Assembly: GCA_964291405.2 (NCBI GenBank)
Contig: OZ219926.1
Coordinates: forward strand, 2,272,001 to 2,336,000
From: Thermodesulfobacteriota bacterium
GTDB lineage: Bacteria > Desulfobacterota > Binatia > Bin18
Length of the DNA: 64,000 bases
Direction of reading: 5' to 3'
In this document: positions 1-64,000 of the stretch, one piece after another
How positions within the stretch are numbered: the stretch's first letter is position 1
How the letters are laid out: each line of letters starts with the position of its first letter
Notes under the pieces: model-generated
Database searches by the model: none
What the model saw: the letters and a program-made list of their open reading frames with translations, nothing else
What the model was told of the DNA's origin: nothing
Translations under genes and position numbers: made by a program

Positions 1-455
1 AGGCCGGTTATGTGGAAAAGACCAAAGTCGAGCAAAAGGGAAACTATCCGGCTCGGCAGGTCTACCAAATCACGCCGGCCGGCCACGACTATTTACGAGC
101 CGAGTTGCGACGTCAACTGTTCGACACCAAGGAGCGAACCAAAGTCTTTGACCCCTTGAACGCCGCCCTCGCCTTTAGTCATCTGCTTGACGACTCAGAC
201 CTGCGTGAGGCACTCCAGAGCCAACTTGAATGGACCCGCGGGCGTCTGGCCTGGGTTACCGAGCAACAGGCATACTGGAACGAGCAGGGTGTAACACTCC
301 CGCAAGCCCAGATTATTACGCATGGATTGGCGTATTTAAACGGGGAGATTGATTGGCTTGAAGAATTCCTGGCCACGATCGATGGACACAACGGTCGGGG
401 ATTGAAGGCCGATGGACCAACTGGCGTCTCTTCTTCAGAAAGAGACGCAATATAG
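1..455 (+). CDS. PadR-family transcriptional regulator (5'-truncated by window edge)
   Basis: The frame is open to the window start (AGYVEKTKVEQ...). It has a PadR wing motif (PARQVYQITPAG) and a helical C-terminal domain. Confidence 0.75.
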   Translation, partial: AGYVEKTKVEQKGNYPARQVYQITPAGHDYLRAELRRQLFDTKERTKVFDPLNAALAFSHLLDDSDLREALQSQLEWTRGRLAWVTEQQAYWNEQGVTLPQAQIITHGLAYLNGEIDWLEEFLATIDGHNGRGLKADGPTGVSSSERDAI

Positions 456-495
456 GAAAAACCGACAGACATCCCACACAAGAGGAGGGTTCAGA

Positions 496-1140
496 ATGGA
501 AGGTTTAAGTGTTCTCGATATGATCCAGCAGGGGTGGTATATCACTTATCCCCTGATCATAATGTCGGTGGTTGTCATCACCATCATTTTTGAACGGATA
601 GTTGCCCTACGCGGATTGATCGGTGGGACTTTGCAGATTGCCGGCGGTCTGGTTGGCGTCTTACAGAAGGGCGATTTTCAGGGGGCTATGACCTCCGCTG
701 AGGAGCAGGCGGACAAACCAGTGGGCCGGATATTTCGTGATGTCCTTTCTCAACAGGAGGGTGAATCGCTCGAATATTTGTCCGAAATCATTGAGGACCG
801 CCGCTTCGAAGAAATCGAGGCGCTCAAAGGCAGCATATGGGTGCTGGGAACAGTGGGGGTGAGTGCGCCCTTCATTGGGCTACTCGGCACTGTCATCGGG
901 ATTATCAAATCCTTCACAAATATGGCGGTTGAGGGCAGTGGTGGCTTTGCTGTGGTTGCCGGTGGTATTTCCGAGGCCCTGGTTGCAACGGCTCTTGGTC
1001 TCGCAGTCGGGATCGTTGCGGTGGTCTTCTATAACTATTTTCATACCAAGCTTGAGCGGGTCGAGGCAGCAATGACGATCAGTTCGGATCGCGTACTCGA
1101 AGCAGTCCGCCTGGGGAGGAAAGCTCATGGGAATGACTAA
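496..1140 (+). CDS. MotA/TolQ/ExbB proton channel protein
   Basis: Contains APFIGLLGTVIGII and GGISEALVATALGLAV motifs and 3 TM helices. ATG 496 follows an AGAGGAGG RBS. Confidence 0.92.
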   Translation: MEGLSVLDMIQQGWYITYPLIIMSVVVITIIFERIVALRGLIGGTLQIAGGLVGVLQKGDFQGAMTSAEEQADKPVGRIFRDVLSQQEGESLEYLSEIIEDRRFEEIEALKGSIWVLGTVGVSAPFIGLLGTVIGIIKSFTNMAVEGSGGFAVVAGGISEALVATALGLAVGIVAVVFYNYFHTKLERVEAAMTISSDRVLEAVRLGRKAHGND

Positions 1141-1546
1141 CCCACGCAAGAAGAGCGGGAGTGGATCCGATATTATGGCCGAGATCAATATCGTTCCCTT
1201 GTGCGACATCTTTTTGGTGCTACTGATCATCTTTATGGTAACCAGTGTGGCGATGGTGCAATCCGGAGCCGAGATTAACCTGCCCGAGGTGCAGGAAACT
1301 GACTCAGAGCCTCGTCAGATTGTGATTACGGTGACACCCCAAAAGGAAATCTTTGTGAACGCCAGACCGGTGACCATGGCCGATCTTGAGGTCGCCATTC
1401 GGCAGCAAGTCACCGCCAAGCCGGACGTACCGGTCGTGCTCGAAGGGGATAAGGACGTCATTTTAGGAGAGGCGGTCAAAATTCTCTCCATTGCCCAACG
1501 AGCCGGAGCGGCTCAGGTCGCGATTGCTGCCAGACAGACCGGTTAA
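1127..1546 (+). CDS. ExbD/TolR family protein
   Basis: EINIVPLCDIFLVLLIIFMV carries the conserved TM Asp. It overlaps the exbB-like gene. Confidence 0.92.
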   Translation: MGMTNPRKKSGSGSDIMAEINIVPLCDIFLVLLIIFMVTSVAMVQSGAEINLPEVQETDSEPRQIVITVTPQKEIFVNARPVTMADLEVAIRQQVTAKPDVPVVLEGDKDVILGEAVKILSIAQRAGAAQVAIAARQTG

Positions 1547-1582
1547 GCAGTCCGTCGCAATCGCTACAAGGAGGGGAGGGCC

Positions 1583-2824
1583 ATGGCTTCGCCCGAAGAG
1601 AACACGAAAACATCCGAGAGCACTTCAGTCGAGCGGAAAATCCAAGAGGATTTGTGGCTGTATCGAGGTGGAGGATTTAGCAGAAATGCGCGCTGGTTCG
1701 CCTTCTCGACGGCGGCCCATATTCTCATTTTGTCCATCTTTGCCACCACGGCTGTGACCATCATGAAAGAGCCGGAAATGGTTCGGGTCAATGCGCTACC
1801 GCTTACACAAGAAGAGTTGGACGCCATGGCGGAGGAGGAGATGCCGGACGATTGGGAAGGTGAGCCCTCGCTGGAGGATATTCCGGGCATCCTGACCATG
1901 GAAGACTTGGCGCCGAATAGGGCGCGCCCAACCGGTCCTTCCTCAACCGGTCCGCTTCAGGCTCCTATCCAACGGGCGGCTGTTCCCATCTTCTCGGGTA
2001 TCGGGCCAGTGACGATTGAAGTCCAGCGCGCTGACAGTAGTTTTTCCGGTATCGACGCCCAACTCAGCGGTCTGGTTGGCGCTGGGGATCTCGGCGGGGG
2101 CGGAGGGTTTGGCGACTATGGGCGGGGGCTGCGGAAGGTTGGTCTTGATGTCGCCCTGGTGATTGACGCCACAGACAGTATGCAGTTTGTGATCGATTCG
2201 GTTCGTGACCGCTTGACGAAGCTGGTGACACTGTTGCGAAAGCTCGTCCCCACCTCACGGATCGGTGTTGTGGCCTATCGAGACAGGGGCGAAGAGTATG
2301 TCACCAAATGGGTTGACCTAAGTTTTTCCACACCCAAGCTCAAAGGCTTTTTGGCCAATCTGCACTCTGACGGCGGCGGCGATTGGCCGGAAGCGGTGTA
2401 TGAAGGCATGGACGCGGCCATGAATGATCTGAGTTGGCGGAAACGCTCACGTCGGGTGGTGATTCTTGTCGCTGGCTCGCCGCCCCATCCGGAGAGCATG
2501 AGCAGCGTGCTGGGCCTGGCCCAAGGGTTCCAGGCGCGCGGTGGGGTGGTCAGTGTGATGGACTTGGCCGACAAAATGCACGAGGACTTTGAGTACGCGC
2601 TCTGGGAGCAGAGCGGAAAAATTATGAATGTCGCCTTTACGCCAACGCCGCTACCGAGTTTCTACCGCGAATTCCGGCATACCATGGCGTCTGTGGCTCG
2701 GGCCGGCGGGGGGGACTTTATCCCGCTGACTGAGGAAAGAGCATTGACCAAGAACATCATCATTATGACCTTTGGTTCGCGCTGGGAAGTGGAGATGGCA
2801 AAATACTTGCGGGACTTGGAGTAG
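1583..2824 (+). CDS. Membrane-anchored vWA-domain protein with TonB/TolA-like N-terminal anchor
   Basis: TM helix FAFSTAAHILIL (SxxxH), acidic/Pro/Gly-rich linker, then a vWA domain (LDVALVIDATDSM, RIGVVAYRD, GGGDWPEA). GGAGGG RBS. Confidence 0.8.
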   Translation: MASPEENTKTSESTSVERKIQEDLWLYRGGGFSRNARWFAFSTAAHILILSIFATTAVTIMKEPEMVRVNALPLTQEELDAMAEEEMPDDWEGEPSLEDIPGILTMEDLAPNRARPTGPSSTGPLQAPIQRAAVPIFSGIGPVTIEVQRADSSFSGIDAQLSGLVGAGDLGGGGGFGDYGRGLRKVGLDVALVIDATDSMQFVIDSVRDRLTKLVTLLRKLVPTSRIGVVAYRDRGEEYVTKWVDLSFSTPKLKGFLANLHSDGGGDWPEAVYEGMDAAMNDLSWRKRSRRVVILVAGSPPHPESMSSVLGLAQGFQARGGVVSVMDLADKMHEDFEYALWEQSGKIMNVAFTPTPLPSFYREFRHTMASVARAGGGDFIPLTEERALTKNIIIMTFGSRWEVEMAKYLRDLE

Positions 2825-2965
2825 AACGCGGTCCGGTGGTTAAATGGCATGATACCGGAGAACCCTGTGGGCAAGCGTTTCTCTTCGTGCAGGTGGGGAT
2901 GGCCGGCGGGAGCTTTGAACGCAAGGACATAACGTAAGGGACAGGGTCAAAAAAGGAGTGCAAGC

Positions 2966-5368
2966 GTGCGGCGTCTGGTTTCCATTATCGGTATGATCTC
3001 TCTGAGCCTGAACCTGGGTTGGCTGAACTCCGAGGTCGAGGCGGCGTCTATTGCTGAACTCTCTGCCCGGGCGAAGCAGGCTCGGAGCAGGGCCAATGCG
3101 CTCAAACAGGGGAGTTGGGATGCGCAGGCCAAGCTGCAAGCCATTCAAATCCTGGGCCCGGCTGCCTTAGAGTTTGTTGCACTCCCCAATTTGGCCCAAT
3201 CAGTGAAAACCCCATCGAGCAAAAAAGCCATTCGCGATATCTACGAGACGCTCCAGGGCCCACTCAACGATATCTATACCGGCAGTTTCAAGCGTGTTGA
3301 CCAGATGACGCAGGATGTCATTGCGCGGGATGGCGACCTGGAGGCCGTGCAGGACTCACAGGAATACCGGGCGGAACAAGGGGTGGCTGCGCGCGCCTTA
3401 TACTTCTTGAACTGGCTGAACTATATCGGCTCGTTCACGTTCGATGAGAAGAAAAAGGAAACCCTGCTGACCAAAGCCATGAACGGCTTCGGGGAATTCG
3501 CGGTTGGCGATCAGGCCTCACGGCTCAAGAACGAGAGTCTGTTCGGCCGAGCGCTGAGCGAGCGCGAACTCGAGAAGTTTGACTGGGCCATACGAGATTT
3601 TGAACTGCTGCTCAAACAGCCCGGCGTGTCTGCCGATATGAAACGGAAGGCCCAGAGGGCGCTGGAGCAGACGCGGCGCTATGCCAAGCGTGGCGGGAAA
3701 AGCCAACCTTCTCCGACGGAGTTGGCGCAAGCTCAATTCCAGCAGGCAAAAAATATTGCCAGGCAGAGTCGAAATGCGAGCGGCAAGAAGCGCAGCCAGT
3801 TGCGCGGTCAACTCCTGGGATTGATTCTTGAACTCCGCAAGGCCGGCGGGAAGTGGCAGGACCGAGCCGATGCGTTAATACAGGCAGAGCTGACACGCGA
3901 GGAAGAACTCGTCATCGCCGAGCAGGAAAACCCGTTTCCGCCCTGGTTGAAAGCCAAGGAGCATATGCAGAAACGGCGCTTTGCCAAAGCGGTCCCTTTT
4001 CTTGAGGAAGTCATTGCTTCAAACGATCCCAACGCTGCCGTGTATCAGACGGACGCGCAGTACTACCTTGGCGTTGGGCTGTACGAACAACGTCGCTATC
4101 GACAGGCCATCAATACCTTGGATACTTTCCTCAGCAACGGGGGAGCAAAGACCAAGCATGCGGCTGACGCGGAATACTTTCAGTTCAAGTCGGCGGAATC
4201 GTTATACGCACGGAACCAAAGTGCGCAGAACGGGCAGCTGTATGTGCAGGCGATTCGCGACTTTGCACGGAAATACCCCAAGCATCGATCCATCTACGAA
4301 GCCCACTTCCGACTAGGGGAGTACTACCAGGAGCAAGAGGAGTATTTGAAGGCGGCCGATGCGTATAAAAAGATACGCGGCGCGCCGGCGTTTCGGGTGC
4401 GAGCCGACTATGCCACGCTCCAGTCATACTTTGAAGTCCTGCACGCGATTGAAGGCGGCGATACCAGCAGTGGGCTGAGTGAAGATGAGATCCGCCAGCG
4501 GATTGGAACCAGCCTGGACGCCTATTGGAAGAACAGCGCGACCTTGGCTAAGAGCAGTCCCAGACTGATGAAGCGGGATCCCTATCGCGAATATCCAGGC
4601 AAGGTCAGCGTGATGCATGCCGTCTATTTGAGTCACGATATGGACGCAAACGCCGAACGGATCGTTTCTTTTCTGGAAGGCTTTGAAGAGAAATATCCGA
4701 AGCAGCCTGAGGCGTTTGAAACCGTTGCCCGGACCCGGCTGGTCGCCCTGCAGAAGACCGGACGCTATACCGAGCTCGCAAGAGACGTGGATACGATTTT
4801 AGAGCGTTATCAGGCCGACAAACAAGAGGAACTCCTTGCCGGCCTGTCTGGTGTGCTGGAAAAAGACATTCGCAAACTCCGCCGCCAGGATGATAAGGAC
4901 AGCGAACTCATTGCCAAGCGGACGCTGGTGCGCCTGCATGAAACATGGCTCAAGAATGATGGCGAATTTGCGGAGGATCAGTCCCCGGATCGTTTCCACT
5001 ATGATCTCGCTCAGCTCTATCTCGATACCCAGCAATACGACAAGGCTGAGCTTATCTATAAGGACCTGGAGCAAAAACAGGGTGCCTATGCCCTGGTCGC
5101 TATTGTCGGACTCGCCCAGGTCTCTGAGGTGCGAGGAGATAAAAAACGGGCGCTTGTCCTGTGGGAAGCCATGCTCAAGGGTACCCAGGTTGGTGATCCG
5201 CTGTGGTTTCGCGGGACGTTTGAAGTGGCCCGGCTGAATGACACCCTTGGCAATGCGGACCAAGCGTGTAAGACGGTCAATAGCGCTCAAAGAATGCTGA
5301 AACGGCTTGGTGATGCCAGTCTCAAGACCAAGATTCAGAACTTTGCCAGCCAAACGTGTGGGGCATAG
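2966..5368 (+). CDS. Exported tetratricopeptide-repeat protein
   Basis: N-terminal signal peptide and multiple TPR-like motifs (AQYYLGVGLYEQ, AHFRLGEYYQ, HYDLAQLY). GTG start after AAGGAG. Confidence 0.8.
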   Translation: MRRLVSIIGMISLSLNLGWLNSEVEAASIAELSARAKQARSRANALKQGSWDAQAKLQAIQILGPAALEFVALPNLAQSVKTPSSKKAIRDIYETLQGPLNDIYTGSFKRVDQMTQDVIARDGDLEAVQDSQEYRAEQGVAARALYFLNWLNYIGSFTFDEKKKETLLTKAMNGFGEFAVGDQASRLKNESLFGRALSERELEKFDWAIRDFELLLKQPGVSADMKRKAQRALEQTRRYAKRGGKSQPSPTELAQAQFQQAKNIARQSRNASGKKRSQLRGQLLGLILELRKAGGKWQDRADALIQAELTREEELVIAEQENPFPPWLKAKEHMQKRRFAKAVPFLEEVIASNDPNAAVYQTDAQYYLGVGLYEQRRYRQAINTLDTFLSNGGAKTKHAADAEYFQFKSAESLYARNQSAQNGQLYVQAIRDFARKYPKHRSIYEAHFRLGEYYQEQEEYLKAADAYKKIRGAPAFRVRADYATLQSYFEVLHAIEGGDTSSGLSEDEIRQRIGTSLDAYWKNSATLAKSSPRLMKRDPYREYPGKVSVMHAVYLSHDMDANAERIVSFLEGFEEKYPKQPEAFETVARTRLVALQKTGRYTELARDVDTILERYQADKQEELLAGLSGVLEKDIRKLRRQDDKDSELIAKRTLVRLHETWLKNDGEFAEDQSPDRFHYDLAQLYLDTQQYDKAELIYKDLEQKQGAYALVAIVGLAQVSEVRGDKKRALVLWEAMLKGTQVGDPLWFRGTFEVARLNDTLGNADQACKTVNSAQRMLKRLGDASLKTKIQNFASQTCGA

Positions 5369-5451
5369 ACGCCTCTTTGTTCTCGACCGTCTTCTGAGGG
5401 GCACGCCATCGTGCCTCTTCGCGCTTCTGTCTCAGAGGAAAATCTCGACTC

Positions 5452-7830
5452 ATGAAAATCGCTGACAACGCCGCAAAGAGGAAACGTGTCCCGCATCTGC
5501 CCGTCGAGGGAGGACATGTTTCCTCTTTGAATCCACGTTCCGCCTTCCACTGGGGCGGCTATGCACCTCGGGTCACGGAGGGTCGTTTGGTTGCCATGGA
5601 TGCCATGCCTGAGGATCCGGACCCCTCTCCTCTCGGGCGCTCCTATGTAGAGGCCGTCAATGACGCGCTCCGCATCCGCCAACCTATGGTGCGGGAAAGC
5701 TGGCTCAGGAACGGACCGGGCAGTGGAACCCGTGGGGGCGAACCTTTTATCGCGCTCGGTTGGGAGCGGGCGCTTGATCTTGTGGCCGCCGAACTCGAAC
5801 GTATCCGGAGCACATTCAGCAACCGGGCGATTTATGCCGGCTCGTACGGCTGGGGCAGTGCCGGCTCCTTCCATTTTCCCCAAGGACAATTGCACCGCTT
5901 CCTCAATCTCTTCGGTGGCTTTGTCCGTTCCATAAACACCTACAGCCACGCCGCGGCCGATGTGGCCATGCCCTATATTGCCGGGAATTTTTTTCGCCTG
6001 CTGGTCGAGCAGGCCTCATGGCAGACGATCGCTCGACATTCCGAACTTGTGGTGGCGTTTGGCGGGATGCCCCTCAAAAACGCGCAGGTAGCCTATGGTG
6101 GAGTAGCCCGGCATCGAACCCGAGAGGGTCTTGATGCCTGTCGACGGGCAGGTGTCGAATTCCTGAATATCGGTCCGGTGAAAAACGACACCGCCGACTT
6201 TCTGCGGGCTGAATGGCTGACCCCGCGCCCCAATACCGATGTAGCGCTGATGCTCGGTCTGGCCCATACCCTGGTCAAAGAGGGGCTGGCCGATTTTGAA
6301 TTTTTGACGCGGTACTGTGTCGGCTTTGAGCGGTTTCGACCGTATCTCATGGGCGAAAGCGATGGACAGTCTAAAGATGCGCACTGGGCGGCCGGTATCA
6401 CCGGCCTGAAGGCTGAGACGATTGCCACGCTGGCTCGGCGGATGGCCGCTAAGCGCACGCTGATTACGATAGCCTGGTCCCTCCAACGGGCGGATCATGG
6501 CGAGCAGAGCTATTGGATGGCAATCACCCTGGCCGCCATGTTGGGACAGATCGGCCTCCCCGGCGGAGGGTTTGGCTATGGCTACTCGTCCGTCGCTACG
6601 GTCGGAAACCCTTCCTCTCGTATTCCCTGGGCTACACTCGACCGCTGTGCCCACCCGGTTGACGATGTCATTCCGGTTGCCAGGATTGCCGACCTCCTGC
6701 TGAATCCGAACACGGAATTCGACTATAACGGACGCCGAGCGACCTATCCTGATATTCGTTTGGTCTACTGGGTGGGTGGTAACGTCTTCCATCACCATCA
6801 GGATTTGAATCGCCTGCTCCGGGCCTGGCAAAAGCCGGAAACCGTTATCGTCCATGAGCCATGGTGGACACCCATGGCGCGCCACGCGGATATCATCTTC
6901 CCGGCCACGACCCCGCTCGAACGCAACGACATGGTCTGCACGCCCCGCGACGGCTTTGTAGTGGCCAATAGACAGGCGATTGAGCCGGTCGGCGGGGCAC
7001 GGAACGATCATGATATTTTTGCGGACCTGGCCGAACGTCTCGGCTTTCGAGAAGGATTTACCGAAGGACGGGACGAAGCCGGTTGGCTGCGCCATCTCTA
7101 TGCGCTCTCCTGTGAACGCGCGCAGGAACGTGGTTTTGCTTTGCCTGACTTTGAGCAATTTTGGACGGACGGTTATTTTGAACTGCCGCTCCCGTCCGAG
7201 CCCCAGCCTTTTCTGTCCGCTTTTCGGACCGATCCCGATGCCCATCCGCTAGACACGCCGTCCGGAAAGATTGAGATCTGGTCGGAGCGTATTGCGTCCT
7301 ATCACTACGACGATTGTCCGCCGCATCCAACCTGGATGGAACCTGTCGAATGGCTGGGGAGTGAGAAAGCCGTACACTACCCCCTCCACTTGACTTCTAA
7401 TCAGCCGGTCGGCCGTCTGCACAGCCAACTCGACCAGGGATCGGTCAGCCGCAGTTCAAAAATCGCCGAACGCGAACCCCTGTGGATCCATCCGGCCGAT
7501 GCCCAGGCGCGAGGGCTGAGCGAGGGCGATATTGTCCGGGTCTTTAATGACCGGGGGCAATGTCTGGCAGGGGTTCGCATTACCGCCAATATCCAAAAGA
7601 GCGTGGTCCAGCTTCCCACAGGAGCGTGGTATGACCCGCTCGAACCGGGGTTGCCGGGATCATTGGAAAAACACGGCAACCCCAATGTGCTCACTCTGGA
7701 CAAAGGCACATCAAAGCTGGGTCAGGGGCCCAGTGCACACACGACTTTGGTTCAAGTCGAACGCTACCAGGGCGACCCGCCGCCCGTGACCGCGTTCGTT
7801 CCCCCGGAAATTCGCCGGGACGACGCTTGA
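5452..7830 (+). CDS. Molybdopterin oxidoreductase, DMSO-reductase family (BisC/TorZ-like S/N-oxide reductase), cytoplasmic
   Basis: HWG, RIRQPMVRESWL, YAGSYGWGSAG, SLQRADHGEQ, TPSGKIEI, RLHSQL, HGNPNVLTLDKGTSKL. No Tat signal. Confidence 0.9.
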   Translation: MKIADNAAKRKRVPHLPVEGGHVSSLNPRSAFHWGGYAPRVTEGRLVAMDAMPEDPDPSPLGRSYVEAVNDALRIRQPMVRESWLRNGPGSGTRGGEPFIALGWERALDLVAAELERIRSTFSNRAIYAGSYGWGSAGSFHFPQGQLHRFLNLFGGFVRSINTYSHAAADVAMPYIAGNFFRLLVEQASWQTIARHSELVVAFGGMPLKNAQVAYGGVARHRTREGLDACRRAGVEFLNIGPVKNDTADFLRAEWLTPRPNTDVALMLGLAHTLVKEGLADFEFLTRYCVGFERFRPYLMGESDGQSKDAHWAAGITGLKAETIATLARRMAAKRTLITIAWSLQRADHGEQSYWMAITLAAMLGQIGLPGGGFGYGYSSVATVGNPSSRIPWATLDRCAHPVDDVIPVARIADLLLNPNTEFDYNGRRATYPDIRLVYWVGGNVFHHHQDLNRLLRAWQKPETVIVHEPWWTPMARHADIIFPATTPLERNDMVCTPRDGFVVANRQAIEPVGGARNDHDIFADLAERLGFREGFTEGRDEAGWLRHLYALSCERAQERGFALPDFEQFWTDGYFELPLPSEPQPFLSAFRTDPDAHPLDTPSGKIEIWSERIASYHYDDCPPHPTWMEPVEWLGSEKAVHYPLHLTSNQPVGRLHSQLDQGSVSRSSKIAEREPLWIHPADAQARGLSEGDIVRVFNDRGQCLAGVRITANIQKSVVQLPTGAWYDPLEPGLPGSLEKHGNPNVLTLDKGTSKLGQGPSAHTTLVQVERYQGDPPPVTAFVPPEIRRDDA
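5475..5528. mobile_element. 54-bp palindromic element, copy 1 (in-frame in the 5' end of the Mo-enzyme ORF)
   Basis: AAAGAGGAAACGTGTCC-20 nt-GGACATGTTTCCTCTTT. Homologous to copies at 32093, 42981, 48911 and 54569. Confidence 0.8.
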
Positions 7831-7837
7831 GAGTAGC

Positions 7838-8182
7838 TTACGAAAATCGCTCCCAGGCGGCTTGCCGACTCACCCCGAGGGCCTTTCCGATTTGCGTCCA
7901 GGTGATCCCTCTCTGACGCAGGGTCTGCACATGCTGCTTGAGGATGTCTGCTACTGAGTGAACGGTGGTAGCCGCCGGGCGTAAGATGCGCAGGAGTTCA
8001 TCATCGGTGAGGGCATCCCAGCCTGGAAAGGCTGGGGTTGGTTCGCCGGCCAAGATCTTATTACACACCACCACACACGCGTCGCAAATATAGACCCCCG
8101 GCCCACCAATGAGTTTTGCGACAGCGTCAGAGTCCTTCCGGCAAAACGAACAGAAAAGCAGATCCTTCTCAGTGGTTCCCAT
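7838..8182 (-). CDS. ClpX C4-type zinc-finger protein with C-terminal HTH
   Basis: CSFCRK...[17 protein letters not shown], plus C-terminal [25 protein letters not shown]. It may be the 3' part of one gene with 8169-8357. Confidence 0.8.
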
Positions 8183-8357
8183 GACAGTCACTGGGATGGG
8201 GCGAGGCGGTCTTGCCGCCCAAGATCTTGTTACACACATCTACGCAGGCGTCACAAATATAGACCCCCGGCCCACCAATGAGCTTGTTCACGGTCTCTGA
8301 ATCTCTTCGGCAGAAGGAGCAGGAAAGGCGAGGTTTCTTTTTTGTACGTGCTCGCAT
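8169..8357 (-). CDS. Small ClpX C4-type zinc-finger protein (possibly the frameshifted N-terminus of the downstream ORF)
   Basis: [40 protein letters not shown] at 8363-8369 on the minus strand. Confidence 0.75.
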
Positions 8358-8379
8358 AGCAGCCTCCTCATAACGAATA

Positions 8380-8426
8380 TGTCAAGGATACCTTGACGAC
8401 TAAACCTTGTCAAGGAAATCTTGACA
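8380..8426 (-). promoter_or_regulatory. Sigma70-type promoter overlapped by two palindromic operators
   Basis: Minus strand TTGACA (8408-8413), 17 nt, TATCCT (8385-8390). Palindromes GTCAAGG-ATA-CCTTGAC (8381-8397) and TGTCAAG-GAAAT-CTTGACA (8408-8426). Confidence 0.75.
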
Positions 8427-8462
8427 TCGTTCTACTGCGTCACACTGGCAGGCAGTACAAGC

Positions 8463-9083
8463 CTAAAAGTCTATGCTAAACCCCGCGTTCGCCTGGGTAC
8501 GCTCTTCAATGAGAAATCCCCGTGCGCCTGTATAGGAGCCAGGCGGGAAAGAGAGATAGCCACGGACTTCCGCGCCGGGTGCAATGGTCTGATCCGTGAG
8601 GATAGGAGTCGGACTGTCCTCGCTTGCTTCCAGCGGTCTCACGCGTTCGCCAGACTCGGCGCGTAACGAGACCTTATTGGCTTTGATCAGATAGGCGCGA
8701 TCGGTCCCATTGTGAATCTTCACTTCCACCACAAAATTTTCACTGTCCCGGGCGCGCTCCCACCTGTCGTCCGCGGCTCTGCGCATGTCGTCCGTGGTTC
8801 TGCGCATGGCGGAGGAGCCTCTCCCCGGCGGGACGACGATCTCCGGGGCTATTGCGTTCAATGGCCGGACCTGGACTTCCACATTCTGCGGCTGAGCCTG
8901 AAGAAGGGATTCTGGAAAAACGGATAAGACGCAAACCCCGAGGAAAAACAGACAAGAGCGGTAGACAAAACGCCAGCGGAAAAGCATGGCCGTGATTGAG
9001 CGGGGATTTTTCGGGGGGTTTCTCATCGAAGCGTCCTTTATCACATGGTTATAAAGTAGAAGACGACATTGCTTCCTCGTCAT
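8463..9083 (-). CDS. Hypothetical exported protein (Ig-like/DUF4352-like C-terminus)
   Basis: Hydrophobic signal/anchor, then FVVEVKIHNGT...IAPGAEVRGYLSF. The start is uncertain (GGAGG precedes 9083). Confidence 0.6.
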   Translation of the reverse strand: MTRKQCRLLLYNHVIKDASMRNPPKNPRSITAMLFRWRFVYRSCLFFLGVCVLSVFPESLLQAQPQNVEVQVRPLNAIAPEIVVPPGRGSSAMRRTTDDMRRAADDRWERARDSENFVVEVKIHNGTDRAYLIKANKVSLRAESGERVRPLEASEDSPTPILTDQTIAPGAEVRGYLSFPPGSYTGARGFLIEERTQANAGFSIDF

Positions 9084-9180
9084 GTATCCTCCCGAAAGAG
9101 AGGTTCTGTTGTCTGAATCACTTGCGGAACACCATTGTCGTGAAACCACTTGAAGACTGAGACGTCAATCTTGCATACCT

Positions 9181-9675
9181 CTACGATCCCCGAGAAGTGC
9201 GACGCAGGCTTTCCCTTCTCTGCAAATTCTCAGGAAAGAACTCAGCGTCAAGAATTTCTTCCAAGCGAAAAGGGCAGGCTGCGGGAAAGCGCGCAACTGT
9301 CAGACCGGTTTGGTTGGCGGCGCTCCGGCGGGAGCGGGGGTATTGCCGCTTGACAAATTCTGGGAGCTGAGGACGCAGACTGGGGCTGTCTTGGAGCAAG
9401 TCGGCAAGCGCATCTCGTACATTGTCAATACTGTCTCGCCAGCTTCCTGAGCGACGTTGTTTTTGCTTGGCCCATTTCAAAAGGTGGATGAGAAGATCCT
9501 TCAGATAGCTTTCGACCGCGCGCCGTTCACTCCGCCCCATGTCTTCCAACTCCTCCGCGAGCACCTCATAATCAATCTGGTCAAACTGACGAGCACGAAG
9601 ACGGGCCGCCTGTTCGAGGAGCCACGCATGGTAGTCGTGCTCAGAGAGGGGTGGTTTTGCTGTTGGAACAGCCAT
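9181..9675 (-). CDS. DUF29 family protein
   Basis: DYHAWLLEQAARLR...LAEELEDMGRSE...LLIHLLKW...SPSL...FPAACPF signature. Confidence 0.88.
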   Translation of the reverse strand: MAVPTAKPPLSEHDYHAWLLEQAARLRARQFDQIDYEVLAEELEDMGRSERRAVESYLKDLLIHLLKWAKQKQRRSGSWRDSIDNVRDALADLLQDSPSLRPQLPEFVKRQYPRSRRSAANQTGLTVARFPAACPFRLEEILDAEFFPENLQRRESLRRTSRGS

Positions 9676-9703
9676 GACATTTCCTTGTTCACATCGTTTC
9701 GCG

Positions 9704-10090
9704 CTATTTCGCATCCATATATTTCACTGGGACCAACCTGTGGCCAAGCATATCGACAGCCGCTCCGCATTGCTCAAGCGCGATATAGCCCAGTAATGGC
9801 TCGTATTCACCGTTCTCTGGCTTCATGTCTATAAACAGCACTTCGTTGTAAATAGATCGAAATCCTTCCACGGTTATTTTTACCGGACCGCAGACTGTTC
9901 CTTGGACGACTTCTTGCGTCGCTGTTTGCAGTTCAACCGTCTCCTCCGAAGCAAACGCGCCGAACCGGCTCTTCCAGTGTAACGGTAGGGTGAGATAGCT
10001 TGCTCCGGTATCAACCAGGGCGTCCAGTTTCATGGACGAGCCGGTTTCGGAGAAGTTTTCGATATCCACCGTTGCGACTATTCTTCCCAT
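9704..10090 (-). CDS. Clan AA (retropepsin-like) aspartyl protease
   Basis: DALVDTGASYLTLP catalytic DTG motif and EPLLG C-terminal motif. Confidence 0.8.
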   Translation of the reverse strand: MGRIVATVDIENFSETGSSMKLDALVDTGASYLTLPLHWKSRFGAFASEETVELQTATQEVVQGTVCGPVKITVEGFRSIYNEVLFIDMKPENGEYEPLLGYIALEQCGAAVDMLGHRLVPVKYMDAK

Positions 10091-10174
10091 TGCCTATTGA
10101 CTCCCGGTAGTTCTCTGCGGCTTACCAGTCAGATAAAAAAAAGGAAAGGTCTCAACCGTGTTCTTCCTTAGTCT

Positions 10175-10201
10175 CCGAGCATCCTGAGCGAAGTCGAAGG
10201 A
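10175..10201. repeat. Single REP-like unit (CATCCTGAGCGAAGTCGAAGGA type)
   Basis: Resembles widespread intergenic CCTGAGC-N-GTCGAAGG repeats. Only one copy in the window. It is followed by hairpin TTCCCCT-C-AGAGGGGAA. Confidence 0.4.
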
Positions 10202-10247
10202 CACTACCCTTCCCCTCAGAGGGGAACTCCGCTACATATACCGCGCT

Positions 10248-10964
10248 ATGCCAACACAGGTGGATTCTCCAGGAATTCTGTATTTTATCGACCAGGGCGG
10301 GAATATAATGTATCTCATCATCGCCCTGTCCATTTTCGCGCTGGCTATTGTCCTTGCCAAGTTTTGGGGCTTGGCGCGATTTCGAACGCAGCTCAATCGG
10401 CTGTGTGAGCGCCTGCATCTCCTTATCCAGGGATCTGGAGGGAACCTCGACCAAGACGGCACCCTGAATGCGGCGCTCCAGGTCTGCCGCGAGCACAACA
10501 CGCCGCTCGGCCGACTATTCGAGGCGGCCTGCCTGCATCGCCTTGAGGAACGGACGGAGTTGACTCGGCGCCTGGAACGATTTGGAGGCGAGGTGGTGGC
10601 CGGGCTGGAGGCGTATATGACGGCCCTGGCAAGCGTGGTCGGAGTCGCGCCCATGCTGGGCTTCTTGGGCACGATTATTGGCCTGGTCGAAGCCTTTATG
10701 AGTTGGGAGACTCTGGGCGACCAAATTACCGTTGGCGTTCTGGCCGGTGGTATTTATAAAGCCATGTTGACCACGGCGGCAGGGCTGACGGTCGCCATCC
10801 CCTACTATCTTTTGTACAACCACCTGACCTCGCGCATACAGCGTTTGACCCGTCTGACCGAGACACGCACCGAAGAGCTCCTCGATGCCCTGACCGGGAC
10901 GACTGCGCAAGAAGCTCTCCCGGAGGCCGTACCGCTACAGGAGCCAACCCGTCATGCAGTTTAA
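10248..10964 (+). CDS. MotA/TolQ/ExbB proton channel protein
   Basis: VAPMLGFLGTIIGL and LAGGIYKAMLTTAAGLTVAIP. Confidence 0.92.
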   Translation: MPTQVDSPGILYFIDQGGNIMYLIIALSIFALAIVLAKFWGLARFRTQLNRLCERLHLLIQGSGGNLDQDGTLNAALQVCREHNTPLGRLFEAACLHRLEERTELTRRLERFGGEVVAGLEAYMTALASVVGVAPMLGFLGTIIGLVEAFMSWETLGDQITVGVLAGGIYKAMLTTAAGLTVAIPYYLLYNHLTSRIQRLTRLTETRTEELLDALTGTTAQEALPEAVPLQEPTRHAV

Positions 10965-11373
10965 ACGTAAGGCGAAAGTCTTGACGAGTATGGAGCCCCT
11001 GGCGCTGACTGATATCATCATCAATATGTTCATCTTCTTCTTCATCACCTTCAGTTTTCTGGCAACCTTTCAGAAAACACGCGAAGGCCAAGTCGATGTG
11101 AGCCTCCCCAAGGCTGCGTCTGCAAAACCTCCGGTTGAAAAAAAGCGCCTGAGTGTGAGCTTGAAGAAGGATGGCCAACTCTTCTTAGGTGAGACACCGA
11201 CGACTATTGCCGAACTCGAAGCCCGCTTTAAGGCCGAAAAGCTCCAAGGCGCGGACGTGACGCTTGTCATCCGGGCGGACGGCGATGTCACCCATAATCG
11301 AGTTGTTCAGGTTATGGACCTTGCGCGCACCGAAGGGCTCGGTCGTCTGGCCATTGCAACCCAGAGTCGCTAG
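10954..11373 (+). CDS. ExbD/TolR family protein
   Basis: LTDIIINMFIFF TM helix, VSLPKA, LVIRADGDV. Overlaps the upstream exbB-like gene. Confidence 0.9.
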   Translation: MQFKRKAKVLTSMEPLALTDIIINMFIFFFITFSFLATFQKTREGQVDVSLPKAASAKPPVEKKRLSVSLKKDGQLFLGETPTTIAELEARFKAEKLQGADVTLVIRADGDVTHNRVVQVMDLARTEGLGRLAIATQSR

Positions 11374-11440
11374 CGACTCGGGAGGAGGGGGACGAGCAAT
11401 CCTGCCTCTCCCAGGTCCGACAGCTAAAGCCCACTCAGGC

Positions 11441-12316
11441 ATGTCTCCCTGGCAAGAACGCAATCTGGCGGCAATCACCCGTCGCCTCACCCCACTCCGC
11501 CACTCCCCGCAAGGCATCCTCTTCGAGCGACGGTCTGCCTACAACCATATTGTCGTCAGGAGAAAACGTAATCAGTTCCTGCTCTGCTATCGACACCAGC
11601 AGAGTCGCGTTGAAGAAGTCCAATCTCGGCTCGACCCGCTCTCTCCGTTGGACCTCCTCTCCCCTTACACCCAGGCAATGTTGTTAGCCTTGGTGTGGTG
11701 TCCTCAACCTCGGCGTATTCTTTTTATCGGCCTTGGGGGTGGGCGGCTGCAAATGGTCTTGCACCATGTTTTTGAGCGGGCGCAACTGGATACCGTTGAG
11801 CTTGATCCCCTCGTGGTTGACATTGCTACCCGCTTCTTTGGGTTTCTCCCGGACGAGCGTCAGCGCACCGTGATTGCCGATGGCAGGTCGCATATACGCA
11901 CATTGGCGGCTGGGACGATGTACGATCTGATTATTCTGGACGCCTACCAAGCCGAAGGGGTAGCTCCTCATCTTTTGACCTATGACTTCTACTCCGAATG
12001 CTGTGCGCGTTTGGGACCCCATGGGCTGGTCGTTTCCAACCTGCACGCTTCTACACCCGTATATGATGCCGCGCGCAGGACGTTTGCCGCGGCCTTCCGA
12101 TATACGACTGCCTGCTCAGTACCGAGCGGTAATATCGCTGCGATAGGCAGTGATGCGGTTTCCCTGGACCTCAGGAAAATACAGGATCGAGTCGCTCTGG
12201 CAGAGCAGTCTGATATAAGCGGTCTGCCGCTTACAGCCTGGGCGAAGCATGTCTCTTTCCGTACCCCCTACCGGAGGAGGGCCTCTATCCTGCGAGATAG
12301 CAGACTTTCGTCATGA
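11441..12316 (+). CDS. Spermidine-synthase-like SAM-dependent methyltransferase
   Basis: ILFIGLGGG, VELDPLVV, IADGR, YDLIILDAY. The start is uncertain. Confidence 0.8.
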   Translation: MSPWQERNLAAITRRLTPLRHSPQGILFERRSAYNHIVVRRKRNQFLLCYRHQQSRVEEVQSRLDPLSPLDLLSPYTQAMLLALVWCPQPRRILFIGLGGGRLQMVLHHVFERAQLDTVELDPLVVDIATRFFGFLPDERQRTVIADGRSHIRTLAAGTMYDLIILDAYQAEGVAPHLLTYDFYSECCARLGPHGLVVSNLHASTPVYDAARRTFAAAFRYTTACSVPSGNIAAIGSDAVSLDLRKIQDRVALAEQSDISGLPLTAWAKHVSFRTPYRRRASILRDSRLSS

Positions 12317-12425
12317 ATCGTTGGTGTGGACCTCGCTGTCGCTTCTTCATTACTTGCTTCCATCGCCGCATGTTTTCAGCTACAACCCTTGCAAAAGCAA
12401 TCCGACTTGCTCCTAAGGCTGCCGT

Positions 12426-12761
12426 ATGTCCGCCAGACACCGCTTATATCTCCGGGTCGGAGATTATGTGATCCATCGCCGCTATGAAGAATGGGGGACG
12501 GGGAAGGTTGTCGAGGAGATGACCTCGGTCCTGGAAGGTGGGACCTGTCTAGCGCGGGTGAACTTTGAGGATGGGCAGCAGCGCACCTTTGATAATAATC
12601 TTGATAGCCAGTCCTGTTGTTATTTTTTTGGTGTGCGGCGCCATGAGCATCCCTTGTTGGACCCGGACGGTGACCCTGATTTCGCTATCGCTTCTCAGAA
12701 GCCTGTAAAGCGACGGACTCAACGGACAAAGCGCACGGCCAAGCGTCTCCCCCGAGGCTAG
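12426..12761 (+). CDS. DUF3553-like small protein
   Basis: VGDYVIH...WGTGKV...VNFEDG SH3-like pattern, with a basic tail. Confidence 0.6.
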   Translation: MSARHRLYLRVGDYVIHRRYEEWGTGKVVEEMTSVLEGGTCLARVNFEDGQQRTFDNNLDSQSCCYFFGVRRHEHPLLDPDGDPDFAIASQKPVKRRTQRTKRTAKRLPRG

Positions 12762-12814
12762 AGCAAAATTCACATGAGTGTAGCGTCCAACGGCCTCCGC
12801 GCGTTTCCTGATAA

Positions 12815-12866
12815 GTAGGGTGCGCCCTGCGCACCGGGGAAAGGTGGTGCATGGGATGCACCCGAC
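12815..12866. repeat. GTAG-family REP inverted pair (REPIN-like)
   Basis: GTAGGGTGCGCCCTGCGCACC (12815-12835) and inverted GGTGCATGGGATGCACCCGAC (12846-12866), between convergent genes. Confidence 0.7.
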
Positions 12867-12918
12867 GGAACTCTGGAGAGCACCTCGCTACACCACGGAG
12901 GAAACTGCTCTAGCCGAT

Positions 12919-13143
12919 TTATTGGTGAGATTCGGACGCTGTTTCTTGCGGCGTTTCGGCAACTTCCAGGGCTTCCCCTTTGGGACCGGTCCGTCTGACC
13001 CGTCTCAGTTCAAGTGTTCGAACAGTATCGGGATTTACCCACGGCAGACCCATGGCGCAGGGTTTTGCCATGCCTTCCTCCTCAACCTCTTCATAGTGTG
13101 GAAAGCCTGCCCTGCCGAAGTCGACCATCATCCGTTTGCCCAT
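12919..13143 (-). CDS. Small hypothetical protein
   Basis: 74 aa ORF with a GAGGAG RBS, divergent from ileS. Confidence 0.55.
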   Translation of the reverse strand: MGKRMMVDFGRAGFPHYEEVEEEGMAKPCAMGLPWVNPDTVRTLELRRVRRTGPKGEALEVAETPQETASESHQ

Positions 13144-13299
13144 CCGCGATTCTCCTCATGATCTTGATGCTCTATTACATGGCCCTTCTGTGACATCGGG
13201 TCAAGTCCGCCCATCCGTACCGAGTGCCCTCTAGCAAAATGAGACCCCAATCGGTAGCCTAGATGACAAATCTACTGTTCGGGTGAGGAATACAACGAG

Positions 13300-16200
13300 A
13301 TGAAACCGGTTGCGGAAAACGTGAAGCTGGCCGAGGTCGAACTTGCAGTGCTACAGGCGTGGGATAGGAACGATATTTTTCAGAAGACCTTGGCCAAAAC
13401 CCAATCGCAACCGCCCTTTATTTTCTATGACGGTCCACCCTTTGCGACTGGACTCCCGCACTACGGGCATTTATTGGCTGGGACGATTAAAGACATTATT
13501 CCCCGTTTTTGGACCATGCGCGGGCGGCATGTGGACCGCCGATTTGGCTGGGACTGTCACGGTCTGCCGGTCGAGATGGAAATCGAGCAGGCCCTCGGAG
13601 TGAGCGGCAAAGCCGAGATCGAAAAATTCGGGATTGCCAATTTTAATAATGAGTGCCGGAAGATTGTCCTGCGCTACACCCAGGAGTGGGAAAAAACGGT
13701 GCGGCGGATGGGCCGCTGGGTCGATTTCCGGAATGACTATCGGACCATGGATGCCTCCTTCATGGAGACCGTGTGGTGGGTATTCCGGCAGATGTGGGAC
13801 CAGGACCTGGTTTATGAAGGCTATAAAGTCCTGCCGTTTTCCACCCGGCTGGGAACCGTGCTGTCTAATTTTGAAGCCAACCTGAACTATAAAGACGTCC
13901 AAGACCCGGCTATCACGGTGCGCTTTGCGGCCGAAGGCGAAGAGCAGGTCTTTTTTATTGCCTGGACCACCACCCCCTGGACCCTACCGTCGAATCTGGC
14001 CTTAGCCGTTGGCTCTGACATCGACTATGTGAAAGTCCGCGACCACACGGATAAAGTCAGCTACATTATGGCCGAGGCCCGGCTCAAGACCTACTTCCCC
14101 AAGGAAGACAGCTACACTATTGAGGCCCGCTATCAGGGTAAAGACCTCGCCGGACGGACGTTTATCCCGCTGTTTCCCTATTTTGTCGATCAAAAGGAGG
14201 GCGGCGCTTTTCGGGTTATCGAGTCCGAGCATGTGACCACCGAAGACGGGACCGGTATCGTCCATATGGCCCCGGCCTTTGGGGAAGAGGATTTTTATGC
14301 CTGCCAGAAGGCGGGTATTCCCTTGGTGAACCCGGTCGATGATGACGGCCGGTTTACCTCGGATGTCAGGGATTTTGTGGGCCTGCACGTCAAAGAAGCC
14401 GACCCCAAAATCATCCAGCGGCTCAAACAGGCAAAACAACTCGTTCACCAGGGTACGATCCAACACAGTTATCCCTTCTGTTGGCGGAGCGAGACCCCTC
14501 TCATCTATAAGGCTGTTACGACCTGGTTTGTGCGGGTTGAAGCCCTTCGGGAGCGGCTGGTGAAAAATAACCAGCTGACGGCCTGGGTCCCGGATCATCT
14601 ACGAGACGGGCGCTTTGGCAACTGGCTGGAGAACGCGCGCGACTGGGCGATTAGCCGTAATCGGTATTGGGGGACACCGCTGCCGATCTGGAAAAACGAT
14701 ACCGGCTCCGAAGTCGTGAGCCTGGGCAGCATTGATGAACTCGCCGAGCGGACCGGAACGCGGGTAGACGATCTCCATCGTGAATTTGTCGATGACCTGA
14801 CGTTTCCCGACTCAACCGGGAGCGGTGTCATGCGACGGGTGCCACAGGTGTTCGACTGCTGGTTTGAGAGTGGCTCGATGCCCTATGCACAAATTCACTA
14901 TCCGTTTGAGAACGCCGAGCACTTCTCACGGGTGTTTCCCGCAGACTTTATTGCCGAAGGGCTGGACCAGACCCGAGGCTGGTTTTATACCCTGGTGGTC
15001 GTCTCTGCCGCGCTGTTTGACAAGCCGGCTTTCCACAACGTTGTTGTCAATGGGATGGTGTTGGCCGAAGACGGCAAGAAGATGAGCAAACGGCTCAAGA
15101 ACTATCCTGAGCCCGAAGAGATTCTGGCCGAGCATGGGGCCGATGCCCTGCGCCTCTACCTGATCAACTCGCCCCTGGTCCGGGCTGAGGAACTCCGCTT
15201 TAGTGAGCGCGGTGTGCGGGATACGGTCCGCCGCCTGCTCCTGCCGTGGTGGAACGCCTATAAATTCTTTGTCACGTATGCCTTGGTTGATGAGTGGCGT
15301 CCGTCACACGCGCCAGAGGCGATGTCGCCAAATATTTTGGATCGCTGGATTCTCTCGCGCAAACAAACCCTGATTCGGCGGGTCAGTGCCGAGATGGAGA
15401 ACTATCGGCTGTACAATGTGGTCCCCGCTTTGCTTGATTTTCTCAACGAGCTGACCAATTGGTATGTCCGTCTCAACCGGCGTCGTTTCTGGAGTGAGGC
15501 CGATTTTACCGCCGAAGGCAAAGAGGCGGCTGACAAACAGTACGCCTACCAGGCCCTGTACGATGTCCTGCTGACCTTTTCCAAGCTCATGGCACCGTTT
15601 ACGCCGTTTCTGGCGGATGCCATTTATACGAATCTGGTCACGCTCCAAGAGGCCGGAGCAGAAGAAAGTGTGCATCTCGAACCGTTTCCCGATTACGATG
15701 AAAGCCAGGTGGACACTCGGCTCGAAGATGCCGTGACCCGGATGCAGCGGGTAATCTTACTGGGGAGGAGTTTGCGGAACGAACGGAAGGTCAAAGTGCG
15801 CATCCCGCTCCAAACGCTAACGGTCCTCCATCGTCAACAAGGGATTCTTGATGAACTGCGTCCCTTGGAAGGCTATATGCAGGAAGAATTGAACGTCAAA
15901 GAGATCGTGTACAGCACGGCGGAAGCTGAGAAAGTCACGCTCAGCGCAAAGCCAAACGCGCAGCTCCTCGGCCCTCGCTTTGGGAAGGCCTTTGGACAGA
16001 TTCGCAAACGGATTACCGATCTGGCCATCGATCAGATGCTCATACTTGAAGCGGGAGATTCGATTCAACTCAATGGGGACGCCTTCCAACCCGAGGAGAT
16101 TCAGATCCTGCGCCATGCGCGTGAAGGGTTGCCGGATATCCGTTCGGACCGATTTATCTCTATCGATTTTCCGTGCGAGCTGAACGACGACCTGATCGCG

Positions 16201-16458
16201 GAAGGGTTGGCACGTGAGGTTGTGCATTGTATCCAACAACTCCGCAAGGAAGCTGGTTATCAGGTAGAAGACCGCATTGCGGTCAGCTATGAAGCGGATG
16301 GGCGCTTACATGATGCCATTACGCAACACAAAACCTATATCCAACAAGAGACCCTGGCCCACGCCCTGGTGCACTGCCAGCCAGGTGGAGATCAGGTCCA
16401 GAGTGTAGAGATTGATGGCGCGAATCTGACGGTTGGCGTGCAGCGTGAGTCTGCCTGA
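13300..16458 (+). CDS. ileS: Isoleucine--tRNA ligase (type 2)
   Basis: DGPPFATGLPHYGH, GWDCHGLP, WTTTPWTLPSN, DWAISRNRYWGTP, KMSKR, and a type 2 C-terminus. Confidence 0.97.
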   Translation: MKPVAENVKLAEVELAVLQAWDRNDIFQKTLAKTQSQPPFIFYDGPPFATGLPHYGHLLAGTIKDIIPRFWTMRGRHVDRRFGWDCHGLPVEMEIEQALGVSGKAEIEKFGIANFNNECRKIVLRYTQEWEKTVRRMGRWVDFRNDYRTMDASFMETVWWVFRQMWDQDLVYEGYKVLPFSTRLGTVLSNFEANLNYKDVQDPAITVRFAAEGEEQVFFIAWTTTPWTLPSNLALAVGSDIDYVKVRDHTDKVSYIMAEARLKTYFPKEDSYTIEARYQGKDLAGRTFIPLFPYFVDQKEGGAFRVIESEHVTTEDGTGIVHMAPAFGEEDFYACQKAGIPLVNPVDDDGRFTSDVRDFVGLHVKEADPKIIQRLKQAKQLVHQGTIQHSYPFCWRSETPLIYKAVTTWFVRVEALRERLVKNNQLTAWVPDHLRDGRFGNWLENARDWAISRNRYWGTPLPIWKNDTGSEVVSLGSIDELAERTGTRVDDLHREFVDDLTFPDSTGSGVMRRVPQVFDCWFESGSMPYAQIHYPFENAEHFSRVFPADFIAEGLDQTRGWFYTLVVVSAALFDKPAFHNVVVNGMVLAEDGKKMSKRLKNYPEPEEILAEHGADALRLYLINSPLVRAEELRFSERGVRDTVRRLLLPWWNAYKFFVTYALVDEWRPSHAPEAMSPNILDRWILSRKQTLIRRVSAEMENYRLYNVVPALLDFLNELTNWYVRLNRRRFWSEADFTAEGKEAADKQYAYQALYDVLLTFSKLMAPFTPFLADAIYTNLVTLQEAGAEESVHLEPFPDYDESQVDTRLEDAVTRMQRVILLGRSLRNERKVKVRIPLQTLTVLHRQQGILDELRPLEGYMQEELNVKEIVYSTAEAEKVTLSAKPNAQLLGPRFGKAFGQIRKRITDLAIDQMLILEAGDSIQLNGDAFQPEEIQILRHAREGLPDIRSDRFISIDFPCELNDDLIAEGLAREVVHCIQQLRKEAGYQVEDRIAVSYEADGRLHDAITQHKTYIQQETLAHALVHCQPGGDQVQSVEIDGANLTVGVQRESA

Positions 16459-16710
16459 CTGCTGCTCAGTGATTGATTCCTCTCCCATCCATTAGCACGG
16501 GGTGTGAGTGACTCGCATCCGTGGGGTGGACGCTGCGGCTCTCCTTGGGGCAACGGACCTCATACGTTTCGACGTCATTCTGCCGAATCAGCCGAGAGGA
16601 CCCTTGTGATATTGACCCGCTATCAGGGGCCGATTAAGGTGGAAAAGGTGAGGACTTGTTCCGATATTCAGAGAAAGCAAAAGAGAAGATCGTCGTCTGG
16701 GAGGTTTGAG

Positions 16711-17055
16711 ATGTACACGAAGAGCGGAATCCGATGGGGTGGTATCCTGGTACTGGCAGCGTTTCTTGTGAGCGCCTGCTCTCAACCTCTCTCAACCCGA
16801 GAGAAAGGCACACTGGGAGGCGCGGGACTCGGCGCGGCAACTGGCGCAATTATCGGGGCTGTCGTGGGGAGTCCTGGGGCTGGGGCCGCCATTGGTGGGG
16901 CGCTGGGAGGTGTCACCGGTGCCGTCGTGGGTGATAAAATGCAAAATCAAGAAACCCAGCAGCAGGACCAGCAACTTCAGCTTGAGCGGCAACGGCGCGA
17001 GCTTGAGCAGCAGCGGCAGGAACTCGAAGAACTCAAACGGCAGCAAGAATACTAA
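16711..17055 (+). CDS. Glycine-zipper lipoprotein with coiled-coil tail
   Basis: Lipobox VSAC, GAGLGAATGAIIG glycine zipper and Q/E-rich coil. GGAGG RBS. Confidence 0.85.
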   Translation: MYTKSGIRWGGILVLAAFLVSACSQPLSTREKGTLGGAGLGAATGAIIGAVVGSPGAGAAIGGALGGVTGAVVGDKMQNQETQQQDQQLQLERQRRELEQQRQELEELKRQQEY

Positions 17056-17074
17056 ACCGGAGAAAGTGTTGGCT

Positions 17075-17785
17075 ATGAGAAAGACTGTCTTTCCTCTGCT
17101 GATGTTCATGCTGGTCTTTGTGGTCGGCTGTTCTCAGCCCTTGTCGACCCGAGAGAAGGCGACGCTGGGTGGTGCGGGTCTCGGGGCCGCCACCGGTGCA
17201 ATTATTGGCGCAGCGGTTGGAAATCCGGGGGCCGGAGCTGCCATTGGTGGAGCGCTTGGAGGTGTCACCGGTGCCGTCGCCGGTGATCGATTTCAGAAAC
17301 GTGATACTGAACTTGCAGCGAACCAGCAGCAAATCGAGCGGCAACGCCAAGAGATAGCGCGTAACCGCCAACTCCTAGAAGAACTCAAGCGACGAAATCT
17401 TGAGGCGCGTGAGACCGAGCGCGGAGTGGTGGTCAATCTTCCGGATGTCCTGTTTGAATTCGGTCGGTCTGATTTGACCGGTGATGCGCAGGGTCGAGTC
17501 CAGGGCATTGCTGATGTGCTGAATGATCAGGCTCAGGGACGACGGGTATCGATTGAAGGTCATACCGACGCTATTGGCAGCGAAGAAGCAAACCAACTCT
17601 TGTCTGAAAGACGGGCAGCCAGTGTCGCCGGTGCCTTGACGACATCGGGGGTCGACCAGGCCCGGGTGACAACAACGGGCTACGGCGAACGGTATCCGGT
17701 TGCACCCAATACCAACCCCGATGGCTCGGATAACTCAGCCGGTCGAGCCAAAAATCGCCGGGTTGAAGTCGTAATTGAAAACTAG
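17075..17785 (+). CDS. OmpA-family lipoprotein with glycine zipper
   Basis: Lipobox VVGC, glycine zipper, IEGHTD, NQLLSERRA, NRRVE. Confidence 0.92.
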   Translation: MRKTVFPLLMFMLVFVVGCSQPLSTREKATLGGAGLGAATGAIIGAAVGNPGAGAAIGGALGGVTGAVAGDRFQKRDTELAANQQQIERQRQEIARNRQLLEELKRRNLEARETERGVVVNLPDVLFEFGRSDLTGDAQGRVQGIADVLNDQAQGRRVSIEGHTDAIGSEEANQLLSERRAASVAGALTTSGVDQARVTTTGYGERYPVAPNTNPDGSDNSAGRAKNRRVEVVIEN

Positions 17786-17811
17786 CGGTCTGCTACGAGT
17801 TGGGAAATTGC

Positions 17812-19257
17812 TCATTCCAGCAATTCTTCTTGAACGTCGGCCTCTTCCCTGTGCTCTGAAGCGGGCGTTGCCTCTGCGCTCTCCGTTTCGGGCTCTGGCT
17901 TCTCCCAAAAATCTTCTGGATTCTTATCGAACCGGGAAAAAACATAATCCCGCAGGGTAAAGACGGTCTCTCCCCCTTCCTGCATGGCAAAATGCTTTTC
18001 CGTTTCCTCTTGGACTGTCTGACCGAGTAAAACAGTCGCGAGTTTCTCACCCGCCTCATCTGTAGCGACAAGGGTGAGGGCAGGCTTGTCGAGTCCATAC
18101 AGACTCAAGTCTTCCGGGTCATCCGCGGCGATTTCAAATCCGCGTAGTCCTCGCAAGTCAGCGACAAATTGGCTGAGGGTTGCCGTCTTGAGCGTTCCTT
18201 CAGATTTTCTATCAATCTCCCACACATTCTCTTCCCCCTGTGAGAGGGTAAACCCCTCTCTCCCCTCGCGCGTAACCACGACTTGGGTGATTTTCCCTTC
18301 CGGGATACTGACAACGGCCTTATCTCGAAAATCAGTGACTGACTTACTCAGGTCTTTCAGCAGGCCGGTGCGCACAAGGTAAAGCGTTTCTCCGTCGTCA
18401 CGCTTGAGGTAACGTTGCGTTGTCCCAGCATCCACGCTTTTCTCGCCTCCAACCGATAGTGTCCGTTTTGTGTCTTCCTCAAGGTGGAGCGAAACGGTCA
18501 GTTGAGCCGGGTCAAGCCCAAAGGCTGACAGGTCGAGCAACGGTTGCTCAACGAAGTCTTCTGCCCGCATACCCTCCAGGGTCGAGAGGTAGGTTTGGAC
18601 AGCGGTCGCATCGACCGCGAATGAAGCACGGTTTTCAAACGTCCAGCCCGTATCCGCCTTGGCCAAAACAATATTGGCCTTAGAGGTATTGATGGCTATT
18701 CGGGTGACGCTGTCTCTCTCAAACGGCAGCACCGTTTTGTCTCGCAGTTCCTTGACTTCTTTGGTGAGTCCCAAGCGAAACGCCTGGCGGGTGAGATGGA
18801 GCTGCGGGTCGCCTTCTTTCTGAACATAGGCAGAAAATCCTACTGGCGTGTCTTTGCCAATCGACACTTTGGGCAGTGTCGTGCCGTCCTGCAGAGCAAT
18901 GCGCAGGACAACAGGCGGCTGGGCCAATCCGTACAAGGCGAGATCGACCGGCTCTTCGGGGGTCAGGCTGCGGGTGACCTCTTCGTCTACTATGGTGGTC
19001 AACATATTATTCACCGCAGTATCGTCGGCCTTCGCCTGGATGGGAGCCGTGATGTCCCACTCATCCGCTGCGGTCTGTTGCAGGCGGATTTCTCGCTCGG
19101 GATAGGTCAGGGTCAGTGTATCAACCGCCCCCTTCTCAAACGTCAAAACCGTCGGTTTTTCGGATTCTTGTTTGGCTTTTGGCAGCTCAACAAAATAGAC
19201 ATACGCCCCCAGGCCCAGGAGGACGACCAGCATAAGAATAGTTCGTGGCACACTCAT
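17812..19257 (-). CDS. DUF4340 domain protein (GldAFG ABC-associated)
   Basis: N-terminal TM and repeated W...YGL/FGL..P modules. Last gene of the ABC operon. Confidence 0.8.
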   Translation of the reverse strand: MSVPRTILMLVVLLGLGAYVYFVELPKAKQESEKPTVLTFEKGAVDTLTLTYPEREIRLQQTAADEWDITAPIQAKADDTAVNNMLTTIVDEEVTRSLTPEEPVDLALYGLAQPPVVLRIALQDGTTLPKVSIGKDTPVGFSAYVQKEGDPQLHLTRQAFRLGLTKEVKELRDKTVLPFERDSVTRIAINTSKANIVLAKADTGWTFENRASFAVDATAVQTYLSTLEGMRAEDFVEQPLLDLSAFGLDPAQLTVSLHLEEDTKRTLSVGGEKSVDAGTTQRYLKRDDGETLYLVRTGLLKDLSKSVTDFRDKAVVSIPEGKITQVVVTREGREGFTLSQGEENVWEIDRKSEGTLKTATLSQFVADLRGLRGFEIAADDPEDLSLYGLDKPALTLVATDEAGEKLATVLLGQTVQEETEKHFAMQEGGETVFTLRDYVFSRFDKNPEDFWEKPEPETESAEATPASEHREEADVQEELLE

Positions 19258-19285
19258 AACTAACCGAGAGGGGGAGACAGGCCGA

Positions 19286-20836
19286 TTACCGCCGTCGCCA
19301 CCAGGTGGCGAGCCCAGCAATGAGCAATATCTCGGGCAGAATCAGGACGGAAAGGTAAAAGACCGTCGTTCCTTGGTCGGCAGTGAGTTGAACGCGTGAG
19401 GCGCGAATCGTCCGGGGGCGGATGGAAATAAGCTCTTCTTCCCCGACGAGCCAGCTCACGGTGTTCAGTAACAAGTCCCGGTTAAAATACTGACCAATAA
19501 ATTGATTGTTGGCAAAACCGGCATTGCCAAAGACCACCATCCGGGCGGTATCCGCAAGCTCCTGATCTATTTCTTTCAGATCCGCTGTGACTGCGGTGGC
19601 CAGCGAGATAGGGCCTTTGCGATCATGATCGTCGAGCCGCACGCTTTGGTTTTGGAATACCTCCTCCAGGTCGGTTTCCGCCCAGGCGTTCGGCCCGGTC
19701 TTGACCAGGCTGACGGGTGTGATTCCAGCCCGGCCGTTAATGTCCGCTTCAACAGAGCGGGAAATTCCGTAGGTTGTCAACGCCGCCGAGCCGCGACGGC
19801 TCAGGTCCGTGGTGATCGGATGTTCCCCGTAGGTCTGGGCCAAGGGAGTGAGGGTAAACGTCCGACCGCGCAACAGTTGGAGTTGTTCATCGACGATGAC
19901 ATCGTTACCGACCTGAATCCCCCACTGAGCCAGATACGGAATCAACTCTGGCGTTGCCCGCGGATTGAGCAGGAAGAGCGCCGCGCCGGCCTTTTTCAAA
20001 TAGGCGTCGATCAACTGGGTCTCATGGGCGAGGAGGGAACGCTGCGCTCCGGCAACGATCAGCAGATTGGCCTCTTCCGGTACGGACGTATCCGGCGCGA
20101 GGACTAGCGTGTTGACGGTATAGCCCTCGTTTTCAAGCGCGGTCCTGAGTTGCCCATAACTCCCGGCATCCTGGAGGTCCTGGCTGCTGGGCTCGCCATG
20201 CCCTTCGAGAAAGTAGATGGTTTTCTTGTCGGGACGGGAGATTTTGATGATACCGTTGGTCAGGTCTTCTTCTGTTGTTTTGTTAATGAGATTGGTCTGG
20301 TCTCCATAGCGCAACACAATGGTCGGAATCGTGCTGACCTGAAATCGCTCGGCCAAATCCGGCCGCTGGTCGGGGTCGATGATCCGCGAGGAAATTTTGT
20401 CCGAATCATACTCATAGCTGCTTAGCAGCTCGCGCAGCTGTGGGTCCGAGCCGGCTTGGACAAAAGCGTCAATTTCAAGTTTTTTATCCAACTGGCGGAG
20501 CACATTCTCTGACTGCGGAGACAGGCTATAGACCTTGGCCTCAGTCAAGTCGAAGCGATGATGGTGACGGGTGGACAGATAATTCACCAGGATGAGGATA
20601 CCGATAAAGAGCAGAGAATAGACCGCGGCGCTGGCCCCGTATTTGGTCGAGCGCTCGCCAAGAAAGGTTTTGACCGACCCTCTGGATGAGACGAGTGCGC
20701 CAATCACGGCAACGAGGCCGGTCAGAGTGTGAACGAGAACATAGGCGGAAAAATGGCGGGTCAGAAAGTAGGCCACTCCGGCAAACAGCAGTAGAATGAC
20801 CCCAACCACTCCGTAAAACGAACCAAGACGCGCCAT
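19286..20836 (-). CDS. GldG-family ABC auxiliary component
   Basis: RFDLTEAKVYSLS, IYFLEGHGE, NRDLLLNTVSWL, and a C-terminal TM ending WWRRR. Confidence 0.88.
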   Translation of the reverse strand: MARLGSFYGVVGVILLLFAGVAYFLTRHFSAYVLVHTLTGLVAVIGALVSSRGSVKTFLGERSTKYGASAAVYSLLFIGILILVNYLSTRHHHRFDLTEAKVYSLSPQSENVLRQLDKKLEIDAFVQAGSDPQLRELLSSYEYDSDKISSRIIDPDQRPDLAERFQVSTIPTIVLRYGDQTNLINKTTEEDLTNGIIKISRPDKKTIYFLEGHGEPSSQDLQDAGSYGQLRTALENEGYTVNTLVLAPDTSVPEEANLLIVAGAQRSLLAHETQLIDAYLKKAGAALFLLNPRATPELIPYLAQWGIQVGNDVIVDEQLQLLRGRTFTLTPLAQTYGEHPITTDLSRRGSAALTTYGISRSVEADINGRAGITPVSLVKTGPNAWAETDLEEVFQNQSVRLDDHDRKGPISLATAVTADLKEIDQELADTARMVVFGNAGFANNQFIGQYFNRDLLLNTVSWLVGEEELISIRPRTIRASRVQLTADQGTTVFYLSVLILPEILLIAGLATWWRRR

Positions 20837-20840
20837 AGCA

Positions 20841-21611
20841 CTACCTCCAGCGCAGCGATTCAACCGAACGCTGGGTCAAAAATAGGGACAGCAGGATCAG
20901 ACTGGCGAAGTACACCAAATCTTGGGTGTCGATGAGACCGTTGACCATTTCGGCAAAGTGTTCGGTGACGGATAAATAGCGCAAGAGGGGTCCGAGCACC
21001 TCACCGGCGGTATCGGCTGGCCAGCCGATAATATACAGCAGCATAGTGGCCACCAACCCGCTCACTGCGGCTATGATCTGGTTTTCGGTAAACGACGAGG
21101 TGAGGAGTCCGACGGCGACAAAGGAAGTCGCCAGCAGCAACAAGCCGAGATAGCCGGCTAGCAGGACTCCAATCTCCGGATTGCCAAACGCAATCAGCAC
21201 CGCCGGGTATACCCCGGTCAGGCCAAGCATGATGCAGATGAATAGAAACGAGGCCAGGAATTTGCCTAACACAATCTCGCCTGTGCGGAGTGGAGAGGTC
21301 AGGAGGAGTTCGTAGGTGCCGCCCTTTTTTTCTTCCGCATAGGCGCGCATCGTGATCATAGGAACGAGAATGACCAGCACAATAGACAGGTTATGCATCA
21401 GCGGGGCAATGACAAACTCGTTCAGATTCAGCTGATCTGCCGCTCCCTGCTGGAGCTGGGTATAAATACTGAGCAGCACATTAAAACGGGAGAGCAGGTT
21501 AAAGAAGAACCAGCCGCCCAGCAAGAGAAATCCGGTCAGGACAACGTAGGCAATGGGCGAGACAAAATACGCCCGCAGCTCTTTACGAATGATGGTAAAT
21601 ACGTTTCTCAT
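20841..21611 (-). CDS. ABC-2 permease (GldF-like)
   Basis: KELRAYFVSPIAY, TMRAYAEEKKGGTYELLLTSP. Confidence 0.9.
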   Translation of the reverse strand: MRNVFTIIRKELRAYFVSPIAYVVLTGFLLLGGWFFFNLLSRFNVLLSIYTQLQQGAADQLNLNEFVIAPLMHNLSIVLVILVPMITMRAYAEEKKGGTYELLLTSPLRTGEIVLGKFLASFLFICIMLGLTGVYPAVLIAFGNPEIGVLLAGYLGLLLLATSFVAVGLLTSSFTENQIIAAVSGLVATMLLYIIGWPADTAGEVLGPLLRYLSVTEHFAEMVNGLIDTQDLVYFASLILLSLFLTQRSVESLRWR

Positions 21612-22354
21612 TCCGCAGCCTCCTCCACCGTTTCCGCCGCTCCCGGATCTTCCTGGGCAATGGCTTTGAGAAACACGTCTTCAAGAGTCTGGTCTTGGGC
21701 GAGGTTCGCGAGCATATCCTCGGCCACGACTTTTCCGGCGTTAATGATCACGACTTTCTCACACACCTGAGCGACTTCGGGCAGGATATGCGTGGACAGG
21801 ATAACAGTATGCTCGCCGGCAAGCTCCTTAATCAAGGATCGAATGCCAATAATCTGCTGCGGGTCGAGGCCGACCGTTGGCTCGTCCAGAATGAGAACGC
21901 TCGGATTATGGATAATCGCTTGGGCCAGTCCTACCCGTTGCCGATAGCCTTTTGAAAGATAGCCGGTGACCCGGTACGCAACATCGGTCAGGCCACAGCG
22001 TTCCAGCACACGGTCCAGAGCGTCCGGTATATCCGCACGAGCCATGCCTTTGATGCGGGCGACAAAACGCAGATACGCGGTGACCGTCATATCGTTATAG
22101 AGCGGTGGGGATTCCGGGAGATACCCGATCCGTTTGCGCGCCTCAAAGGATTCATCAAAGATATCGAATCCCGCTACTTTGACGGTGCCCGTTGTTGCCG
22201 GCATAAAGCCCGTAATAATGCGCATGGTCGTGGTTTTCCCAGAACCGTTCGGTCCGAGAAAGCCGAGGATCTGACCTGACTCAACCTGGAAGGAGATGTC
22301 AGACACCGCGGTCAAGTCACCGTAGCGCTTAGTAAGATTTTGTACTTCTATCAT
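21608..22354 (-). CDS. ABC transporter ATP-binding protein (GldA-like)
   Basis: GPNGSGKTT, LSKGYRQR, LILDEPT, STH. Confidence 0.93.
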   Translation of the reverse strand: MIEVQNLTKRYGDLTAVSDISFQVESGQILGFLGPNGSGKTTTMRIITGFMPATTGTVKVAGFDIFDESFEARKRIGYLPESPPLYNDMTVTAYLRFVARIKGMARADIPDALDRVLERCGLTDVAYRVTGYLSKGYRQRVGLAQAIIHNPSVLILDEPTVGLDPQQIIGIRSLIKELAGEHTVILSTHILPEVAQVCEKVVIINAGKVVAEDMLANLAQDQTLEDVFLKAIAQEDPGAAETVEEAAE

Positions 22355-22656
22355 GGTCTTGTTACGCCTGAGAATGGATAATACACGGGATGACAAAAAT
22401 CCACTTTTGGCAGGAATCTTTAAGACGGGTTTCCCCTCTTGTCAAGTTGGCCAAGGGCAAGAGGGTTGCCTCTGCCGCTGTTAGACGGGAAAACTCCTGC
22501 GCCATTCATACCCCTTTACTCCCCAGCGAGCGAGGGTCTGTTAGGAAAGAGGCAGGCTCGATACTATGATCTGGGGTACGCCTTTGTATTTTTTGCGACT
22601 CTGTGCTGAATAGTCATGTCTCCTTTCACGTCTCACCCTAAGGATGCTGGAAAACG

Positions 22657-23229
22657 GTGGAAGTAAGCGATTGGGAACTCGTCCGGCGTTGCAAGCAGGA
22701 TGACCGTCAGGCGTTTCAAGAACTGGTCGAGCGGTATCAGCGAAAGGCGGTGGCAATTGCACTGGGAATGCTCCACGACCGTGAAGATGCCCTCGAGGTC
22801 GTCCAAGAAGCGTTTACCAAGGTTTTTACGAGTATCAATAAGTTTAAAGAAGAGTCCAGTTTTTACACATGGTTGTATCGAATCATTGTAAATCTATCTA
22901 TTGACCGACAGCGCCAGCGTAGCCGACGATCAATATTCGAGCGACATCAGTCAAGGGGAGATGACGATGACGATTGGATTGAGAGTATTCCAGATACGCA
23001 GGGCCTTGACCCTTCAGATCTCGTTGCCGAGCGCGAACTTGGACAGCATATCCGGGCTGCTATTGACGAGTTGACGCCTGCCCATAAAGCGGTCATATTA
23101 CTACGGGCAGTCGAAGGGCTGTCCTACGAAGAGATCAGTCAGGTGTTGCAGTGTTCCAGGGGGACGGTGATGAGTCGCTTGCACTATGCAAGAAAAAGGC
23201 TGCAAAAACGCCTAGGGCACGACCTCTAA
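22657..23229 (+). CDS. ECF RNA polymerase sigma-70 factor
   Basis: SSFYTWLYRI, LSYEEISQVL, GTVMSRLHYARKRL. GTG start. Confidence 0.93.
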   Translation: MEVSDWELVRRCKQDDRQAFQELVERYQRKAVAIALGMLHDREDALEVVQEAFTKVFTSINKFKEESSFYTWLYRIIVNLSIDRQRQRSRRSIFERHQSRGDDDDDWIESIPDTQGLDPSDLVAERELGQHIRAAIDELTPAHKAVILLRAVEGLSYEEISQVLQCSRGTVMSRLHYARKRLQKRLGHDL

Positions 23230-23333
23230 CCAGAACTTTCGACCTATGATTCGTATCTCTTGTCAGACACCGCCTCCCGCCTTTCCCCGCACCGTCAGGT
23301 GGGAAGCTCGTTAAGATCGGGATAGAGCAACGT

Positions 23334-23888
23334 ATGGCGAGCTGTTCTCACCCCTCACGACTCATTTCTCTTGTGTACGATAACGAGCTTGATGAAGCTC
23401 GGCGTTACGAAGCTGCTGCTCAGATCGCCAATTGTCCGGAGTGTACCCACCGGATGCAACGGCTCGAACGCACGCACGAGGTACTGAGTCAGACACTCGA
23501 CGAGGAAGTCTCTGATGTTGATTTCTCGGATTTCTGGCCTCGGATTGAGCAGGGAATAGCAGCTCAACCTTCATCTCTGACGAGTCAGTGGGCGAGTCGT
23601 TTTCGACTCTGGCGTATGCAGTGGCACGCCCCTTTTTCGTGGCATGTTCCGGCGTGGGCAACGGCTGTGGGACTCTTTCTCTTCACTGCAGCTGTCTCCA
23701 CTCAGCTCCCAACTTCGAGAGGAGCCGTGCAGATCCCGGCTGCCAAAAAGCCGGTGGTAGTAGCCCTCAACAACCAAGCGCAGATCGAATCTCTCTCCGC
23801 GACCTCGACCGTCCTGGTCTGGAATGAGCCGACGAGCAATGCCACAGTCATCTGGGTCGATGAGATACTGGGGGAAGAGCTGCCATGA
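23334..23888 (+). CDS. Putative anti-sigma factor (ZAS-like, single TM)
   Basis: YDNEL...CPEC, central TM helix, downstream of the ECF sigma. Confidence 0.75.
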   Translation: MASCSHPSRLISLVYDNELDEARRYEAAAQIANCPECTHRMQRLERTHEVLSQTLDEEVSDVDFSDFWPRIEQGIAAQPSSLTSQWASRFRLWRMQWHAPFSWHVPAWATAVGLFLFTAAVSTQLPTSRGAVQIPAAKKPVVVALNNQAQIESLSATSTVLVWNEPTSNATVIWVDEILGEELP

Positions 23889-24373
23889 ATATGCGTCACC
23901 TGTCCTTTTCCGTGCCAGCCGTCCTCGTGTTTTTCCTGTGTCCCGCCTCAGTTGCCGCAGGGGATATGGTTCATATTCGTGTTGAGACCGTCCTGGCAAC
24001 CGACGCCTCGCAAGAATTTGATAATCGTCTGACCGGGATGCGTTCTCAGCTTCTGGCCTTCCGCTATTCTGCCTATCGTCTGGTTCAGGAGGAGCGGCGT
24101 AAAGTCGAGTTTGGCAAGCAGGTAAACTTCTCTTTGCCCGGTGGACGGTTCCTCCAGGTCGTTCCAAAAGAGTATGTGAATGAACAGATTGCGCTTCACG
24201 TGATGCTTATGGAAGGCGCCTCTCCTTCTCCGCTGATGAGCACGCTTCTATCAATTCCGAATCGCGGCATGCTTTTTGTCGGTGGGCGCAAACACCAAGG
24301 CGGAACGCTCATCATTCGTATCGGCGCAGCGGCGGACACCCGCCCGCCCGCCATCATCAAGACGGAAGAATAA
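23885..24373 (+). CDS. Hypothetical exported protein
   Basis: Signal peptide. ATGA overlap with the anti-sigma gene. Confidence 0.7.
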   Translation: MNMRHLSFSVPAVLVFFLCPASVAAGDMVHIRVETVLATDASQEFDNRLTGMRSQLLAFRYSAYRLVQEERRKVEFGKQVNFSLPGGRFLQVVPKEYVNEQIALHVMLMEGASPSPLMSTLLSIPNRGMLFVGGRKHQGGTLIIRIGAAADTRPPAIIKTEE

Positions 24374-24434
24374 CCTCGCCCTTCCTCGACTGCGGTCCTT
24401 CCGGCAGGCAGCAGGCTGCTTCACCTGACGACGG

Positions 24435-25247
24435 TTATCTCAGCAGGTGGTAGCCTATACTCACCAGACCACCGAGGGGCCATACATACCACGCAAACAG
24501 GTGAAACCGCTCTTGTTGGACGAGGCGGAGGATGAGAGCAATCGCCGCATAGCCGACGCTGCCGGCGACAACCATACCCGCCACGTAGGGACCGAGTGGC
24601 GGGAGGGCCTGTTCCTCCAGCTTTGCAACTTCCAGCAGGGTTGCCCCAAGAATAGCCGGAATAGATATAAGCAAAGAGAAACGCGCCGCAAGTTCTCGCT
24701 TGAGGCCAAGGAGAATACCCCCTGTAATCGTCGCCCCAGAACGAGATATGCCTGGAATAACGGCAAAGCCCTGAAGGATACCGATGACGAGTGCGTGGCG
24801 CGCGTGCATGTGCGTTGTCGGCGTATGGGCTTCCTGTCCCTTGCCCCACCAGAGAAAGCAACCTGTCAGGAGGAGCATACAGCCAACGACATCGGGACGG
24901 ATGAAAAATGAAATGAAAAAGGTATCGATACACAGCCCGAGGAGTGCGGTCGGGATCAAGGCCAAAACGATATAGCCAACGGTTTGTCTTTCGCGCCCAG
25001 AGAAGACACTCGGCGAAGGAGGCGCGGAGTGGATGAGGCCGGTACAGAGTCCGTAAATGTCGTGACGGAAATAGGTCAGGAGCGCGATCGCAGTCGCGAC
25101 ATGAAGGGCAATATTATACAGGAGATCAATTTCTCCCGAACCGCCAAAGAAATATTGGACAAGGACGAGATGGCCGGAAGAAGAAACAGGTAGGAACTCG
25201 GTTAAGCCTTGCAAAACGGCGAGCAGACAGGCGTCAAAATATCCCAT
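24435..25247 (-). CDS. uppP: Undecaprenyl-diphosphate phosphatase
   Basis: QGLTEFLPVSSSGHL and PGISRSGAT motifs. Confidence 0.95.
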   Translation of the reverse strand: MGYFDACLLAVLQGLTEFLPVSSSGHLVLVQYFFGGSGEIDLLYNIALHVATAIALLTYFRHDIYGLCTGLIHSAPPSPSVFSGRERQTVGYIVLALIPTALLGLCIDTFFISFFIRPDVVGCMLLLTGCFLWWGKGQEAHTPTTHMHARHALVIGILQGFAVIPGISRSGATITGGILLGLKRELAARFSLLISIPAILGATLLEVAKLEEQALPPLGPYVAGMVVAGSVGYAAIALILRLVQQERFHLFAWYVWPLGGLVSIGYHLLR

Positions 25248-25395
25248 GGCACATGCTTCTGATAGAGAGACCAGCGACAAGAGGGGAAGCTTCTAGGGAT
25301 ATATCAATAAATCCATGGGATGTTGCCTCCCCTTGTTTCGTCCGTTTGGAGGGGAGGGAAGCGGAGCGCGTGCCCCTGCTCTCGTCCGTGCTGTT

Positions 25396-25980
25396 TCAGT
25401 CCGTTTCTGACTCTGACTGAAATAGGGGTAAGGAGTCCTCAATGTCTCGAAGGAATGGAGCGGCCGAGTCTTTTGCTGAGATCAGTGGCGTCTTCAGCGG
25501 CCACTCAATGCCAATGTCTGGATCATTCCAGGCCAAGCAAATTTCATCGTTTGGATCATAGAAATCCGTACACTTATAGGCAATTTGAGCGCGTTCACTC
25601 AGGACAGCGAAGCCGTGGGCAAAACCGGGGGGGATATAGAGCTGACGAAAATTTTCGGCTGAGAGGACAACGCTTGTCCATTGGGCAAAGGTTGCGGAGC
25701 CTCGTCGAATATCTACCGCCACATCAAAAATTTCGCCCTCCAAAGCCCGTATCAGCTTTCCTTGAGGGTACTGAATCTGGGCGTGGAGCCCGCGGAGCGT
25801 GCCGTACGATGATTGAGAATGGTTATCCTGGACAAAAGCCGCCTTTATCCCCCCCTCTTTATAGGTACGGGCGTGGTAGGTTTCGAGGAAGAACCCGCGG
25901 GCATCGTGGTACACGTCCGGTTCAACCACAGTCACGCCTGGGAGTCTGGTCGGGAGAAAGCGCATAACTGCTCTCTTCAT
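25396..25980 (-). CDS. rfbC: dTDP-4-dehydrorhamnose 3,5-epimerase
   Basis: [29 protein letters not shown]. Confidence 0.95.
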
Positions 25981-26852
25981 GATGATTCATTCTGAACCAA
26001 ACGGAAGAGATATTGGCCGTAGGCATTGCCTTTCATGCTTTTAGCCTGCTGGACCACTTCAGTTTCAGAAATATACCCCATGGTATAAGCAATTTCTTCG
26101 ACGCAGGCGACCATTAAGCCCTGCCGGTCTTGCAGGGCTTGAATAAAATTCGAGGCGTGGAGCAGTGACTCATGGGTCCCGGTATCCAACCAGGCGATTC
26201 CTCGACCAAGTTTTTCCACATGCAGCCCTCCCAGGCGGAGATAGGCCCGATTCACATCCGTGATTTCTAATTCGCCCCGGTTGGAGGGTCTGAGGTCTGT
26301 GGCAACGGAGACAATCTGATTGTCATAGAAATAGAGGCCGGTGATCGCGTAGCTCGAACGCGGTTTGGCCGGTTTCTCTTCGAGACCAATGGCTCGTCCT
26401 TGGGTGTCGAATTCCACGACTCCGTACTGTTCTGGGTTGCGGACTTGATAGGCAAAAATGGTCGCCCCACTGGTCCGCTGGGTCGCGACACGCAGAGAGT
26501 CTGGAAAGCCGTGGCCATAGAAGATGTTATCGCCGAGAACAAGCGCAACCGCGTCACCACCAATGAAATCACGGCCAATCAGAAAGGCTTGGGCAATGCC
26601 TTCGGGGCGAGGTTGCGTCGCATAACTAATCTCTATGCCAAGCCACCGGCCGTCTTTCAGGAGGCGCTGGAAGCCCTCCTGCTCATGCGGGGTGGTAATG
26701 ATCAGGATCTGCCGAATCCCCGCCAGCATCAGGGTGGAGAGCGGATAATAGATCATGGGTTTATCGTAGATAGGCATGAGTTGCTTGCTGACTGCCCGGG
26801 TAATGGGATACAGCCGCGTCCCGGAGCCACCGGCGAGGATAATGCCTTTCAT
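25977..26852 (-). CDS. rfbA: Glucose-1-phosphate thymidylyltransferase
   Basis: [41 protein letters not shown]. Confidence 0.97.
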
Positions 26853-27949
26853 GATCTATCCTTTGTCAGGGACGCAGCATCTAATCCCAGACGCTCTCGG
26901 TTATACCTGTCCGCCTCAATGGCTTCGCACCACCGCCGATTGTCCACATACCAACGGACCGTCTGTGCCAGGCCGTGCTCGAATGTATAGCGTGGTCGCC
27001 AACCGAGATGGGTTCTGATTTTTGTTGCATCGATGGCATAGCGTCTATCATGGCCAGGACGATCGGTCACAAATGTCATCAGGTCGGAGTAGGTTGTAAT
27101 GCCTCGCTTCTTAAGAGTCGCGTTTTTTGAGGCGGGTAGCAGTTCCTCAAGAATGGTACAGACCTGCTCCACAACCGCACGATTGGTCCGCTCATCCCCC
27201 CCCCCGATATTATATTGTTCACCACTCTTGCCCTGCCGCAAAACAAGCAGAATGCCCCGACAATGGTCTTCAACGTGCAGCCAGTCACGGACGTGTTGTC
27301 CGTCGCCATAGATTGGGAGAGGTTTGCCCTCAAGAGCGTTCAGAATCATCAGCGGAATGAGTTTTTCCGGAAACTGATACGGGCCATAATTATTGGAACA
27401 ACTCGTGATCAGCGTGTGCAGACCATACGTCTCGTAATAGGCTCGGGCAAAATGATCGGCGCTCGCCTTTGAGGCGGAATACGGCGAATTCGGCGCGTAT
27501 GGGCTGGATTCGGAAAAGCGGCCCAGCGGCCCGAGGCTGCCGTAGACCTCGTCTGTCGAGACGTGCAAAAGTCGGAACTGCCCCTGAGCGTCCAGGGAAG
27601 CTGCATATTTTCGGGCCTCCTCCAGCAAATAAAATGTCCCTATCAGATTCGTTTCAACAAACGGCCAGGGATTGTCAATAGAACGGTCCACGTGAGTCTC
27701 CGCGGCGCAGTTCACCACGGCCTGGGGCCGATACGTTCGGAATAATTCCGCCACCGCCGTCCGCTCGGCTATATCGGTCTGGGAAAAAGTCACGCGCGGA
27801 TTGTGGAGGACATCTTCAAGATTGTTCAGACTGCCGGCATATGTCAACTTATCAACGATAACGAGAGAGGTCGTTGTTTCAGCCAGGGCGAGGCGGACCA
27901 GATTACTCCCGATAAACCCTGCCCCACCAGTGATCAGTATGGTCTCCAT
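26849..27949 (-). CDS. rfbB: dTDP-glucose 4,6-dehydratase
   Basis: [39 protein letters not shown]. Confidence 0.96.
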
Positions 27950-27984
27950 ACGTGCTCGGGTCCGTGTCTTTCGCCACCCGCCTT

Positions 27985-28008
27985 CGTATCAGCCGCTGGG
28001 CTGATACG
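27985..28008. terminator. Perfect 10-bp stem-loop between the treT-like gene and rfbB
   Basis: CGTATCAGCC-GCTG-GGCTGATACG. There is no U-tract, so the function is uncertain. Confidence 0.3.
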
Positions 28009-28075
28009 TCCCATTCTAGACCAGTGGAAAGCGTGTTCACAGCCCGTCGGGCGGGTGAGGTTGATGTCGGGCTGT

Positions 28076-29440
28076 TTATGCGTTGTCCGTAGTCGGCAGG
28101 AGGCTGGCCAGCACCTCGCGATAGCTTGTTGGGTTCAGGCGAAACGTCGGGTAGTCTCGATCAACTCCGGTGTAATAGCGGAGCAGGATCAGGTAGCGCC
28201 GAACCAATTCTGGTAGCAGGAAGTTTTGGCGCACGTGTTCCTGGGCTTGTCGACCGAGTTGGGCCGTTTGCTCTGGCTCATCAAGAATCCGAGCCATTTT
28301 CGTCGCAATTGCCTCAACGTCCATCGGTTCAACCAGATAGCCCGTCTGCTCGTCAACGACCTGCTGCACAATCCCTCCGACACGCGAGCCAATGACCGGG
28401 GTGCCTTGCCACAGCGCCTCGGACACGACCAAACCAAAGCCCTCGCGGGTTGAGACATGGACGAAACCACGAGCCAGACGCATCAGCGAACCGACAACCT
28501 GATCGTTGTTTTCGACATTGACCCAGAAGCGAATATCAGGGTCGGCGCCAGCTTGCGTTTGCAATTGCTCCAGCATGGCTTCGCCTTCGGGGTCGTCGGT
28601 GGCGGTGTTGCCCAGAAAGATGAGGTAGGGCGCTGGGTCATAGGTCTTGTGCTGACGCAGACGTTTGAAGGCGCTCAGGATAGACGCCTGATTTTTATGG
28701 ATGTCATAGCGTGAAATGGCAGCGAGAATCGGACGGTCCGGGTCGATCGCATGCTGCCGGAACAGTGGGGTGAGCACCTCTTTGGCACGGGTTTCAGTAT
28801 ACTGCTGATTTTTTTCCGCACGCGGGTCTATGCACGGCGTAATCTGGTATTGGGGAATCTGTAGTCCCGGTCCGACAAACTCGGGCATGGTAAAAATCGC
28901 ACCCGCGTACTGGTTGAGATAGGGGGCCAGGAAGCGCCACACCGTCCGGTTCGGAGTTGACGTGTCAATATGGCACCGCCACAGCACATTACCCACGAGC
29001 AGACCGCTCATAATCAGCGCCGCGGGCTGAGGATCATGGACAACGATCAGATCAGATTCGATAGCGGCGTTTTGAGCGTGAGCGGCCAGATTATCCAAAT
29101 AGGTTTCAAACAGTTCCTGAAGAGAAATCGGCTGGTCCACGCCCTGGAGTGTATTGTGAAACTTCTTGGTGACGTGAAAAAACGCCTCATAGCCCTGGAT
29201 GGTAAACCAGCGAGCGTGGACCCCGAGCGAGTGGGCAAGCGGAATCACGCTCCGCAGCATCTCCGCCACCCCACCGCCCACAAAGGTTGAGTTGATATTT
29301 GCCCAGCCTTTCCCCTCAACGGGAGTGGTAAGTCGCTTGAGCGCATCGACCCGTTCCTGACCGATATAGGGCTCGTATTCGTCAATCGTCAGGATTGATT
29401 CCGGTGCGTATTCTTCCAGCCTGACAGGCCCGTCGCTCAT
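28076..29440 (-). CDS. GT4 glycosyltransferase, TreT (trehalose glycosyltransferring synthase)-like
   Basis: INSTFVGGGVAEML, VHDPQP, WRCHID, SRYDIHK, EGFGLVVSEALW. Confidence 0.85.
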   Translation of the reverse strand: MSDGPVRLEEYAPESILTIDEYEPYIGQERVDALKRLTTPVEGKGWANINSTFVGGGVAEMLRSVIPLAHSLGVHARWFTIQGYEAFFHVTKKFHNTLQGVDQPISLQELFETYLDNLAAHAQNAAIESDLIVVHDPQPAALIMSGLLVGNVLWRCHIDTSTPNRTVWRFLAPYLNQYAGAIFTMPEFVGPGLQIPQYQITPCIDPRAEKNQQYTETRAKEVLTPLFRQHAIDPDRPILAAISRYDIHKNQASILSAFKRLRQHKTYDPAPYLIFLGNTATDDPEGEAMLEQLQTQAGADPDIRFWVNVENNDQVVGSLMRLARGFVHVSTREGFGLVVSEALWQGTPVIGSRVGGIVQQVVDEQTGYLVEPMDVEAIATKMARILDEPEQTAQLGRQAQEHVRQNFLLPELVRRYLILLRYYTGVDRDYPTFRLNPTSYREVLASLLPTTDNA

Positions 29441-29586
29441 GGTGTCTGTCCTTATGACCGCCCCGTCTCGTATGACAAGTATATGTGGTTCAGCCGCAAA
29501 AATCCGTCCACCTTGCTACGCGGATATGTTGCCCTCATACCATGTGGAATGGGAGCCGACCAGAAAATCTGGCGCTATACAAAGTC

Positions 29587-31197
29587 TCAATTGAGACGGG
29601 TTGTCAATGGGGGAACAGGAGCGAGCTGATGCTCAGGGCGCAAAAGGTCCATCACCGTCTTGACGGGGTGGAATGTACTGCCCGGCACTTCCACAAAGAC
29701 CGTATTCCAGTGCGCCATAGCACCGTTCCACAGCCCCGGTAATTCGAGGGCCCGCAGGGAACGTCCGTCTTTTGATTTCTCGGAGATAAATCCGGTGGCG
29801 GGATCGACGAAATGAGCTAACGGAAAAGGGCGTCCACGATAGTCTCGCACACCACAGACGAGATCAACCGGATTGAAGTGGGTGGCCGCTTGCCAGCGTG
29901 CTCGTTGCTCCGCGTTTGTCATATCGACTTGGGAAGACTCGACAATTTGGCGCGAGGTCGTGCCGTCGGTCTGTCTGACCCAGAAGGGCCCTCCCCCCGG
30001 CTCTCCAGTATTTTTCACCACCCCACACACGCGCAACGGCCGATCGAGTTGAGCAATGAGAAGATCACGCTGGTACGGCATTGCGGTGCGCTCAAAGTCT
30101 TGCGGCAGGACAAGCGACAACTGGTCCTGAGCAAAGCTACGGGCAGTATCAAGAGCGATACGTGCGCCGTCCGACTCACTGGGGAGGGAGGCTTTGAGCC
30201 GTGCAATATGAGAAAATGCCTGTTGTTGGAGGTGGAGAAGAGAGCCGCACAGGAGTTTTTTATATTGGTAGGTATCGGGCTTGAGTCGGTCGGGCAGGAC
30301 ATTATCGATATTCTTAATAAAAATGATATCGCCTTGAAGGTCGGCCAGGTTTTCCAATAAAGCACCGTGTCCGCCGGGACGAAAAACAAGGGCGCCATTG
30401 CTATCTCTGACCGGGATGTTGTCTGCGTCCACGGCGATGGTGTCTGTCGAGGGCTTCTGAATAGAATACGAAATGTCGAGTTGAGCGCCCCGCTGAGCGT
30501 AGCGGTGACACACGCTATCAAGATACGTCTGAATGGCCCGCTGGTGGGGCGCGGGAACCGTGAAGTGCAACCGCGCAACGGAGGAGGCATCCCGGACATA
30601 CTCCAGCGCTTCAACCAGATGTTCCTCAAAAGCGGTCCGGGTATGGTCTCCGTAGGCGTGAAATGGCACGAGCCCTTTGGGCAGGTTGGCGTAGTTCAAT
30701 CCGGTTGGAGTGAGGAGATAGGTGAGAAGCGTGTGATACCGTCCCTGACTCAGCAGTTCCTCCAGCGTATGGCCGTCTCTGTGTAAGACTGTCCGCAGTT
30801 CCTGGGCAAAAGCAAAGTGGTCAAGCTGGCCGAGAAAGCGCCGAAACGTCTGACAGTCGATATCTCCCTCGGCCGCTCTCCCGGACAGCGCCGAATTCGA
30901 GAGCAACTCCGGCTGCCGGGAAAAAGAGATGAGGAGTTGAAACATGCGACTGGCTGCACCCGAAGCAGGAACAAACTTGATCAGGCGGCTTGCTGCTGCG
31001 GCCTCGGTATGCAGCTGTACCAAGTGATCAGTCTCTGCTGGTATGCGGTCAATCCCGTCACCAAGCGTACACGCTCGCTCCAACTGAACAGGAGGGAAGC
31101 CCTGCTGAAACTGCTGAATATAGGTCGCAATCGCCTCGGGTAACATCCCGCGGGCCTGAAGCTCTGTACGGTCCTCAGCGGTCAGCGCATAGTGCAT
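29587..31197 (-). CDS. DUF4301 family protein
   Basis: KFVPASGAASRMF, QKPSTDTIA, FRPGGHGAL, IKNIDN, GEPGGGPFW, THFNPVDLVC, ELPGLWNGAM. Confidence 0.88.
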   Translation of the reverse strand: MHYALTAEDRTELQARGMLPEAIATYIQQFQQGFPPVQLERACTLGDGIDRIPAETDHLVQLHTEAAAASRLIKFVPASGAASRMFQLLISFSRQPELLSNSALSGRAAEGDIDCQTFRRFLGQLDHFAFAQELRTVLHRDGHTLEELLSQGRYHTLLTYLLTPTGLNYANLPKGLVPFHAYGDHTRTAFEEHLVEALEYVRDASSVARLHFTVPAPHQRAIQTYLDSVCHRYAQRGAQLDISYSIQKPSTDTIAVDADNIPVRDSNGALVFRPGGHGALLENLADLQGDIIFIKNIDNVLPDRLKPDTYQYKKLLCGSLLHLQQQAFSHIARLKASLPSESDGARIALDTARSFAQDQLSLVLPQDFERTAMPYQRDLLIAQLDRPLRVCGVVKNTGEPGGGPFWVRQTDGTTSRQIVESSQVDMTNAEQRARWQAATHFNPVDLVCGVRDYRGRPFPLAHFVDPATGFISEKSKDGRSLRALELPGLWNGAMAHWNTVFVEVPGSTFHPVKTVMDLLRPEHQLAPVPPLTTRLN

Positions 31198-31424
31198 AGA
31201 TCACCCTCTACGACTTCCATCCATGAGAAATTTCTCTCCAGCAGGATAAATCTTATCCCATCCCTTTACAGCCAGAGTCCTGTGGTTCGTCAAGACCAAT
31301 CGACCACAGGCCATCAACTTCCTACTAGGCAGTTGGGTTGGAATATGGTTGCATGCGCAAACCCCTGTCCTTCTCAGATAACCGAAGCGGTTGAGGGGCA
31401 AGGCTGCGCACCAAGGAGAGTTAT

Positions 31425-32513
31425 ATGGCCGTTGAGATCCCTGTCCTCACCCAACAATTACAAGCATTCTGCCTCAGCCATTATGGACAAGACGCGAGCG
31501 TCCACCAGGTCGAGGCCATGCCGGGCCATGCCGGGCTGAGTTTTGGCTTCACCGTGACCTATGAAAAAGCCGGCCAGGCTGAAAACGAATCTCTGGTCAT
31601 GCGTCTGCCACCCAAAGGCGTTCGCCAAAGCGGGAATACCGATGTCCTGCGCCAGGCGCCTTTACTGCGTACGCTCAAGAAGAACGGGATGCCTGTCCCT
31701 GAGGTACGTTGGGCCGGAGACGACCTGCGCTGGTTCGAGGTCCCGTACCTGATGGTCGAACGCCTGCCCGGCCGCACCTTCCACGTCTGGGAACCCGACG
31801 CGTCGTTTAGCCGGAACGCCGAGGCCGTCGCGCTGCTCTACCGGCAAGGGGTGCAGGCTTTAATCCAGGTCCACCAGCTCGATTGGAAAACCGAACTGGC
31901 GGGCTGGGAAGCGCCTCGCTCGCTCGAACAGGAAATCCGCTTCTGGGATCCTATTTTAGCCAAGGCCGCAGAGCCGGAATGGATCACCTGGGGCGAAGAG
32001 GTGCGTGCCCTCCTGCTGACCCACCAACCCGCAGACCCTCCGATCGGCCTCTTTCATGGCGACTATCAAGGGACCAATCTACTGTTTGACAAAAAGAAGG
32101 AACCTGTCCGTCCTCAACCGGCAGATGCGGGACAGGTTTCCTCTTTACAGCCCGCGGGCGAGCAACTGGTGGCCCTCCTGGATTGGGAGATTTCCGGTAT
32201 CAGCGGACATCTCCTCGATCTCGGCTGGCTGCTGGTCTTTATTGACCCGGAAAGCTGGGATACCGAACGCCGTCCAATCTCAACCATCCCGCCGATTGAC
32301 GCGCTCGTGGCCTTGTATGAAGACGGCATGCAACGCAAGGTCCCCGATATCAATTGGTATCGCGCCTTGGCTGGCTATCGCTTTGGCGCAATCAGTTGTT
32401 TTAATGTGATGCTGCACCGTCGCGGCAAGCGCCACGATCCCGAGTGGGACCTGATCGCCCCATCGGTCAAGACGCTTTTTGGCCGGGCCAAGGAATTGCT
32501 GCTCAGAGGTTAA
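31425..32513 (+). CDS. APH/ACAD10-11-like phosphotransferase family protein
   Basis: VMRLPP, FHGDYQGTN, LLDWE, DLGWL. AAGGAG RBS. Carries an in-frame palindromic insertion. Confidence 0.88.
   Translation: MAVEIPVLTQQLQAFCLSHYGQDASVHQVEAMPGHAGLSFGFTVTYEKAGQAENESLVMRLPPKGVRQSGNTDVLRQAPLLRTLKKNGMPVPEVRWAGDDLRWFEVPYLMVERLPGRTFHVWEPDASFSRNAEAVALLYRQGVQALIQVHQLDWKTELAGWEAPRSLEQEIRFWDPILAKAAEPEWITWGEEVRALLLTHQPADPPIGLFHGDYQGTNLLFDKKKEPVRPQPADAGQVSSLQPAGEQLVALLDWEISGISGHLLDLGWLLVFIDPESWDTERRPISTIPPIDALVALYEDGMQRKVPDINWYRALAGYRFGAISCFNVMLHRRGKRHDPEWDLIAPSVKTLFGRAKELLLRG
32093..32146. mobile_element. 54-bp palindromic element, copy 2 (in-frame in the phosphotransferase)
   Basis: AAAGAAGGAACCTGTCC-20 nt-GGACAGGTTTCCTCTTT. 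The spacer is 16/20 identical to the reverse complement of the copy 1 spacer. Confidence 0.78.
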
Positions 32514-32531
32514 AATTCTTGAGTACAACGG

Positions 32532-34853
32532 CTAAAGGCGTGCAGCAGGGCGGTGGTGCGGGGCCGGCTGAGAAAATTTCCACTGAAAAAATTTCCACTG
32601 AAAAAATTCCCAAGACAGATTGATCCCCAACAGATTATGCAATAAAGACCCCTGATGAGGGAGCGACCGGGCTATGCGGAATCCGATGAGGGTGCTCCGA
32701 AAGCCGGCGGTGTTCCGTTCGAGGGAGACCGAAAGGGGATCCCCTGGACTGATGGTCCAGATGGTCCAGGGATAGCCGTGCCAGGTACATTCCGTATAGT
32801 CGCTCCATATTTCGTAGCAGTCCTGCAACCATTCCAAGACATTCCCGTTGAAATCGTGGAGACCAACGGTGTTCGGTGAATATTTCCCTACCGGCACCGG
32901 CGGCCCCCGATGATACCCCTCCCCATTGTTGCGGTAAACGTTCTCGTTATAGCTCACTTGTAGCAGACCTGTGGTCCTCATTATGGTGTGAATTGAGATG
33001 GGGTTGGCGTCCTTACCCGTGCTAGAGATATAGTTATGCTCCGCTTCACTAAGAAGCCGGTACATCTGGCCCGTCTTCTCCGATATCCACTGCAGATAAC
33101 CCTGGACATCAAACCGATTGACGTTGATCACCGGCTGCTGCCCTCGGCCAAACCCCCGATCGTTCGGCCGGTAACCGCGGCAGCCCCCGTCGGCCACACA
33201 GCGGTCCCAGTCAGCAAACGTGATTTCGTAGATCCCTACAGCAAGCCCTGTCGAAACCACTATTAACTCCGGGCAGGTCGGGCAGTCCCGAAAGCGGGTC
33301 CCCACCGGCCGGTCCACCAGCTCTGGCTTAGTTGGCTCCACGAGCAGATGCTGGCCCAACCGGTAGGCCCTCTCTCCATACGCGACGCTAGACGATACGA
33401 CTTTCTGGACAAGAGGCCCAAGCAGATTATAGCCCAGCCAGTAGCTCGCCCCTACACCCGCGACGATAAGCGCGATCACGGCGCTAGACGATACGACTTT
33501 CTGGACAAGAGGCCAACGAAAGGAGCGGGGTTGGACAGCTCCCTCTACTGCCTCGTCGATCGAGGCGGCTCCTTTTGGCTTAGAGCGTTGCTGCCGTATC
33601 CAGGAGTCGAAACTTTTCTTGCCTTTTCTAGTTCTAGAGGTCTCGGCAGCTCCCTCAGGCTCAAACTCCTCACTCGGCTTGGCGGGCTCATTCCGCTTGG
33701 CGGACGAGATGTCTACCGCCGGCTCGGAGTCCGGCTGGACGGGCTCCGTCGCCCCGGCCTCATCCACCGAGGCCGCTCCCTCAGGCTCATCCACCAAGGC
33801 AGCTCCCTCAGGCTCAAACTCCTCACTCGGCTTGGCGGACGAGATGTCTCTCGCCGGCTCGGAGTCCGGCTGGGCGGGCTCCGTCGCCCCGGCCTCGTCC
33901 GCCGAGATGGCTCCCTCGGGCTCAAGGCCTAGAAGGCTTTCCCACTCTTCTATGCTCCACGGCCTCTCCTCGATAGGGATCCTCATTCCCTTCTCGATCC
34001 CTTCTGACAGTTGCCTACTGTAGTGGAATCTTCTGCCGACGCTCGTGGCCGGATCTATATCCGACTTCCCGGCGTTCAATCTGCTCGCTCGCAGATCCGC
34101 ATTCACGACGGTGCCCCCGATACACTCGTATGCCACCGTTGCCACGATGAAGATATCACTCCAGGGTCCATAAGGATCGGCACTTTTGCCATGTTGCTCC
34201 AGCGGCGCATAGTCCAACGGAGCGGGGGTTAGCTTGAACTTCCTGGCCTCCCGGGCTATCCCAAAGTCCACGATGACCCAGGTGCCATCCTTCCGCCTGA
34301 CCAGATTCTCCGGAGTAAGATCCCGATGATAGACACCCTCCCTATGGATTCTCTTTAGCCCTCCCAGGACGTCTTGCAACAGACGCTTCAATGCGGCCTC
34401 TTCTAATCTCTTTTCCTGATTCAGGGTAGCCCTTAGCGACCCGCCGTCGATGTACTCCAGGGCGAGATAAACCGTGTTGTTGTCTTCAATGCGGCCATAC
34501 ATCGTGTTGATATTCGAATGGTGAAACTTCATCAGGGTGTCAGCCTCAACATGAAAATCCTCCAGCCACTGGTCGTAAAAACCCTCCAAATGGGGCTTTG
34601 CCTCTACTGTCTTGCCATCCCCTCCCCGCTGGGCAATGGGGAGCGGCATATACTCCTTGAGGGCGACGTTGCAATTCTCCCAATGGTCATACGTCCTGTA
34701 GGTAAGAGCGTAACGACCCCGTCCCAGGACATCCAATATCTCGTAACGATCCCGCACCATCGCCCCTTCCGGCAAAGCTTTTCGGTCATCCTCATTACCC
34801 AGCAACATTGCTTTCAGCAAAGCTTCTTGGTCGTCCTTCGGATATTCTGCCAT
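32532..34853 (-). CDS. Ser/Thr protein kinase - acidic repeat linker - TM - FGE-sulfatase (SUMF1-like) domain protein
   Basis: Kinase motifs LGRG, VALKEY, HRDLTPENL, DFGIA, YAPLEQ. TM IALIVAGVGASYWLG. FGE motifs RDCPTCPEL, PVINV, YRLLSEAE, GLHDFNGNVLEW, GFRIAR. GAGGAGG RBS. Confidence 0.85.
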   Translation of the reverse strand: MAEYPKDDQEALLKAMLLGNEDDRKALPEGAMVRDRYEILDVLGRGRYALTYRTYDHWENCNVALKEYMPLPIAQRGGDGKTVEAKPHLEGFYDQWLEDFHVEADTLMKFHHSNINTMYGRIEDNNTVYLALEYIDGGSLRATLNQEKRLEEAALKRLLQDVLGGLKRIHREGVYHRDLTPENLVRRKDGTWVIVDFGIAREARKFKLTPAPLDYAPLEQHGKSADPYGPWSDIFIVATVAYECIGGTVVNADLRASRLNAGKSDIDPATSVGRRFHYSRQLSEGIEKGMRIPIEERPWSIEEWESLLGLEPEGAISADEAGATEPAQPDSEPARDISSAKPSEEFEPEGAALVDEPEGAASVDEAGATEPVQPDSEPAVDISSAKRNEPAKPSEEFEPEGAAETSRTRKGKKSFDSWIRQQRSKPKGAASIDEAVEGAVQPRSFRWPLVQKVVSSSAVIALIVAGVGASYWLGYNLLGPLVQKVVSSSVAYGERAYRLGQHLLVEPTKPELVDRPVGTRFRDCPTCPELIVVSTGLAVGIYEITFADWDRCVADGGCRGYRPNDRGFGRGQQPVINVNRFDVQGYLQWISEKTGQMYRLLSEAEHNYISSTGKDANPISIHTIMRTTGLLQVSYNENVYRNNGEGYHRGPPVPVGKYSPNTVGLHDFNGNVLEWLQDCYEIWSDYTECTWHGYPWTIWTISPGDPLSVSLERNTAGFRSTLIGFRIARSLPHQGSLLHNLLGINLSWEFFQWKFFQWKFSQPAPHHRPAARL
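32568..32612. repeat. 3 x 15-nt tandem repeat in the kinase-FGE 3' tail
   Basis: CTGAGAAAATTTCCA / CTGAAAAAATTTCCA / CTGAAAAAATTCCCA, encoding WEFFQ-WKFFQ-WKFSQ. Confidence 0.85.
33386..33514. repeat. Exact 33-bp direct repeats 96 nt apart, flanking the TM-coding segment
   Basis: CGCTAGACGATACGACTTTCTGGACAAGAGGCC at 33386-33418 and 33482-33514 (PLVQKVVSSS twice). Confidence 0.9.
33640..33930. repeat. Imperfect ~150-nt tandem duplication in the acidic linker
   Basis: DEAGATEPxQPDSEPAxDISSAK and PSEEFEPEGAA each occur twice, with near-identical DNA. Confidence 0.85.
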
Positions 34854-35000
34854 TCCGGCCCTCCTCGGTTAGACGATTTCTCCAGATGACTTTCCCCAAT
34901 ATTGCTCAAGCTTCTCCTGCTTTCAATCGTGCCAAATCCTTCCCCTGGCCGACGGATGCACCTACCTCACCGACTGCGCCGGCCGGAACGGCACCTTCAT

Positions 35001-36046
35001 CTACCCAGCCTCGGCCATAATCCGCTGGGCGCGCTGCACGAGTTGGGGCACCTTCCAGGCAAACTCGGCGGCTTTCGGATTGGCCGCGGTGCCTTCGAGA
35101 TAGTGTCGATACAGGCCCTCCAGAATGATGGCGTACTTCCAGACCGCCAAGCAGCGATAAAAGGGAAAGTGTTCCATGGTCCGGCCGGTACGTTGCGCAT
35201 AGCGCGCGGCCATCTCTTCGCGGGATAAAAAACCCGGCAACTGAGTCATGGCATTGCTGTCAATCAGGTCCGGGGTGTCTCGTTCATCACCGGTAGGCCC
35301 CCAGAAGCTGAGCAGCCAGCCGAGGTCGGTTAACGGGTCGCCAAAGTTGCCATTTCCCAGTCGAATATGGCGACCAGGCGGGCCGGTCGAGCCCGAAACA
35401 TCACGTTATCGACTTTATAATCCCCATGCACAAGCGTGGCTTCACTTGTCGGCGGCAGTCGCTGTCGCAACCAGTCGCCGACTTCCTTGAGTCCGGGCAA
35501 TGGCCGGGTGTGTGGCACGGTCAGCGCATACTGTTTGGTCCAGCGTTTGAGCTGGCGTTCAAGATAGCCCTGTGGCTTACCAATGCCTTCGAGGTCCGTA
35601 CCTTGCCATTGCACGGCATGGAGCTCAGCGAGGGCGTCGATTAATTCTTCTCCGAGTCGTTGGCGTTCTTCCTGGGCGGCAAAAACTTCCGGGAGCGTTT
35701 CACGGATCACGATGCCGTCCACACGCTCCATCAGATAAAAAGGAACACCGAGAACGTCCCGATCTTCACACGCAATCACTGGCTGTGGAGTCCGCACGTC
35801 AAAAGCGGACAGAGCAGACAGCACCCGGTATTCGCGCAGCATGTCGTGGGCGGTCGGCAGGAGGTCCCCGCTCGGCGGACGCCGCAAAACCCAGTGTTTG
35901 TCTCCCCAGGAGACAAAAAACGTTTCGTTTGAATAGCCGGCTTCGTGTCGTTCAATCCTGATGTCGCCCTCGGTCAGGGAGAGCCGGTCACGTAGAAAAC
36001 GAATAAGATTTGGCAGGTTAATGAGCGGGCTGTCTTCCTGAACCAT
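35001..36046 (-). pseudogene. APH/ACAD10-like phosphotransferase interrupted by a 1-nt frameshift near 35341 (pseudogene or assembly error)
   Basis: ...HGDYKVDN...FDWEMATL ends at ATR*. Adding one G (TTG GGC GAC) restores GDPLTDLGWLL and continues in the frame ending at 35001. Confidence 0.85.
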
Positions 36047-36068
36047 TTGTTTCTCTCTGCTCTGTTGT

Positions 36069-37430
36069 TTAGACTTGGTAGGCGGCGTGTTGGCGTCGCC
36101 GGTCACTGATGCGTTCCTCCACCGTTCCCGCGGTAATGACTTCGTACAGAACCGCCTGCTTGCCTTCGCGTTTGCGCAGAATCCGACCCAGACGCTGCAC
36201 GTGCTCGCGGGTGGAACCGGAACCGGACAGCACAATGGCGACACTGGCTTCCGGGATATTCACACCTTCGTTCAGCACTTTTGACGTGGCCAGCGCCAGA
36301 TACTCCCCGCTGTTAAAGGCTTCGAGTATGGCTTTACGTTCCTTTGTCGGCGTTTGGTGGGTGAGGGCTGGAATCAAAAATGCGGCGGAGATTGCGTGAA
36401 CCGTATCGTTATCACTGGTGAAGATAATGGTCCGATCACGGGCGTGCTTTTTCAGCAGGAAATCAAGGGTGCGCAGCTTGGCCTGAGTTCCTAAGGCCAG
36501 TTTTTTCGCCCGCTGGTGGGCCAGCAGAGCGCTCCGACCCTTCCGACTCGTCGCGCTCTCCCGAATAAAGCGATGCCAGCCGGCCAAGCCGTCCAAGACG
36601 ATGCCGTGATCTACAATAAAATCATAGAACGTGCTGCGGGCCTGACGGTATTCCGCTTCTTCTTCTGGCGTGAGCGTGACCTTGAGGCGCTCAACGACAT
36701 AGTCGGACAAATACTCCCCGGCCAACTCGGTAATCCCTTTGGCATACACCCGCGGGCCGATGAGGATATCGAGCAGCGCCTCACGACCGTCGGCGCGTTC
36801 CGGCGTCGCCGTTAACCCTAAGCGATAGGGAGCCAGACACATTTCCGCGGCATGGCTGTACACGTCGCCCGGCAGGTGATGGCATTCGTCAAAGATCACC
36901 AGGCCCCACCTATTACCCAAGCGGTCCATATGCCGATACGCGCTGCTATAGGTTGTCACCGTCAGGTCTTCGATTTCATAATACCCTCCGCCAATAAGCC
37001 CGACCGTTTCACCAAACGCTGCGCACAGCAGGTCGTACCACTGATTCATGAGATCGATCGTTGGGGCAACAACGAGGGTGCTCCGCCGGACAGTTTCTAT
37101 GGCCTTTTGGCCGACATAGCTCTTCCCGGCACCGGTCGGCAGGATGATCGTGCCGCGCCGGCCCGCATTGACCCAGGCCGCAAGCGCGTCTCTCTGAAAC
37201 GGCCGTGGTGTCTGGGTCAACCGGCTGGACAGTGCCAGCGTGCGGTAAGCCGGCGCGGCGTTCGTATAGGAGGCCTCGTGCTGCTTAAAGGTCTCAACCA
37301 CCTGGCGATAGTGATGGGCTTGAGTCCGCCACCGATCAACCCGGCCATCCCACCGAAAGCAGGTGGGAGGGGCAAACTCTTCGGGCGGATCGTAGAGTAC
37401 CAGAGTCCCAAGGTCGAAGGACAGACGCAT
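36069..37430 (-). CDS. XPB/Rad25-like SF2 helicase
   Basis: LPTGAGKS, IFDECHH, LGLTATPER, LNEGVNIP, QRLGRILR, N-terminal WDGRVDRWR. Confidence 0.88.
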   Translation of the reverse strand: MRLSFDLGTLVLYDPPEEFAPPTCFRWDGRVDRWRTQAHHYRQVVETFKQHEASYTNAAPAYRTLALSSRLTQTPRPFQRDALAAWVNAGRRGTIILPTGAGKSYVGQKAIETVRRSTLVVAPTIDLMNQWYDLLCAAFGETVGLIGGGYYEIEDLTVTTYSSAYRHMDRLGNRWGLVIFDECHHLPGDVYSHAAEMCLAPYRLGLTATPERADGREALLDILIGPRVYAKGITELAGEYLSDYVVERLKVTLTPEEEAEYRQARSTFYDFIVDHGIVLDGLAGWHRFIRESATSRKGRSALLAHQRAKKLALGTQAKLRTLDFLLKKHARDRTIIFTSDNDTVHAISAAFLIPALTHQTPTKERKAILEAFNSGEYLALATSKVLNEGVNIPEASVAIVLSGSGSTREHVQRLGRILRKREGKQAVLYEVITAGTVEERISDRRRQHAAYQV

Positions 37431-37437
37431 TGGAGGA

Positions 37438-37495
37438 GGGGGTTGGGGATTAGGGGTTAGGGACTGGGGAGCCCCAACCCCCAACCCCTAATCCC
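37438..37495. repeat. Inverted array of G-rich heptamers (STRR-like)
   Basis: GGGGTTG GGGATTA GGGGTTA GGGACTG GGGA followed by the complementary CCCCAA CCCCCAA CCCCTAA TCCC. Confidence 0.75.
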
Positions 37496-37501
37496 TTCTT
37501 G

Positions 37502-38713
37502 TTACACCACGTGTTTTTCGCGGAGCTGGGCGATCTGCTCGGCACTCAGGCCCACATCGCTCAGAACTTCGTCCGTATGCTGTCCGAGCGCGGGAGCAAA
37601 GGAGCGGATCGATCCGGGTGTGTCCGACAGCTTAATGGCCACGCCAGCCTGGGTCACTTTTCCGGCTTGGGGATGATCGAGCTCGACTGCCATCTCGCGA
37701 TGTTTCACCTGTGGGTCTTCAAAGACTTCAGGTACATCGTAGACTTTTCCGACACACACATCGGCTTGGGTAAAAAAATCGTACCACTCGTCACGTGTTT
37801 TGGTGAGCAGAATATCCTGGAGTTCTTTTTTCACCTGCTGATGACGCTCGGTTGAATGCTGAGAGAAGTCTCCCATCTTCATGCCGCAGTCCTTCCAATC
37901 CGGGCGGTCCAGGGCGTCACAGACATTATTCCACAGCCAGGGCTCGGTGCAGCCGATGGAGAGCTGTTTGCCGTCTTTGGTTTGATACACGCTGTAATAG
38001 GCGAATCCGCCGCCAAAGACCCCCTTGGCCCGACCTGGCATCGTACCATCGGCAAAATAATCGCGGACATTCGGCGTGGCCGCAAGCAACGAAATCGTGG
38101 TGTCCAGGTAAGAAACATCAACCAACTGCCCCTGGCCGGTCTGTTGTCTGGCAAACAGGGCAAACATGATACCAAGCGCGCCGTGCATAGAGGCTCCAGC
38201 ATAGTCGGCAATAATATTCAGCGGAATGGAGGGCGGACCTTCGGGTGGTCCAATCAGGTCCAGCACTCCGCTCAAAGAGAGATAATTCAGGTCGTGGGCC
38301 GGAAAATTACGGTACGGGCCGTCCTGGCCGTAGCCGCTCAAAGAGCAGTAGACGATGCCGGGGTTGATGGCCCGCAGGGTCTCATAGTCGCCGCCCAGCC
38401 GCTGCATCACACCGGGTCGGAAGCCTTCGACCAGCACATCATACTCTTTGGCCAAGGCGTGCAGAACGTCTTGTCCGGCCGGATCCTTCAAATTCAAGGT
38501 GAGGCTCTTTTTGTTCCGATTCGTGAAGCTGGTGGCCAGTTTGCGGGCCTCGTCCAGCTTGGGTGACGCGCCCGAGCCGGCCAGCTTCCCGGTGGGGGGC
38601 GGCTCGATTTTTAATACCTCGGCACCCATGTCCGCCAACATCATGGTACAGAATGCACCCGGCCCGACCCGTGTAAGTTCAAGAACTTTTATGCCATCAA
38701 GCGCTAATGCCAT
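37502..38713 (-). CDS. CaiB/BaiF family III CoA-transferase (AMACR-like)
   Basis: LADMGAEVLKIE, NRNKKS, EGFRPGVMQRLG, HDLNY, IADYAG. Confidence 0.92.
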   Translation of the reverse strand: MALALDGIKVLELTRVGPGAFCTMMLADMGAEVLKIEPPPTGKLAGSGASPKLDEARKLATSFTNRNKKSLTLNLKDPAGQDVLHALAKEYDVLVEGFRPGVMQRLGGDYETLRAINPGIVYCSLSGYGQDGPYRNFPAHDLNYLSLSGVLDLIGPPEGPPSIPLNIIADYAGASMHGALGIMFALFARQQTGQGQLVDVSYLDTTISLLAATPNVRDYFADGTMPGRAKGVFGGGFAYYSVYQTKDGKQLSIGCTEPWLWNNVCDALDRPDWKDCGMKMGDFSQHSTERHQQVKKELQDILLTKTRDEWYDFFTQADVCVGKVYDVPEVFEDPQVKHREMAVELDHPQAGKVTQAGVAIKLSDTPGSIRSFAPALGQHTDEVLSDVGLSAEQIAQLREKHVV

Positions 38714-38879
38714 GCTTCCCTCCTTACGAGAATGAAGAGTATTGTCGGGGACTGTTATAAACGATCCATCCATACGGGCGCTAGAGGTCTGTGGGGGGCA
38801 GGCTTCGGAATTGAGGCCCTCCTCCCTATCTGCTAGCCTAAGATTTCTCTCCTGAAGAGAGCACTAAAGGATCAGGCTG

Positions 38880-40004
38880 GTGACTCCGCAAGAAAAACTG
38901 CAAAAAATCCGTGCAGAACTCCAACATCGCTTTCTCGAACGACACGCCCTCATCGACGGCGCGCTGGCGGCCTTATTAGCATCCCAGCACGTCCTCATTA
39001 TCGGCCCTCCGGGGACGGCCAAGTCGATGCTGGCGGACGAGTTGTGTCGCCGTATTACCGGGGCGCGCTATTTCCAGTGGTTGCTGACGAAATTCACGAC
39101 ACCGGAAGAACTCTTTGGAGCGGTCAGCCTCAAAGCGCTCGAAGCCGACGACTATCGCCGGGTCACGGATAATAAACTGCCCGAGGCGCATATTGCCTTC
39201 TTGGACGAAGTCTTCAAATCCAGCTCCTCGATCTTGAATGCGATCCTCAGCATTATTAACGAGCGGGTCTTTCATAATGGCAAAGAGGCAGCGGCAGTGC
39301 CGCTCCTGACACTCTTCGGGGCGAGCAATGAACTTCCCGAGGACGACGAACTCCTTGCGCTGTACGACCGCTTCCTGCTGCGCTTCGCCGTGGACTATAT
39401 CCAGGAGGATTTTCGCTTTCGCTTTCTGCACATGCTTCAGGCGCAGCGACCGGCTGAACGCACGACGCTGACCCTCGACGAGCTGCGTCAATTGCAAACT
39501 GAGGCGCAAGCCGTCACCGTTCCCGATGCTGTTCTTGGGGTCATCGCCGAGGTCCGCCGGGAGCTGCGGACACAAGATATTCTGGCGTCCGACCGTCGCT
39601 ACCGCCAGAGTGTCGGTCTGCTGCAAGCCGTGGCCAGCCTGGATGGACGCCATGTCGTTACCGAAACCGATGTCTTCTTCCTTGAACACGTTTTGTGGAA
39701 GGAGCCGTCAGAGCAGGCCGCCGTGCATACCGTGATCCATGGCTTGATTCATGGCTATGAGGATGAGGTGCAGGAGCTCCTGTTTCAGACCAGGGAGTTG
39801 CGCGACTATGCCGAGCGGCCCTGGGAGGACGCCGAGCAGCGCGCCCGCGCGATCATCGAGGCGCATACCAAAATTCGGAATATTCTGGTCAAGGTGGAGG
39901 AGATCCACCAACATGTCCAGGAGGTCGGACGCGCCATTGATAAGGTTGAACGGGCGAAACGAGAGATTCAAGAAATCCAGGGCCAGTTATTGGAACGGCT
40001 CTAA
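38880..40004 (+). CDS. RavA-like MoxR AAA+ ATPase
   Basis: GPPGTAKS, LLTKFTTPEELFG, FLDEVFK, GASNELPE, ALYDRF. Confidence 0.9.
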   Translation: MTPQEKLQKIRAELQHRFLERHALIDGALAALLASQHVLIIGPPGTAKSMLADELCRRITGARYFQWLLTKFTTPEELFGAVSLKALEADDYRRVTDNKLPEAHIAFLDEVFKSSSSILNAILSIINERVFHNGKEAAAVPLLTLFGASNELPEDDELLALYDRFLLRFAVDYIQEDFRFRFLHMLQAQRPAERTTLTLDELRQLQTEAQAVTVPDAVLGVIAEVRRELRTQDILASDRRYRQSVGLLQAVASLDGRHVVTETDVFFLEHVLWKEPSEQAAVHTVIHGLIHGYEDEVQELLFQTRELRDYAERPWEDAEQRARAIIEAHTKIRNILVKVEEIHQHVQEVGRAIDKVERAKREIQEIQGQLLERL

Positions 40005-40022
40005 GCCCTCCGAAATATTATC

Positions 40023-41618
40023 ATGCCACGCCGCCGTGCCAAGAAAAAATCCCGGTTCAGCCTCCCGCCACCGGAGCCCCTGCCGGATAATGTGTATTGG
40101 GTTGAGAGCGACTCGTATGACCGGGCGGTCTATGAGCAACTCCGCGTCGCCTCCCCCTCTTTACAGCGCCTTGAAGAGAGCGGGGCGCCTCTTCTACCGC
40201 ATTTTCCTGCGCTCTTGCGCGACCTTTTTTGCGCGCTCTTCAAATATAACGTCGTCTTTTTTAAAGCGGACGACGTGCTCCCCAGCGCGGCGGTGAACCG
40301 GGAGTTACTCACCGCGCTGCATAGCGGCGAGTTGGCGAACCTGCTGCGAGAGGCCACCATCCTGGATGAAGGGCAGGCCGGGCTGGCCACCGTGCTCTTG
40401 GGCGAAGGCGCCCTCCGCGTGCTGAAATCCGAAAAGCCGCTGACCCGGCGCGACTTACTCGATGTCTGGAACGTAGAAAAGCAGGAAGCGCTGGCACAGC
40501 AGAACATCGACGAAGCCCAGAATGCAAAAGAACTCGCTGAACAAGCGGATACTGCTGAGGATATATCACAAGAAGTCACAGAGATGCTCGAACAGACGGC
40601 CGAGCGTATGGCCAGTCAGGCACGGGCGGAAGACACCCGGCTGCAACGCCTGGCCAAACAGCTCAACCAAGACCTGTCCCGTGTACAGCAGGAAACCCAC
40701 AATCGTTTTCTCAAAGAAGCGATTGCGGTTGCCCAAAATCTCGATGACGCGACCCAGGAGGCCGAGTCGTGGGGGCTGGTCGTGGGTGGTGGCCATCAAT
40801 CTTCCCCCGGCCGCCAGATTGAGCTGGGCAAGCGGCTGGCTGGGAACGACAAGCTGAAAAAGCTCGCCACCATGGTCGGGCGGATGAAGCACCAGGCGCT
40901 CGCCCTGCGTCGGAAAGACTTTGAACGCACCAATGACGAGGTCTTCGAGGTGGGAGTCGGGGCGGAACTCAGCCGCTTGCTCCCCCACGAGTTGCTGAGC
41001 TTGCAACACCCCCTGTTACGCCAGGACTTTATCCGGCGCTTTGTGGATAGCGAGCTTTTACAGTACGACCTGCGCGGGGTGGAGGCGCAGGGCAAAGGCC
41101 CGCTTATCGTCTGCCTCGACGGCAGCTCATCCATGCAGGGAGACAAAGAAGTCTGGGCCAAGGCGCTCACGTTGACGCTGCTTGAGATTGCCCGGCGCGA
41201 ACGGCGCCGGTTTCGAGCGATTTGTTTCTCGTCCGCGGACGCACCCCTGTACAGCGTCGATCTCAATACGCGGGTGCGCTATGAAGCGGACATGGACAAG
41301 GTTCTGGAGCTAGCCGAATACTTCCCCGGCGGTGGGACCGATTTTGAAAAACCCCTTGACGCGGCCCTGGAGTGCATCCAGGAATCTCGTTTCCAGCGGA
41401 GTGATATCGTGTTTATTACCGACGGCGAATGCCGGGTCCATGCAGACTGGGCTGAACGCTTTACCACGGAGAAGAACGCGCTCGGCTTCTCGCTCTTCTC
41501 GATTCTGATCGACATTGGCACCAGCTCGCTTGGTTCGCTCAAACCTTTCAGCGATAAAATTACGACGGTCTCGCAGCTGACTAGTAAAGAGGCCAGAGAC
41601 GTGTTTGTCAAATTGTAG
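40023..41618 (+). CDS. ViaA-like vWA-domain protein
   Basis: LSRLLPHEL, KGPLIVCLDGSSSM, GGGTDF, VFITDG. Follows the RavA-like ATPase. Confidence 0.88.
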   Translation: MPRRRAKKKSRFSLPPPEPLPDNVYWVESDSYDRAVYEQLRVASPSLQRLEESGAPLLPHFPALLRDLFCALFKYNVVFFKADDVLPSAAVNRELLTALHSGELANLLREATILDEGQAGLATVLLGEGALRVLKSEKPLTRRDLLDVWNVEKQEALAQQNIDEAQNAKELAEQADTAEDISQEVTEMLEQTAERMASQARAEDTRLQRLAKQLNQDLSRVQQETHNRFLKEAIAVAQNLDDATQEAESWGLVVGGGHQSSPGRQIELGKRLAGNDKLKKLATMVGRMKHQALALRRKDFERTNDEVFEVGVGAELSRLLPHELLSLQHPLLRQDFIRRFVDSELLQYDLRGVEAQGKGPLIVCLDGSSSMQGDKEVWAKALTLTLLEIARRERRRFRAICFSSADAPLYSVDLNTRVRYEADMDKVLELAEYFPGGGTDFEKPLDAALECIQESRFQRSDIVFITDGECRVHADWAERFTTEKNALGFSLFSILIDIGTSSLGSLKPFSDKITTVSQLTSKEARDVFVKL

Positions 41619-41640
41619 CGAGGAGAGGGAGCGCTCCGGT

Positions 41641-42837
41641 ATGACTGCCTTGGCTGGACTGCGGATTCTTGACCTGACCGACCTCAAAGGGGCCATGTGC
41701 GCCAAACTCTTTGGCGATATGGGGGCGGATGTCCTCAAGATCGAGCCACCGGAGGGGGATGCCACGCGTCGCATTGGTCCGTTTCTCGATGGCCAACCGC
41801 ACCTCGAGCGGAGCCTGCTGTTTTGGTTCTATAATACCAGCAAACGGGGCATCACCCTCGATCTGAACCAGCAAGCCGGCCAGGAGTTGGCCAAGCAGTT
41901 AGCAGCAAAGGCGGACGTGCTGGTTGAGTCAGCCGCGCCAGGGACACTCGCCCGGCTCGGCCTGGGCTATGATGAGTTGAAGCAGCTCAACCCAAATCTG
42001 GTGCTCACCTCGATTACGCCTTTTGGACAGACCGGACCTTACCAATCCTACCGCTCCTCGGACATAGTGGCCGAGGCCCTTGGCGGCATGATCTGGACCA
42101 ACGGGTTTCCCGATGAGCCGCCGCTGCACGCCATGGGCCTGCAAGCCTACCATAGCGCCTCCTTTTTTGCCGCGATCGGTACGCTGTTGGCCCTGTTGAC
42201 GCGGGATAGCCTCGGCGAGGGTCAGTGGGTGGACGTCAGCATACAGGAAGCCGTTGCCGGGGCCGTGGAACATGTGGCGCCGTTTTATCATCAGGGGCTG
42301 GGCATTGAGAGCCGGCGCGGCAGCCTGCACTGGAGCCGCTATTTTCGCGTGGCTCGGTGTCGTGACGGCTACGTCATGCACTGCTCGTTGGGGGATTGGA
42401 CCTCGCTGGTCGAATGGGTCAAGGGCGATAAAAAGGCCCAGGATCTTGAGGATGCACGCTGGGAAGATCTGGTCTATCGAAGGGAGCATGCCGAACACCT
42501 GTTCGATATCCTTGATGACTGGGCCAAGGACTACAGCGTAGCTGAACTCATGGAAGGCGCCCAACTCCGGCGCATTCCGTATGCCATGGTCCAACCACCC
42601 GAAGCCTTAGTGGACGATCCCCAGTTGAACGACCGTGGCTTTTTCTCCACTATCGAGCATCCAGAGTTGGGCCGAACCGTGCAATACCCCGGTGGTCCCA
42701 TTCATTTTACGGTGACACCATCGCGCATTGCCCGCCGTCCGCCCCTCCTGGGCGAACACAACAGTGAGGTATATGGTAACGATCTCGGACTTGGGGCGAA
42801 CCGCCTCTCAGCTCTGAAGCAGGCAGGCGTGATTTGA
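41641..42837 (+). CDS. CaiB/BaiF family III CoA-transferase (type lacking the obvious catalytic Asp)
   Basis: LAGLRILDL, GDMGADVLKIEP, NTSKRGITLDL, PLLGEHN. Confidence 0.9.
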   Translation: MTALAGLRILDLTDLKGAMCAKLFGDMGADVLKIEPPEGDATRRIGPFLDGQPHLERSLLFWFYNTSKRGITLDLNQQAGQELAKQLAAKADVLVESAAPGTLARLGLGYDELKQLNPNLVLTSITPFGQTGPYQSYRSSDIVAEALGGMIWTNGFPDEPPLHAMGLQAYHSASFFAAIGTLLALLTRDSLGEGQWVDVSIQEAVAGAVEHVAPFYHQGLGIESRRGSLHWSRYFRVARCRDGYVMHCSLGDWTSLVEWVKGDKKAQDLEDARWEDLVYRREHAEHLFDILDDWAKDYSVAELMEGAQLRRIPYAMVQPPEALVDDPQLNDRGFFSTIEHPELGRTVQYPGGPIHFTVTPSRIARRPPLLGEHNSEVYGNDLGLGANRLSALKQAGVI

Positions 42838-42843
42838 GCTATA

Positions 42844-43725
42844 ATGTCCCATAGTCCAGATGGCCTGACTCAGTCCAAAGAAAAGAGCTCTCTCAAAGTG
42901 AAACCGATACCTGTGATTGCCGCTCTCCTCATCGTGGCCAGTCTGGTTTCCATTCGAACAGATTCCCTCCGTACCGGAGAAAAGAGTAAGCGTGTCCAGT
43001 ATCCCATGTCTAGTGGAGGACACGTTTACTCTTCTGAGACCGCTTCTCCTGTGAGCGCTTGGCAACAAGTCGCTACCCTCTTTCCGCATACACCTGGCAG
43101 CCGCTGGGTCTATCGGCTGTCCGGCGCGTGGTATGAGACCGAGGCTGAGCTCAGCGTGGAGGTGAAAGGACGGCAGCATATCCCGTACCTCCAGCGTGAC
43201 GCCGTGATACTGGACGAAGCCCACCCCGGCGTCACGCCGACCGCACCCAAGGATATCCTGCCGATCTTATACTACTTCCATGAGGGCTATCTGGTCCGGA
43301 ACAGCAACCATGCCTACGGTGATAATGAGCACACGAACTTAGTCTCAACCGGGACCATAGGCGAATCGTTTGCACCCGTCTTGCCGCCCGACCTCACCAG
43401 CCAGAGCGTAAACCCAAGTGAAGAGTGGCAAGAGGTCTGGGTAGGCGCATGGGCCGAAGAGGCTCAGCTCTCGACGCTCTACCGCTTTGGACCGGAGCAG
43501 GAGCCGGTGGTGGTCACGGCCGGGACGTACACCGACTGTCTGCGGGTGGAGACTCAACTTGTCCGGACGAGCGGACGCGGTTTTCACTATACGGAATGGT
43601 ACACTCCTGGCGTCGGCATGGTGAAAAGTACCGCCACCGATCTGGTGAGCGGAAAAATTGTTGAACAAAAGGAACTGGTTACGTTTCAACTTGTGCAGGG
43701 TAAAACCGAGGAAAAGAACAGCTAG
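42844..43725 (+). CDS. Hypothetical membrane-anchored/exported beta-rich protein
   Basis: N-terminal hydrophobic segment, LFP..GSRWVY, VTAGTYTDCLRV, WYTPGVGMVK. Confidence 0.7.
   Translation: MSHSPDGLTQSKEKSSLKVKPIPVIAALLIVASLVSIRTDSLRTGEKSKRVQYPMSSGGHVYSSETASPVSAWQQVATLFPHTPGSRWVYRLSGAWYETEAELSVEVKGRQHIPYLQRDAVILDEAHPGVTPTAPKDILPILYYFHEGYLVRNSNHAYGDNEHTNLVSTGTIGESFAPVLPPDLTSQSVNPSEEWQEVWVGAWAEEAQLSTLYRFGPEQEPVVVTAGTYTDCLRVETQLVRTSGRGFHYTEWYTPGVGMVKSTATDLVSGKIVEQKELVTFQLVQGKTEEKNS
42981..43034. mobile_element. 54-bp palindromic element, copy 3 (in-frame in the hypothetical ORF)
   Basis: AAAGAGTAAGCGTGTCC-20 nt-GGACACGTTTACTCTTC. The spacer is 17/20 identical to the reverse complement of the copy 4 spacer. 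Confidence 0.85.
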
Positions 43726-43824
43726 GATTCCGGGGGATGTAGAGAAGAATCGTGAGTCTGCTAGAATGACAATATTGTCCATTTTGATCGTACTGTATTT
43801 ATCCAGGAGAGAGAAAACAGCGTC

Positions 43825-44718
43825 ATGAGCGAGCCCATTATCCTAACAACAAGTGTAGAGGGACTTCCTCCACCCCGCCGCGGAAAGGTCCGTGATATTT
43901 ACGAAACCGACGACTATCTGTTGATCGTTGCAACCGACCGGGTCTCGGCCTTTGATGTCGTGCTGCACGAAGGCATACCGGGCAAGGGGCGGATCCTGAC
44001 CCAGGTGTCCCGCTTTTGGTTTGACCGCCTGGCCGACATTGTGCCGCACCATCTCATTTCGGTTGACGTGGATACGTTTCCGGCTGTGTTTCAGTCCACC
44101 CGTGACAGCCTGGCCGGTCGCTCCATGTTGGTCAAAAAAGCGGAACCGCTACCGGTTGAGTGTATCGTTCGGGGCTATCTGGCCGGGTCCGGCTGGCAGG
44201 AATATCGGGCGAGTGGAACCGTGTGCAGCATTCCGCTGCCCTCAGGATTAGAGGAGAGCGCCCGGTTGCCCGAGCCCATCTTTACCCCCTCAACCAAGGC
44301 CCCGCAGGGCGAACACGACGAGAATATCGCCTTTGCGGAAGTCGAACGCCTCATTGGCACGGACCTGGCAGCCCAGGTGCGGGACCTCAGCCTGGCCCTG
44401 TACAAGAACGCCCACGCCTATGCGGAAACCAAAGGCTTTTTCCTGGCGGACACCAAATTCGAGTTTGGCCAGTGCGACGGTCAGCTCATTCTTATTGATG
44501 AAGCCTTTACGCCGGACTCGTCGCGCTTTTGGCGGAGCGAAATCTATCAGCCCGGTAAATCCCAGGACAGCTATGACAAGCAGATTATTCGGAATTATCT
44601 GATTTCCCTGGGTTGGGACCGCAGACCGCCCGCTCCGCATCTGCCGCAGAAGATTATCGATCAGGCGGCCTCCCGCTACCAGGAAATCTACGAAAACCTG
44701 ACTGCTACAGACGGCTAA
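43825..44718 (+). CDS. purC: SAICAR synthetase
   Basis: RGKVRDIY, TDRVSAFD, ECIVRGY, FTPSTKA, DTKFEFG, TPDSSRFW. Confidence 0.96.
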   Translation: MSEPIILTTSVEGLPPPRRGKVRDIYETDDYLLIVATDRVSAFDVVLHEGIPGKGRILTQVSRFWFDRLADIVPHHLISVDVDTFPAVFQSTRDSLAGRSMLVKKAEPLPVECIVRGYLAGSGWQEYRASGTVCSIPLPSGLEESARLPEPIFTPSTKAPQGEHDENIAFAEVERLIGTDLAAQVRDLSLALYKNAHAYAETKGFFLADTKFEFGQCDGQLILIDEAFTPDSSRFWRSEIYQPGKSQDSYDKQIIRNYLISLGWDRRPPAPHLPQKIIDQAASRYQEIYENLTATDG

Positions 44719-44734
44719 GCCTACGAGCATAAAC

Positions 44735-45691
44735 ATGGCATCCGGTATCGGCCTCTGGATCGGTTTCACCCTGATTGTTCTCGGCCTGCTGTTCCTGGAC
44801 CTGGGAGTCTTCCATCGTGAAGCGCGTGAAGTGTCGCGCAAAGAAGCCGGTATATGGAGCACGGTCTGGATCGGCCTCGCCCTGGTCTTTAACGCCTGGA
44901 TTTATTATACCAGCGGCTCGGAGCCGGCCCTGGAATTTCTCGCCGGCTATTTGATCGAAAAATCGCTCAGCGTGGACAATATTTTTGTCTTCTTGCTGAT
45001 TTTCTCCTATTTTTCCGTTCCCTTGGCCTACCAACATCGCATTCTGTTCTGGGGGATTCTGGGCGCACTCATCATGCGCGGGATTTTCATTGCCCTCGGA
45101 GCGACGCTGCTGCACTATTTTCACTGGATCATCTATCTCTTCGGCGCTTTCCTGATCTTCACCGGGGTCAAGATTGCCGTTTCGGATGAGACCGAATCCG
45201 ACCCGGAGGATAATCCGGCCATTCGACTCTTACGGCGCATTCTGCCGGTCACGGACAAATACGAGGGTCAACACTTCTTCGTCCGGCATCAGGGGAAGCT
45301 CTTTGCCACCCCTCTCCTGGTCGTCCTCGTTTCCGTAGAAAGCACGGACTTGGTCTTTGCGATCGACTCGATTCCTGCCATTTTTGCCGTCACCGACGAC
45401 CCCTTCATCGTCTACACCTCAAACGTCTTTGCCATTCTGGGCCTGCGCGCCCTCTACTTCCTGATTGCCGGCGTGCTCGATCTGTTTGTCTATCTACGCA
45501 TCGGCCTGGGCGTGGTGCTGGGCTTTGTTGGCGTCAAAATGCTCCTGGTTGACGTGTATCCCATCCCGATTGGCCTCTCTCTGGGCGTGATCGCGCTTGT
45601 CCTGACCGCGACGATCGTTGCTTCGCTGCTCTTTCCGCCCTCCGAGCCGGAGAGCCCTCAGTCCAAGGAAGATATTTCTGAGGCGGTCTAG
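44735..45691 (+). CDS. TerC/Alx family membrane protein
   Basis: EKSLSVDNIFVF, DLVFAIDSIPA, FAILGLRALYF. Confidence 0.93.
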   Translation: MASGIGLWIGFTLIVLGLLFLDLGVFHREAREVSRKEAGIWSTVWIGLALVFNAWIYYTSGSEPALEFLAGYLIEKSLSVDNIFVFLLIFSYFSVPLAYQHRILFWGILGALIMRGIFIALGATLLHYFHWIIYLFGAFLIFTGVKIAVSDETESDPEDNPAIRLLRRILPVTDKYEGQHFFVRHQGKLFATPLLVVLVSVESTDLVFAIDSIPAIFAVTDDPFIVYTSNVFAILGLRALYFLIAGVLDLFVYLRIGLGVVLGFVGVKMLLVDVYPIPIGLSLGVIALVLTATIVASLLFPPSEPESPQSKEDISEAV

Positions 45692-45699
45692 GTTGCCCC

Positions 45700-46947
45700 A
45701 TGTCCCCCCCACAAAAAGGCCGACGCGCGCTTGAAGGCGTCCGCATTCTTGATTTCACCTGGGTGGTCGCCGGTCCGGTCGCGGTCCGTATCCTGGCCGA
45801 TCAGGGTGCCGAGATCATTAAAATCGAGCGGCGCGATACGTTGGACTTGGGGACACGGCGCGGCGGCTTTTCCGGCAATTTGCACCGGGGTAAGGAGAGT
45901 ACGGTTATCAATATGGCCGACCCGCGTGGGATTGAGATCGCCCAAAAACTCGCAGCTATATCGGATGTCGTGATCGACAATTTCAGCGCACGGGTCATGC
46001 GTAACTGGGGGCTCGACTATGAGAGCCTCAAAAAAATCAAGCCCGATATTATTGCGGTCTCCATGTCCGGCTTTGGGCATACCGGGCCGCACAAGGATTA
46101 TGTCAGTTATGGGCCGACGCTCCAGGCTTTGTCCGGCTATACGCTCCAGATGCGTCATCCCGGTCACGAGCCGGCTGGCTGGGGCTATTCGTATGCGGAC
46201 ATGACCGGTGGCTATAGCGGCGCGCTGGCCGTATTGATGGCCCTGTGGCATCGCAAACAAACCGGTCAGGGGCAATTCGTTGACCTGGCACAATTTGAGG
46301 CTATTTCCAGTCTGGTTGGGCCAGGCTTGCTCGACATCCTGAATAATCAGACGCCCAGTGAGCCGGTCGGCAATCGTTCCCAGGAAGCGGCGGCAGCGCC
46401 GCACGGGGTGTATCGCTGCAAAGGTGACGACCGCTGGTGCGCGATTGCCGTCTTCACCGAAGCAGAGTGGCAGAGTCTGTGCCATGTCTTGGGGCAACCG
46501 GCCTGGACGCGCGAGACACGCTTTGCCACTCTTGCAGACCGTCTCCAACATCAAAACGCTTTGGACGCCCAGATTGAAGCCTGGACGCAGCAGCATACGG
46601 CAGAAGAAGTCATGACCCGCCTGCAAGAAGCCGGTGTCGCCGCTGGCGTGGTTGCCAACGGGGAAGATTTGGACCACGACCCGCAACTGCGGGCGCGAGG
46701 ATATTGGGCGCAGTTGCCGGCTCAGGAAGGCGGAAAGACAGAAGATGTCATACTCGACGGGCCGCCGTTCAAACTCTCGAAGACGCCAGGCTACGTGGCC
46801 ACCCCAGGCCCGCTGCTGGGCGAGCATACGGATAGCGTGCTTCGCCGCCTGCTCAACTATTCCGATCAGCAGATCGCTCAACTCAAAGCAGAGCGCGTCA
46901 TCGCCTCGCATGCAGAGATTCATGCAGAGCGGACAGCACAGGACTAA
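45700..46947 (+). CDS. CaiB/BaiF family III CoA-transferase
   Basis: RILDFTWVVAGP, DNFS, SYADMTGG (catalytic Asp), PLLGEHT. Confidence 0.92.
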   Translation: MSPPQKGRRALEGVRILDFTWVVAGPVAVRILADQGAEIIKIERRDTLDLGTRRGGFSGNLHRGKESTVINMADPRGIEIAQKLAAISDVVIDNFSARVMRNWGLDYESLKKIKPDIIAVSMSGFGHTGPHKDYVSYGPTLQALSGYTLQMRHPGHEPAGWGYSYADMTGGYSGALAVLMALWHRKQTGQGQFVDLAQFEAISSLVGPGLLDILNNQTPSEPVGNRSQEAAAAPHGVYRCKGDDRWCAIAVFTEAEWQSLCHVLGQPAWTRETRFATLADRLQHQNALDAQIEAWTQQHTAEEVMTRLQEAGVAAGVVANGEDLDHDPQLRARGYWAQLPAQEGGKTEDVILDGPPFKLSKTPGYVATPGPLLGEHTDSVLRRLLNYSDQQIAQLKAERVIASHAEIHAERTAQD

Positions 46948-46958
46948 GGAGGCACCAC

Positions 46959-47741
46959 ATGCCGTTTGCCTCAGTCAATGGGATTGAACTGTATTATGAA
47001 ACCCACGGAACGGGTCCAGCCCTGGTGTTAGCGCACGGTGGAGGGGGGAGTCACCTCAGTTGGTGGCAGCAAGTTCCGGCACTCTCCAAAACGTATCAAG
47101 TGGTAACCTTTGACCATCGGAGCTTCGGCTATTCCCGTGATGTAGCCACCGGCCCAGGCCCACGAGCGTTTGTTGAGGATTTGACCGGCTTACTTGATCA
47201 TCTGGGGATTCAGAGGGCGGCACTTGTGGGGCAGTCCATGGGCGGCTGGACGGTGTGCGGCTTTGCCGCTGCCTGTCCCGAGCGTACCAACGCGCTTACT
47301 TTGTGCGATACCACCGCCGGTATTGAAACGCCGGAGATCGATCAAACGCGCGCCAGCCTGCGTGAACGCGCACAGGGCAATTTGGCCCAGCTTCTCACCA
47401 GCGCATACGCCATGTCTTTTCCTAAGCGTGAACCAGCGCTGTCTTTTCTCTACCAACAGATCTCAGCCCTGAATCAGCACATCTCGCCCAATCTCGTTCC
47501 AACACTGATGAGCCTGTACACCAACGTAGCGCCCATTGTTGAGCACAATATTCCCACCTTACTTGTGGTTGGAGAAGAAGACGTACTGGCTCCACCGCCC
47601 GCCATGCAAAGCATTACGACCCGTATTCCGCAGGCACGTTTTGTAACCGTCCCCAAGGCTGGCCATTCCGCGTACTTTGAACAACCGGCGGTTTTTAACC
47701 GCTTGGTGGATGAGTTCGTACGAGAAAACCAGCCGTTGTGA
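46959..47741 (+). CDS. Alpha/beta fold hydrolase
   Basis: HGGGG, DHRSFG, GQSMGG nucleophile elbow, GEED, AGHS. Confidence 0.92.
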   Translation: MPFASVNGIELYYETHGTGPALVLAHGGGGSHLSWWQQVPALSKTYQVVTFDHRSFGYSRDVATGPGPRAFVEDLTGLLDHLGIQRAALVGQSMGGWTVCGFAAACPERTNALTLCDTTAGIETPEIDQTRASLRERAQGNLAQLLTSAYAMSFPKREPALSFLYQQISALNQHISPNLVPTLMSLYTNVAPIVEHNIPTLLVVGEEDVLAPPPAMQSITTRIPQARFVTVPKAGHSAYFEQPAVFNRLVDEFVRENQPL

Positions 47742-47794
47742 CCGGCAGGGGCGGAAGTCGTCCACGTTGATTTATGGACCAAAGCGGACGGATT

Positions 47795-48829
47795 TCAGGT
47801 CATCGCCGGCAACTCCCAATGACGCTGCTGTACGGCCCGGACGTTGGGGAGCAGACCCTGGCGTTCATACGCTGGGAGCGGATGGTCGAGCCGGGCACCG
47901 TCCATTTCGTCCAGAACGTGGATCACCGAAGTTTCCAGTCCTTCCAGATCGTAGCCGCCTTCGAGAATGGCGGCGCAACGGCCCTGGGCCTGATCCCGCG
48001 CCACGCGCAGGAGAATCCGTGCCAGGGCAGTAAAGCCCTCTGCCGTGACGGTCAGACCACCGAGTGGGTCACGGGCGTGGGCGTCAAAGCCGGCGGAGAT
48101 CAACACAAACTCGGGCTGAAACTGCCGACAAATAGGATCGATCACCTCTTCAAATAGGGGCACAATGGCGGCATCGCCCCAGCCGGCGCTGAGCGGCAGG
48201 TTGACGGTATAGCCCTCGCCGCTGCCTTGGCCGGCTTCTTCGGCGGCTCCTGTGCCGGGATAGTATGGATATTGATGGGTCGAGACGTACAGCACGCCAG
48301 GGTCATCGTAGAAACTGTGCTGGGTGCCGTTGCCATGGTGCAGGTCCCAATCCATCACCAGAATCCGGCTCAACCCGAACCGTTCCCGCAGATATTGCGC
48401 CCCAACCGCAACGCTGTTGAAGAGGCAAAAGCCCATGGCCCGGTTACGTTCGGCATGATGGCCGGGCGGTCGTACCAAGGCAAAACCGTTGTCCACCTCG
48501 CCCTCCATGACCGCATCCAGAATGGTCAGCAGACCGCCGGTGGCGAGCAGGGCTGTCTCATACGACTGCGCGGACACCCGCGTATCCGCGTCAAAGGCCG
48601 CAGCTTCGAGACCGGCAGAGGCAGCGACTTGGCCAATCAGGCTGGTATCGTGGACCAAAGCGATCTCCTCATGCGTCGCCCGTCTGGGCTCAAACCGTTT
48701 CAACCCGTCACGTTCGTAGGACGCGAAGCGGCTGAGTAGGGTACCGATCCGATCCGCCCGTTCCGGATGACCCGGACCTGGGTTGTGATCCTGATAGCGT
48801 GCGTCCAGCACGATTCCTGTCTGTAACAT
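47795..48829 (-). CDS. Histone deacetylase family protein
   Basis: HPER, RPPGHHA, DWDLHHGNGTQ, SAGFDAH, LEGGY. Confidence 0.94.
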   Translation of the reverse strand: MLQTGIVLDARYQDHNPGPGHPERADRIGTLLSRFASYERDGLKRFEPRRATHEEIALVHDTSLIGQVAASAGLEAAAFDADTRVSAQSYETALLATGGLLTILDAVMEGEVDNGFALVRPPGHHAERNRAMGFCLFNSVAVGAQYLRERFGLSRILVMDWDLHHGNGTQHSFYDDPGVLYVSTHQYPYYPGTGAAEEAGQGSGEGYTVNLPLSAGWGDAAIVPLFEEVIDPICRQFQPEFVLISAGFDAHARDPLGGLTVTAEGFTALARILLRVARDQAQGRCAAILEGGYDLEGLETSVIHVLDEMDGARLDHPLPAYERQGLLPNVRAVQQRHWELPAMT

Positions 48830-48910
48830 TGATCGCTCCTTACCGGGGCGGGGGTGTCCCCTCCTACCGTGTTCTGGCCATAACTTGCGCCAGTTTTTCG
48901 ATTATACTAC

Positions 48911-48964
48911 GAAGAGTAAACGTGTCCTCCACTAGACATACGATGCTGGACACGTTTACTCTTT
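48911..48964. mobile_element. 54-bp palindromic element, copy 4 (intergenic, upstream of tatA/B)
   Basis: Perfect 16-bp arms AAGAGTAAACGTGTCC / GGACACGTTTACTCTT (48912-48927, 48948-48963) with a 20-nt spacer. Confidence 0.85.
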
Positions 48965-48983
48965 TGTAACCCGAGAGGCAAAT

Positions 48984-49286
48984 ATGTTCGGAATCGGGAT
49001 GCCGGAATTGGTGGTGATTTTGGTCGTGGCGCTGATCGTCCTCGGGCCAAAGCGCCTGCCCGAAGCGGCCCGCGGTTTGGGTAAAGCCTTTGCCGAATTG
49101 CGCCGGGCAACAAGCGGGATTACCGAAGAGCTCGATAATGCCCAGATCATGCTGGACGAAGAAGTTCGTGCCGCCGAACGCAACGCACGGACCAGCTCTT
49201 CAGCCATGCCGTCCTCTGCCTCTTCCGCCTCACCCCAGTCTTTGGAAACACCAGAAAAGAAAGAGAGCACCGGAGGGGACAACTAG
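48984..49286 (+). CDS. Twin-arginine translocase TatA/TatB subunit
   Basis: MFGIGMPELVVILVVALIVLGPKRLP. Directly upstream of tatC. Confidence 0.92.
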   Translation: MFGIGMPELVVILVVALIVLGPKRLPEAARGLGKAFAELRRATSGITEELDNAQIMLDEEVRAAERNARTSSSAMPSSASSASPQSLETPEKKESTGGDN

Positions 49287-49289
49287 GAC

Positions 49290-50051
49290 ATGGTCTATGA
49301 CGACCGGTCCATGCCGCTCACCGGACATCTGGATGAGTTGCGCAGCCGCCTCATTCGGTCTTTGCTTGCCATCTTCATCGTCTTTCTGCCAGCCTATTTC
49401 TTTGCCAATGTGCTGTTTGCTTTTCTCGCTCAGCCCCTGCATCACATTACGACCGATCCCCATTCGCTGATTGGCACCAGTCCGACCGAAGCCTTCTTTA
49501 CAAAACTCAAGGTCGCTTTTATTGCCGCGCTCTTTGGTGCCAGTCCGGCTATTTTCTACCAACTCTGGCAGTTCGTTGCTCCAGGCTTATACCCACAGGA
49601 ACGCCGCTACGTATGGCCGTTTGTCATATTCTGTTCATTTTTTTTCGTGCTGGGGGCCGGCTTTTGTTATACCGTCGTCCTGCCGATTGCGTATGCGTTT
49701 TTTCTGGGAGAGTTCCACAGCATCGGGGTACAGGCAACCTTAAAGATCAGCGAGTATCTGACATTTACGGCCAGAACGCTACTCGCCTTTGGGGTCACGT
49801 TTGAACTGCCCGTCTTCGCCTTTTTCTTTGCCCGTGTGGGGCTTATCACCCACCATACCCTCATTGGCGCCTTCCGTTATGCCGCGGTTGGCGTATTCAT
49901 CCTGGCCGCCATCCTCACCCCGCCCGACGCCATCTCCCAAATGCTCCTCGCCGGCCCGCTGCTCCTGCTGTATGTGCTCAGCATCGGGGTAGCCTATATG
50001 TTTGGGAAAGAAGCCAGTGAGGGGACGGAGCCGGAGGAAACTGACGAGTAA
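49290..50051 (+). CDS. tatC: Twin-arginine translocase TatC
   Basis: HLDELRSRL, FVAPGLY, FELP, LTPPD. Confidence 0.95.
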   Translation: MVYDDRSMPLTGHLDELRSRLIRSLLAIFIVFLPAYFFANVLFAFLAQPLHHITTDPHSLIGTSPTEAFFTKLKVAFIAALFGASPAIFYQLWQFVAPGLYPQERRYVWPFVIFCSFFFVLGAGFCYTVVLPIAYAFFLGEFHSIGVQATLKISEYLTFTARTLLAFGVTFELPVFAFFFARVGLITHHTLIGAFRYAAVGVFILAAILTPPDAISQMLLAGPLLLLYVLSIGVAYMFGKEASEGTEPEETDE

Positions 50052-50117
50052 CGGCCTTTTTGATAGGCCAGCGTTTCCAAGCGAGCGAAGAGATCTAGTA
50101 CGGCTCTGATTGATACA

Positions 50118-50151
50118 TCCACAATTATATTCTATAGGATATAATTGTGGA
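50118..50151. promoter_or_regulatory. 34-bp palindrome over the TA promoter and start codon (likely antitoxin operator)
   Basis: TCCACAATTATAT-TCTATAGG-ATATAATTGTGGA with perfect 13-bp arms. It contains TATAAT and the GTG start. Confidence 0.7.
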
Positions 50152-50530
50152 CAACAGACTCGATCCCAAACCCCTGCACTTTGTGGGTGACAGTGATAGA
50201 AATTTGCGGGGCTTTCCGAAGGAAGTCCGCGAGGTCATGGGACAAGCACTCTGGGCAGCCCAACTCGGCAAGAAGCATCCGGACGCAAAACCCCTCAAAG
50301 GATTCACCGGAGCCGGTGTCTTAGAGATTGTCTCCGATTATGACACCGATACCTATCGTGGGGTCTACACCGTGAAGCTGGCCGGTGTGGGGTACGTACT
50401 CCATACGTTTCAGAAGAAGTCAAAGCGCGGTATCCAAACTACCAAGCAGGATATTGTACTGATACGACAACGTCTGAGGGCTGCCGAGCAGCATTATCGA
50501 GAGCAGTACGCTCCGGGGAGAAAGCCATGA
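50147..50530 (+). CDS. Type II toxin, RelE/HigB (Gp49-like) family
   Basis: KPLKGF.GAGVLEI, TYRGVY, VLHTFQKKSK. ATGA overlap with the HTH gene. Confidence 0.9.
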   Translation: MDNRLDPKPLHFVGDSDRNLRGFPKEVREVMGQALWAAQLGKKHPDAKPLKGFTGAGVLEIVSDYDTDTYRGVYTVKLAGVGYVLHTFQKKSKRGIQTTKQDIVLIRQRLRAAEQHYREQYAPGRKP

Positions 50531-50868
50531 GTACAGATATCAAAGTAACGCCTTCAAGCGGAAACGTGTTCGCTGACCTCAATCTGCCAAATCCAGAGGA
50601 GCGCTTAGTGAAAGCGACCATCGCCTTGAGCATTGGAGAGCTGATTGAGAAACGGGGCCTCACCCAAGAGGAAGCGGGGACTATTCTTGGGTTGCCACAA
50701 CCGAGCGTCTCGAACCTAGTTCGGGGCAAACTAGGGAAGTTCACAATCGACCGGCTGCTCCGCTACATGCGGAAGCTCGACTACGACGTCACTATCAGCT
50801 TTAAGCCCAAGCCCAAATCCCGCGATCAGGCCACAATACATGTCAAGGGAGCGCCTCTGCCAGCTTAG
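50527..50868 (+). CDS. XRE/HTH antitoxin (HigA-like)
   Basis: SSGNVFADL, LTQEEAGTILGLPQPSVSNL, FTIDRL. Confidence 0.9.
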   Translation: MSTDIKVTPSSGNVFADLNLPNPEERLVKATIALSIGELIEKRGLTQEEAGTILGLPQPSVSNLVRGKLGKFTIDRLLRYMRKLDYDVTISFKPKPKSRDQATIHVKGAPLPA

Positions 50869-50917
50869 TTCACCTCTTGAGATTATTGCCAGTATTCGTT
50901 CGTTTTTCCATATACCT

Positions 50918-51403
50918 TCACACCAACCGCTGCTCGCAATTCTGACGTTGGCTACAGTTTCGGCACTTGGCTGGCGTAGCAGGTGGGGAGAGAGGTTCGT
51001 CGAGCTGTTGACGGTGCGCTCGAATGCGTTCCGCAATACCAATCACCCGTGAACGCAGCCTGCGCGTGTTTTTCACCTTGATCCGCTCACCGTCTCTCAA
51101 AATGATGAAGCCGTAGGGGGGCCGGACGCCGTACTCTTCTTCGACTAATACCAGATACACACCGAGTTGGGCTTGGTAGCTCTCGTTCATCTGTCGTCCG
51201 GACTTCTTTTCTTCTGGAATAAAATATCGACCACGCTGGACAATCCGGTCCGGTTGCCCGCGGAGCATATAACGCTCAGAAGACAGCCGCACATCATCGT
51301 GGCTGACGGTCTTGCCGTAGCCAAAGCCGGCCCGGCGACGACCGATGAGGGCGAAGGCAAAAAGCAGGACGGAGAGGCTGAGCAGCAGCGTCAGGATAAT
51401 CAT
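50918..51403 (-). CDS. Cas4-like PD-(D/E)XK nuclease, C-terminal part, with N-terminal TM helix
   Basis: TM IILTLLLSLSVLLFAFALI, GQPD, EKK, QLGVY, CxxC-x5-C. Its ATG overlaps the upstream TGA (TGATG). Confidence 0.85.
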   Translation of the reverse strand: MIILTLLLSLSVLLFAFALIGRRRAGFGYGKTVSHDDVRLSSERYMLRGQPDRIVQRGRYFIPEEKKSGRQMNESYQAQLGVYLVLVEEEYGVRPPYGFIILRDGERIKVKNTRRLRSRVIGIAERIRAHRQQLDEPLSPPATPAKCRNCSQRQNCEQRLV

Positions 51404-51648
51404 CACGATAGGTAGACACGGAGCAGGATGCAGGCCAAGGCGATACCCGCCACAATGAGAGCGGCTCGCATGAGCCGGGCAGTCAGGCGTTCGACCCGTT
51501 GCCATGCGGCGTGCGTTTCCGTGCCCCGGCGGAGCGCCCACACACTACCCGGCGGGATTTTGAGTCCATGCGTCAGCCGCCAGGCTTCCTCGCAATAGAC
51601 GTAGGTTCCTATTTCACTTGCGGTGACCCACTCGCCGTGTTTGGCCAT
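51403..51648 (-). CDS. Cas4-like N-terminal fragment with C-terminal TM helix
   Basis: VTASEIGTYVYCEEAWRL (first Fe-S Cys), RRGTETH (GxxxH), then TM AALIVAGIALACILL. Confidence 0.8.
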   Translation of the reverse strand: MAKHGEWVTASEIGTYVYCEEAWRLTHGLKIPPGSVWALRRGTETHAAWQRVERLTARLMRAALIVAGIALACILLRVYLS

Positions 51649-51696
51649 AGGCGATCCGGTATGGAGACACGGAGGTGGTGAGACCGATGATCCACC

Positions 51697-51972
51697 TTAC
51701 GCTGAGTCCGTAGTCCCCGGGTGCATTTTCTCCATTAACCAGTCGTCATACGCGGTCGGACGGGGGACTTGGTGCCAGTCCATATGCTGACGCAGGGATT
51801 CGAGCGCGGCCCAAGCGTCATCAAGAAAGTCCGGCACGATCAGGAGCACAATAATGGCCTGGGTATTGTCGATCGTGCGGACAATGCCGAATTCTTCGTA
51901 GGACTCGATGACACATTTGATGAGCGCAATATCGGCCCGCTCAACCCGCAAATAAATATCGACCAGCTCCAT
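51697..51972 (-). CDS. DUF4911-like small protein
   Basis: IYLRVERADIALIKCVIESYEEFGIVRTID pattern. Confidence 0.7.
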   Translation of the reverse strand: MELVDIYLRVERADIALIKCVIESYEEFGIVRTIDNTQAIIVLLIVPDFLDDAWAALESLRQHMDWHQVPRPTAYDDWLMEKMHPGTTDSA

Positions 51973-52086
51973 GTCCGCACCAGTACTGCGTGCACGGGCT
52001 GGAGTCAAGCTTGACGTGACACCGGCGGCCTACTAGAGTCTGACTCTGCTGTGTCGGATCTATCCGGCCGGAAATAAGGAGGGAGT

Positions 52087-53292
52087 ATGCCGGGTGCCTT
52101 ATCAGGTTTTCGGATCATTGAATGTGGCGAGATGGTCTCCGCCGCCTACGCGAGTAAGCTCATGGCCGACATGGGCGCAGAAGTCATTAAGATTGAGTCG
52201 CCGCACGGGGGAGACACAGCCCGTCAGCGCGGTCCATTTCCAGGCGGAGAGCCACACACGGAAAAGAGCGGGCTGTATCTTTTCCTGAACACCAATAAAC
52301 GTGGGATCACGCTCGACCTGGAACAGACCCAGGGCCAGGAGGTCTTTCAGCGTCTTGTCAAAGACGCGGACCTGCTTATCCATAATGTCCATCCCAAGCA
52401 TATGCCGACCGTTGGTTTAGACTACGGTCGCCTGGCGGCCATCAATCCCGGCCTGGTCATGACCTCAATCACGCCTTTTGGTATCAGGGGACCGCATACG
52501 GAGTATGAGGCGTCTGACCTCACCCTGTGGAATGCGGGCGGGCTGTGCTTTCTGAACGGTGGGGGGCCGGGCACCGACCATCTCCCGCCGCTCAAGGCAT
52601 TTGGCCAGCAGTCCGGGTTTACGGCTGGGGTGCACGCCGCGGTTGCGTCGCTCGGCGCACTGTTTGCCGGACTGCGCGGCGGGTTGGGCCAGCACGTCGA
52701 GTTCTCTGTCCAGGAGTGCCTGATGGGCATCTCGGAGTTCGGCACTATGATGGCCTCCTACGCCGGTGTAGCGGTAACGCGGCTGGGGCATAAACCAATC
52801 CAGCCGCTGGATCTGTTGGAATGCAAAGACGGCTGGATCTTCATCTGCTGTGTGGAGGAGCATCACTGGCACTCGTTTGTGGATCTGATGGACAACCCGG
52901 AGTGGGCCGCCGAGCCTCTCTTCGAGGATCGACTGAAGCGGGGCGAGAGTTGGGACGCGCTCAAACTGCTCATCCAGGACTGGGTCAAGGATTTCACGGT
53001 CCAGGACTTGTATCTCAAGGCGCAGGCGCGCCGGATTCCCTTTGCTCCGGTCTCAACCATGGGCTATTTGTTGAACTCCGACCACCTCAACGCCCGCGGC
53101 TTTTTTGTCCAACTCGATCATCCCGAAGCGGGCAGCCTGACCTATCCGGGCGCACCCCATATCTGCTCGGAAACACCGTGGGAACTGCGTCGTCCGGCTC
53201 CGTGTTTGGGACAGCATAACACCGAGGTCTATACCGAACTCGGCATGACCGCCCAGGACCTGGCTACGTTGCAGCGAGCCGGTGCCGTCTAG
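52087..53292 (+). CDS. CaiB/BaiF family III CoA-transferase, first subunit of a tandem pair
   Basis: MADMGAEVIKIE, NTNKRGITLDL, APCLGQHN. AAGGAGG RBS. Confidence 0.92.
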   Translation: MPGALSGFRIIECGEMVSAAYASKLMADMGAEVIKIESPHGGDTARQRGPFPGGEPHTEKSGLYLFLNTNKRGITLDLEQTQGQEVFQRLVKDADLLIHNVHPKHMPTVGLDYGRLAAINPGLVMTSITPFGIRGPHTEYEASDLTLWNAGGLCFLNGGGPGTDHLPPLKAFGQQSGFTAGVHAAVASLGALFAGLRGGLGQHVEFSVQECLMGISEFGTMMASYAGVAVTRLGHKPIQPLDLLECKDGWIFICCVEEHHWHSFVDLMDNPEWAAEPLFEDRLKRGESWDALKLLIQDWVKDFTVQDLYLKAQARRIPFAPVSTMGYLLNSDHLNARGFFVQLDHPEAGSLTYPGAPHICSETPWELRRPAPCLGQHNTEVYTELGMTAQDLATLQRAGAV

Positions 53293-53315
53293 GAAGAAGG
53301 CAAAAGGAGAAGATC

Positions 53316-54530
53316 ATGAGCCGACCACCGTTGGATGGAATCCGTGTTGCTGACTTTTGCTGGGCCTGGGCCGGCCCCTATGGTGCCCTGCAACTGGCCC
53401 ACCTGGGCGCGGACGTCATTCGGATCGAAAGCGCAAAGCGCTTATGTCCGTCGCGCCTTATTCCGCCCTGGCCGGACAACGAATCGGGCGTGAACCGGGC
53501 GGGCTATTTTAACCAGTACAATCAGGGGAAGCGTTCCCTCACCCTGGACCTGAAAGCCCCGGAAGCCATTGATATTGCGAAAACGCTAGTCTCAAAAAGC
53601 GATATCGTCATGAATAATTTTGCCTCTGGGGTGATGGAAAAACTCGGGGTGGGCTACGACGTCCTGCGCCGCATCAAGCCCGACATCATCATGGTCTCTC
53701 TCCCCGGCTATGGAACGAGCGGACCGGAAAAAGACTTTGTGTCCTACGGCCCACCGCAGGTCGCCCAGAGCGGCCTGTCGGCCTTGACCGGCTATGTCGG
53801 CGGGCCGCCCATGATGGCCGGTTTTTCCTACGGCGACCCCAACGGCGGTGTCCATGCCACGTTTGCCGTCATGGCTGCCTTGCTCCACCGTGAAAAAACC
53901 GGCCAGGGCCAGTACATCGATCTCTCCCAATGGGAGGCGGCGATCATGCTATTGCCCGAAGCCCTCATGGACTACAGCATGAACGGCACCCAGCCCGAAC
54001 GGATGGGCAATCGCGACCCTCATATGGCACCCCACGGCGTCTTTCGCTCCAAAGGTGACGACCGATGGGTAAGTCTGTCGGTTCGAGACGAGGCAGAATG
54101 GCAACGCTTGTGTGAGGTCATGGGCCAACCCGAGCTCAGCTCGGACGCGCGTTTCACCACCCTTGCCGCACGGAAGGAAAATGAGGCGGCCCTGGAAGAA
54201 ATCGTCACGGCCTGGACTCAGGAGCGCACGGCGGACGAGGCCACCCAGGCGCTGCAGAACGCCGGCATTCCCGCCTATCCGGCGCTTGACGCGATTGACA
54301 TGGTCAACAACCCGCACGTTGGCGCGCGGGATTATTTTGTGGAACTGGAACACCCGGAGGTGGGCACCCGCCGGCATATGGGCATACCCTGGACCATGTC
54401 CCGCACACCGTGTGAGATACGGCGTCCGGCTCCTTGCCTGGGCCAGGATACGGATACAGTCCTGACCGATATAGTCGGCCTGAGTCAGGACGAGATCGCT
54501 GCGCTTCGAGAAAAGGATATCCTGACCTAG
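53316..54530 (+). CDS. CaiB/BaiF family III CoA-transferase, second subunit of a tandem pair
   Basis: DFCWAWAGP, NQGKRS, SYGDPNGG (catalytic Asp). Confidence 0.92.
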   Translation: MSRPPLDGIRVADFCWAWAGPYGALQLAHLGADVIRIESAKRLCPSRLIPPWPDNESGVNRAGYFNQYNQGKRSLTLDLKAPEAIDIAKTLVSKSDIVMNNFASGVMEKLGVGYDVLRRIKPDIIMVSLPGYGTSGPEKDFVSYGPPQVAQSGLSALTGYVGGPPMMAGFSYGDPNGGVHATFAVMAALLHREKTGQGQYIDLSQWEAAIMLLPEALMDYSMNGTQPERMGNRDPHMAPHGVFRSKGDDRWVSLSVRDEAEWQRLCEVMGQPELSSDARFTTLAARKENEAALEEIVTAWTQERTADEATQALQNAGIPAYPALDAIDMVNNPHVGARDYFVELEHPEVGTRRHMGIPWTMSRTPCEIRRPAPCLGQDTDTVLTDIVGLSQDEIAALREKDILT

Positions 54531-54568
54531 ATAGGGAGGAGGGTGGACCGGCTGCGCAAAGCGTCATC

Positions 54569-54623
54569 AAAGAGTAAACGTGTCCAGCAGTTTGATATCA
54601 ATTGGAGGATACGTTTACTCTTT
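54569..54623. mobile_element. 55-bp palindromic element, copy 5 (intergenic, between convergent genes)
   Basis: AAAGAGTAAACGTGTCC-21 nt-GGATACGTTTACTCTTT. Confidence 0.85.
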
Positions 54624-54639
54624 CAGTCCGTCCCCTGTT

Positions 54640-55749
54640 TTATAATCCGTACAAACGCCGCGCATTCTCATAGGTAATCTTGCGCTTGACCTCGGCGGGA
54701 ATGCCGGCAAAATTCTGCTCTATCACCGCCCGCGAGCGCGGCCAGGTTGAGGCGCGATGGGGGAAATCCGAGGCCCACATCAGATTGTCCGCGCCGCTCA
54801 GGTCATAGGTCCTCACCCCGGCCCGGTCGTCTTGAAAGGTGGCATAGATCTGCCGTTTGAAATACTCGCTAGGCAGAAGGGCATTCGGAGTTGGGTCCAC
54901 ATACTTGAGCGTTTCGGACGAGATGTCCAGACGACTCAAATAATGAGCGATCCAGCCAATATCGTTTTCTGCGGAAACCAGCTTCAGCCTGGGAAAACGT
55001 TCGCACACGCCGTTGTAAATCAGGTCGGTCAACGAGTTTTGGACCTCGTGAATAATAGACATATTTGAGGCGACCCGTCCCTTCTTGAGCCGGATGTTTT
55101 GCTTACCAGTAAGAATATGCAGGCTCACCGGCAGGTCTAAATCCTGAGCGGCCGCCCAGAACGTATCAAAGGAGGTATCGCTGTAGGGCACCTCCCGGGG
55201 AGAGGTCGCGTTAATCATGATCCCGCGCAATCCCTTATTGGCAATGCGCTGTAACTCGCCTACGGCCTGCTCGACATCCTGCATGGCAATCAGCCCCAAA
55301 CCAATCAGGCGCTGGGGGGCGTGACTGACAAATTCGGCTATCCAGTCGTTATAGGCCCGGAAGCACGCCCACTGAAGGTTGGCGTCTTTGAGGTGGAAGA
55401 GGAACATGCCGAGGGTCGTGTACAGCACTTCTCCCTCGACCCCGTCGATATCCTGATCCTTGAGCCGTTCGACCGGGTCCCAACCGCTCGGACGTGCCTG
55501 CTCGTAGCCGACGTTCTGATTGGTCGCCAAGTCTTTGGGGTCCTTGCCCGCGGCAAACCCGCCACCCACGGGAAAGGGGACGAGGCCTTCCGCAACAAAA
55601 AAGCTGCCCTGCTTGTCTTGATAGTCCTTGATGACGCGCGGCGCCCGATCTCGAAAGCCCCGGTCTACGCGTTGCACCCAGAGATCCGCAGGCTCTATGG
55701 TGTGCGAGTCTGCCGAAAAAATCGTGCTTGGTGTTGCATCCTGTGCCAT
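54640..55749 (-). CDS. Amidohydrolase_2 family protein
   Basis: SADSH, RAYNDW, SLHIL, RFPRLK, WASDFPH, ENARRLYGL. Confidence 0.88.
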   Translation of the reverse strand: MAQDATPSTIFSADSHTIEPADLWVQRVDRGFRDRAPRVIKDYQDKQGSFFVAEGLVPFPVGGGFAAGKDPKDLATNQNVGYEQARPSGWDPVERLKDQDIDGVEGEVLYTTLGMFLFHLKDANLQWACFRAYNDWIAEFVSHAPQRLIGLGLIAMQDVEQAVGELQRIANKGLRGIMINATSPREVPYSDTSFDTFWAAAQDLDLPVSLHILTGKQNIRLKKGRVASNMSIIHEVQNSLTDLIYNGVCERFPRLKLVSAENDIGWIAHYLSRLDISSETLKYVDPTPNALLPSEYFKRQIYATFQDDRAGVRTYDLSGADNLMWASDFPHRASTWPRSRAVIEQNFAGIPAEVKRKITYENARRLYGL

Positions 55750-55918
55750 ACTGTCTCCCTTCCTTTGTAGCCGCAATTATCCTGCGGTTGGCTGGGAAAT
55801 GTCAATCCGACCGAACTGTTCTAGGGGCATTCCGCTCGCCCGGTGGCATGGGGTGTATAGACACACGGGTGAACGATAGAATCTGCCCCTGAATCTATTG
55901 AGGGAGTGGGAGATTCCC

Positions 55919-56896
55919 ATGCGTTATATCATCTACGGGGCGGGCGGCATCGGCGGGGCCATTGGGGCACGGCTGTTTCAGCATATCCATGAAGTTATTC
56001 TGATCTGCCGGGGTGAGCACTTACAGGCCATCCAATCCAAAGGCTTGATATTGAAGACCCCCAGGGAGACGCTCCAACTCACAATCCGTGCGGTCGGCCA
56101 TCCCGAAGAGATCGCGTTTAGCCCGGATGATGTGGTGTTGCTGACGATGAAGTCCCAGGACACGGAAATGGCGCTGCGCGACCTTGAGCGCGCAGGAGGC
56201 CGGGACCTTGCCGTCGTCTGCGGTCAGAACGGAGTGGACAATGAACGCCTGGCCATCCGTCGATTTGCACATGTCTACGGTATGGTTGTCTGGATGCCAG
56301 CCACCTATCTGGAGCCGGGGCTGGTGCTGAATCATGCCGAGCCCGTTGGTGGTATTCTGGATGCCGGGCGCTACCCCAACGGGGTTGATCCGCTCATCAC
56401 CCAGGTGACGCAAGATTTGACCAATTGTGGCTTTAGTGCCACGCCTGACCGCAATATTATGCGCTGGAAATACACCAAGCTGCTGAGTAATGTACGCAAC
56501 GCCTTTCAGGCGGCGTGCGGATTTGAGGCGCGCTCGCGGAAAATTATTCGAGCGCTCCGCGCCGAAGCCCTGGCCTGCTACCAGGCCGCGGGTATTGAGT
56601 TTGTGCCCGAGGATGAATTACAAGCGCGGGTACGATCCCAGATTAAGCTCGCCGATATTGAGGGCCACCCCCGGACCGGCGGTTCGTCGTGGCAGAGCCT
56701 GATACGTGGCTTGCCCACGATCGAGACTGACTTTTTGAACGGCGAGATTGTCATGCTAGGCAGACTCCACGGTATTCCCACTCCCTGTAACGCCCTGCTT
56801 CAACACGTTGTCAATGATATGGCACGAACCGGCCAGAAGCCGGGCAGCATGACCGTTGCAGACCTGGAACGCCAGCTTGATGAGATCGGCAGCTAG
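55919..56896 (+). CDS. Ketopantoate reductase (ApbA/PanE) family protein
   Basis: IYGAGGIG, MKSQD, QNGV, KYTKL, SSWQSL, ETDFLNGEIV. Confidence 0.88.
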   Translation: MRYIIYGAGGIGGAIGARLFQHIHEVILICRGEHLQAIQSKGLILKTPRETLQLTIRAVGHPEEIAFSPDDVVLLTMKSQDTEMALRDLERAGGRDLAVVCGQNGVDNERLAIRRFAHVYGMVVWMPATYLEPGLVLNHAEPVGGILDAGRYPNGVDPLITQVTQDLTNCGFSATPDRNIMRWKYTKLLSNVRNAFQAACGFEARSRKIIRALRAEALACYQAAGIEFVPEDELQARVRSQIKLADIEGHPRTGGSSWQSLIRGLPTIETDFLNGEIVMLGRLHGIPTPCNALLQHVVNDMARTGQKPGSMTVADLERQLDEIGS

Positions 56897-56949
56897 GCTC
56901 TCGCGTCGGAGACGTTCTGTCTTCCGCACAGATCGGGTATAGTAGCGCC

Positions 56950-58686
56950 ATGCCGTTTTTATTTGAGTCCAGCCTGCCCGCGTGGATGACGTTTACCGCC
57001 GGTGAGGTTCCCATCGTCCTGGTCGCTCCGCACGGCGGTCGCCGCCCGGCTGACGCCCCGATTATCGATAGTATCAAGGTCAACGATCTGTATACGGCCG
57101 AACTCACTCACGACTTAGCCACGCAAACCCGGAGCTATGCACTGATCAACCACACCCACGACCGCAACGAGTTGGACTTGAACCGTGTGAGCCAAGTCAA
57201 ACAGGAGGCACCGTGGTTTCTCACTGCCCTAGTCGAACTCCTGTCAGCGCTGACAGCGCAGCATGACTCGGTGCGCGTCTTTTTTATTCATGGTTGGAAC
57301 GTGGTCCAGCCCGTGTGCGATGTAGGGATTGGACTCCGCCAACGCGCGAACAAACTGATGCAGGCGGGCAAGGGGGAGCCGACGCTGGATGTGTCGTTCT
57401 TTTCTGATGTCGTACTCCCCTTTTGTGAAGCTGCCCAGGAACAGCAGATCGATGTGGCGATTGGACGGCGCTATGCCGCGGCAGCCAAAAATAATTTTAT
57501 GCAGGTCTTCAGCGCACGTTTTCTGCACGACGATTCTCCGCAGATACGAACGCTGGCCGAGCTGTCCGAACAGGGGAAAATTAACGCCGCTCAGTTGGAA
57601 CTTGGTGTGGGGCTGCGTTGGCCCGGACCAGAGCGAGATCGCTTTGTCCGCGTCTTTTGCCATACCTTGGGCAATTCTCTACAGAATGGCGCCGTGCCTG
57701 ATCGGAAGGGCGACCGCGACTTTTCTGCGTGTTCTTTTCTTAAGGCTTTGCCGACAGAGGATACAACGCCGTACGATTCTTTACTGCCTGAGACCTGGGA
57801 GCGCGAGCCTGCCCGCTTGGCCTTGCACTTTCACGATCCGATGAGCGGGTTAGGAGTGATGGGTGGCGTAGAATTTGATCCTGGGGCATCTGTCCATTCC
57901 GGACGCCTACTCCTCTCCCTTGGCGGGACGGAGATGGTGCTCTTTACCGGTGAAGACAGGCGCGGACCGGACCGCGGCCACGTGCAGATCGGGCAGTACG
58001 AGTGGCGGCGGCAGCCGAGGGGACTCTCTATCAGCTACCGGGGAACGCTCATGCGCTTTGCCCATCCCCAGGCATTCATTCGGCTCGAAGACGGGTTGGC
58101 CGCTTCCTGGATAGAACCGGCTGAAGTGGACCTGCAGTTATTGTTTCCTGCAGTGAATTCCAGCCGTCCGGCCCTTATTCAGCTGTGTCAACTCCAGGGA
58201 AGCGTGGCTTTTCCGGATCGCGAGTATACAGTCAACGCCTGGGGCTTTGTTGACGTGCTCAGACCTGACGAAACTGACCGCCTCCTGCCGCGTCGTTTGT
58301 TGTCATTGCCCTTTGGGTCTGACTTGGGGATTTTCCTGGCCCGCGCTGAAACTCCTGATGGACCGCATTCTTCCGGCATTGTCTATCAACACGGCAATCC
58401 ACAGCCGCTGAGCCCCGGAGACTGGAAGCTTGAATACGCCTTCGAGCATGGCCGCCCCACCCGTTTCTCGGTCTCCTTCTCGTCCTCTGCCCCGCTGTCG
58501 CTTGAGTGCCAGGGAGAAACCCTGACGGCTATTCCCATTGTGCGCCATACGCATGATGGGCCGGCCCTGGCGGTCACCTTTGGTCTGTCCCGGACCGTGT
58601 GGCAGGGACGGGAGGCGTATGGCATCTATGAATTCTCCGAATATCTGAAGGATGCGTCAGCGCGGGTCGAGTCACCCGGAGCGTGA
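56950..58686 (+). CDS. Hypothetical protein: N-formylglutamate-amidohydrolase-like N-terminus plus beta-rich C-terminal region
   Basis: VLVAPHGG, NDLYT, DLNR, IHG, QLELG (Zn-exopeptidase-like). The C-terminal half is aromatic and beta-rich, ending GIYEF. Confidence 0.6.
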   Translation: MPFLFESSLPAWMTFTAGEVPIVLVAPHGGRRPADAPIIDSIKVNDLYTAELTHDLATQTRSYALINHTHDRNELDLNRVSQVKQEAPWFLTALVELLSALTAQHDSVRVFFIHGWNVVQPVCDVGIGLRQRANKLMQAGKGEPTLDVSFFSDVVLPFCEAAQEQQIDVAIGRRYAAAAKNNFMQVFSARFLHDDSPQIRTLAELSEQGKINAAQLELGVGLRWPGPERDRFVRVFCHTLGNSLQNGAVPDRKGDRDFSACSFLKALPTEDTTPYDSLLPETWEREPARLALHFHDPMSGLGVMGGVEFDPGASVHSGRLLLSLGGTEMVLFTGEDRRGPDRGHVQIGQYEWRRQPRGLSISYRGTLMRFAHPQAFIRLEDGLAASWIEPAEVDLQLLFPAVNSSRPALIQLCQLQGSVAFPDREYTVNAWGFVDVLRPDETDRLLPRRLLSLPFGSDLGIFLARAETPDGPHSSGIVYQHGNPQPLSPGDWKLEYAFEHGRPTRFSVSFSSSAPLSLECQGETLTAIPIVRHTHDGPALAVTFGLSRTVWQGREAYGIYEFSEYLKDASARVESPGA

Positions 58687-58771
58687 CTCCCACGTGTTAA
58701 CGCATTGACCGAGCCGGGTGCGGAACATCAAGAGGAGAGCGGGAAGGACATCCCGCCCATCGCTCTACCGT

Positions 58772-59701
58772 TTACACAATAGCTTGGAGAACCCGGTCCG
58801 AAGACTCTGGAGCCTGCTGGGCTGGCTTGTCTTTGAGAAAATCAATAAACTTTTGTGTCGCCTGGGTAAAACGACGACCCCGCTTGGAAATAAGGCCGAG
58901 TGGACGCATCAGGACTTCGCCGGAAAACTGGACAACCTTGAGGGTCTCATTCTTGACCTCAAGAGAAACGGTAGGCTCGGGGACAATGGCGATCCCCACG
59001 TCTATTTCGACCGCGCGTTTGATCGTTTCGACATTATCCATTTCCATCATGTATTGGACTTTGATCCCGTGCCGCCGGAAAAGACGATCAAGCGCCCGAC
59101 GCGTTGGAATATCACGTTCAAAACCGATAAATTGCTCGCCGTCGAGCTTCTTGATATTGATACGCCGGAGTGAGGCAAAGCGATGTTGCGGGGCGCAAAT
59201 CAAGACCAGCCGGTCCTCCCGGAACGGGGTGAGTCGAATCTGGGGCCGCTTACTCGGATAGGCGACAATACCTAGATCAATATCGCCGCGACTGACATCT
59301 TCATAGATTTTGTTGACGCGGGTATATTCCAGGTGGATATTGACATCGGGAAATGTCTGCAGATAGCGCTTGAGTGGCGAAGAGAGCTCATAGAGTCCGA
59401 CACTATAGACCGTAGCTACCCGCACAGTGCCCGCAACCGAACGTGAGAGGGTCAGGATGCCGTCTTCGATTTCACGATACTTCTGCACAATCTCCTTGCC
59501 CGCCTCATACAAGACCTTACCCGCCTGTGTCAGGCGCACATTTCCTTTCGAGCGTTCCACAAGTTCTCTGCCGTAGCGTTCTTCTAAGCCGCGAATCTGC
59601 TGACTGACCGCAGATTGGGTGATAAAATTTTTTGAGGAGGCGAGCGAGAAGCTACCCGTCTCAGCAAGATCACAAAAAACCTTGAGTGTTTCAATATGCA
59701 T
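58772..59701 (-). CDS. LysR family transcriptional regulator
   Basis: TGSFS...TQSAVSQQIRGLE...LTQAG HTH and a substrate-binding domain. Confidence 0.93.
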   Translation of the reverse strand: MHIETLKVFCDLAETGSFSLASSKNFITQSAVSQQIRGLEERYGRELVERSKGNVRLTQAGKVLYEAGKEIVQKYREIEDGILTLSRSVAGTVRVATVYSVGLYELSSPLKRYLQTFPDVNIHLEYTRVNKIYEDVSRGDIDLGIVAYPSKRPQIRLTPFREDRLVLICAPQHRFASLRRINIKKLDGEQFIGFERDIPTRRALDRLFRRHGIKVQYMMEMDNVETIKRAVEIDVGIAIVPEPTVSLEVKNETLKVVQFSGEVLMRPLGLISKRGRRFTQATQKFIDFLKDKPAQQAPESSDRVLQAIV

Positions 59702-59818
59702 GATTACTAATAATTGAAAGAAGATTTTTTCACTTTACTTATAGATGAATTTTCGCTATTTTTCCACCCTCACAGACAATCATCATCACCGATTAATCTT
59801 TTGCGGAGGAGAGGCTCT

Positions 59819-60190
59819 ATGTTTGAACCAGACACCCTCTTACCCGAGCAGTATTTTACCTTGCTCGGGCGTAAACCCCTACAGGGTGAGAAACGACTTC
59901 TGCTCGCTATGCTAGAGGATGCCGTTCATTGTTTCCAGACCTATTTGCTGGCAAAAAAGCCCCACGAGCGGCGACTCTTTCAGGAGGCCGAAGAGTGGAT
60001 TATTTCCACTGATGGCCTCTGGTTCTTCTCTTTTGAAAATATCTGCGACGTGCTGGGTATCAATCCGGGCAGGATGCGTGAAGCGCTCAAGGCGTGGAAA
60101 GAGGAGCAAACGCTCCGCTACGCACAGCACGGCGAAGCCCTGGTTGATGTCGCTCTCAGCGTGGAGATTCCTGCCCGCGCCGACATCTAA
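59819..60190 (+). CDS. Conserved-looking hypothetical helical protein
   Basis: GGAGG RBS. FEPDTLLPEQYF...GEKRLLLAMLEDAV...FSFENICDVLG. Confidence 0.75.
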   Translation: MFEPDTLLPEQYFTLLGRKPLQGEKRLLLAMLEDAVHCFQTYLLAKKPHERRLFQEAEEWIISTDGLWFFSFENICDVLGINPGRMREALKAWKEEQTLRYAQHGEALVDVALSVEIPARADI

Positions 60191-60218
60191 TCTCCTACAG
60201 TCTGACATAGCAGCGGAT

Positions 60219-60247
60219 GGGGAAGGCCTCACGTTCAGGCTTTCCCC
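60219..60247. terminator. Stem-loop between convergent genes
   Basis: GGGGAAGGCCT-CACGTTC-AGGCTTTCCCC. Confidence 0.45.
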
Positions 60248-60270
60248 GCTCCCGTCACCGCCTCAATTGC

Positions 60271-61020
60271 CTATAATGGGATAGGAATAGTCCCCCCTCC
60301 GGCGAGGAGGACGAAGAGGCAGAACGCGGCAGTCTCGACGAGTTCTGCTATTGCACCCCAGTGCTCTCCGGCAACGCCTCCCAGGCGGTGATTGCAAAAC
60401 AGCGTAAAGCCGATAATAAGTCCACCCAGGGGCAGAACGAGCGCAATTCCAGCAATTTCAATCAGCGTAAACAAGACGCCCAGAGCGATGAGGCTGGAGA
60501 GGGCAAACTCATTGAACTGGACCCCGTGTACAAAGGTCGTACCCGGCCCCTCAGTTCGAGCCGGACGGGAGCTATAGGCCATCACCACGCACGCCCACCG
60601 ACCCAGCATAGGTCCGAGAAAGAGCGCGATATCTCGATAGCCGCCGAGGAGCATATTCAAGGCACATACTTTGCACGCGAGGAGAAAAAAAAGGACCAAG
60701 ACGCCAAGCGGTCCACGCGCAGACATTCTCCTCGCTAGGCCCGAGCCGCCAAACAGAGCGTCAGTACTCTTCACGACCCCATCAAGATGAACCCCTCGAC
60801 TCACAACCGCCAGCAATCCAACGAGCAGGATGCTGAGCAGTGTTGTTGGGAGCACAGGCCGGAGCAACCAGTCTACCCCCCAGACCAGTGCACCGAGGAG
60901 AAGCCCGATCAACGGGAAAAAGACTGCGGACCGCCCACAGACCGTGGCATCAAAAGGCCGCGCTCTTTTCGTCCGGATGATGGTGAGAAAGTGTAGAGCC
61001 GTCAGGAAGTTGGTCAGCAT
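60271..61020 (-). CDS. cobS: CobS (cobalamin synthase)-like membrane protein, divergent
   Basis: FLTI, FFPLIGLLLG, GVHLDG, RLGG.G...GA..EL. Several conserved Asp residues appear altered. Confidence 0.75.
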   Translation of the reverse strand: MLTNFLTALHFLTIIRTKRARPFDATVCGRSAVFFPLIGLLLGALVWGVDWLLRPVLPTTLLSILLVGLLAVVSRGVHLDGVVKSTDALFGGSGLARRMSARGPLGVLVLFFLLACKVCALNMLLGGYRDIALFLGPMLGRWACVVMAYSSRPARTEGPGTTFVHGVQFNEFALSSLIALGVLFTLIEIAGIALVLPLGGLIIGFTLFCNHRLGGVAGEHWGAIAELVETAAFCLFVLLAGGGTIPIPL

Positions 61021-61109
61021 CCCGGCTCGTATACCACTTCCCCGCCTGCGCGCAAACGGCCGGAGTCAGTGCAAATCGGCGGAGCAGACGCGGCTCCCCT
61101 TAGTCTACC

Positions 61110-62561
61110 TTATCCCAACGACAAAAACGAGGCTCCGGCCAAAGACATGGACGCGGACGGGAAGACGCCCATCAGTACCGTGCCGATTGCGGCTATCAGG
61201 ATGGCCGCTCCTAACGCGGAACGGAGTGAGGGCAATTCGACAATAGCCTCACCCTCACGCATATACATATTGACAACGACGCGAATGTAGTAATAGGCCG
61301 ATACCACGCTATTCAGCACGCCAATGACCGCTAACCAGATATATCCGGCCTGCACTGCCGCGCTGAAAATATAAAACTTCCCGGTGAATCCAACCAGCGG
61401 AGGAACACCCGTCAGAGAGAGCATGAACACGGTCATGGCCATACCCAGGGCTGGATGACGAAAACCAAGACCGGCATAATCGTCAAGCTCTTCGTGCGGC
61501 TCACCTCTACGTCCAACAGCGATCACCACCCCAAAGGCGCCCAGATTCATCAGCCCATAGGCCACCAGATAATACATCAGAGCCGCGCCGCCCAGCTCCT
61601 TACCGGCAACCATGGCGACGAGGAGATAGCCAGCATGGGCAATACTTGAATAGGCAAGCATGCGTTTGATGTTGTGCTGGACAAGCGCGGTGATGTTACC
61701 CACCGTCATGGTGAGTGCGGCTACGACCCACAGAATACCCTGCCAATCCGCATGGACCACGCCGAAGGTATGCAGGAATATCCGGGCAAAGGCGGCAAAA
61801 GCGGCAGCTTTGACACCGACCGCCATAAAAGCGGTAACGGTTGTGGGTGAGCCCTGATACACATCCGGGGTCCAGACGTGGAATGGGACGGCGGCCACCT
61901 TAAATCCAAAGCCGACGATTAAGAGACCCATGCCAATCAACAGCAAGGGCGAAGAGCCCTGGGCACCGACGTGTTCGGCAATGGGTCCAAGCTGCACACT
62001 GCCTGTCGCTCCGTAAATCAGGGCAATACCATACAGCAGGAACCCACTCGCAAACGCCCCCAGGAGAAAGTATTTGAGCGCGGCTTCATGGGAGGTGAGA
62101 TGTTGCCGCCAGATCCCGGCCAGGACGTACACGGCAATCGACATGGTTTCCAGACCCAGAAAGATCAAAATGAGGTCAGTAGCAGCAGCCATGACCGTCA
62201 TGCCGACCGTGGCAAAGAGAATGAGGGCGTAATACTCTCCGTGCCGAATCTCTGCGGTTTCGAGATAGGTCAAAGACATCAACACCGTCAGGCCTGCGAC
62301 CAAACAAAAGACGAGATGAAAGAACACGGCATACGCATCGAGGGCAAACATCCCGCTGAACGACGTCACATCGTTCTGGCCCCACAACAACCAGGAACAC
62401 AGCGCCGTGACAACAATACCCGTCAGGCTCAGCCAGCCGAGCAAAGAGCGCTCATCGTCTTTCATCCAGATGTCCCAGAACAGGGCCAGGATGCCAGTCA
62501 CGGACAGGAGCAGGGTCGGCAGGACCGAGAGCCAATTAACGGCGGGGAGTGTCATGTCCAT
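61110..62561 (-). CDS. nuoN: NADH-quinone oxidoreductase subunit N
   Basis: EAALKYFLLG, FKVAAVPFHVWTPDVYQG, KRMLAYSSIAHAG, GFTGKF. Confidence 0.95.
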   Translation of the reverse strand: MDMTLPAVNWLSVLPTLLLSVTGILALFWDIWMKDDERSLLGWLSLTGIVVTALCSWLLWGQNDVTSFSGMFALDAYAVFFHLVFCLVAGLTVLMSLTYLETAEIRHGEYYALILFATVGMTVMAAATDLILIFLGLETMSIAVYVLAGIWRQHLTSHEAALKYFLLGAFASGFLLYGIALIYGATGSVQLGPIAEHVGAQGSSPLLLIGMGLLIVGFGFKVAAVPFHVWTPDVYQGSPTTVTAFMAVGVKAAAFAAFARIFLHTFGVVHADWQGILWVVAALTMTVGNITALVQHNIKRMLAYSSIAHAGYLLVAMVAGKELGGAALMYYLVAYGLMNLGAFGVVIAVGRRGEPHEELDDYAGLGFRHPALGMAMTVFMLSLTGVPPLVGFTGKFYIFSAAVQAGYIWLAVIGVLNSVVSAYYYIRVVVNMYMREGEAIVELPSLRSALGAAILIAAIGTVLMGVFPSASMSLAGASFLSLG

Positions 62562-62563
62562 AC

Positions 62564-64000
62564 TCAACTCGCCCCTTTTAGGTCTATTGAGTCTTTGGGG
62601 TCCGTTGGGTCAAGACTCAACCGACCCAGTGACTCTACCGACCCAATGGACTCTACCGACTTACTATCGGCGGTTTTGTGAATCCGTGCCAAGGTAGCTT
62701 CCACCGACTTCTCCATACGGCTGAGGAAGGGCTTGGGATAGAGACCCATCAGCAACATCAGGGCGATCAACGGAACAAATATAGCCAACTCGCGGCGTGA
62801 CAGGTCGGTCATCTTGGCGTTCTCCGGCTGCGTCAGCGGTCCGAAAACAACCCGCTGGTACAGGCGCAACATATAGACGGCACCCAGAACCACACCAGAA
62901 ACCGCGACCGCCCCGGCCAGCGTGTTCGCCTGAAAGGTCCCCAAGAGGATGAGGAACTCCCCGACAAATCCGTTCAGACCCGGCAGGCCGATCGAAGACA
63001 ACATGGTAATCAGAAAGACCGAGGCAAAGAGTGGTAGCTGTTTCCATAAGCCGCCATACTCGCTGATAAGCCGCGTATGGCGGCGTTCATATATTACGCC
63101 GACCAGCAGGAAGAGAGCCCCGGTTGAGAGGCCATGGCCCAGCATCTGATACAGCGCGCCTTCGGCCCCCTGTATATTGAACGCGAACAACCCCAGCATG
63201 ACAAAGCCGAGGTGGCTGACGGACGAGTAGGCAACCAGCTTTTTCATATCCGGCTGCACCAGGGCCACCAGCGCTCCATACACGATGCCAACCACTGAGA
63301 GTGCCATGATCAGCGGCACCGCAGCGTGGGCGGCATCGGGGAAGAGCGGCAGGGCAAAGCGCAGGAAGCCATAGGTGCCCATTTTGAGGAGTACGCCGGC
63401 CAGGATGACGGACCCCCCGGTCGGGGCTTCGACGTGCGCGTCCGGCAGCCAGGTATGAAAGGGAAAAAGGGGAACCTTAATGGCAAAGGACAAAGCAAAC
63501 GCGGCGAACAACCACATTTGGGCGTTGACCGGAATCTCAAGAGTATACAGGCGCAGAAGGTCAAAAGTGAGCGTGCCGTGCTGGGCATTATGGAGATAGG
63601 CGAGATACAGAATGGCCACCAGCATCAGGAGGCTGCCGACCATGGTGTAGAGCAGGAATTTAAGTGCGGCATAAATGCGCCGTTCGCCACCCCAGACGCC
63701 AATCAGGAAGTACATGGGAATAAGCATGACTTCCCAGAAGACGTAGAAGAGAAAGACATCAACCGCGACAAAGGTCCCGATCATGCCGGTTTCCAGGATG
63801 AGAAAGAAAAAGAGATACTCCCTGACCCGATGTTCCACACTGCTCCAGGTGGACAGAATCACCAGCGGAGAAAGAAAGGTCGTCAGCAGAACAAGAAACA
63901 GGCTGATGCCATCAACGCCAACATAGTATTCGATCCCGAACTCGCTAATCCAGGCATAGCGCTCAACGAATTGGAACTCGGCGGTCTCGCTATCAAAGCC
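62564..64000 (-). CDS. nuoM: NADH-quinone oxidoreductase subunit M (5'-truncated by window edge)
   Basis: [42 protein letters not shown]. The frame stays open to 64000. Confidence 0.95.
62580..62662. repeat. Inverted array of ~9-nt units inside the nuoM 3' end
   Basis: GGTCTATTG AGTCTTTGG GGTCCGTTG GGTC facing GACTCAACC GACCCAGT GACTCTACC GACCCAATG GACTCTACC GAC. Confidence 0.75.

What the first reader, a model, noticed from the sequence alone, without database searches (positions are those of the whole stretch)
5475..54623. Family of 54-55 bp palindromic elements that colonises both intergenic DNA and coding sequences in-frame
Seen: five copies at 5475-5528, 32093-32146, 42981-43034, 48911-48964 and 54569-54623. 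Each has about 17-bp arms AAAGAG(T/G)AAAC(G/C)TGTCC and a 20-21 nt oriented spacer. Spacers fall into two subfamilies: copy 1 vs copy 2 is 16/20 and copy 3 vs copy 4 is 17/20, each pair in opposite orientation. Three copies lie within ORFs without breaking the frame (54 nt = 18 codons), and in all three a codon starts at element position 2. The resulting peptides are KRKRVPHLPVEGGHVSSL, KKEPVRPQPADAGQVSSL and KSKRVQYPMSSGGHVYSS. No target-site duplication or transposase is visible. Known: Rickettsia palindromic elements add peptides to proteins this way, and REP/REPINs are mobilised by RAYT HUH transposases without TSDs. Inference: a non-autonomous, peptide-donating mobile element. If the density here (5 in 64 kb) holds genome-wide there would be hundreds of copies.
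Basis: partly seen in the sequence, partly recalled or inferred. Interest (0 to 1): 0.8.

Follow-up and report, generated by a model that had tools for sequence, protein, structure and literature searches.

The report
Mobile 54-bp hairpin repeat inside genes
A tiny 54-base hairpin-forming DNA repeat has spread about 150 times through this uncultured Binatia bacterium, landing without a scar between genes, at gene ends and, in frame, inside working housekeeping genes, much as the palindromic elements of Rickettsia do.

Summary
All five copies are at the stated places. The genome carries 154 copies.

Related genomes of the same genus have exact empty sites, with 54 bases more or less and no target duplication. 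This is seen at window copies 1-4, and in the AlaRS, MnmG and enoyl-CoA hydratase genes.

All three ORF copies in the window are true in-frame insertions. At least 14 copies in 13 genes lie inside coding sequence, among them AlaRS, MnmG, MnmE, Mfd and UvrA.

So the reading "non-autonomous, peptide-donating mobile element" is supported. The RAYT idea is not: Y1, IS110 and TnpB genes do not go with the element. Codon phase 2 is not a rule.

New details:
- The loop flips in place and the arms change together.
- 17 genes end in the element's own TAA.
- Copies crowd around dnaA.
- Each flank shows a weak GC preference.
- Presence at a site needs 5-6 gains or losses even on local trees.

Translation of the inserts is inferred, not shown.

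This scan had already found the same Binatia repeat on other genomes. I found no printed account. It is a new member of a known kind, closest in behaviour to Rickettsia palindromic elements (RPEs).

The parts
5475..5528 (.). Copy 1, 54 bp, in frame after codon 8 of the molybdopterin oxidoreductase gene. It adds KRKRVPHLPVEGGHVSSL.
   Evidence: The ATG at 5452 and the ribosome-binding site before it are kept in the genus. 14 genomes are empty and read MKIADNAA|NPRS. 5 are filled (G000, G041, G011, G022, G015). G018 keeps a 30-nt in-frame remnant.
5452..7830 (+). Host gene of copy 1: molybdopterin oxidoreductase of the DMSO-reductase type, 792 aa.
   Evidence: Pfam PF00384, PF01568 and PF18364.
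32093..32146 (.). Copy 2, 54 bp, in frame in a phosphotransferase (APH family) gene. It sits between the HGDxxxxN loop and the DWE motif and adds KKEPVRPQPADAGQVSSL.
   Evidence: It is filled in 12 genomes and empty in 12 (junction gacaa|acagcc). The spacer is inverted in G041, G006 and G043, while all copies share the same rare arm variant. Proteins are 362 aa when filled and 344 aa when empty.
31425..32513 (+). Host gene of copy 2: APH-family phosphotransferase, 362 aa.
   Evidence: PF01636.
42981..43034 (.). Copy 3, 54 bp, in frame behind the N-terminal hydrophobic stretch of a DUF3108-like protein. It adds KSKRVQYPMSSGGHVYSS.
   Evidence: It is filled in G000, G004, G041, G010, G007 and G023. 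G022 and G013 show an exact empty junction ggaga|tgaga. G002 and G006 are contiguous across the site.
42844..43725 (+). Host gene of copy 3, 293 aa, with a weak DUF3108-like match.
   Evidence: PF21347, E 3.5e-4, below the Pfam cut-off.
48911..48964 (.). Copy 4, intergenic, between divergent genes: a histone-deacetylase-family gene (47795-48829, minus strand) and tatA (48984-49286, plus strand).
   Evidence: G019 and G021 show exact empty junctions. G006, G022 and G017 are contiguous to within 1 nt across the site.
54569..54623 (.). Copy 5, 55 bp (21-nt spacer), between convergent genes: a CoA-transferase (53316-54530, plus strand) and an amidohydrolase (54640-55776, minus strand).
   Evidence: None of the 6 related loci aligned there has a copy. 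In G004 the two sides are contiguous. The exact empty junction is blurred by divergence of the spacer DNA.
41378..41379 (.). A site that is empty here but holds a 54-letter insert in related strains. It lies inside the VWA-domain gene 40023-41618.
   Evidence: the DNA run X3 has '54 letters between' these positions. A contig from the RNA library X20 (record 20) has 54 extra letters between them.

Best explanation
This is a genus-restricted, non-autonomous palindromic insertion element. It has 17-bp inverted arms (AAAGAG[T/G]AAACGTGTCC) around an oriented loop of about 20 nt, 54 bp in all. Shown: it enters DNA as an exact unit with no target duplication. Copies survive where they do little harm: between genes, at the very ends of genes, and in frame inside permissive parts of proteins. 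At gene ends its own TAA (positions 7-9) often becomes the stop codon. Inside proteins it should add 18 residues. Also shown: once inserted, the two arms change together and the loop can invert in place. Inferred: this follows from the hairpin itself, through template switching between the arms during replication. Shown: at a given site, presence and absence are scattered among close relatives. Inferred: copies are also lost without a scar, or alleles are exchanged by recombination. The enzyme that moves it is unknown. It is not a resident RAYT/Y1, IS110 or TnpB-linked transposase. Each flank shows a weak preference (G at +4, C at +5, almost never T at +6, read outward from the element). This suggests a protein that reads both sides of the target. 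Translation of the inserts is inferred from open frames and frame-preserving lengths, not observed.
For: Family: 140 paired-arm copies and 154 loci by nhmmer. The hairpins are strong, with RNA fold energies of -24 to -32.6 kcal/mol and z-scores of -2.5 to -6.8.

Distribution: the arm occurs in 17 of 24 other genomes of the genus and in 0 of 16 genomes of other genera of the class. Arm counts run from 0 to about 270, that is up to about 140 copies. A scan of one genome per species found 113 perfect-arm stretches. All 80 listed are Candidatus Binatia MAGs.

Exact empty sites with no duplication:
- AlaRS: 6 filled and 20 empty among 26 readable rows; junction GGCGA|54 nt|CAAGCGC.
- Window copies 1-4.
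- MnmG: 7 filled, at least 11 empty.
- Enoyl-CoA hydratase: GAC|54 nt|TGA.
- A second, independent insertion in the AlaRS of G021.

Inside genes: Pfam matches lie on both sides of the insert in AlaRS, MnmG, MnmE, Mfd, a UvrA-like protein, a MiaB-like protein (two copies), an AddB-like protein, a FAD-binding protein and a HEAT-repeat protein.

Frame constraint: 11 of 13 verified coding copies are 54 nt, 2 measure 53 by the model's ends, and none is 55-56 nt. Among all 154 copies, 43 are 55-56 nt. Remnants are also in frame (30 nt in G018).

Stop donation: 17 genes end in the element's TAA, and in 33 copies a stop codon overlaps or abuts the element. One case is checked against empty sites: KEDD* becomes KEDDKE*.

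Change in place: there are 79 compensated double changes in the arms, against a mean of 21.9 and a maximum of 35 in 1000 shuffles. At the orthologous copy-2 site, both arms changed together in G022, G013 and G004, and the spacer is reverse-complemented in 3 of 12 filled genomes.

Scattered presence: sites AlaRS, 1 and 2 need 6, 6 and 6 changes of state on a three-locus tree, and 5, 5 and 6 on trees of their own flanks.

Flanks: G at +4 in 136 of 308, C at +5 in 165 of 308, T at +6 in 7 of 308. The two sides do not covary.
Against: No transposase was found, so 'mobile element' rests on presence/absence polymorphism and copy number, not on a mechanism.

The scattered presence could come from recombination among lineages rather than excision. 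The trees are single-locus or three-locus quick trees of recombining metagenome genomes.

39 of the 79 compensated changes are one T:A to G:C variant that may be inherited from a subfamily master copy.

Gene calls outside the window are my own crude codon-usage ORF calls. The class counts (63 intergenic, 46 partial, 45 inside) are therefore rough, and 25 'inside' copies lie within 150 nt of the longest possible start.

Orthologous copies are as conserved as their flanks or more so: arms 0.91-0.99 against flanks 0.89-0.95. A purely neutral passenger would not obviously show that, so some constraint or homogenisation is at work.

No protein or ribosome data show the peptides.
Confidence: 0.8

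Rival explanations
1. REP/REPIN-type element moved in trans by a RAYT (Y1 HUH) transposase.
For: It is a palindrome with an oriented spacer, has no target duplication and is lost without a scar. These features fit single-strand HUH transposition.
Against: PF01797 (Y1_Tnp) is found in only 10 of 28 genomes of the genus. It is missing from 11 element-rich genomes (G018, G041, G042, G043, G022, G010, G006, G015, G011, G002, G004). It is present in G008, G024 and G020, which have no copies. The only match in this genome is a 110-aa fragment covering profile positions 40-121, next to ordinary genes. Copies lie inside genes. The flank preference is two-sided, not the one-sided short target of IS200/IS605 (that feature is recalled). 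No GTAG head is in the consensus (the REP feature is recalled).
Confidence: 0.08
2. A host-recruited functional hairpin, such as a terminator, an mRNA stabiliser or a protein-binding site, rather than selfish DNA.
For: 83 of 154 copies lie from 12 nt inside to 150 nt past a stop codon. The loop has conserved ends. Orthologous copies are at least as conserved as their flanks. The stem's GC-rich core is followed by a T-rich foot on both strands (sequence).
Against: Copies lie next to and inside unrelated genes, including 14 inside coding sequence, where a terminator would be harmful. Presence at a site varies among close relatives. The terminator scan flags none of the copies, since the loop is 20 nt. 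Rfam has no match. Genes closely flanked by two copies are a mixed set: RecR, urease gamma, ThiS, Jag, L19 and a response regulator.
Confidence: 0.1
3. The coding copies are removed or bypassed at the RNA or translation level, so no peptide is added.
For: Nothing direct. A very stable hairpin within an mRNA could in principle be processed.
Against: Coding copies are stop-free in the host frame. None of the 13 verified coding copies has the 55-56 nt lengths that 43 of all 154 copies have. Decay remnants keep the frame. That is what translation predicts, not precise excision. A contig from an RNA library carries a 54-letter insert inside the VWA gene of a relative. This is weak evidence, because DNA can be present in such libraries.
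Confidence: 0.03

Closest known systems
Rickettsia palindromic elements (RPEs)
   Same: Both are palindromic repeats that sit in frame inside unrelated housekeeping genes as well as between genes. Both add a peptide without destroying the gene, and neither has a known transposase. I read the RPE passage of the review PMC10969869. The original Ogata papers are recalled, not read.
   Different: RPEs are given as about 150 bp in ten families, in obligate intracellular alpha-proteobacteria. This element is 54 bp (18 residues), a single hairpin, in a genus of uncultured Binatia found in sponge metagenomes. I did not test sequence similarity to RPEs. Only about 9% of copies here are verified as coding, against nearly half of the RPEs of three families in R. 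conorii according to the review.
REP / REPIN elements with RAYT transposases
   Same: Both are short hairpin-forming repeats in hundreds of copies with no target duplication. The inverted arms with a spacer resemble a REPIN doublet.
   Different: No RAYT is co-distributed with the element. Copies occur inside genes. The arms are not themselves palindromes. There is no GTAG head (recalled feature).
MITEs (Correia/NEMIS, ERIC, BOX and the like)
   Same: Both have terminal inverted repeats, no coding capacity and many copies. Occasional in-frame intragenic copies are described for ERIC and others in PMC10969869.
   Different: MITEs by definition leave target-site duplications and derive from an IS with the same ends. 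Here there is no duplication. No parent IS was found in this genome.
Template-switch mutation at inverted repeats (arm homogenisation and spacer inversion)
   Same: The changes in place seen here are the signatures described for polymerase template switching: both arms changing together, and the loop reverse-complemented at an orthologous site. Sources: PMC8794818, passages read; PMC8604942, abstract start in the search listing only.
   Different: That process explains how a copy evolves after insertion, not how copies spread to new sites.

Membership tests
Rickettsia palindromic elements (RPE) | Palindromic repeat found in frame inside protein-coding genes of unrelated function | tested here: met
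   At least 14 copies in 13 genes, with empty orthologues for AlaRS, MnmG and window copies 1-3.
Rickettsia palindromic elements (RPE) | Membership of one of the described RPE sequence families (about 150 bp; Rickettsia) | tested here: not met
   The length is 54 bp against about 150 bp. The host is Binatia. Sequence comparison with RPE consensus sequences was not run, because none was at hand.
REP/REPIN-RAYT | A RAYT (Y1_Tnp) gene in genomes that carry the repeat, typically flanked by it | tested here: not met
   PF01797 is in 10 of 28 genus genomes and does not follow the element. The single fragment in this genome lies among ordinary genes.
REP/REPIN-RAYT | Extragenic location | tested here: not met
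   Coding copies were verified.
REP/REPIN-RAYT | Conserved GTAG-type head at the 5' end of each REP (feature recalled from memory) | tested here: not met
   The arm consensus AAAGAG[T/G]AAACGTGTCC has no such head. GTAG and CTAG are enriched only in some flanks: CTAG 19 against 4.1 expected, GTAGC 17 against 3.7.
MITE | Terminal inverted repeats and no coding capacity | tested here: met
   17-bp arms; 2159 of 2380 arm cells are Watson-Crick paired.
MITE | Target-site duplication | tested here: not met
MITE | A parent insertion sequence with the same ends | tested here: not met
   In this genome every arm with 1 mismatch or fewer belongs to a short copy or to one truncated half-copy next to an enoyl-CoA hydratase gene. 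Relatives were not scanned for long arm-bounded units.
IS200/IS605-derived palindromic elements | No duplication and seamless loss | tested here: inconclusive
   No duplication is shown. Seamless loss is inferred from scattered presence, but recombination is not excluded.
IS200/IS605-derived palindromic elements | Y1 transposase and/or TnpB in the genome | tested here: not met
   PF01797 is in 10 of 28 genomes and PF07282 in 6 of 28. This genome has no PF07282 match and only a Y1 fragment.

The most novel reading that the evidence does not exclude
The element is a minimal scarless hairpin transposon moved by an enzyme of a kind not yet linked to transposition. No Y1, IS110 or TnpB gene goes with it. 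The enzyme would read a two-sided target (GC three bases out on each flank, never T at +6) and could both insert and remove the 54 bases exactly. Loops of essential proteins such as AlaRS, MnmG and MnmE would then switch reversibly between states with and without 18 residues. Activity would be concentrated around the replication origin.
Probability: 0.2. Interest if true: 0.7.

Novelty: new member of a known kind. Interest (0 to 1): 0.5.

Why it matters
In-frame palindromic insertions into housekeeping proteins are best known from Rickettsia. Here the same thing happens in a distant lineage with much larger genomes (about 5 Mb), seemingly associated with sponges. The unit is only 54 bp, and dozens of closely related genomes record the gains, losses, loop flips and decay of single copies site by site.

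That makes three open questions testable with data that already exist:
- How such elements move without a recognisable transposase.
- Whether loss is truly scarless.
- How proteins tolerate sudden 18-residue loops.

It also matters for annotation. Copies create false start extensions, donate stop codons to 17 genes, and can be mistaken for regulatory sites.

Tried and rejected
1. RAYT/Y1, IS110 and TnpB as drivers. Family searches over 28 genus genomes gave 10, 1 and 6 genomes with a match, none following the element.

2. A parent element bounded by the arms. The only unpaired good arm, at C3:1018206, is a truncated copy beside an enoyl-CoA hydratase gene.

3. Genes closely flanked by two copies as candidate transposases. 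The 13 ORFs tested are housekeeping genes or have no Pfam match. The four without a match were not pursued.

4. Flank pairing as an extension of the stem. The GC preference on the two sides does not covary: 22 and 45 Watson-Crick cases of 154 at positions 4 and 5.

5. Terminator reading. The consensus scan flags no copy.

6. Structure of the APH protein with its insert. AlphaFold2 on a 26-row genus alignment gave mean pLDDT 49.3 and pTM 0.43, too poor to say where the insert sits. No fold search was run.

7. RNA evidence. Only contigs of two metatranscriptome runs with small shares were available. They cover copy 2 only as an empty allele of a relative, and they do not show transcription or the strand.

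8. Orientation against replication. Model-strand counts are 59 plus and 95 minus, with an excess of minus between 2.5 and 3.75 Mb. Because loops flip in place, I draw nothing from it.

9. GC skew gives a broad minimum at 1.9-2.6 Mb. Gene-strand bias does not give a clean two-replichore picture, so 'origin' rests on dnaA and the mnmE-mnmG neighbourhood only.

Full report
**What is there.** Each has two 17-bp inverted arms (consensus AAAGAG[T/G]AAACGTGTCC) around a 20-nt spacer, 21 nt in copy 5. The arm pattern matches 11 times in the window against 0.36 expected by shuffling. Ten of those matches are the paired arms. Each copy folds into a strong hairpin, with RNA fold energies of -24 to -32.6 kcal/mol and z-scores of -2.5 to -6.8. 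The spacer likenesses (16/20 and 17/20, each in opposite orientation) and the three peptides are as stated.

**Genome-wide picture.** The window is C3:2272001-2336000 of a 4.95-Mb, three-contig genome.
- A pattern scan finds 140 paired-arm copies with spacers of 17-23 nt; 78 have 20 nt and 33 have 21 nt.
- A profile built from them finds 154 loci, 151 of them near full length. Of these, 87 are 54 nt long and 35 are 55 nt.
- Copies are not spread evenly. 78 of the 154 lie between 2.0 and 3.0 Mb of C3, with 16 and 18 per 100 kb at 2.3-2.5 Mb.
- dnaA is at 2.46 Mb, and mnmE-mnmG are at 2.49 Mb.
- In the single-contig relative G018, dnaA is at 1.75 Mb. 25 of its 60 listed zero-mismatch arm matches lie at 1.23-2.13 Mb. 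Many sites are orthologous, so this is not independent support.

The window's high density therefore overstates the genome total.

**Who has it.** The arm is found in 17 of 24 other genomes of the genus and in 0 of 16 genomes from 16 other genera of the class. Arm counts run from 0 to about 270, that is up to about 140 copies. A scan of one genome per prokaryote species for the perfect-armed 54-mer gave 113 stretches. All 80 listed are Candidatus Binatia MAGs. Runs that hold the window are mostly labelled sponge metagenomes. On a three-locus tree, the genus members without copies are the deeper branches.

**It is inserted DNA, and the insertion is exact.** At every site I examined, relatives differ by the element and nothing else.
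- AlaRS: 6 genomes are filled and 20 are empty among 26 readable rows. At the nucleotide level the junction reads GGCGA|54 nt|CAAGCGC. G021 carries a second, independent insertion elsewhere in AlaRS.
- Copy 1: 5 filled, 14 empty, and one 30-nt in-frame remnant in G018.
- Copy 2: 12 filled, 12 empty.
- Copy 3: 6 filled, with exact empty junctions in G022 and G013 and contiguous flanks in G002 and G006. G042 and G007 carry another copy 17 nt downstream.
- Copy 4: empty in G019 and G021. G006, G022 and G017 are contiguous to within 1 nt across the site.
- Copy 5: no filled orthologue among six aligned loci.
- MnmG: 7 filled, at least 11 empty, one remnant.

No target duplication appears at any of these sites, nor statistically over all 154 copies.

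**The coding copies are real.**
- Copy 1. I first suspected that the true start lay downstream of the element. But the ATG at 5452 and the ribosome-binding site before it are kept across the genus, and empty alleles read MKIADNAA|NPRSAFHWG. The element therefore sits after codon 8.
- Copy 2 lies between the HGDxxxxN loop and the DWE motif of an APH-family phosphotransferase. Empty orthologues read FDK|QPAGE and are 344 aa against 362 aa.
- Copy 3 follows an N-terminal hydrophobic stretch, and relatives lack exactly the 18 residues.
- Elsewhere in the genome, Pfam matches lie on both sides of the insert in AlaRS, MnmG, MnmE, Mfd, a UvrA-like protein, a MiaB-like protein (two copies), an AddB-like protein, a FAD-binding protein and a HEAT-repeat protein.

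That makes at least 14 copies in 13 genes. A further 25 copies lie within 150 nt of the longest possible start of a crude ORF. Most of those are probably upstream of the true start, for example the two copies before the Mur-ligase domain.

All three codon phases occur. Phase 1 is possible only for the G variant of the arm, because the T variant reads AAA GAG TAA. Of the 13 verified coding copies, 11 are 54 nt, 2 measure 53 by the model's ends, and none is 55-56 nt. Among all 154 copies, 43 are 55-56 nt. This fits a need to keep the frame, and so translation. Translation itself is not shown.

**Gene ends.** 83 of 154 copies lie from 12 nt inside to 150 nt past a stop codon. In 17 the host ORF ends in the element's own TAA, and in 33 a stop overlaps or abuts the element. 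I checked one case against empty sites. An enoyl-CoA hydratase gene ends ...KEDD-TGA in four genomes without the element. In 12 others, and here, the element sits exactly between GAC and TGA, so the protein ends ...KEDDKE-TAA (in G041 it ends ...EE). Only 2 of the 17 have the old stop directly behind the element. In several others an in-frame stop follows two codons later. These are insertions into the last few codons.

**What happens after insertion.** Across 140 copies the arms show 79 compensated double changes, against a mean of 21.9 and a maximum of 35 in 1000 shuffles. 39 of the 79 are one T:A to G:C variant that may be inherited. The orthologous copies are more telling.
- At the copy-2 site all filled genomes share a rare arm variant (AAACCTGTCC), so they descend from one insertion.
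- Yet G022, G013 and G004 each changed both arms together.
- In G041, G006 and G043 the 20-nt spacer is the reverse complement of that in the other nine.

Arm homogenisation and spacer inversion are the described signatures of polymerase template switching between inverted repeats (PMC8794818, passages read; PMC8604942, abstract start in the listing only). Orthologous copies are as conserved as their flanks or more so: arms 0.91-0.99 against flanks 0.89-0.95.

**Gain and loss.** On a tree from three loci (12,309 columns, element copies masked), the presence or absence of a copy needs at least this many changes:

| Site | Three-locus tree | Tree of the site's own flanks |
|---|---|---|
| AlaRS | 6 | 5 |
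| Copy 1 | 6 | 5 |
| Copy 2 | 6 | 6 |
| Copy 3 | 2 | not done |
| Copy 4 | 2 | not done |

. Well-supported sister pairs differ in state. G000 is filled and G004 empty at AlaRS and at copy 1. G022 differs from G006, and G011 from G005, at copy 1. Filled alleles at a site share site-specific variants, so repeated independent insertion is unlikely. Either copies are lost exactly, several times per site, or alleles move between lineages by recombination over short tracts. I cannot separate these two with the data at hand.

**How it moves.** This is unknown.
- Y1_Tnp (RAYT and IS200 type) is found in 10 of 28 genus genomes. It is missing from 11 element-rich genomes and present in three that have no copies.
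- IS110 is in 1 of 28 genomes and TnpB in 6 of 28.
- This genome has only a 110-aa Y1 fragment among ordinary genes.
- It has no longer unit bounded by the arms.
- The genes boxed in by two copies are housekeeping genes.
- The flanks carry a weak but clear two-sided signal. Read outward from the element, G is at +4 in 136 of 308 flanks, C at +5 in 165, and T at +6 in only 7. The two sides do not covary. This looks like half-site recognition of the target rather than an extended stem.

**Comparison with known kinds.** In behaviour it is closest to the Rickettsia palindromic elements (RPE passage in PMC10969869). It is a third of their size and lives in an unrelated host. It fails the defining tests for REP/RAYT (no RAYT, not extragenic) and for MITEs (no duplication, no parent IS). 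It shares with IS200/IS605-type elements only the lack of a scar. Rfam has no family in the window. Full-text searches for Binatia with 'repeat' and for Binatota with 'palindromic' returned nothing relevant.

This scan had already met the same repeat on other Binatia genomes, including the in-frame copies, clean losses and the loop flip. Those are AI notes. I reached the same points independently here, before reading them.

**Limits.** Gene calls outside the window are my own crude ones. The trees are quick trees of metagenome-assembled genomes. The structure model was too poor to use. The RNA data are contigs from two small metatranscriptomes and show only that an RNA library holds a 54-letter insert in a relative's VWA gene.

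Noticed in passing
G000 C3:2491722-2491775 (MnmE gene; locus L317:3754-3807) and orthologues: At the MnmE site, filled genomes have 54 nt between the flanks. G002 and G041 have 0 nt. Six genomes have 6 nt (GAATTT, GGATTT, GAATGT, GAATGC, GCAGGT), which resemble the first and last three bases of the element. This is either a footprint of imprecise loss or a target that already matched the element's ends.
   Followed up: partly
G000 C3:38174, 1001355, 1018206, 3498312, 4264387: Five copies share longer flanks: CCCCTCTTGGGAGGG on one side, and GTGCCG(C)GTAGCGGCGGGGTGGGTT on the other. The element there is part of, or inserted into, a second and larger repeat.
   Followed up: no
window 32503-35008: Contigs of three runs (X1, X3, X20) skip about 2.5 kb here, with 27-31 other letters between. 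Related strains therefore lack the Ser/Thr-kinase/FGE-sulfatase gene 32532-34853.
   Followed up: no
window 43035-43055 region in relatives (loci L075, L076): G007 and G042 carry a different copy of the element 17 nt downstream of the copy-3 site, and G007 has both. This short stretch of the gene has therefore been hit twice.
   Followed up: partly
window 48901-48928, minus strand: There is a promoter-like pair of hexamers (AGGACA, 16 nt, TATAAT; 10 of 12). Its -35 box lies inside copy 4, and it faces the histone-deacetylase-family gene. It may be chance.
   Followed up: no
G000 C3:2091886-2091939 and 2091987-2092040: Two identical copies lie 101 nt apart, upstream of the Mur-ligase domain of a murC-like gene. 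This looks like a local tandem duplication.
   Followed up: no
G000 C3:2444467 and 2346268 (right flanks): The sequence directly beside these two copies looks like the start of tRNA genes (GTAGCTCAG..., GGTAGCTCAATCGG...). I saw this by eye and did not run ARAGORN.
   Followed up: no
G006 (relative), whole genome: There are 22 matches to the TnpB zinc-ribbon family in G006, against 0-2 in the other 27 genus genomes. This is a separate, lineage-specific burst of IS200/IS605/IS607-type elements.
   Followed up: no
G000 C3:982103-982333 (locus L157:2071-2403): There is a 110-aa ORF that matches only positions 40-121 of Y1_Tnp. The same truncated match is kept in G001, G005 and G021. It may be a relic or a domesticated fragment.
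   Followed up: partly
G010 MnmG (L322) and G018 copy-1 site (L133): These are decay forms of coding copies. One is a 14-nt right-arm remnant with loss of 11 nt of flank. The other is a 30-nt remnant with a 24-nt internal deletion. The G018 remnant is a whole number of codons, and both host frames remain open.
   Followed up: partly

Follow-up and report, generated by a model that had tools for sequence, protein, structure and literature searches.

A putative Cas4-family nuclease divided between two small genes with predicted membrane helices, outside CRISPR-cas

Nuclease domains of the AddB/RecB type carry an iron-sulfur 'staple', in which the cluster ties an N-terminal cysteine to C-terminal cysteines, and they belong to large soluble helicase-nuclease complexes. 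For the CRISPR-associated Cas4 structure 4IC1, the metal ligands were given as His62, Asp99, residue 113 and Lys115 in the relevant passages of PMC13621843. Cas4-family proteins have been documented outside CRISPR as well. The solo-Cas4 of Methanosarcina mazei has four conserved cysteines, for which a [4Fe-4S] cluster was proposed in the part of PMC12501428 that describes the protein. ACE1, an Argonaute-associated Cas4-family nuclease outside CRISPR, works in a heterodimer in the interference with invading DNA, according to the corresponding passages of PMC12094033. A term search of the text of the 2017 survey of the Cas4 family (PMC5704561) returned neither 'split' nor 'truncated', and 'membrane' solely within an unrelated gene name. 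Our literature searches, which covered the papers proper, returned nothing describing a split, membrane-anchored architecture.

Layout of the locus and Cas4 motifs

A sequence-only reading of the 64,000-nucleotide stretch of DNA analysed here (the window) had pointed to two open reading frames that are joined by TGATG, carry Cas4 motifs together with membrane helices and adjoin a toxin-antitoxin module. All of these are present (Table 1), and the module is real, as its Gp49/HigB-like and HTH_37 Pfam matches attest. The shared stop and start codons are consistent with translational coupling of the two genes. In an RNA-library run, contigs were obtained over 51096-51270 and 51291-51481, the latter spanning the junction between the genes; at a depth of 3-4.4, and with possible DNA carry-over, they show neither transcription nor co-transcription. 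The promoter and terminator scan gave nothing useful for an operon of gene 1 and gene 2, and Rfam had no match within 44000-58000 of the window.

Table 1. Gene pair and adjoining toxin-antitoxin genes, with positions counted along the window
Feature	Position	Strand	Remarks
Gene 1	51403..51648	-	81 aa (P0001); predicted small subunit: Cas4 N-terminal module, then C-terminal membrane helix
Gene 1 residues 1-58, predicted cytoplasmic module	51475..51648	-	C19 (putative 4th cluster cysteine) and GxxxH (G42, H46)
Gene 1 residues ~59-81, predicted tail-anchor membrane helix	51406..51474	-	extracytoplasmic tail almost nil
TGATG stop/start overlap	51401..51405	-	TGA 51405-51403 and ATG 51403-51401, one base common
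Gene 2	50918..51403	-	161 aa and stop (P0002); predicted large subunit: N-terminal membrane helix, then Cas4 catalytic core
Gene 2 residues 1-21, predicted signal-anchor membrane helix (N-terminus out, C-terminus in), then RRR	51341..51403	-	from hydropathy and K+R counts
Gene 2 residues 22-161, predicted cytoplasmic PD-(D/E)XK core	50921..51340	-	D52, E65, K67, Q79, Y83; family-specific E88/Y91-G-V-R-P95
C147-xx-C150-x5-C156, three putative C-terminal cluster cysteines	50936..50965	-	from gene 2 alignments
Gp49/HigB-like (toxin-antitoxin)	50147-50530		Pfam
HTH_37 (toxin-antitoxin)	50527-50868		Pfam

Gene 2 passes the Pfam model Cas_Cas4 PF01930 with E 3.2e-10 and 40.7 bits (cut-off 22.7), and since the match begins at profile position 52 and runs to 158 of 160, the first ~50 profile positions are missing from it. 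The equivalog TIGR00372 (cas4) is narrowly failed, at 61.5 bits against a cut-off of 65 over model positions 56-179 of 180; the N-terminal part that this match lacks is encoded by gene 1. The best of the PADLOC Cas4 models matches gene 2 with E 9.4e-19, and TIGR03491 (TM0106 family RecB-like nuclease) is failed at 34.3 bits against a cut-off of 97.45. A match to DruK in PADLOC-DB v2 (E 6.4e-9) extends over the common nuclease core only, and in that collection no described anti-phage system other than Cas4 was matched by both genes, gene 1 being unmatched. Homologues of gene 2 are annotated as Cas4, 'PD-(D/E)XK nuclease family protein' or 'Dna2/Cas4 domain-containing protein'. The translation shows a hydrophobic stretch at residues 1-21 followed by RRR, then G49-Q-P51-D52, E65-K-K67, Q79-xxx-Y83 and C147-xx-C150-x5-C156. 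Among the RecB-like motif residues, D52, K67 and Q79 are invariant and E65 and Y83 at least 90% conserved in 26 sequences, and in alignment A1 all of them are invariant or nearly so. The cysteines behave similarly: in the 26 sequences C147 and C150 never vary and C156 reaches at least 90% conservation, and in alignment A1 none of the three varies.

The translation of gene 1 contains A10-S-E-I13, Y16-V-Y18-C19, W23 and G42-T-E-T-H46; in a 26-sequence alignment A10, C19 and G42 do not vary, and the conservation of W23 and H46 is at least 90%. Pfam PDDEXK_1 matches it weakly at positions 3-53 (E 0.048; 14 bits, short of the cut-off of 22), PF01930 has no match in it, and no family of its own was found in Pfam or NCBIfam. 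When compared with solved Cas4 chains, the gene 1 profile aligned weakly (E 0.05-0.08) to their N-terminal parts, namely residues 56-107 of 4r5q and 6-53 of 8d3l, and the gene 2 profile aligned to residues 120-214 of 4r5q, 102-201 of 8d3l and 64-196 of 7mi4; the two profiles occupy consecutive parts of the solved chains. A search with the gene 1 profile found 1774 protein clusters at E<=1e-3, of which 704 reach E<=1e-10. Every one of the best 150 matches is 78-133 aa long, and the gene 1 homologues that were checked are unnamed or called 'hypothetical'.

The four conserved cysteines characteristic of Cas4 are present, but they are spread over two polypeptides, and the cluster itself is putative. 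Where a Cas4 is expected to be one soluble chain of ~160-220 aa encoded with cas1/cas2 and a CRISPR array, the locus has two ORFs, one of 81 aa and one of 161 aa, both encoding a membrane helix, and no such companions.

Conservation of the split and predicted assembly

The two-gene arrangement was found to recur widely. In 60 of 64 related loci collected with gene 2, a gene 1 homologue lies directly upstream of the gene 2 homologue (51 were identified by phmmer with P0001 at E<0.01, and 9 Clostridia loci by P0071). In 39 of 40 further loci, picked from the gene 1 matches, a separate gene 2 ORF lies just downstream and none is fused; the 40th ends at a contig end. The pair and both membrane helices are kept in Binatia, Planctomycetota, Chloroflexota, Bacillota and a Bacteroidota MAG, and because it recurs across phyla the two-gene pattern is beyond chance. 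The junctions in 50 parsed loci include 1-nt overlaps (17), 4-nt overlaps (11) and gaps of 1-6 nt (9), and the frame relation between the genes differs from locus to locus (0, +1, +2), so that neither an indel nor a fixed recoding explains the split. A programmed frameshift or read-through to one chain was also considered and rejected, as frames and spacing vary by lineage, with some in-frame stops and spacers of 51-645 nt.

No fused bacterial form was present among the best 150 gene 1 profile matches. When longer proteins were searched with gene 1 through a word index, none came up either, a weak kind of evidence, as the tool itself notes. In archaea, two homologues are single chains, and their membrane helices sit at the same point of insertion. 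The archaeal single chain L032 matches PDDEXK_1 end to end (positions 3-247 of 247), and the archaeal homologue L043 carries two fused TRAM domains, a domain type that usually binds RNA.

The sequence-only reading had named single-chain homologues and an indel artefact as what might undo it, and had asked for a check of the reads at the junction. No indel is seen where contigs from three DNA runs, drawn from three studies, cross that junction, and in bacteria the homologues are not single-chain. One could regard the split as an artefact of assembly or sequencing, or the locus as a single-chain gene decaying into a pseudogene, and a few broken copies would suit that view: L013 and L029 have frameshifts, and G208 lies in pieces with stops. 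P0065, a 210-aa fused form with a garbled C-terminus, would suit it too. Against this stand the recurrence in varying frames over several phyla, the conservation of all catalytic and Cys residues, the intact bridging contigs and the outcome of the searches for bacterial fusions. We give this view almost no credence and take it to be refuted by the conservation data.

The membrane topology was deduced from hydropathy and charge. The best 19-residue hydropathy window of the gene 1 helix reaches 2.43 and the gene 2 helix scores 2.89; in the window's own gene 1 the hydrophobic core is short, R61 and R77 enclosing 15 residues. Summed over 36 pairs, K+R is 128 before and 13 after the gene 1 helix; for gene 2 the sum is 15 ahead of the helix and 133 in the 15 residues that follow. 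By this charge distribution both soluble halves are placed on the positive (cytoplasmic) side, which speaks against the earlier concern that the halves might lie on opposite sides of the membrane.

Modelling of the complex, likewise suggested at the outset, gave a score of 0.80 for gene 1 with gene 2 against 0.00 for the best control, which passes a mark that 58 of 80 solved complexes attained, as did 2 of 110 mismatched pairs; the prediction used author-built alignments and a riding ligand, both outside the tool's calibration. The runs agree in at least 93% of contacts and the partner pLDDT is at least 81. In the predicted complex, gene 1 residues 3-53 touch the gene 2 core, its Cys region included, and the gene 2 helix packs along the gene 1 helix. 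The passing score may reflect likeness to solved single-chain Cas4. Taken together, conservation, topology and complex prediction support the proposed heterodimer, in which a composite site would be built from the two halves.

What is observed of the pair, namely its sequence features, its conservation, its colinearity with Cas4 and its distribution (below), leads us to infer how it may assemble, bind a cluster, catalyse cleavage, choose its substrate and serve the cell. We consider it rather probable that the genes encode two subunits, A and B, of one CRISPR-independent, membrane-held nuclease of the Cas4 family, of the RecB-like PD-(D/E)XK type with an Fe-S cluster, and that in the window's genome this is an accessory cassette whose job is most likely the cutting of nucleic acid at the membrane, probably the DNA of mobile or incoming elements. 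The architecture would correspond to a Cas4-type chain whose cut lies at the tip of a membrane hairpin. Of the two subunits, A (gene 1), held by its tail anchor, would give the N-terminal cluster cysteine and the histidine of GxxxH, and B (gene 2), anchored by its N-terminal helix, would give the Asp, Glu-x-Lys and Gln-xxx-Tyr residues and the three other cysteines. The soluble parts of both would face the cytoplasm, the two helices would pair within the membrane, and synthesis would be coupled through the overlapping stop and start codons. Since the motifs are split between A and B, a full cluster site and a full active site would arise only when A and B join, at the inner membrane face.

Distribution, genomic context and possible roles

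The independence from CRISPR asserted in the earlier reading held up. The window has no CRISPR-like repeat array, and 15 of 18 pair-bearing congeners are without a full-length Cas1 match. Gene 2 is the sole Cas_Cas4 match in the genome and Cas1-like matches exist elsewhere in it, from which one might argue that the pair serves as Cas4 for CRISPR adaptation in trans, for a distant cas1-cas2. Those Cas1-like matches are, however, weak (47 and 28 bits; best E 3.1e-12) and at least 440 kb away, no cas gene was seen among the scanned neighbours of the pair, and a full-length Cas1 match (E<1e-70) occurs in 3 of 18 congeners with the pair versus 7 of 9 without it. Such a role in adaptation is already disfavoured, and we judge it very improbable.

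The tree places the Binatia sequences within a starred set (100/97) made up of 15 rows, of which 10 are Planctomycetota. The genus of the window has 18 intact copies of the pair and one broken copy in 28 genomes, and full-length matches within the class are confined to 9 of 201 genomes, all of this genus, with none in the other 87 sampled genera. At the same site, congeners without the pair have other toxin-antitoxin genes or nothing. The window's pair is an accessory cassette of a Planctomycetota/Binatia subfamily, located in a small variable islet. Two neighbours were examined as members of the unit and dismissed: the upstream DUF4911 gene, which remains in place in all five of five congeners without the pair, and the toxin-antitoxin module, which differs or is missing among Binatia loci and lies outside the unit because of this variability. 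No neighbour common across phyla was found beside the pair; with no third gene conserved with it, the pair is a self-contained module, independent of CRISPR-cas.

Members of the window's subfamily adjoin an integrase, TraI-like helicases, MobF relaxases, an MmeI-like enzyme, TIR with short Argonaute, and a Fic toxin, where the defence-type neighbours amount to guilt by association from about a dozen author-picked loci. The subfamily occurs on three PLSDB plasmids and on a Tundrisphaera plasmid, in which the pair adjoins a TIR protein and a short Piwi-domain protein; this Argonaute neighbour is on the opposite strand and is seen in one lineage only. A phage collection of 50,697 records had no match to the pair.

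The sister subfamily shows a different picture. In a Chloroflexota order, 133 of 151 genomes contain its gene 1, almost always once (132 of 150 if the unpublished G357 is set aside), and in a Clostridia family a single-protein query found gene 1 in 80 of 113 genomes. The subfamily is mostly present as one chromosomal copy, in conserved order beside housekeeping genes. In Clostridia, all 20 of the 20 genomes sampled have a TRAM (RNA) methyltransferase gene after gene 2, and 16 of the 20 have a YhaM-like nuclease gene before gene 1; in Chloroflexota, hisS (13/20) and nadK (14/20) lie downstream of the pair. In some loci recJ or dnaE is nearby. A role against incoming DNA, as first suggested, would fit the contexts of the window's subfamily but misfits this near-core, housekeeping-linked one.

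The prevalence and gene order of the sister subfamily, the recJ or dnaE neighbours and the TRAM fusion of L043 all speak for another function of the same two-subunit architecture, in which it would process nucleic acids as housekeeping at the membrane, in DNA repair or recombination or in RNA maturation or turnover, and the Binatia copy would be a horizontally acquired version. Nevertheless, the window's subfamily is a separate, well-supported branch, patchy within a single genus of its class, and it resides in a variable islet, on plasmids or beside integrase or relaxase genes; moreover, gene order inside one family or order may be inherited synteny and not functional linkage. For the window's copy we find a housekeeping task possible, though we are inclined to doubt it. 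The pair might instead perform a plasmid or conjugative-element function, such as processing of transferred ssDNA, entry exclusion or establishment, and not host defence. MobF relaxase genes do lie 1.5-4 kb from the pair on two Isosphaeraceae plasmids, one of them typed conjugative, TraI-like helicase genes are upstream of two Tautonia copies, and the three PLSDB matches are all Planctomycetota. With just a handful of plasmids seen, no transfer genes near the window's copy, and chromosomal copies beside housekeeping genes in Chloroflexota and Clostridia, this function appears improbable.

The reading we prefer, a membrane-held Cas4-family nuclease of two subunits with an accessory role here, can be pressed further. 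The pair could be the founding member of stand-alone, obligately heterodimeric, membrane-tethered Fe-S nucleases, active once the anchored halves meet and cutting DNA that enters by phage injection, conjugation or transformation at the inner face, with the near-core lineages processing their own nucleic acids at the membrane instead. In this full form we regard the proposal as rather unlikely. If true, thousands of genes annotated as truncated 'Cas4/PD-(D/E)XK' would be half-enzymes whose partner is an unannotated ~80-aa ORF.

Comparison with known Cas4-family nucleases

Judged from its sequences, the pair is a CRISPR-independent Cas4 branch with an architecture that the text of the 2017 family survey (PMC5704561) does not mention. 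For annotation, this means that an unnamed or 'hypothetical' gene 1 partner is predicted to supply a cluster cysteine and the probable metal-binding histidine. For enzymology, a predicted cluster site and catalytic centre shared by two anchored chains would constitute a built-in spatial restriction or gating of a dangerous activity. The family is large (704 clusters at the stricter threshold) and near-core in a Chloroflexota order; it may therefore perform a conserved membrane-associated function on nucleic acids.

With CRISPR-associated Cas4 (PF01930/TIGR00372; 4ic1, 4r5q, 8d3l, 7mi4), the pair has in common the core motifs, the pattern of one N-terminal and three C-terminal cysteines, and a Gly followed by a His in the N-terminal module. 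It differs in that the polypeptide is cut in two, with a membrane helix on each piece at the cut, and in having no cas1, cas2 or array alongside; its family-specific invariant E..YGVRP motif stands where 4r5q has a gap. The AddB/RecB-type domains belong to the same superfamily and follow the same cluster logic, and the PDDEXK_1 model matches both halves of the pair, gene 1 below the cut-off; unlike them, the pair has no helicase linked and is membrane-anchored.

Like the pair, the solo-Cas4 of M. mazei is a Cas4-family protein encoded away from CRISPR-cas; it is, however, a soluble single chain forming a large oligomer, as described in the passages of PMC12501428 devoted to it, whereas the pair consists of two membrane-anchored chains. 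ACE1 has a long-A Argonaute as its partner and is not described as membrane-bound or split in the corresponding part of PMC12094033, whereas the partner of gene 2 is the nuclease's own missing piece.

Motifs of the gene pair and likeness to Cas4

The pair had been described, in a sequence-only reading, as two membrane-anchored halves of a Cas4-like nuclease, and its sequence observations were borne out in all details, including both ORFs, the motifs, the TGATG junction and the helices. Gene 1 carries A10-S-E-I, Y16-V-Y-C19, W23 and G42-T-E-T-H46, with a hydrophobic stretch at its end. In gene 2, the N-terminus consists of 21 hydrophobic residues and then RRR, after which come G49-x-P-D52, E65-x-K67, Q79-xxx-Y83 and C147-xx-C150-x5-C156. 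Alignments of 26 sequences revealed A10, C19 and G42 of gene 1 and D52, K67, Q79, C147 and C150 of gene 2 to be invariant, with W23 and H46 of the former and E65, Y83 and C156 of the latter conserved in at least 90%. Just past QxxxY, a further motif of gene 2, E88/Y91-G-V-R-P95 (E..YGVRP, residues 88-95, window 51118-51141), is invariant throughout the family; 4r5q, the best match among solved Cas4 chains, is gapped at this position, and in the complex prediction it lies outside the interface with gene 1.

Coordinates of the gene pair and its junction in the window
Feature	Position	Strand	Remark
Gene 1, 81 residues	51403-51648	minus	
Gene 2, 161 residues	50918-51403	minus	
TGATG junction	51405-51401	minus	gene 1 TGA and gene 2 ATG have one base in common

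Pfam identified gene 2 as Cas_Cas4 with E 3.2e-10, the match starting only at profile position 52, and the PADLOC Cas4 models and TIGR00372 likewise matched it only from about position 51-56. Gene 1 gave a weak match, under the cut-off, to the related model PDDEXK_1 (positions 3-53, E 0.048). Among solved Cas4 structures, the gene-1 profile matched residues 56-107 of 4r5q and 6-53 of 8d3l, weakly (E 0.05-0.08), and the gene-2 profile matched residues 120-214 of 4r5q, 102-201 of 8d3l and 64-196 of 7mi4. As the two profiles cover consecutive stretches of the solved chains, the products together are colinear with one Cas4, and the predicted membrane helices of both genes are located at the cut in that chain. 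According to an excerpt of PMC13621843, the metal ligands of Sulfolobus Cas4 (structure 4IC1) are His62, Asp99, residue 113 and Lys115. H46 of gene 1 would be the positional counterpart of His62, as judged from alignments that omit 4IC1 itself. If H46 is the metal-site histidine, both chains would be needed for the putative cluster as well as for the putative catalytic metal site.

The gene-1 profile, built from 26 sequences, was run against 1.84 billion cluster representatives and matched 1774 proteins at E ≤ 1e-3, of which 704 reach E ≤ 1e-10. The best 150 matches are all 78-133 aa long; weaker ones may contain ordinary Cas4 N-termini, because lengths are known for the best 150 alone. Gene-1 relatives in the databases are unnamed or called "hypothetical protein".

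Recurrence of the split

The two-gene pair recurs across genomes. When a single genome was scanned for each species, 64 loci emerged, spread over Binatia, Planctomycetota, Chloroflexota, Clostridia, a Cyclobacteriaceae MAG, an alphaproteobacterial MAG and two archaea. Upstream of gene 2, phmmer with P0001 (the window's gene-1 protein, E < 0.01) detects a gene-1 homologue at 51 of these loci, and the divergent local query P0071 detects one at all nine Clostridia loci. Both archaeal loci (L032 and L043) are single chains, L028 is a fragment, and no gene 1 was found near L035. When 40 further loci were chosen from gene-1 matches, a separate gene-2 ORF was present directly downstream in 39 and the fortieth stops at a contig edge, with no fused form among them. 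A gene-2 search returned 68 proteins, of which 23 were fetched; 22 have a hydrophobic helix right at the start, without the N-terminal Cys module, whereas P0065 (210 aa), the last of them, is a fused form whose C-terminus is garbled.

The sequence-only reading had itself considered that the split might be an indel artefact, and a read check at 51395-51410 was called for. Contigs from three DNA runs belonging to three studies span this junction with no gaps, one of the runs (X2) possibly being the source sample. Fifty junctions could be parsed, with a 1-nt overlap in 17, a 4-nt overlap in 11 and a gap of 1-6 nt in nine; wider spacers, reaching 645 nt, occur in a few, and the start choice is uncertain for some of the negative values. 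The frame relation between gene 1 and gene 2 varies by lineage, and therefore neither a shared indel nor a fixed recoding signal explains the split; both are excluded as its origin.

A hairpin of two helices marks the split point in the single chain of L032 (2731-3528), which PDDEXK_1 matches end to end; prior to fission, the pair would have looked like this chain. In L043 (1651-3831), about eight to ten hydrophobic segments occupy the split point and two TRAM domains the C-terminus. Sequence near-identical to window 50700-51900 was also found in public sponge and coral metagenome runs from several studies, three DNA runs and one RNA-library run being compared over this region; these matches suggest that the organism carrying the pair is probably sponge-associated.

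Topology and predicted assembly

The sequence-only reading would be refuted if the two halves lay on opposite sides of the membrane. Lysine and arginine were counted around the helices of 36 non-redundant pairs, giving 128 in the 15 positions ahead of the gene-1 helix against 13 past it, and 15 ahead of the gene-2 helix against 133 in the 15 positions past it. By the positive-inside rule, this skew puts the soluble parts of both chains in the cytoplasm. The external tails of both proteins are a few residues only.

Complex prediction, run with our own alignments and with the 4Fe-4S cluster included, gave scores of 0.80, 0.79 and 0.80 for gene 1 with gene 2, whereas the highest-scoring of the three controls reached 0.00. 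The pair passes a mark that 58 out of 80 solved complexes and two out of 110 mismatched pairs attain. Contacts agreed between runs to at least 93% and the partner pLDDT was at least 81; in the predicted interface both helices take part, and residues 3-53 of gene 1 meet the core of gene 2, where residues 146 and 149-156 are among those in contact. The heterodimer proposed earlier thus passes the score mark, but each protein is half of a fold for which single-chain relatives have been solved, so the pass indicates likeness to solved Cas4 and not binding. We are confident that the pair is one predicted Cas4-family Fe-S nuclease formed from two membrane-anchored chains, which would be made together and would have the cluster and active sites in common.

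Genetic context and probable role

Gene 2 is the only Cas_Cas4 match in the window's genome, and CRISPR-like repeats are absent from the 64-kb window. Two small direct-repeat families at window 33383-33913 (36 nt twice, 96 nt apart, and 27 nt three times) are not CRISPR-like. Cas1-like matches in the same genome are weak and at least 440 kb from the pair: C3:2764026-2764724 (47 bits) and C3:4806313-4806972 (about 27 bits) on its contig C3, the latter being two pieces in a 299-aa frame, with similar scores in many congeners without canonical Cas1. Full-length Cas1 (E < 1e-70) occurs in three of 18 genomes of the genus with the pair versus seven of nine without it. Relatives within a genus are not independent and the inverse pattern may just follow the species tree, so that these counts show only that the pair needs no Cas1; with 15 of the 18 pair-bearing congeners lacking the full-length protein, the claimed CRISPR independence holds.

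Clustering of all neighbouring ORFs in the 64 loci yielded no gene common to several phyla besides the pair. Among Binatia loci the neighbours are syntenic, and the toxin-antitoxin pair noticed beside the window's genes was recognized by Pfam as Gp49/HigB-like plus HTH_37; such content varies among these loci from the pair to tatC. The DUF4911 gene, 48 nt upstream of the pair, is still present in all five checked congeners without it, directly adjoining tatC in one, with a MazF/MazE-like pair in the same place in another. As DUF4911 stays and the site content differs, the pair lies in a small variable islet. Across window 50052-51696 (tatC to the DUF4911 gene), congeners without the pair hold MazF/MazE-like genes, other HTH genes or nothing.

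In a midpoint-rooted maximum-likelihood tree of 43 gene-2 sequences, built without outgroup, the Binatia copies belong to a starred 15-row set (100/97; ten Planctomycetota, the window's row with three other Binatia, and one alphaproteobacterial MAG), separate from the Chloroflexota and Clostridia sequences. Of the 28 genomes compared in the window's genus, 18 carry the pair intact and one a broken copy; a class-wide sample gave a full-length match in nine of 201 genomes, every one of this genus. Neighbours in this subfamily include an integrase (L020), TraI-like helicases (L016, L018), a Fic toxin (L021) and an SNF2 helicase (L024). An MmeI-like enzyme adjoins the pair in Tautonia (L023) and on a Paludisphaera plasmid, the two enzymes being 78% identical; a Tundrisphaera plasmid (L025, L030) has two copies of the pair beside a TIR/SEFIR protein and a short Piwi-domain protein, and MobF relaxases lie near it on two Isosphaeraceae plasmids. 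N6 methylases also adjoin the pair on Isosphaeraceae plasmids or elements (the L025, L030, L023, L111 and L112 set).

Action of the window's subfamily on mobile or incoming DNA, presumably at the membrane, is suggested by its patchy spread, its location in a variable islet and its neighbours of plasmid, relaxase and restriction type. The same distribution and neighbours could also reflect a plasmid function. For the sister subfamily a housekeeping role is suggested by a near-core distribution and RNA- and repair-linked neighbours: gene 1, nearly always single-copy, occurs in 133 of the 151 genomes from a Chloroflexota order (132 of 150 when one unpublished genome is left out) and in 80 of the 113 from a Clostridia family. 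The Chloroflexota pair keeps a conserved gene order next to hisS and nadK, and the Clostridia order (L054-L061, L064, L071-L090) is a YhaM-like OB+HD protein, gene 1, gene 2 and a TRAM-domain m5U RNA methyltransferase. Gene 2 of nine Clostridia loci (L054-L061 and L064) has five C-terminal cysteines versus the usual three.

Full-text searches, in a literature set with few subscription journals and no supplements, turned up no description of a split or membrane-anchored Cas4 build. In the 2017 Cas4 family survey (PMC5704561), as far as a term search reaches into it, "split" and "truncated" are absent and "membrane" appears in one unrelated gene name only. By motifs and profile, the pair is assigned to the Cas4 family, and its predicted build, conserved, two-chain and membrane-anchored, is distinct.
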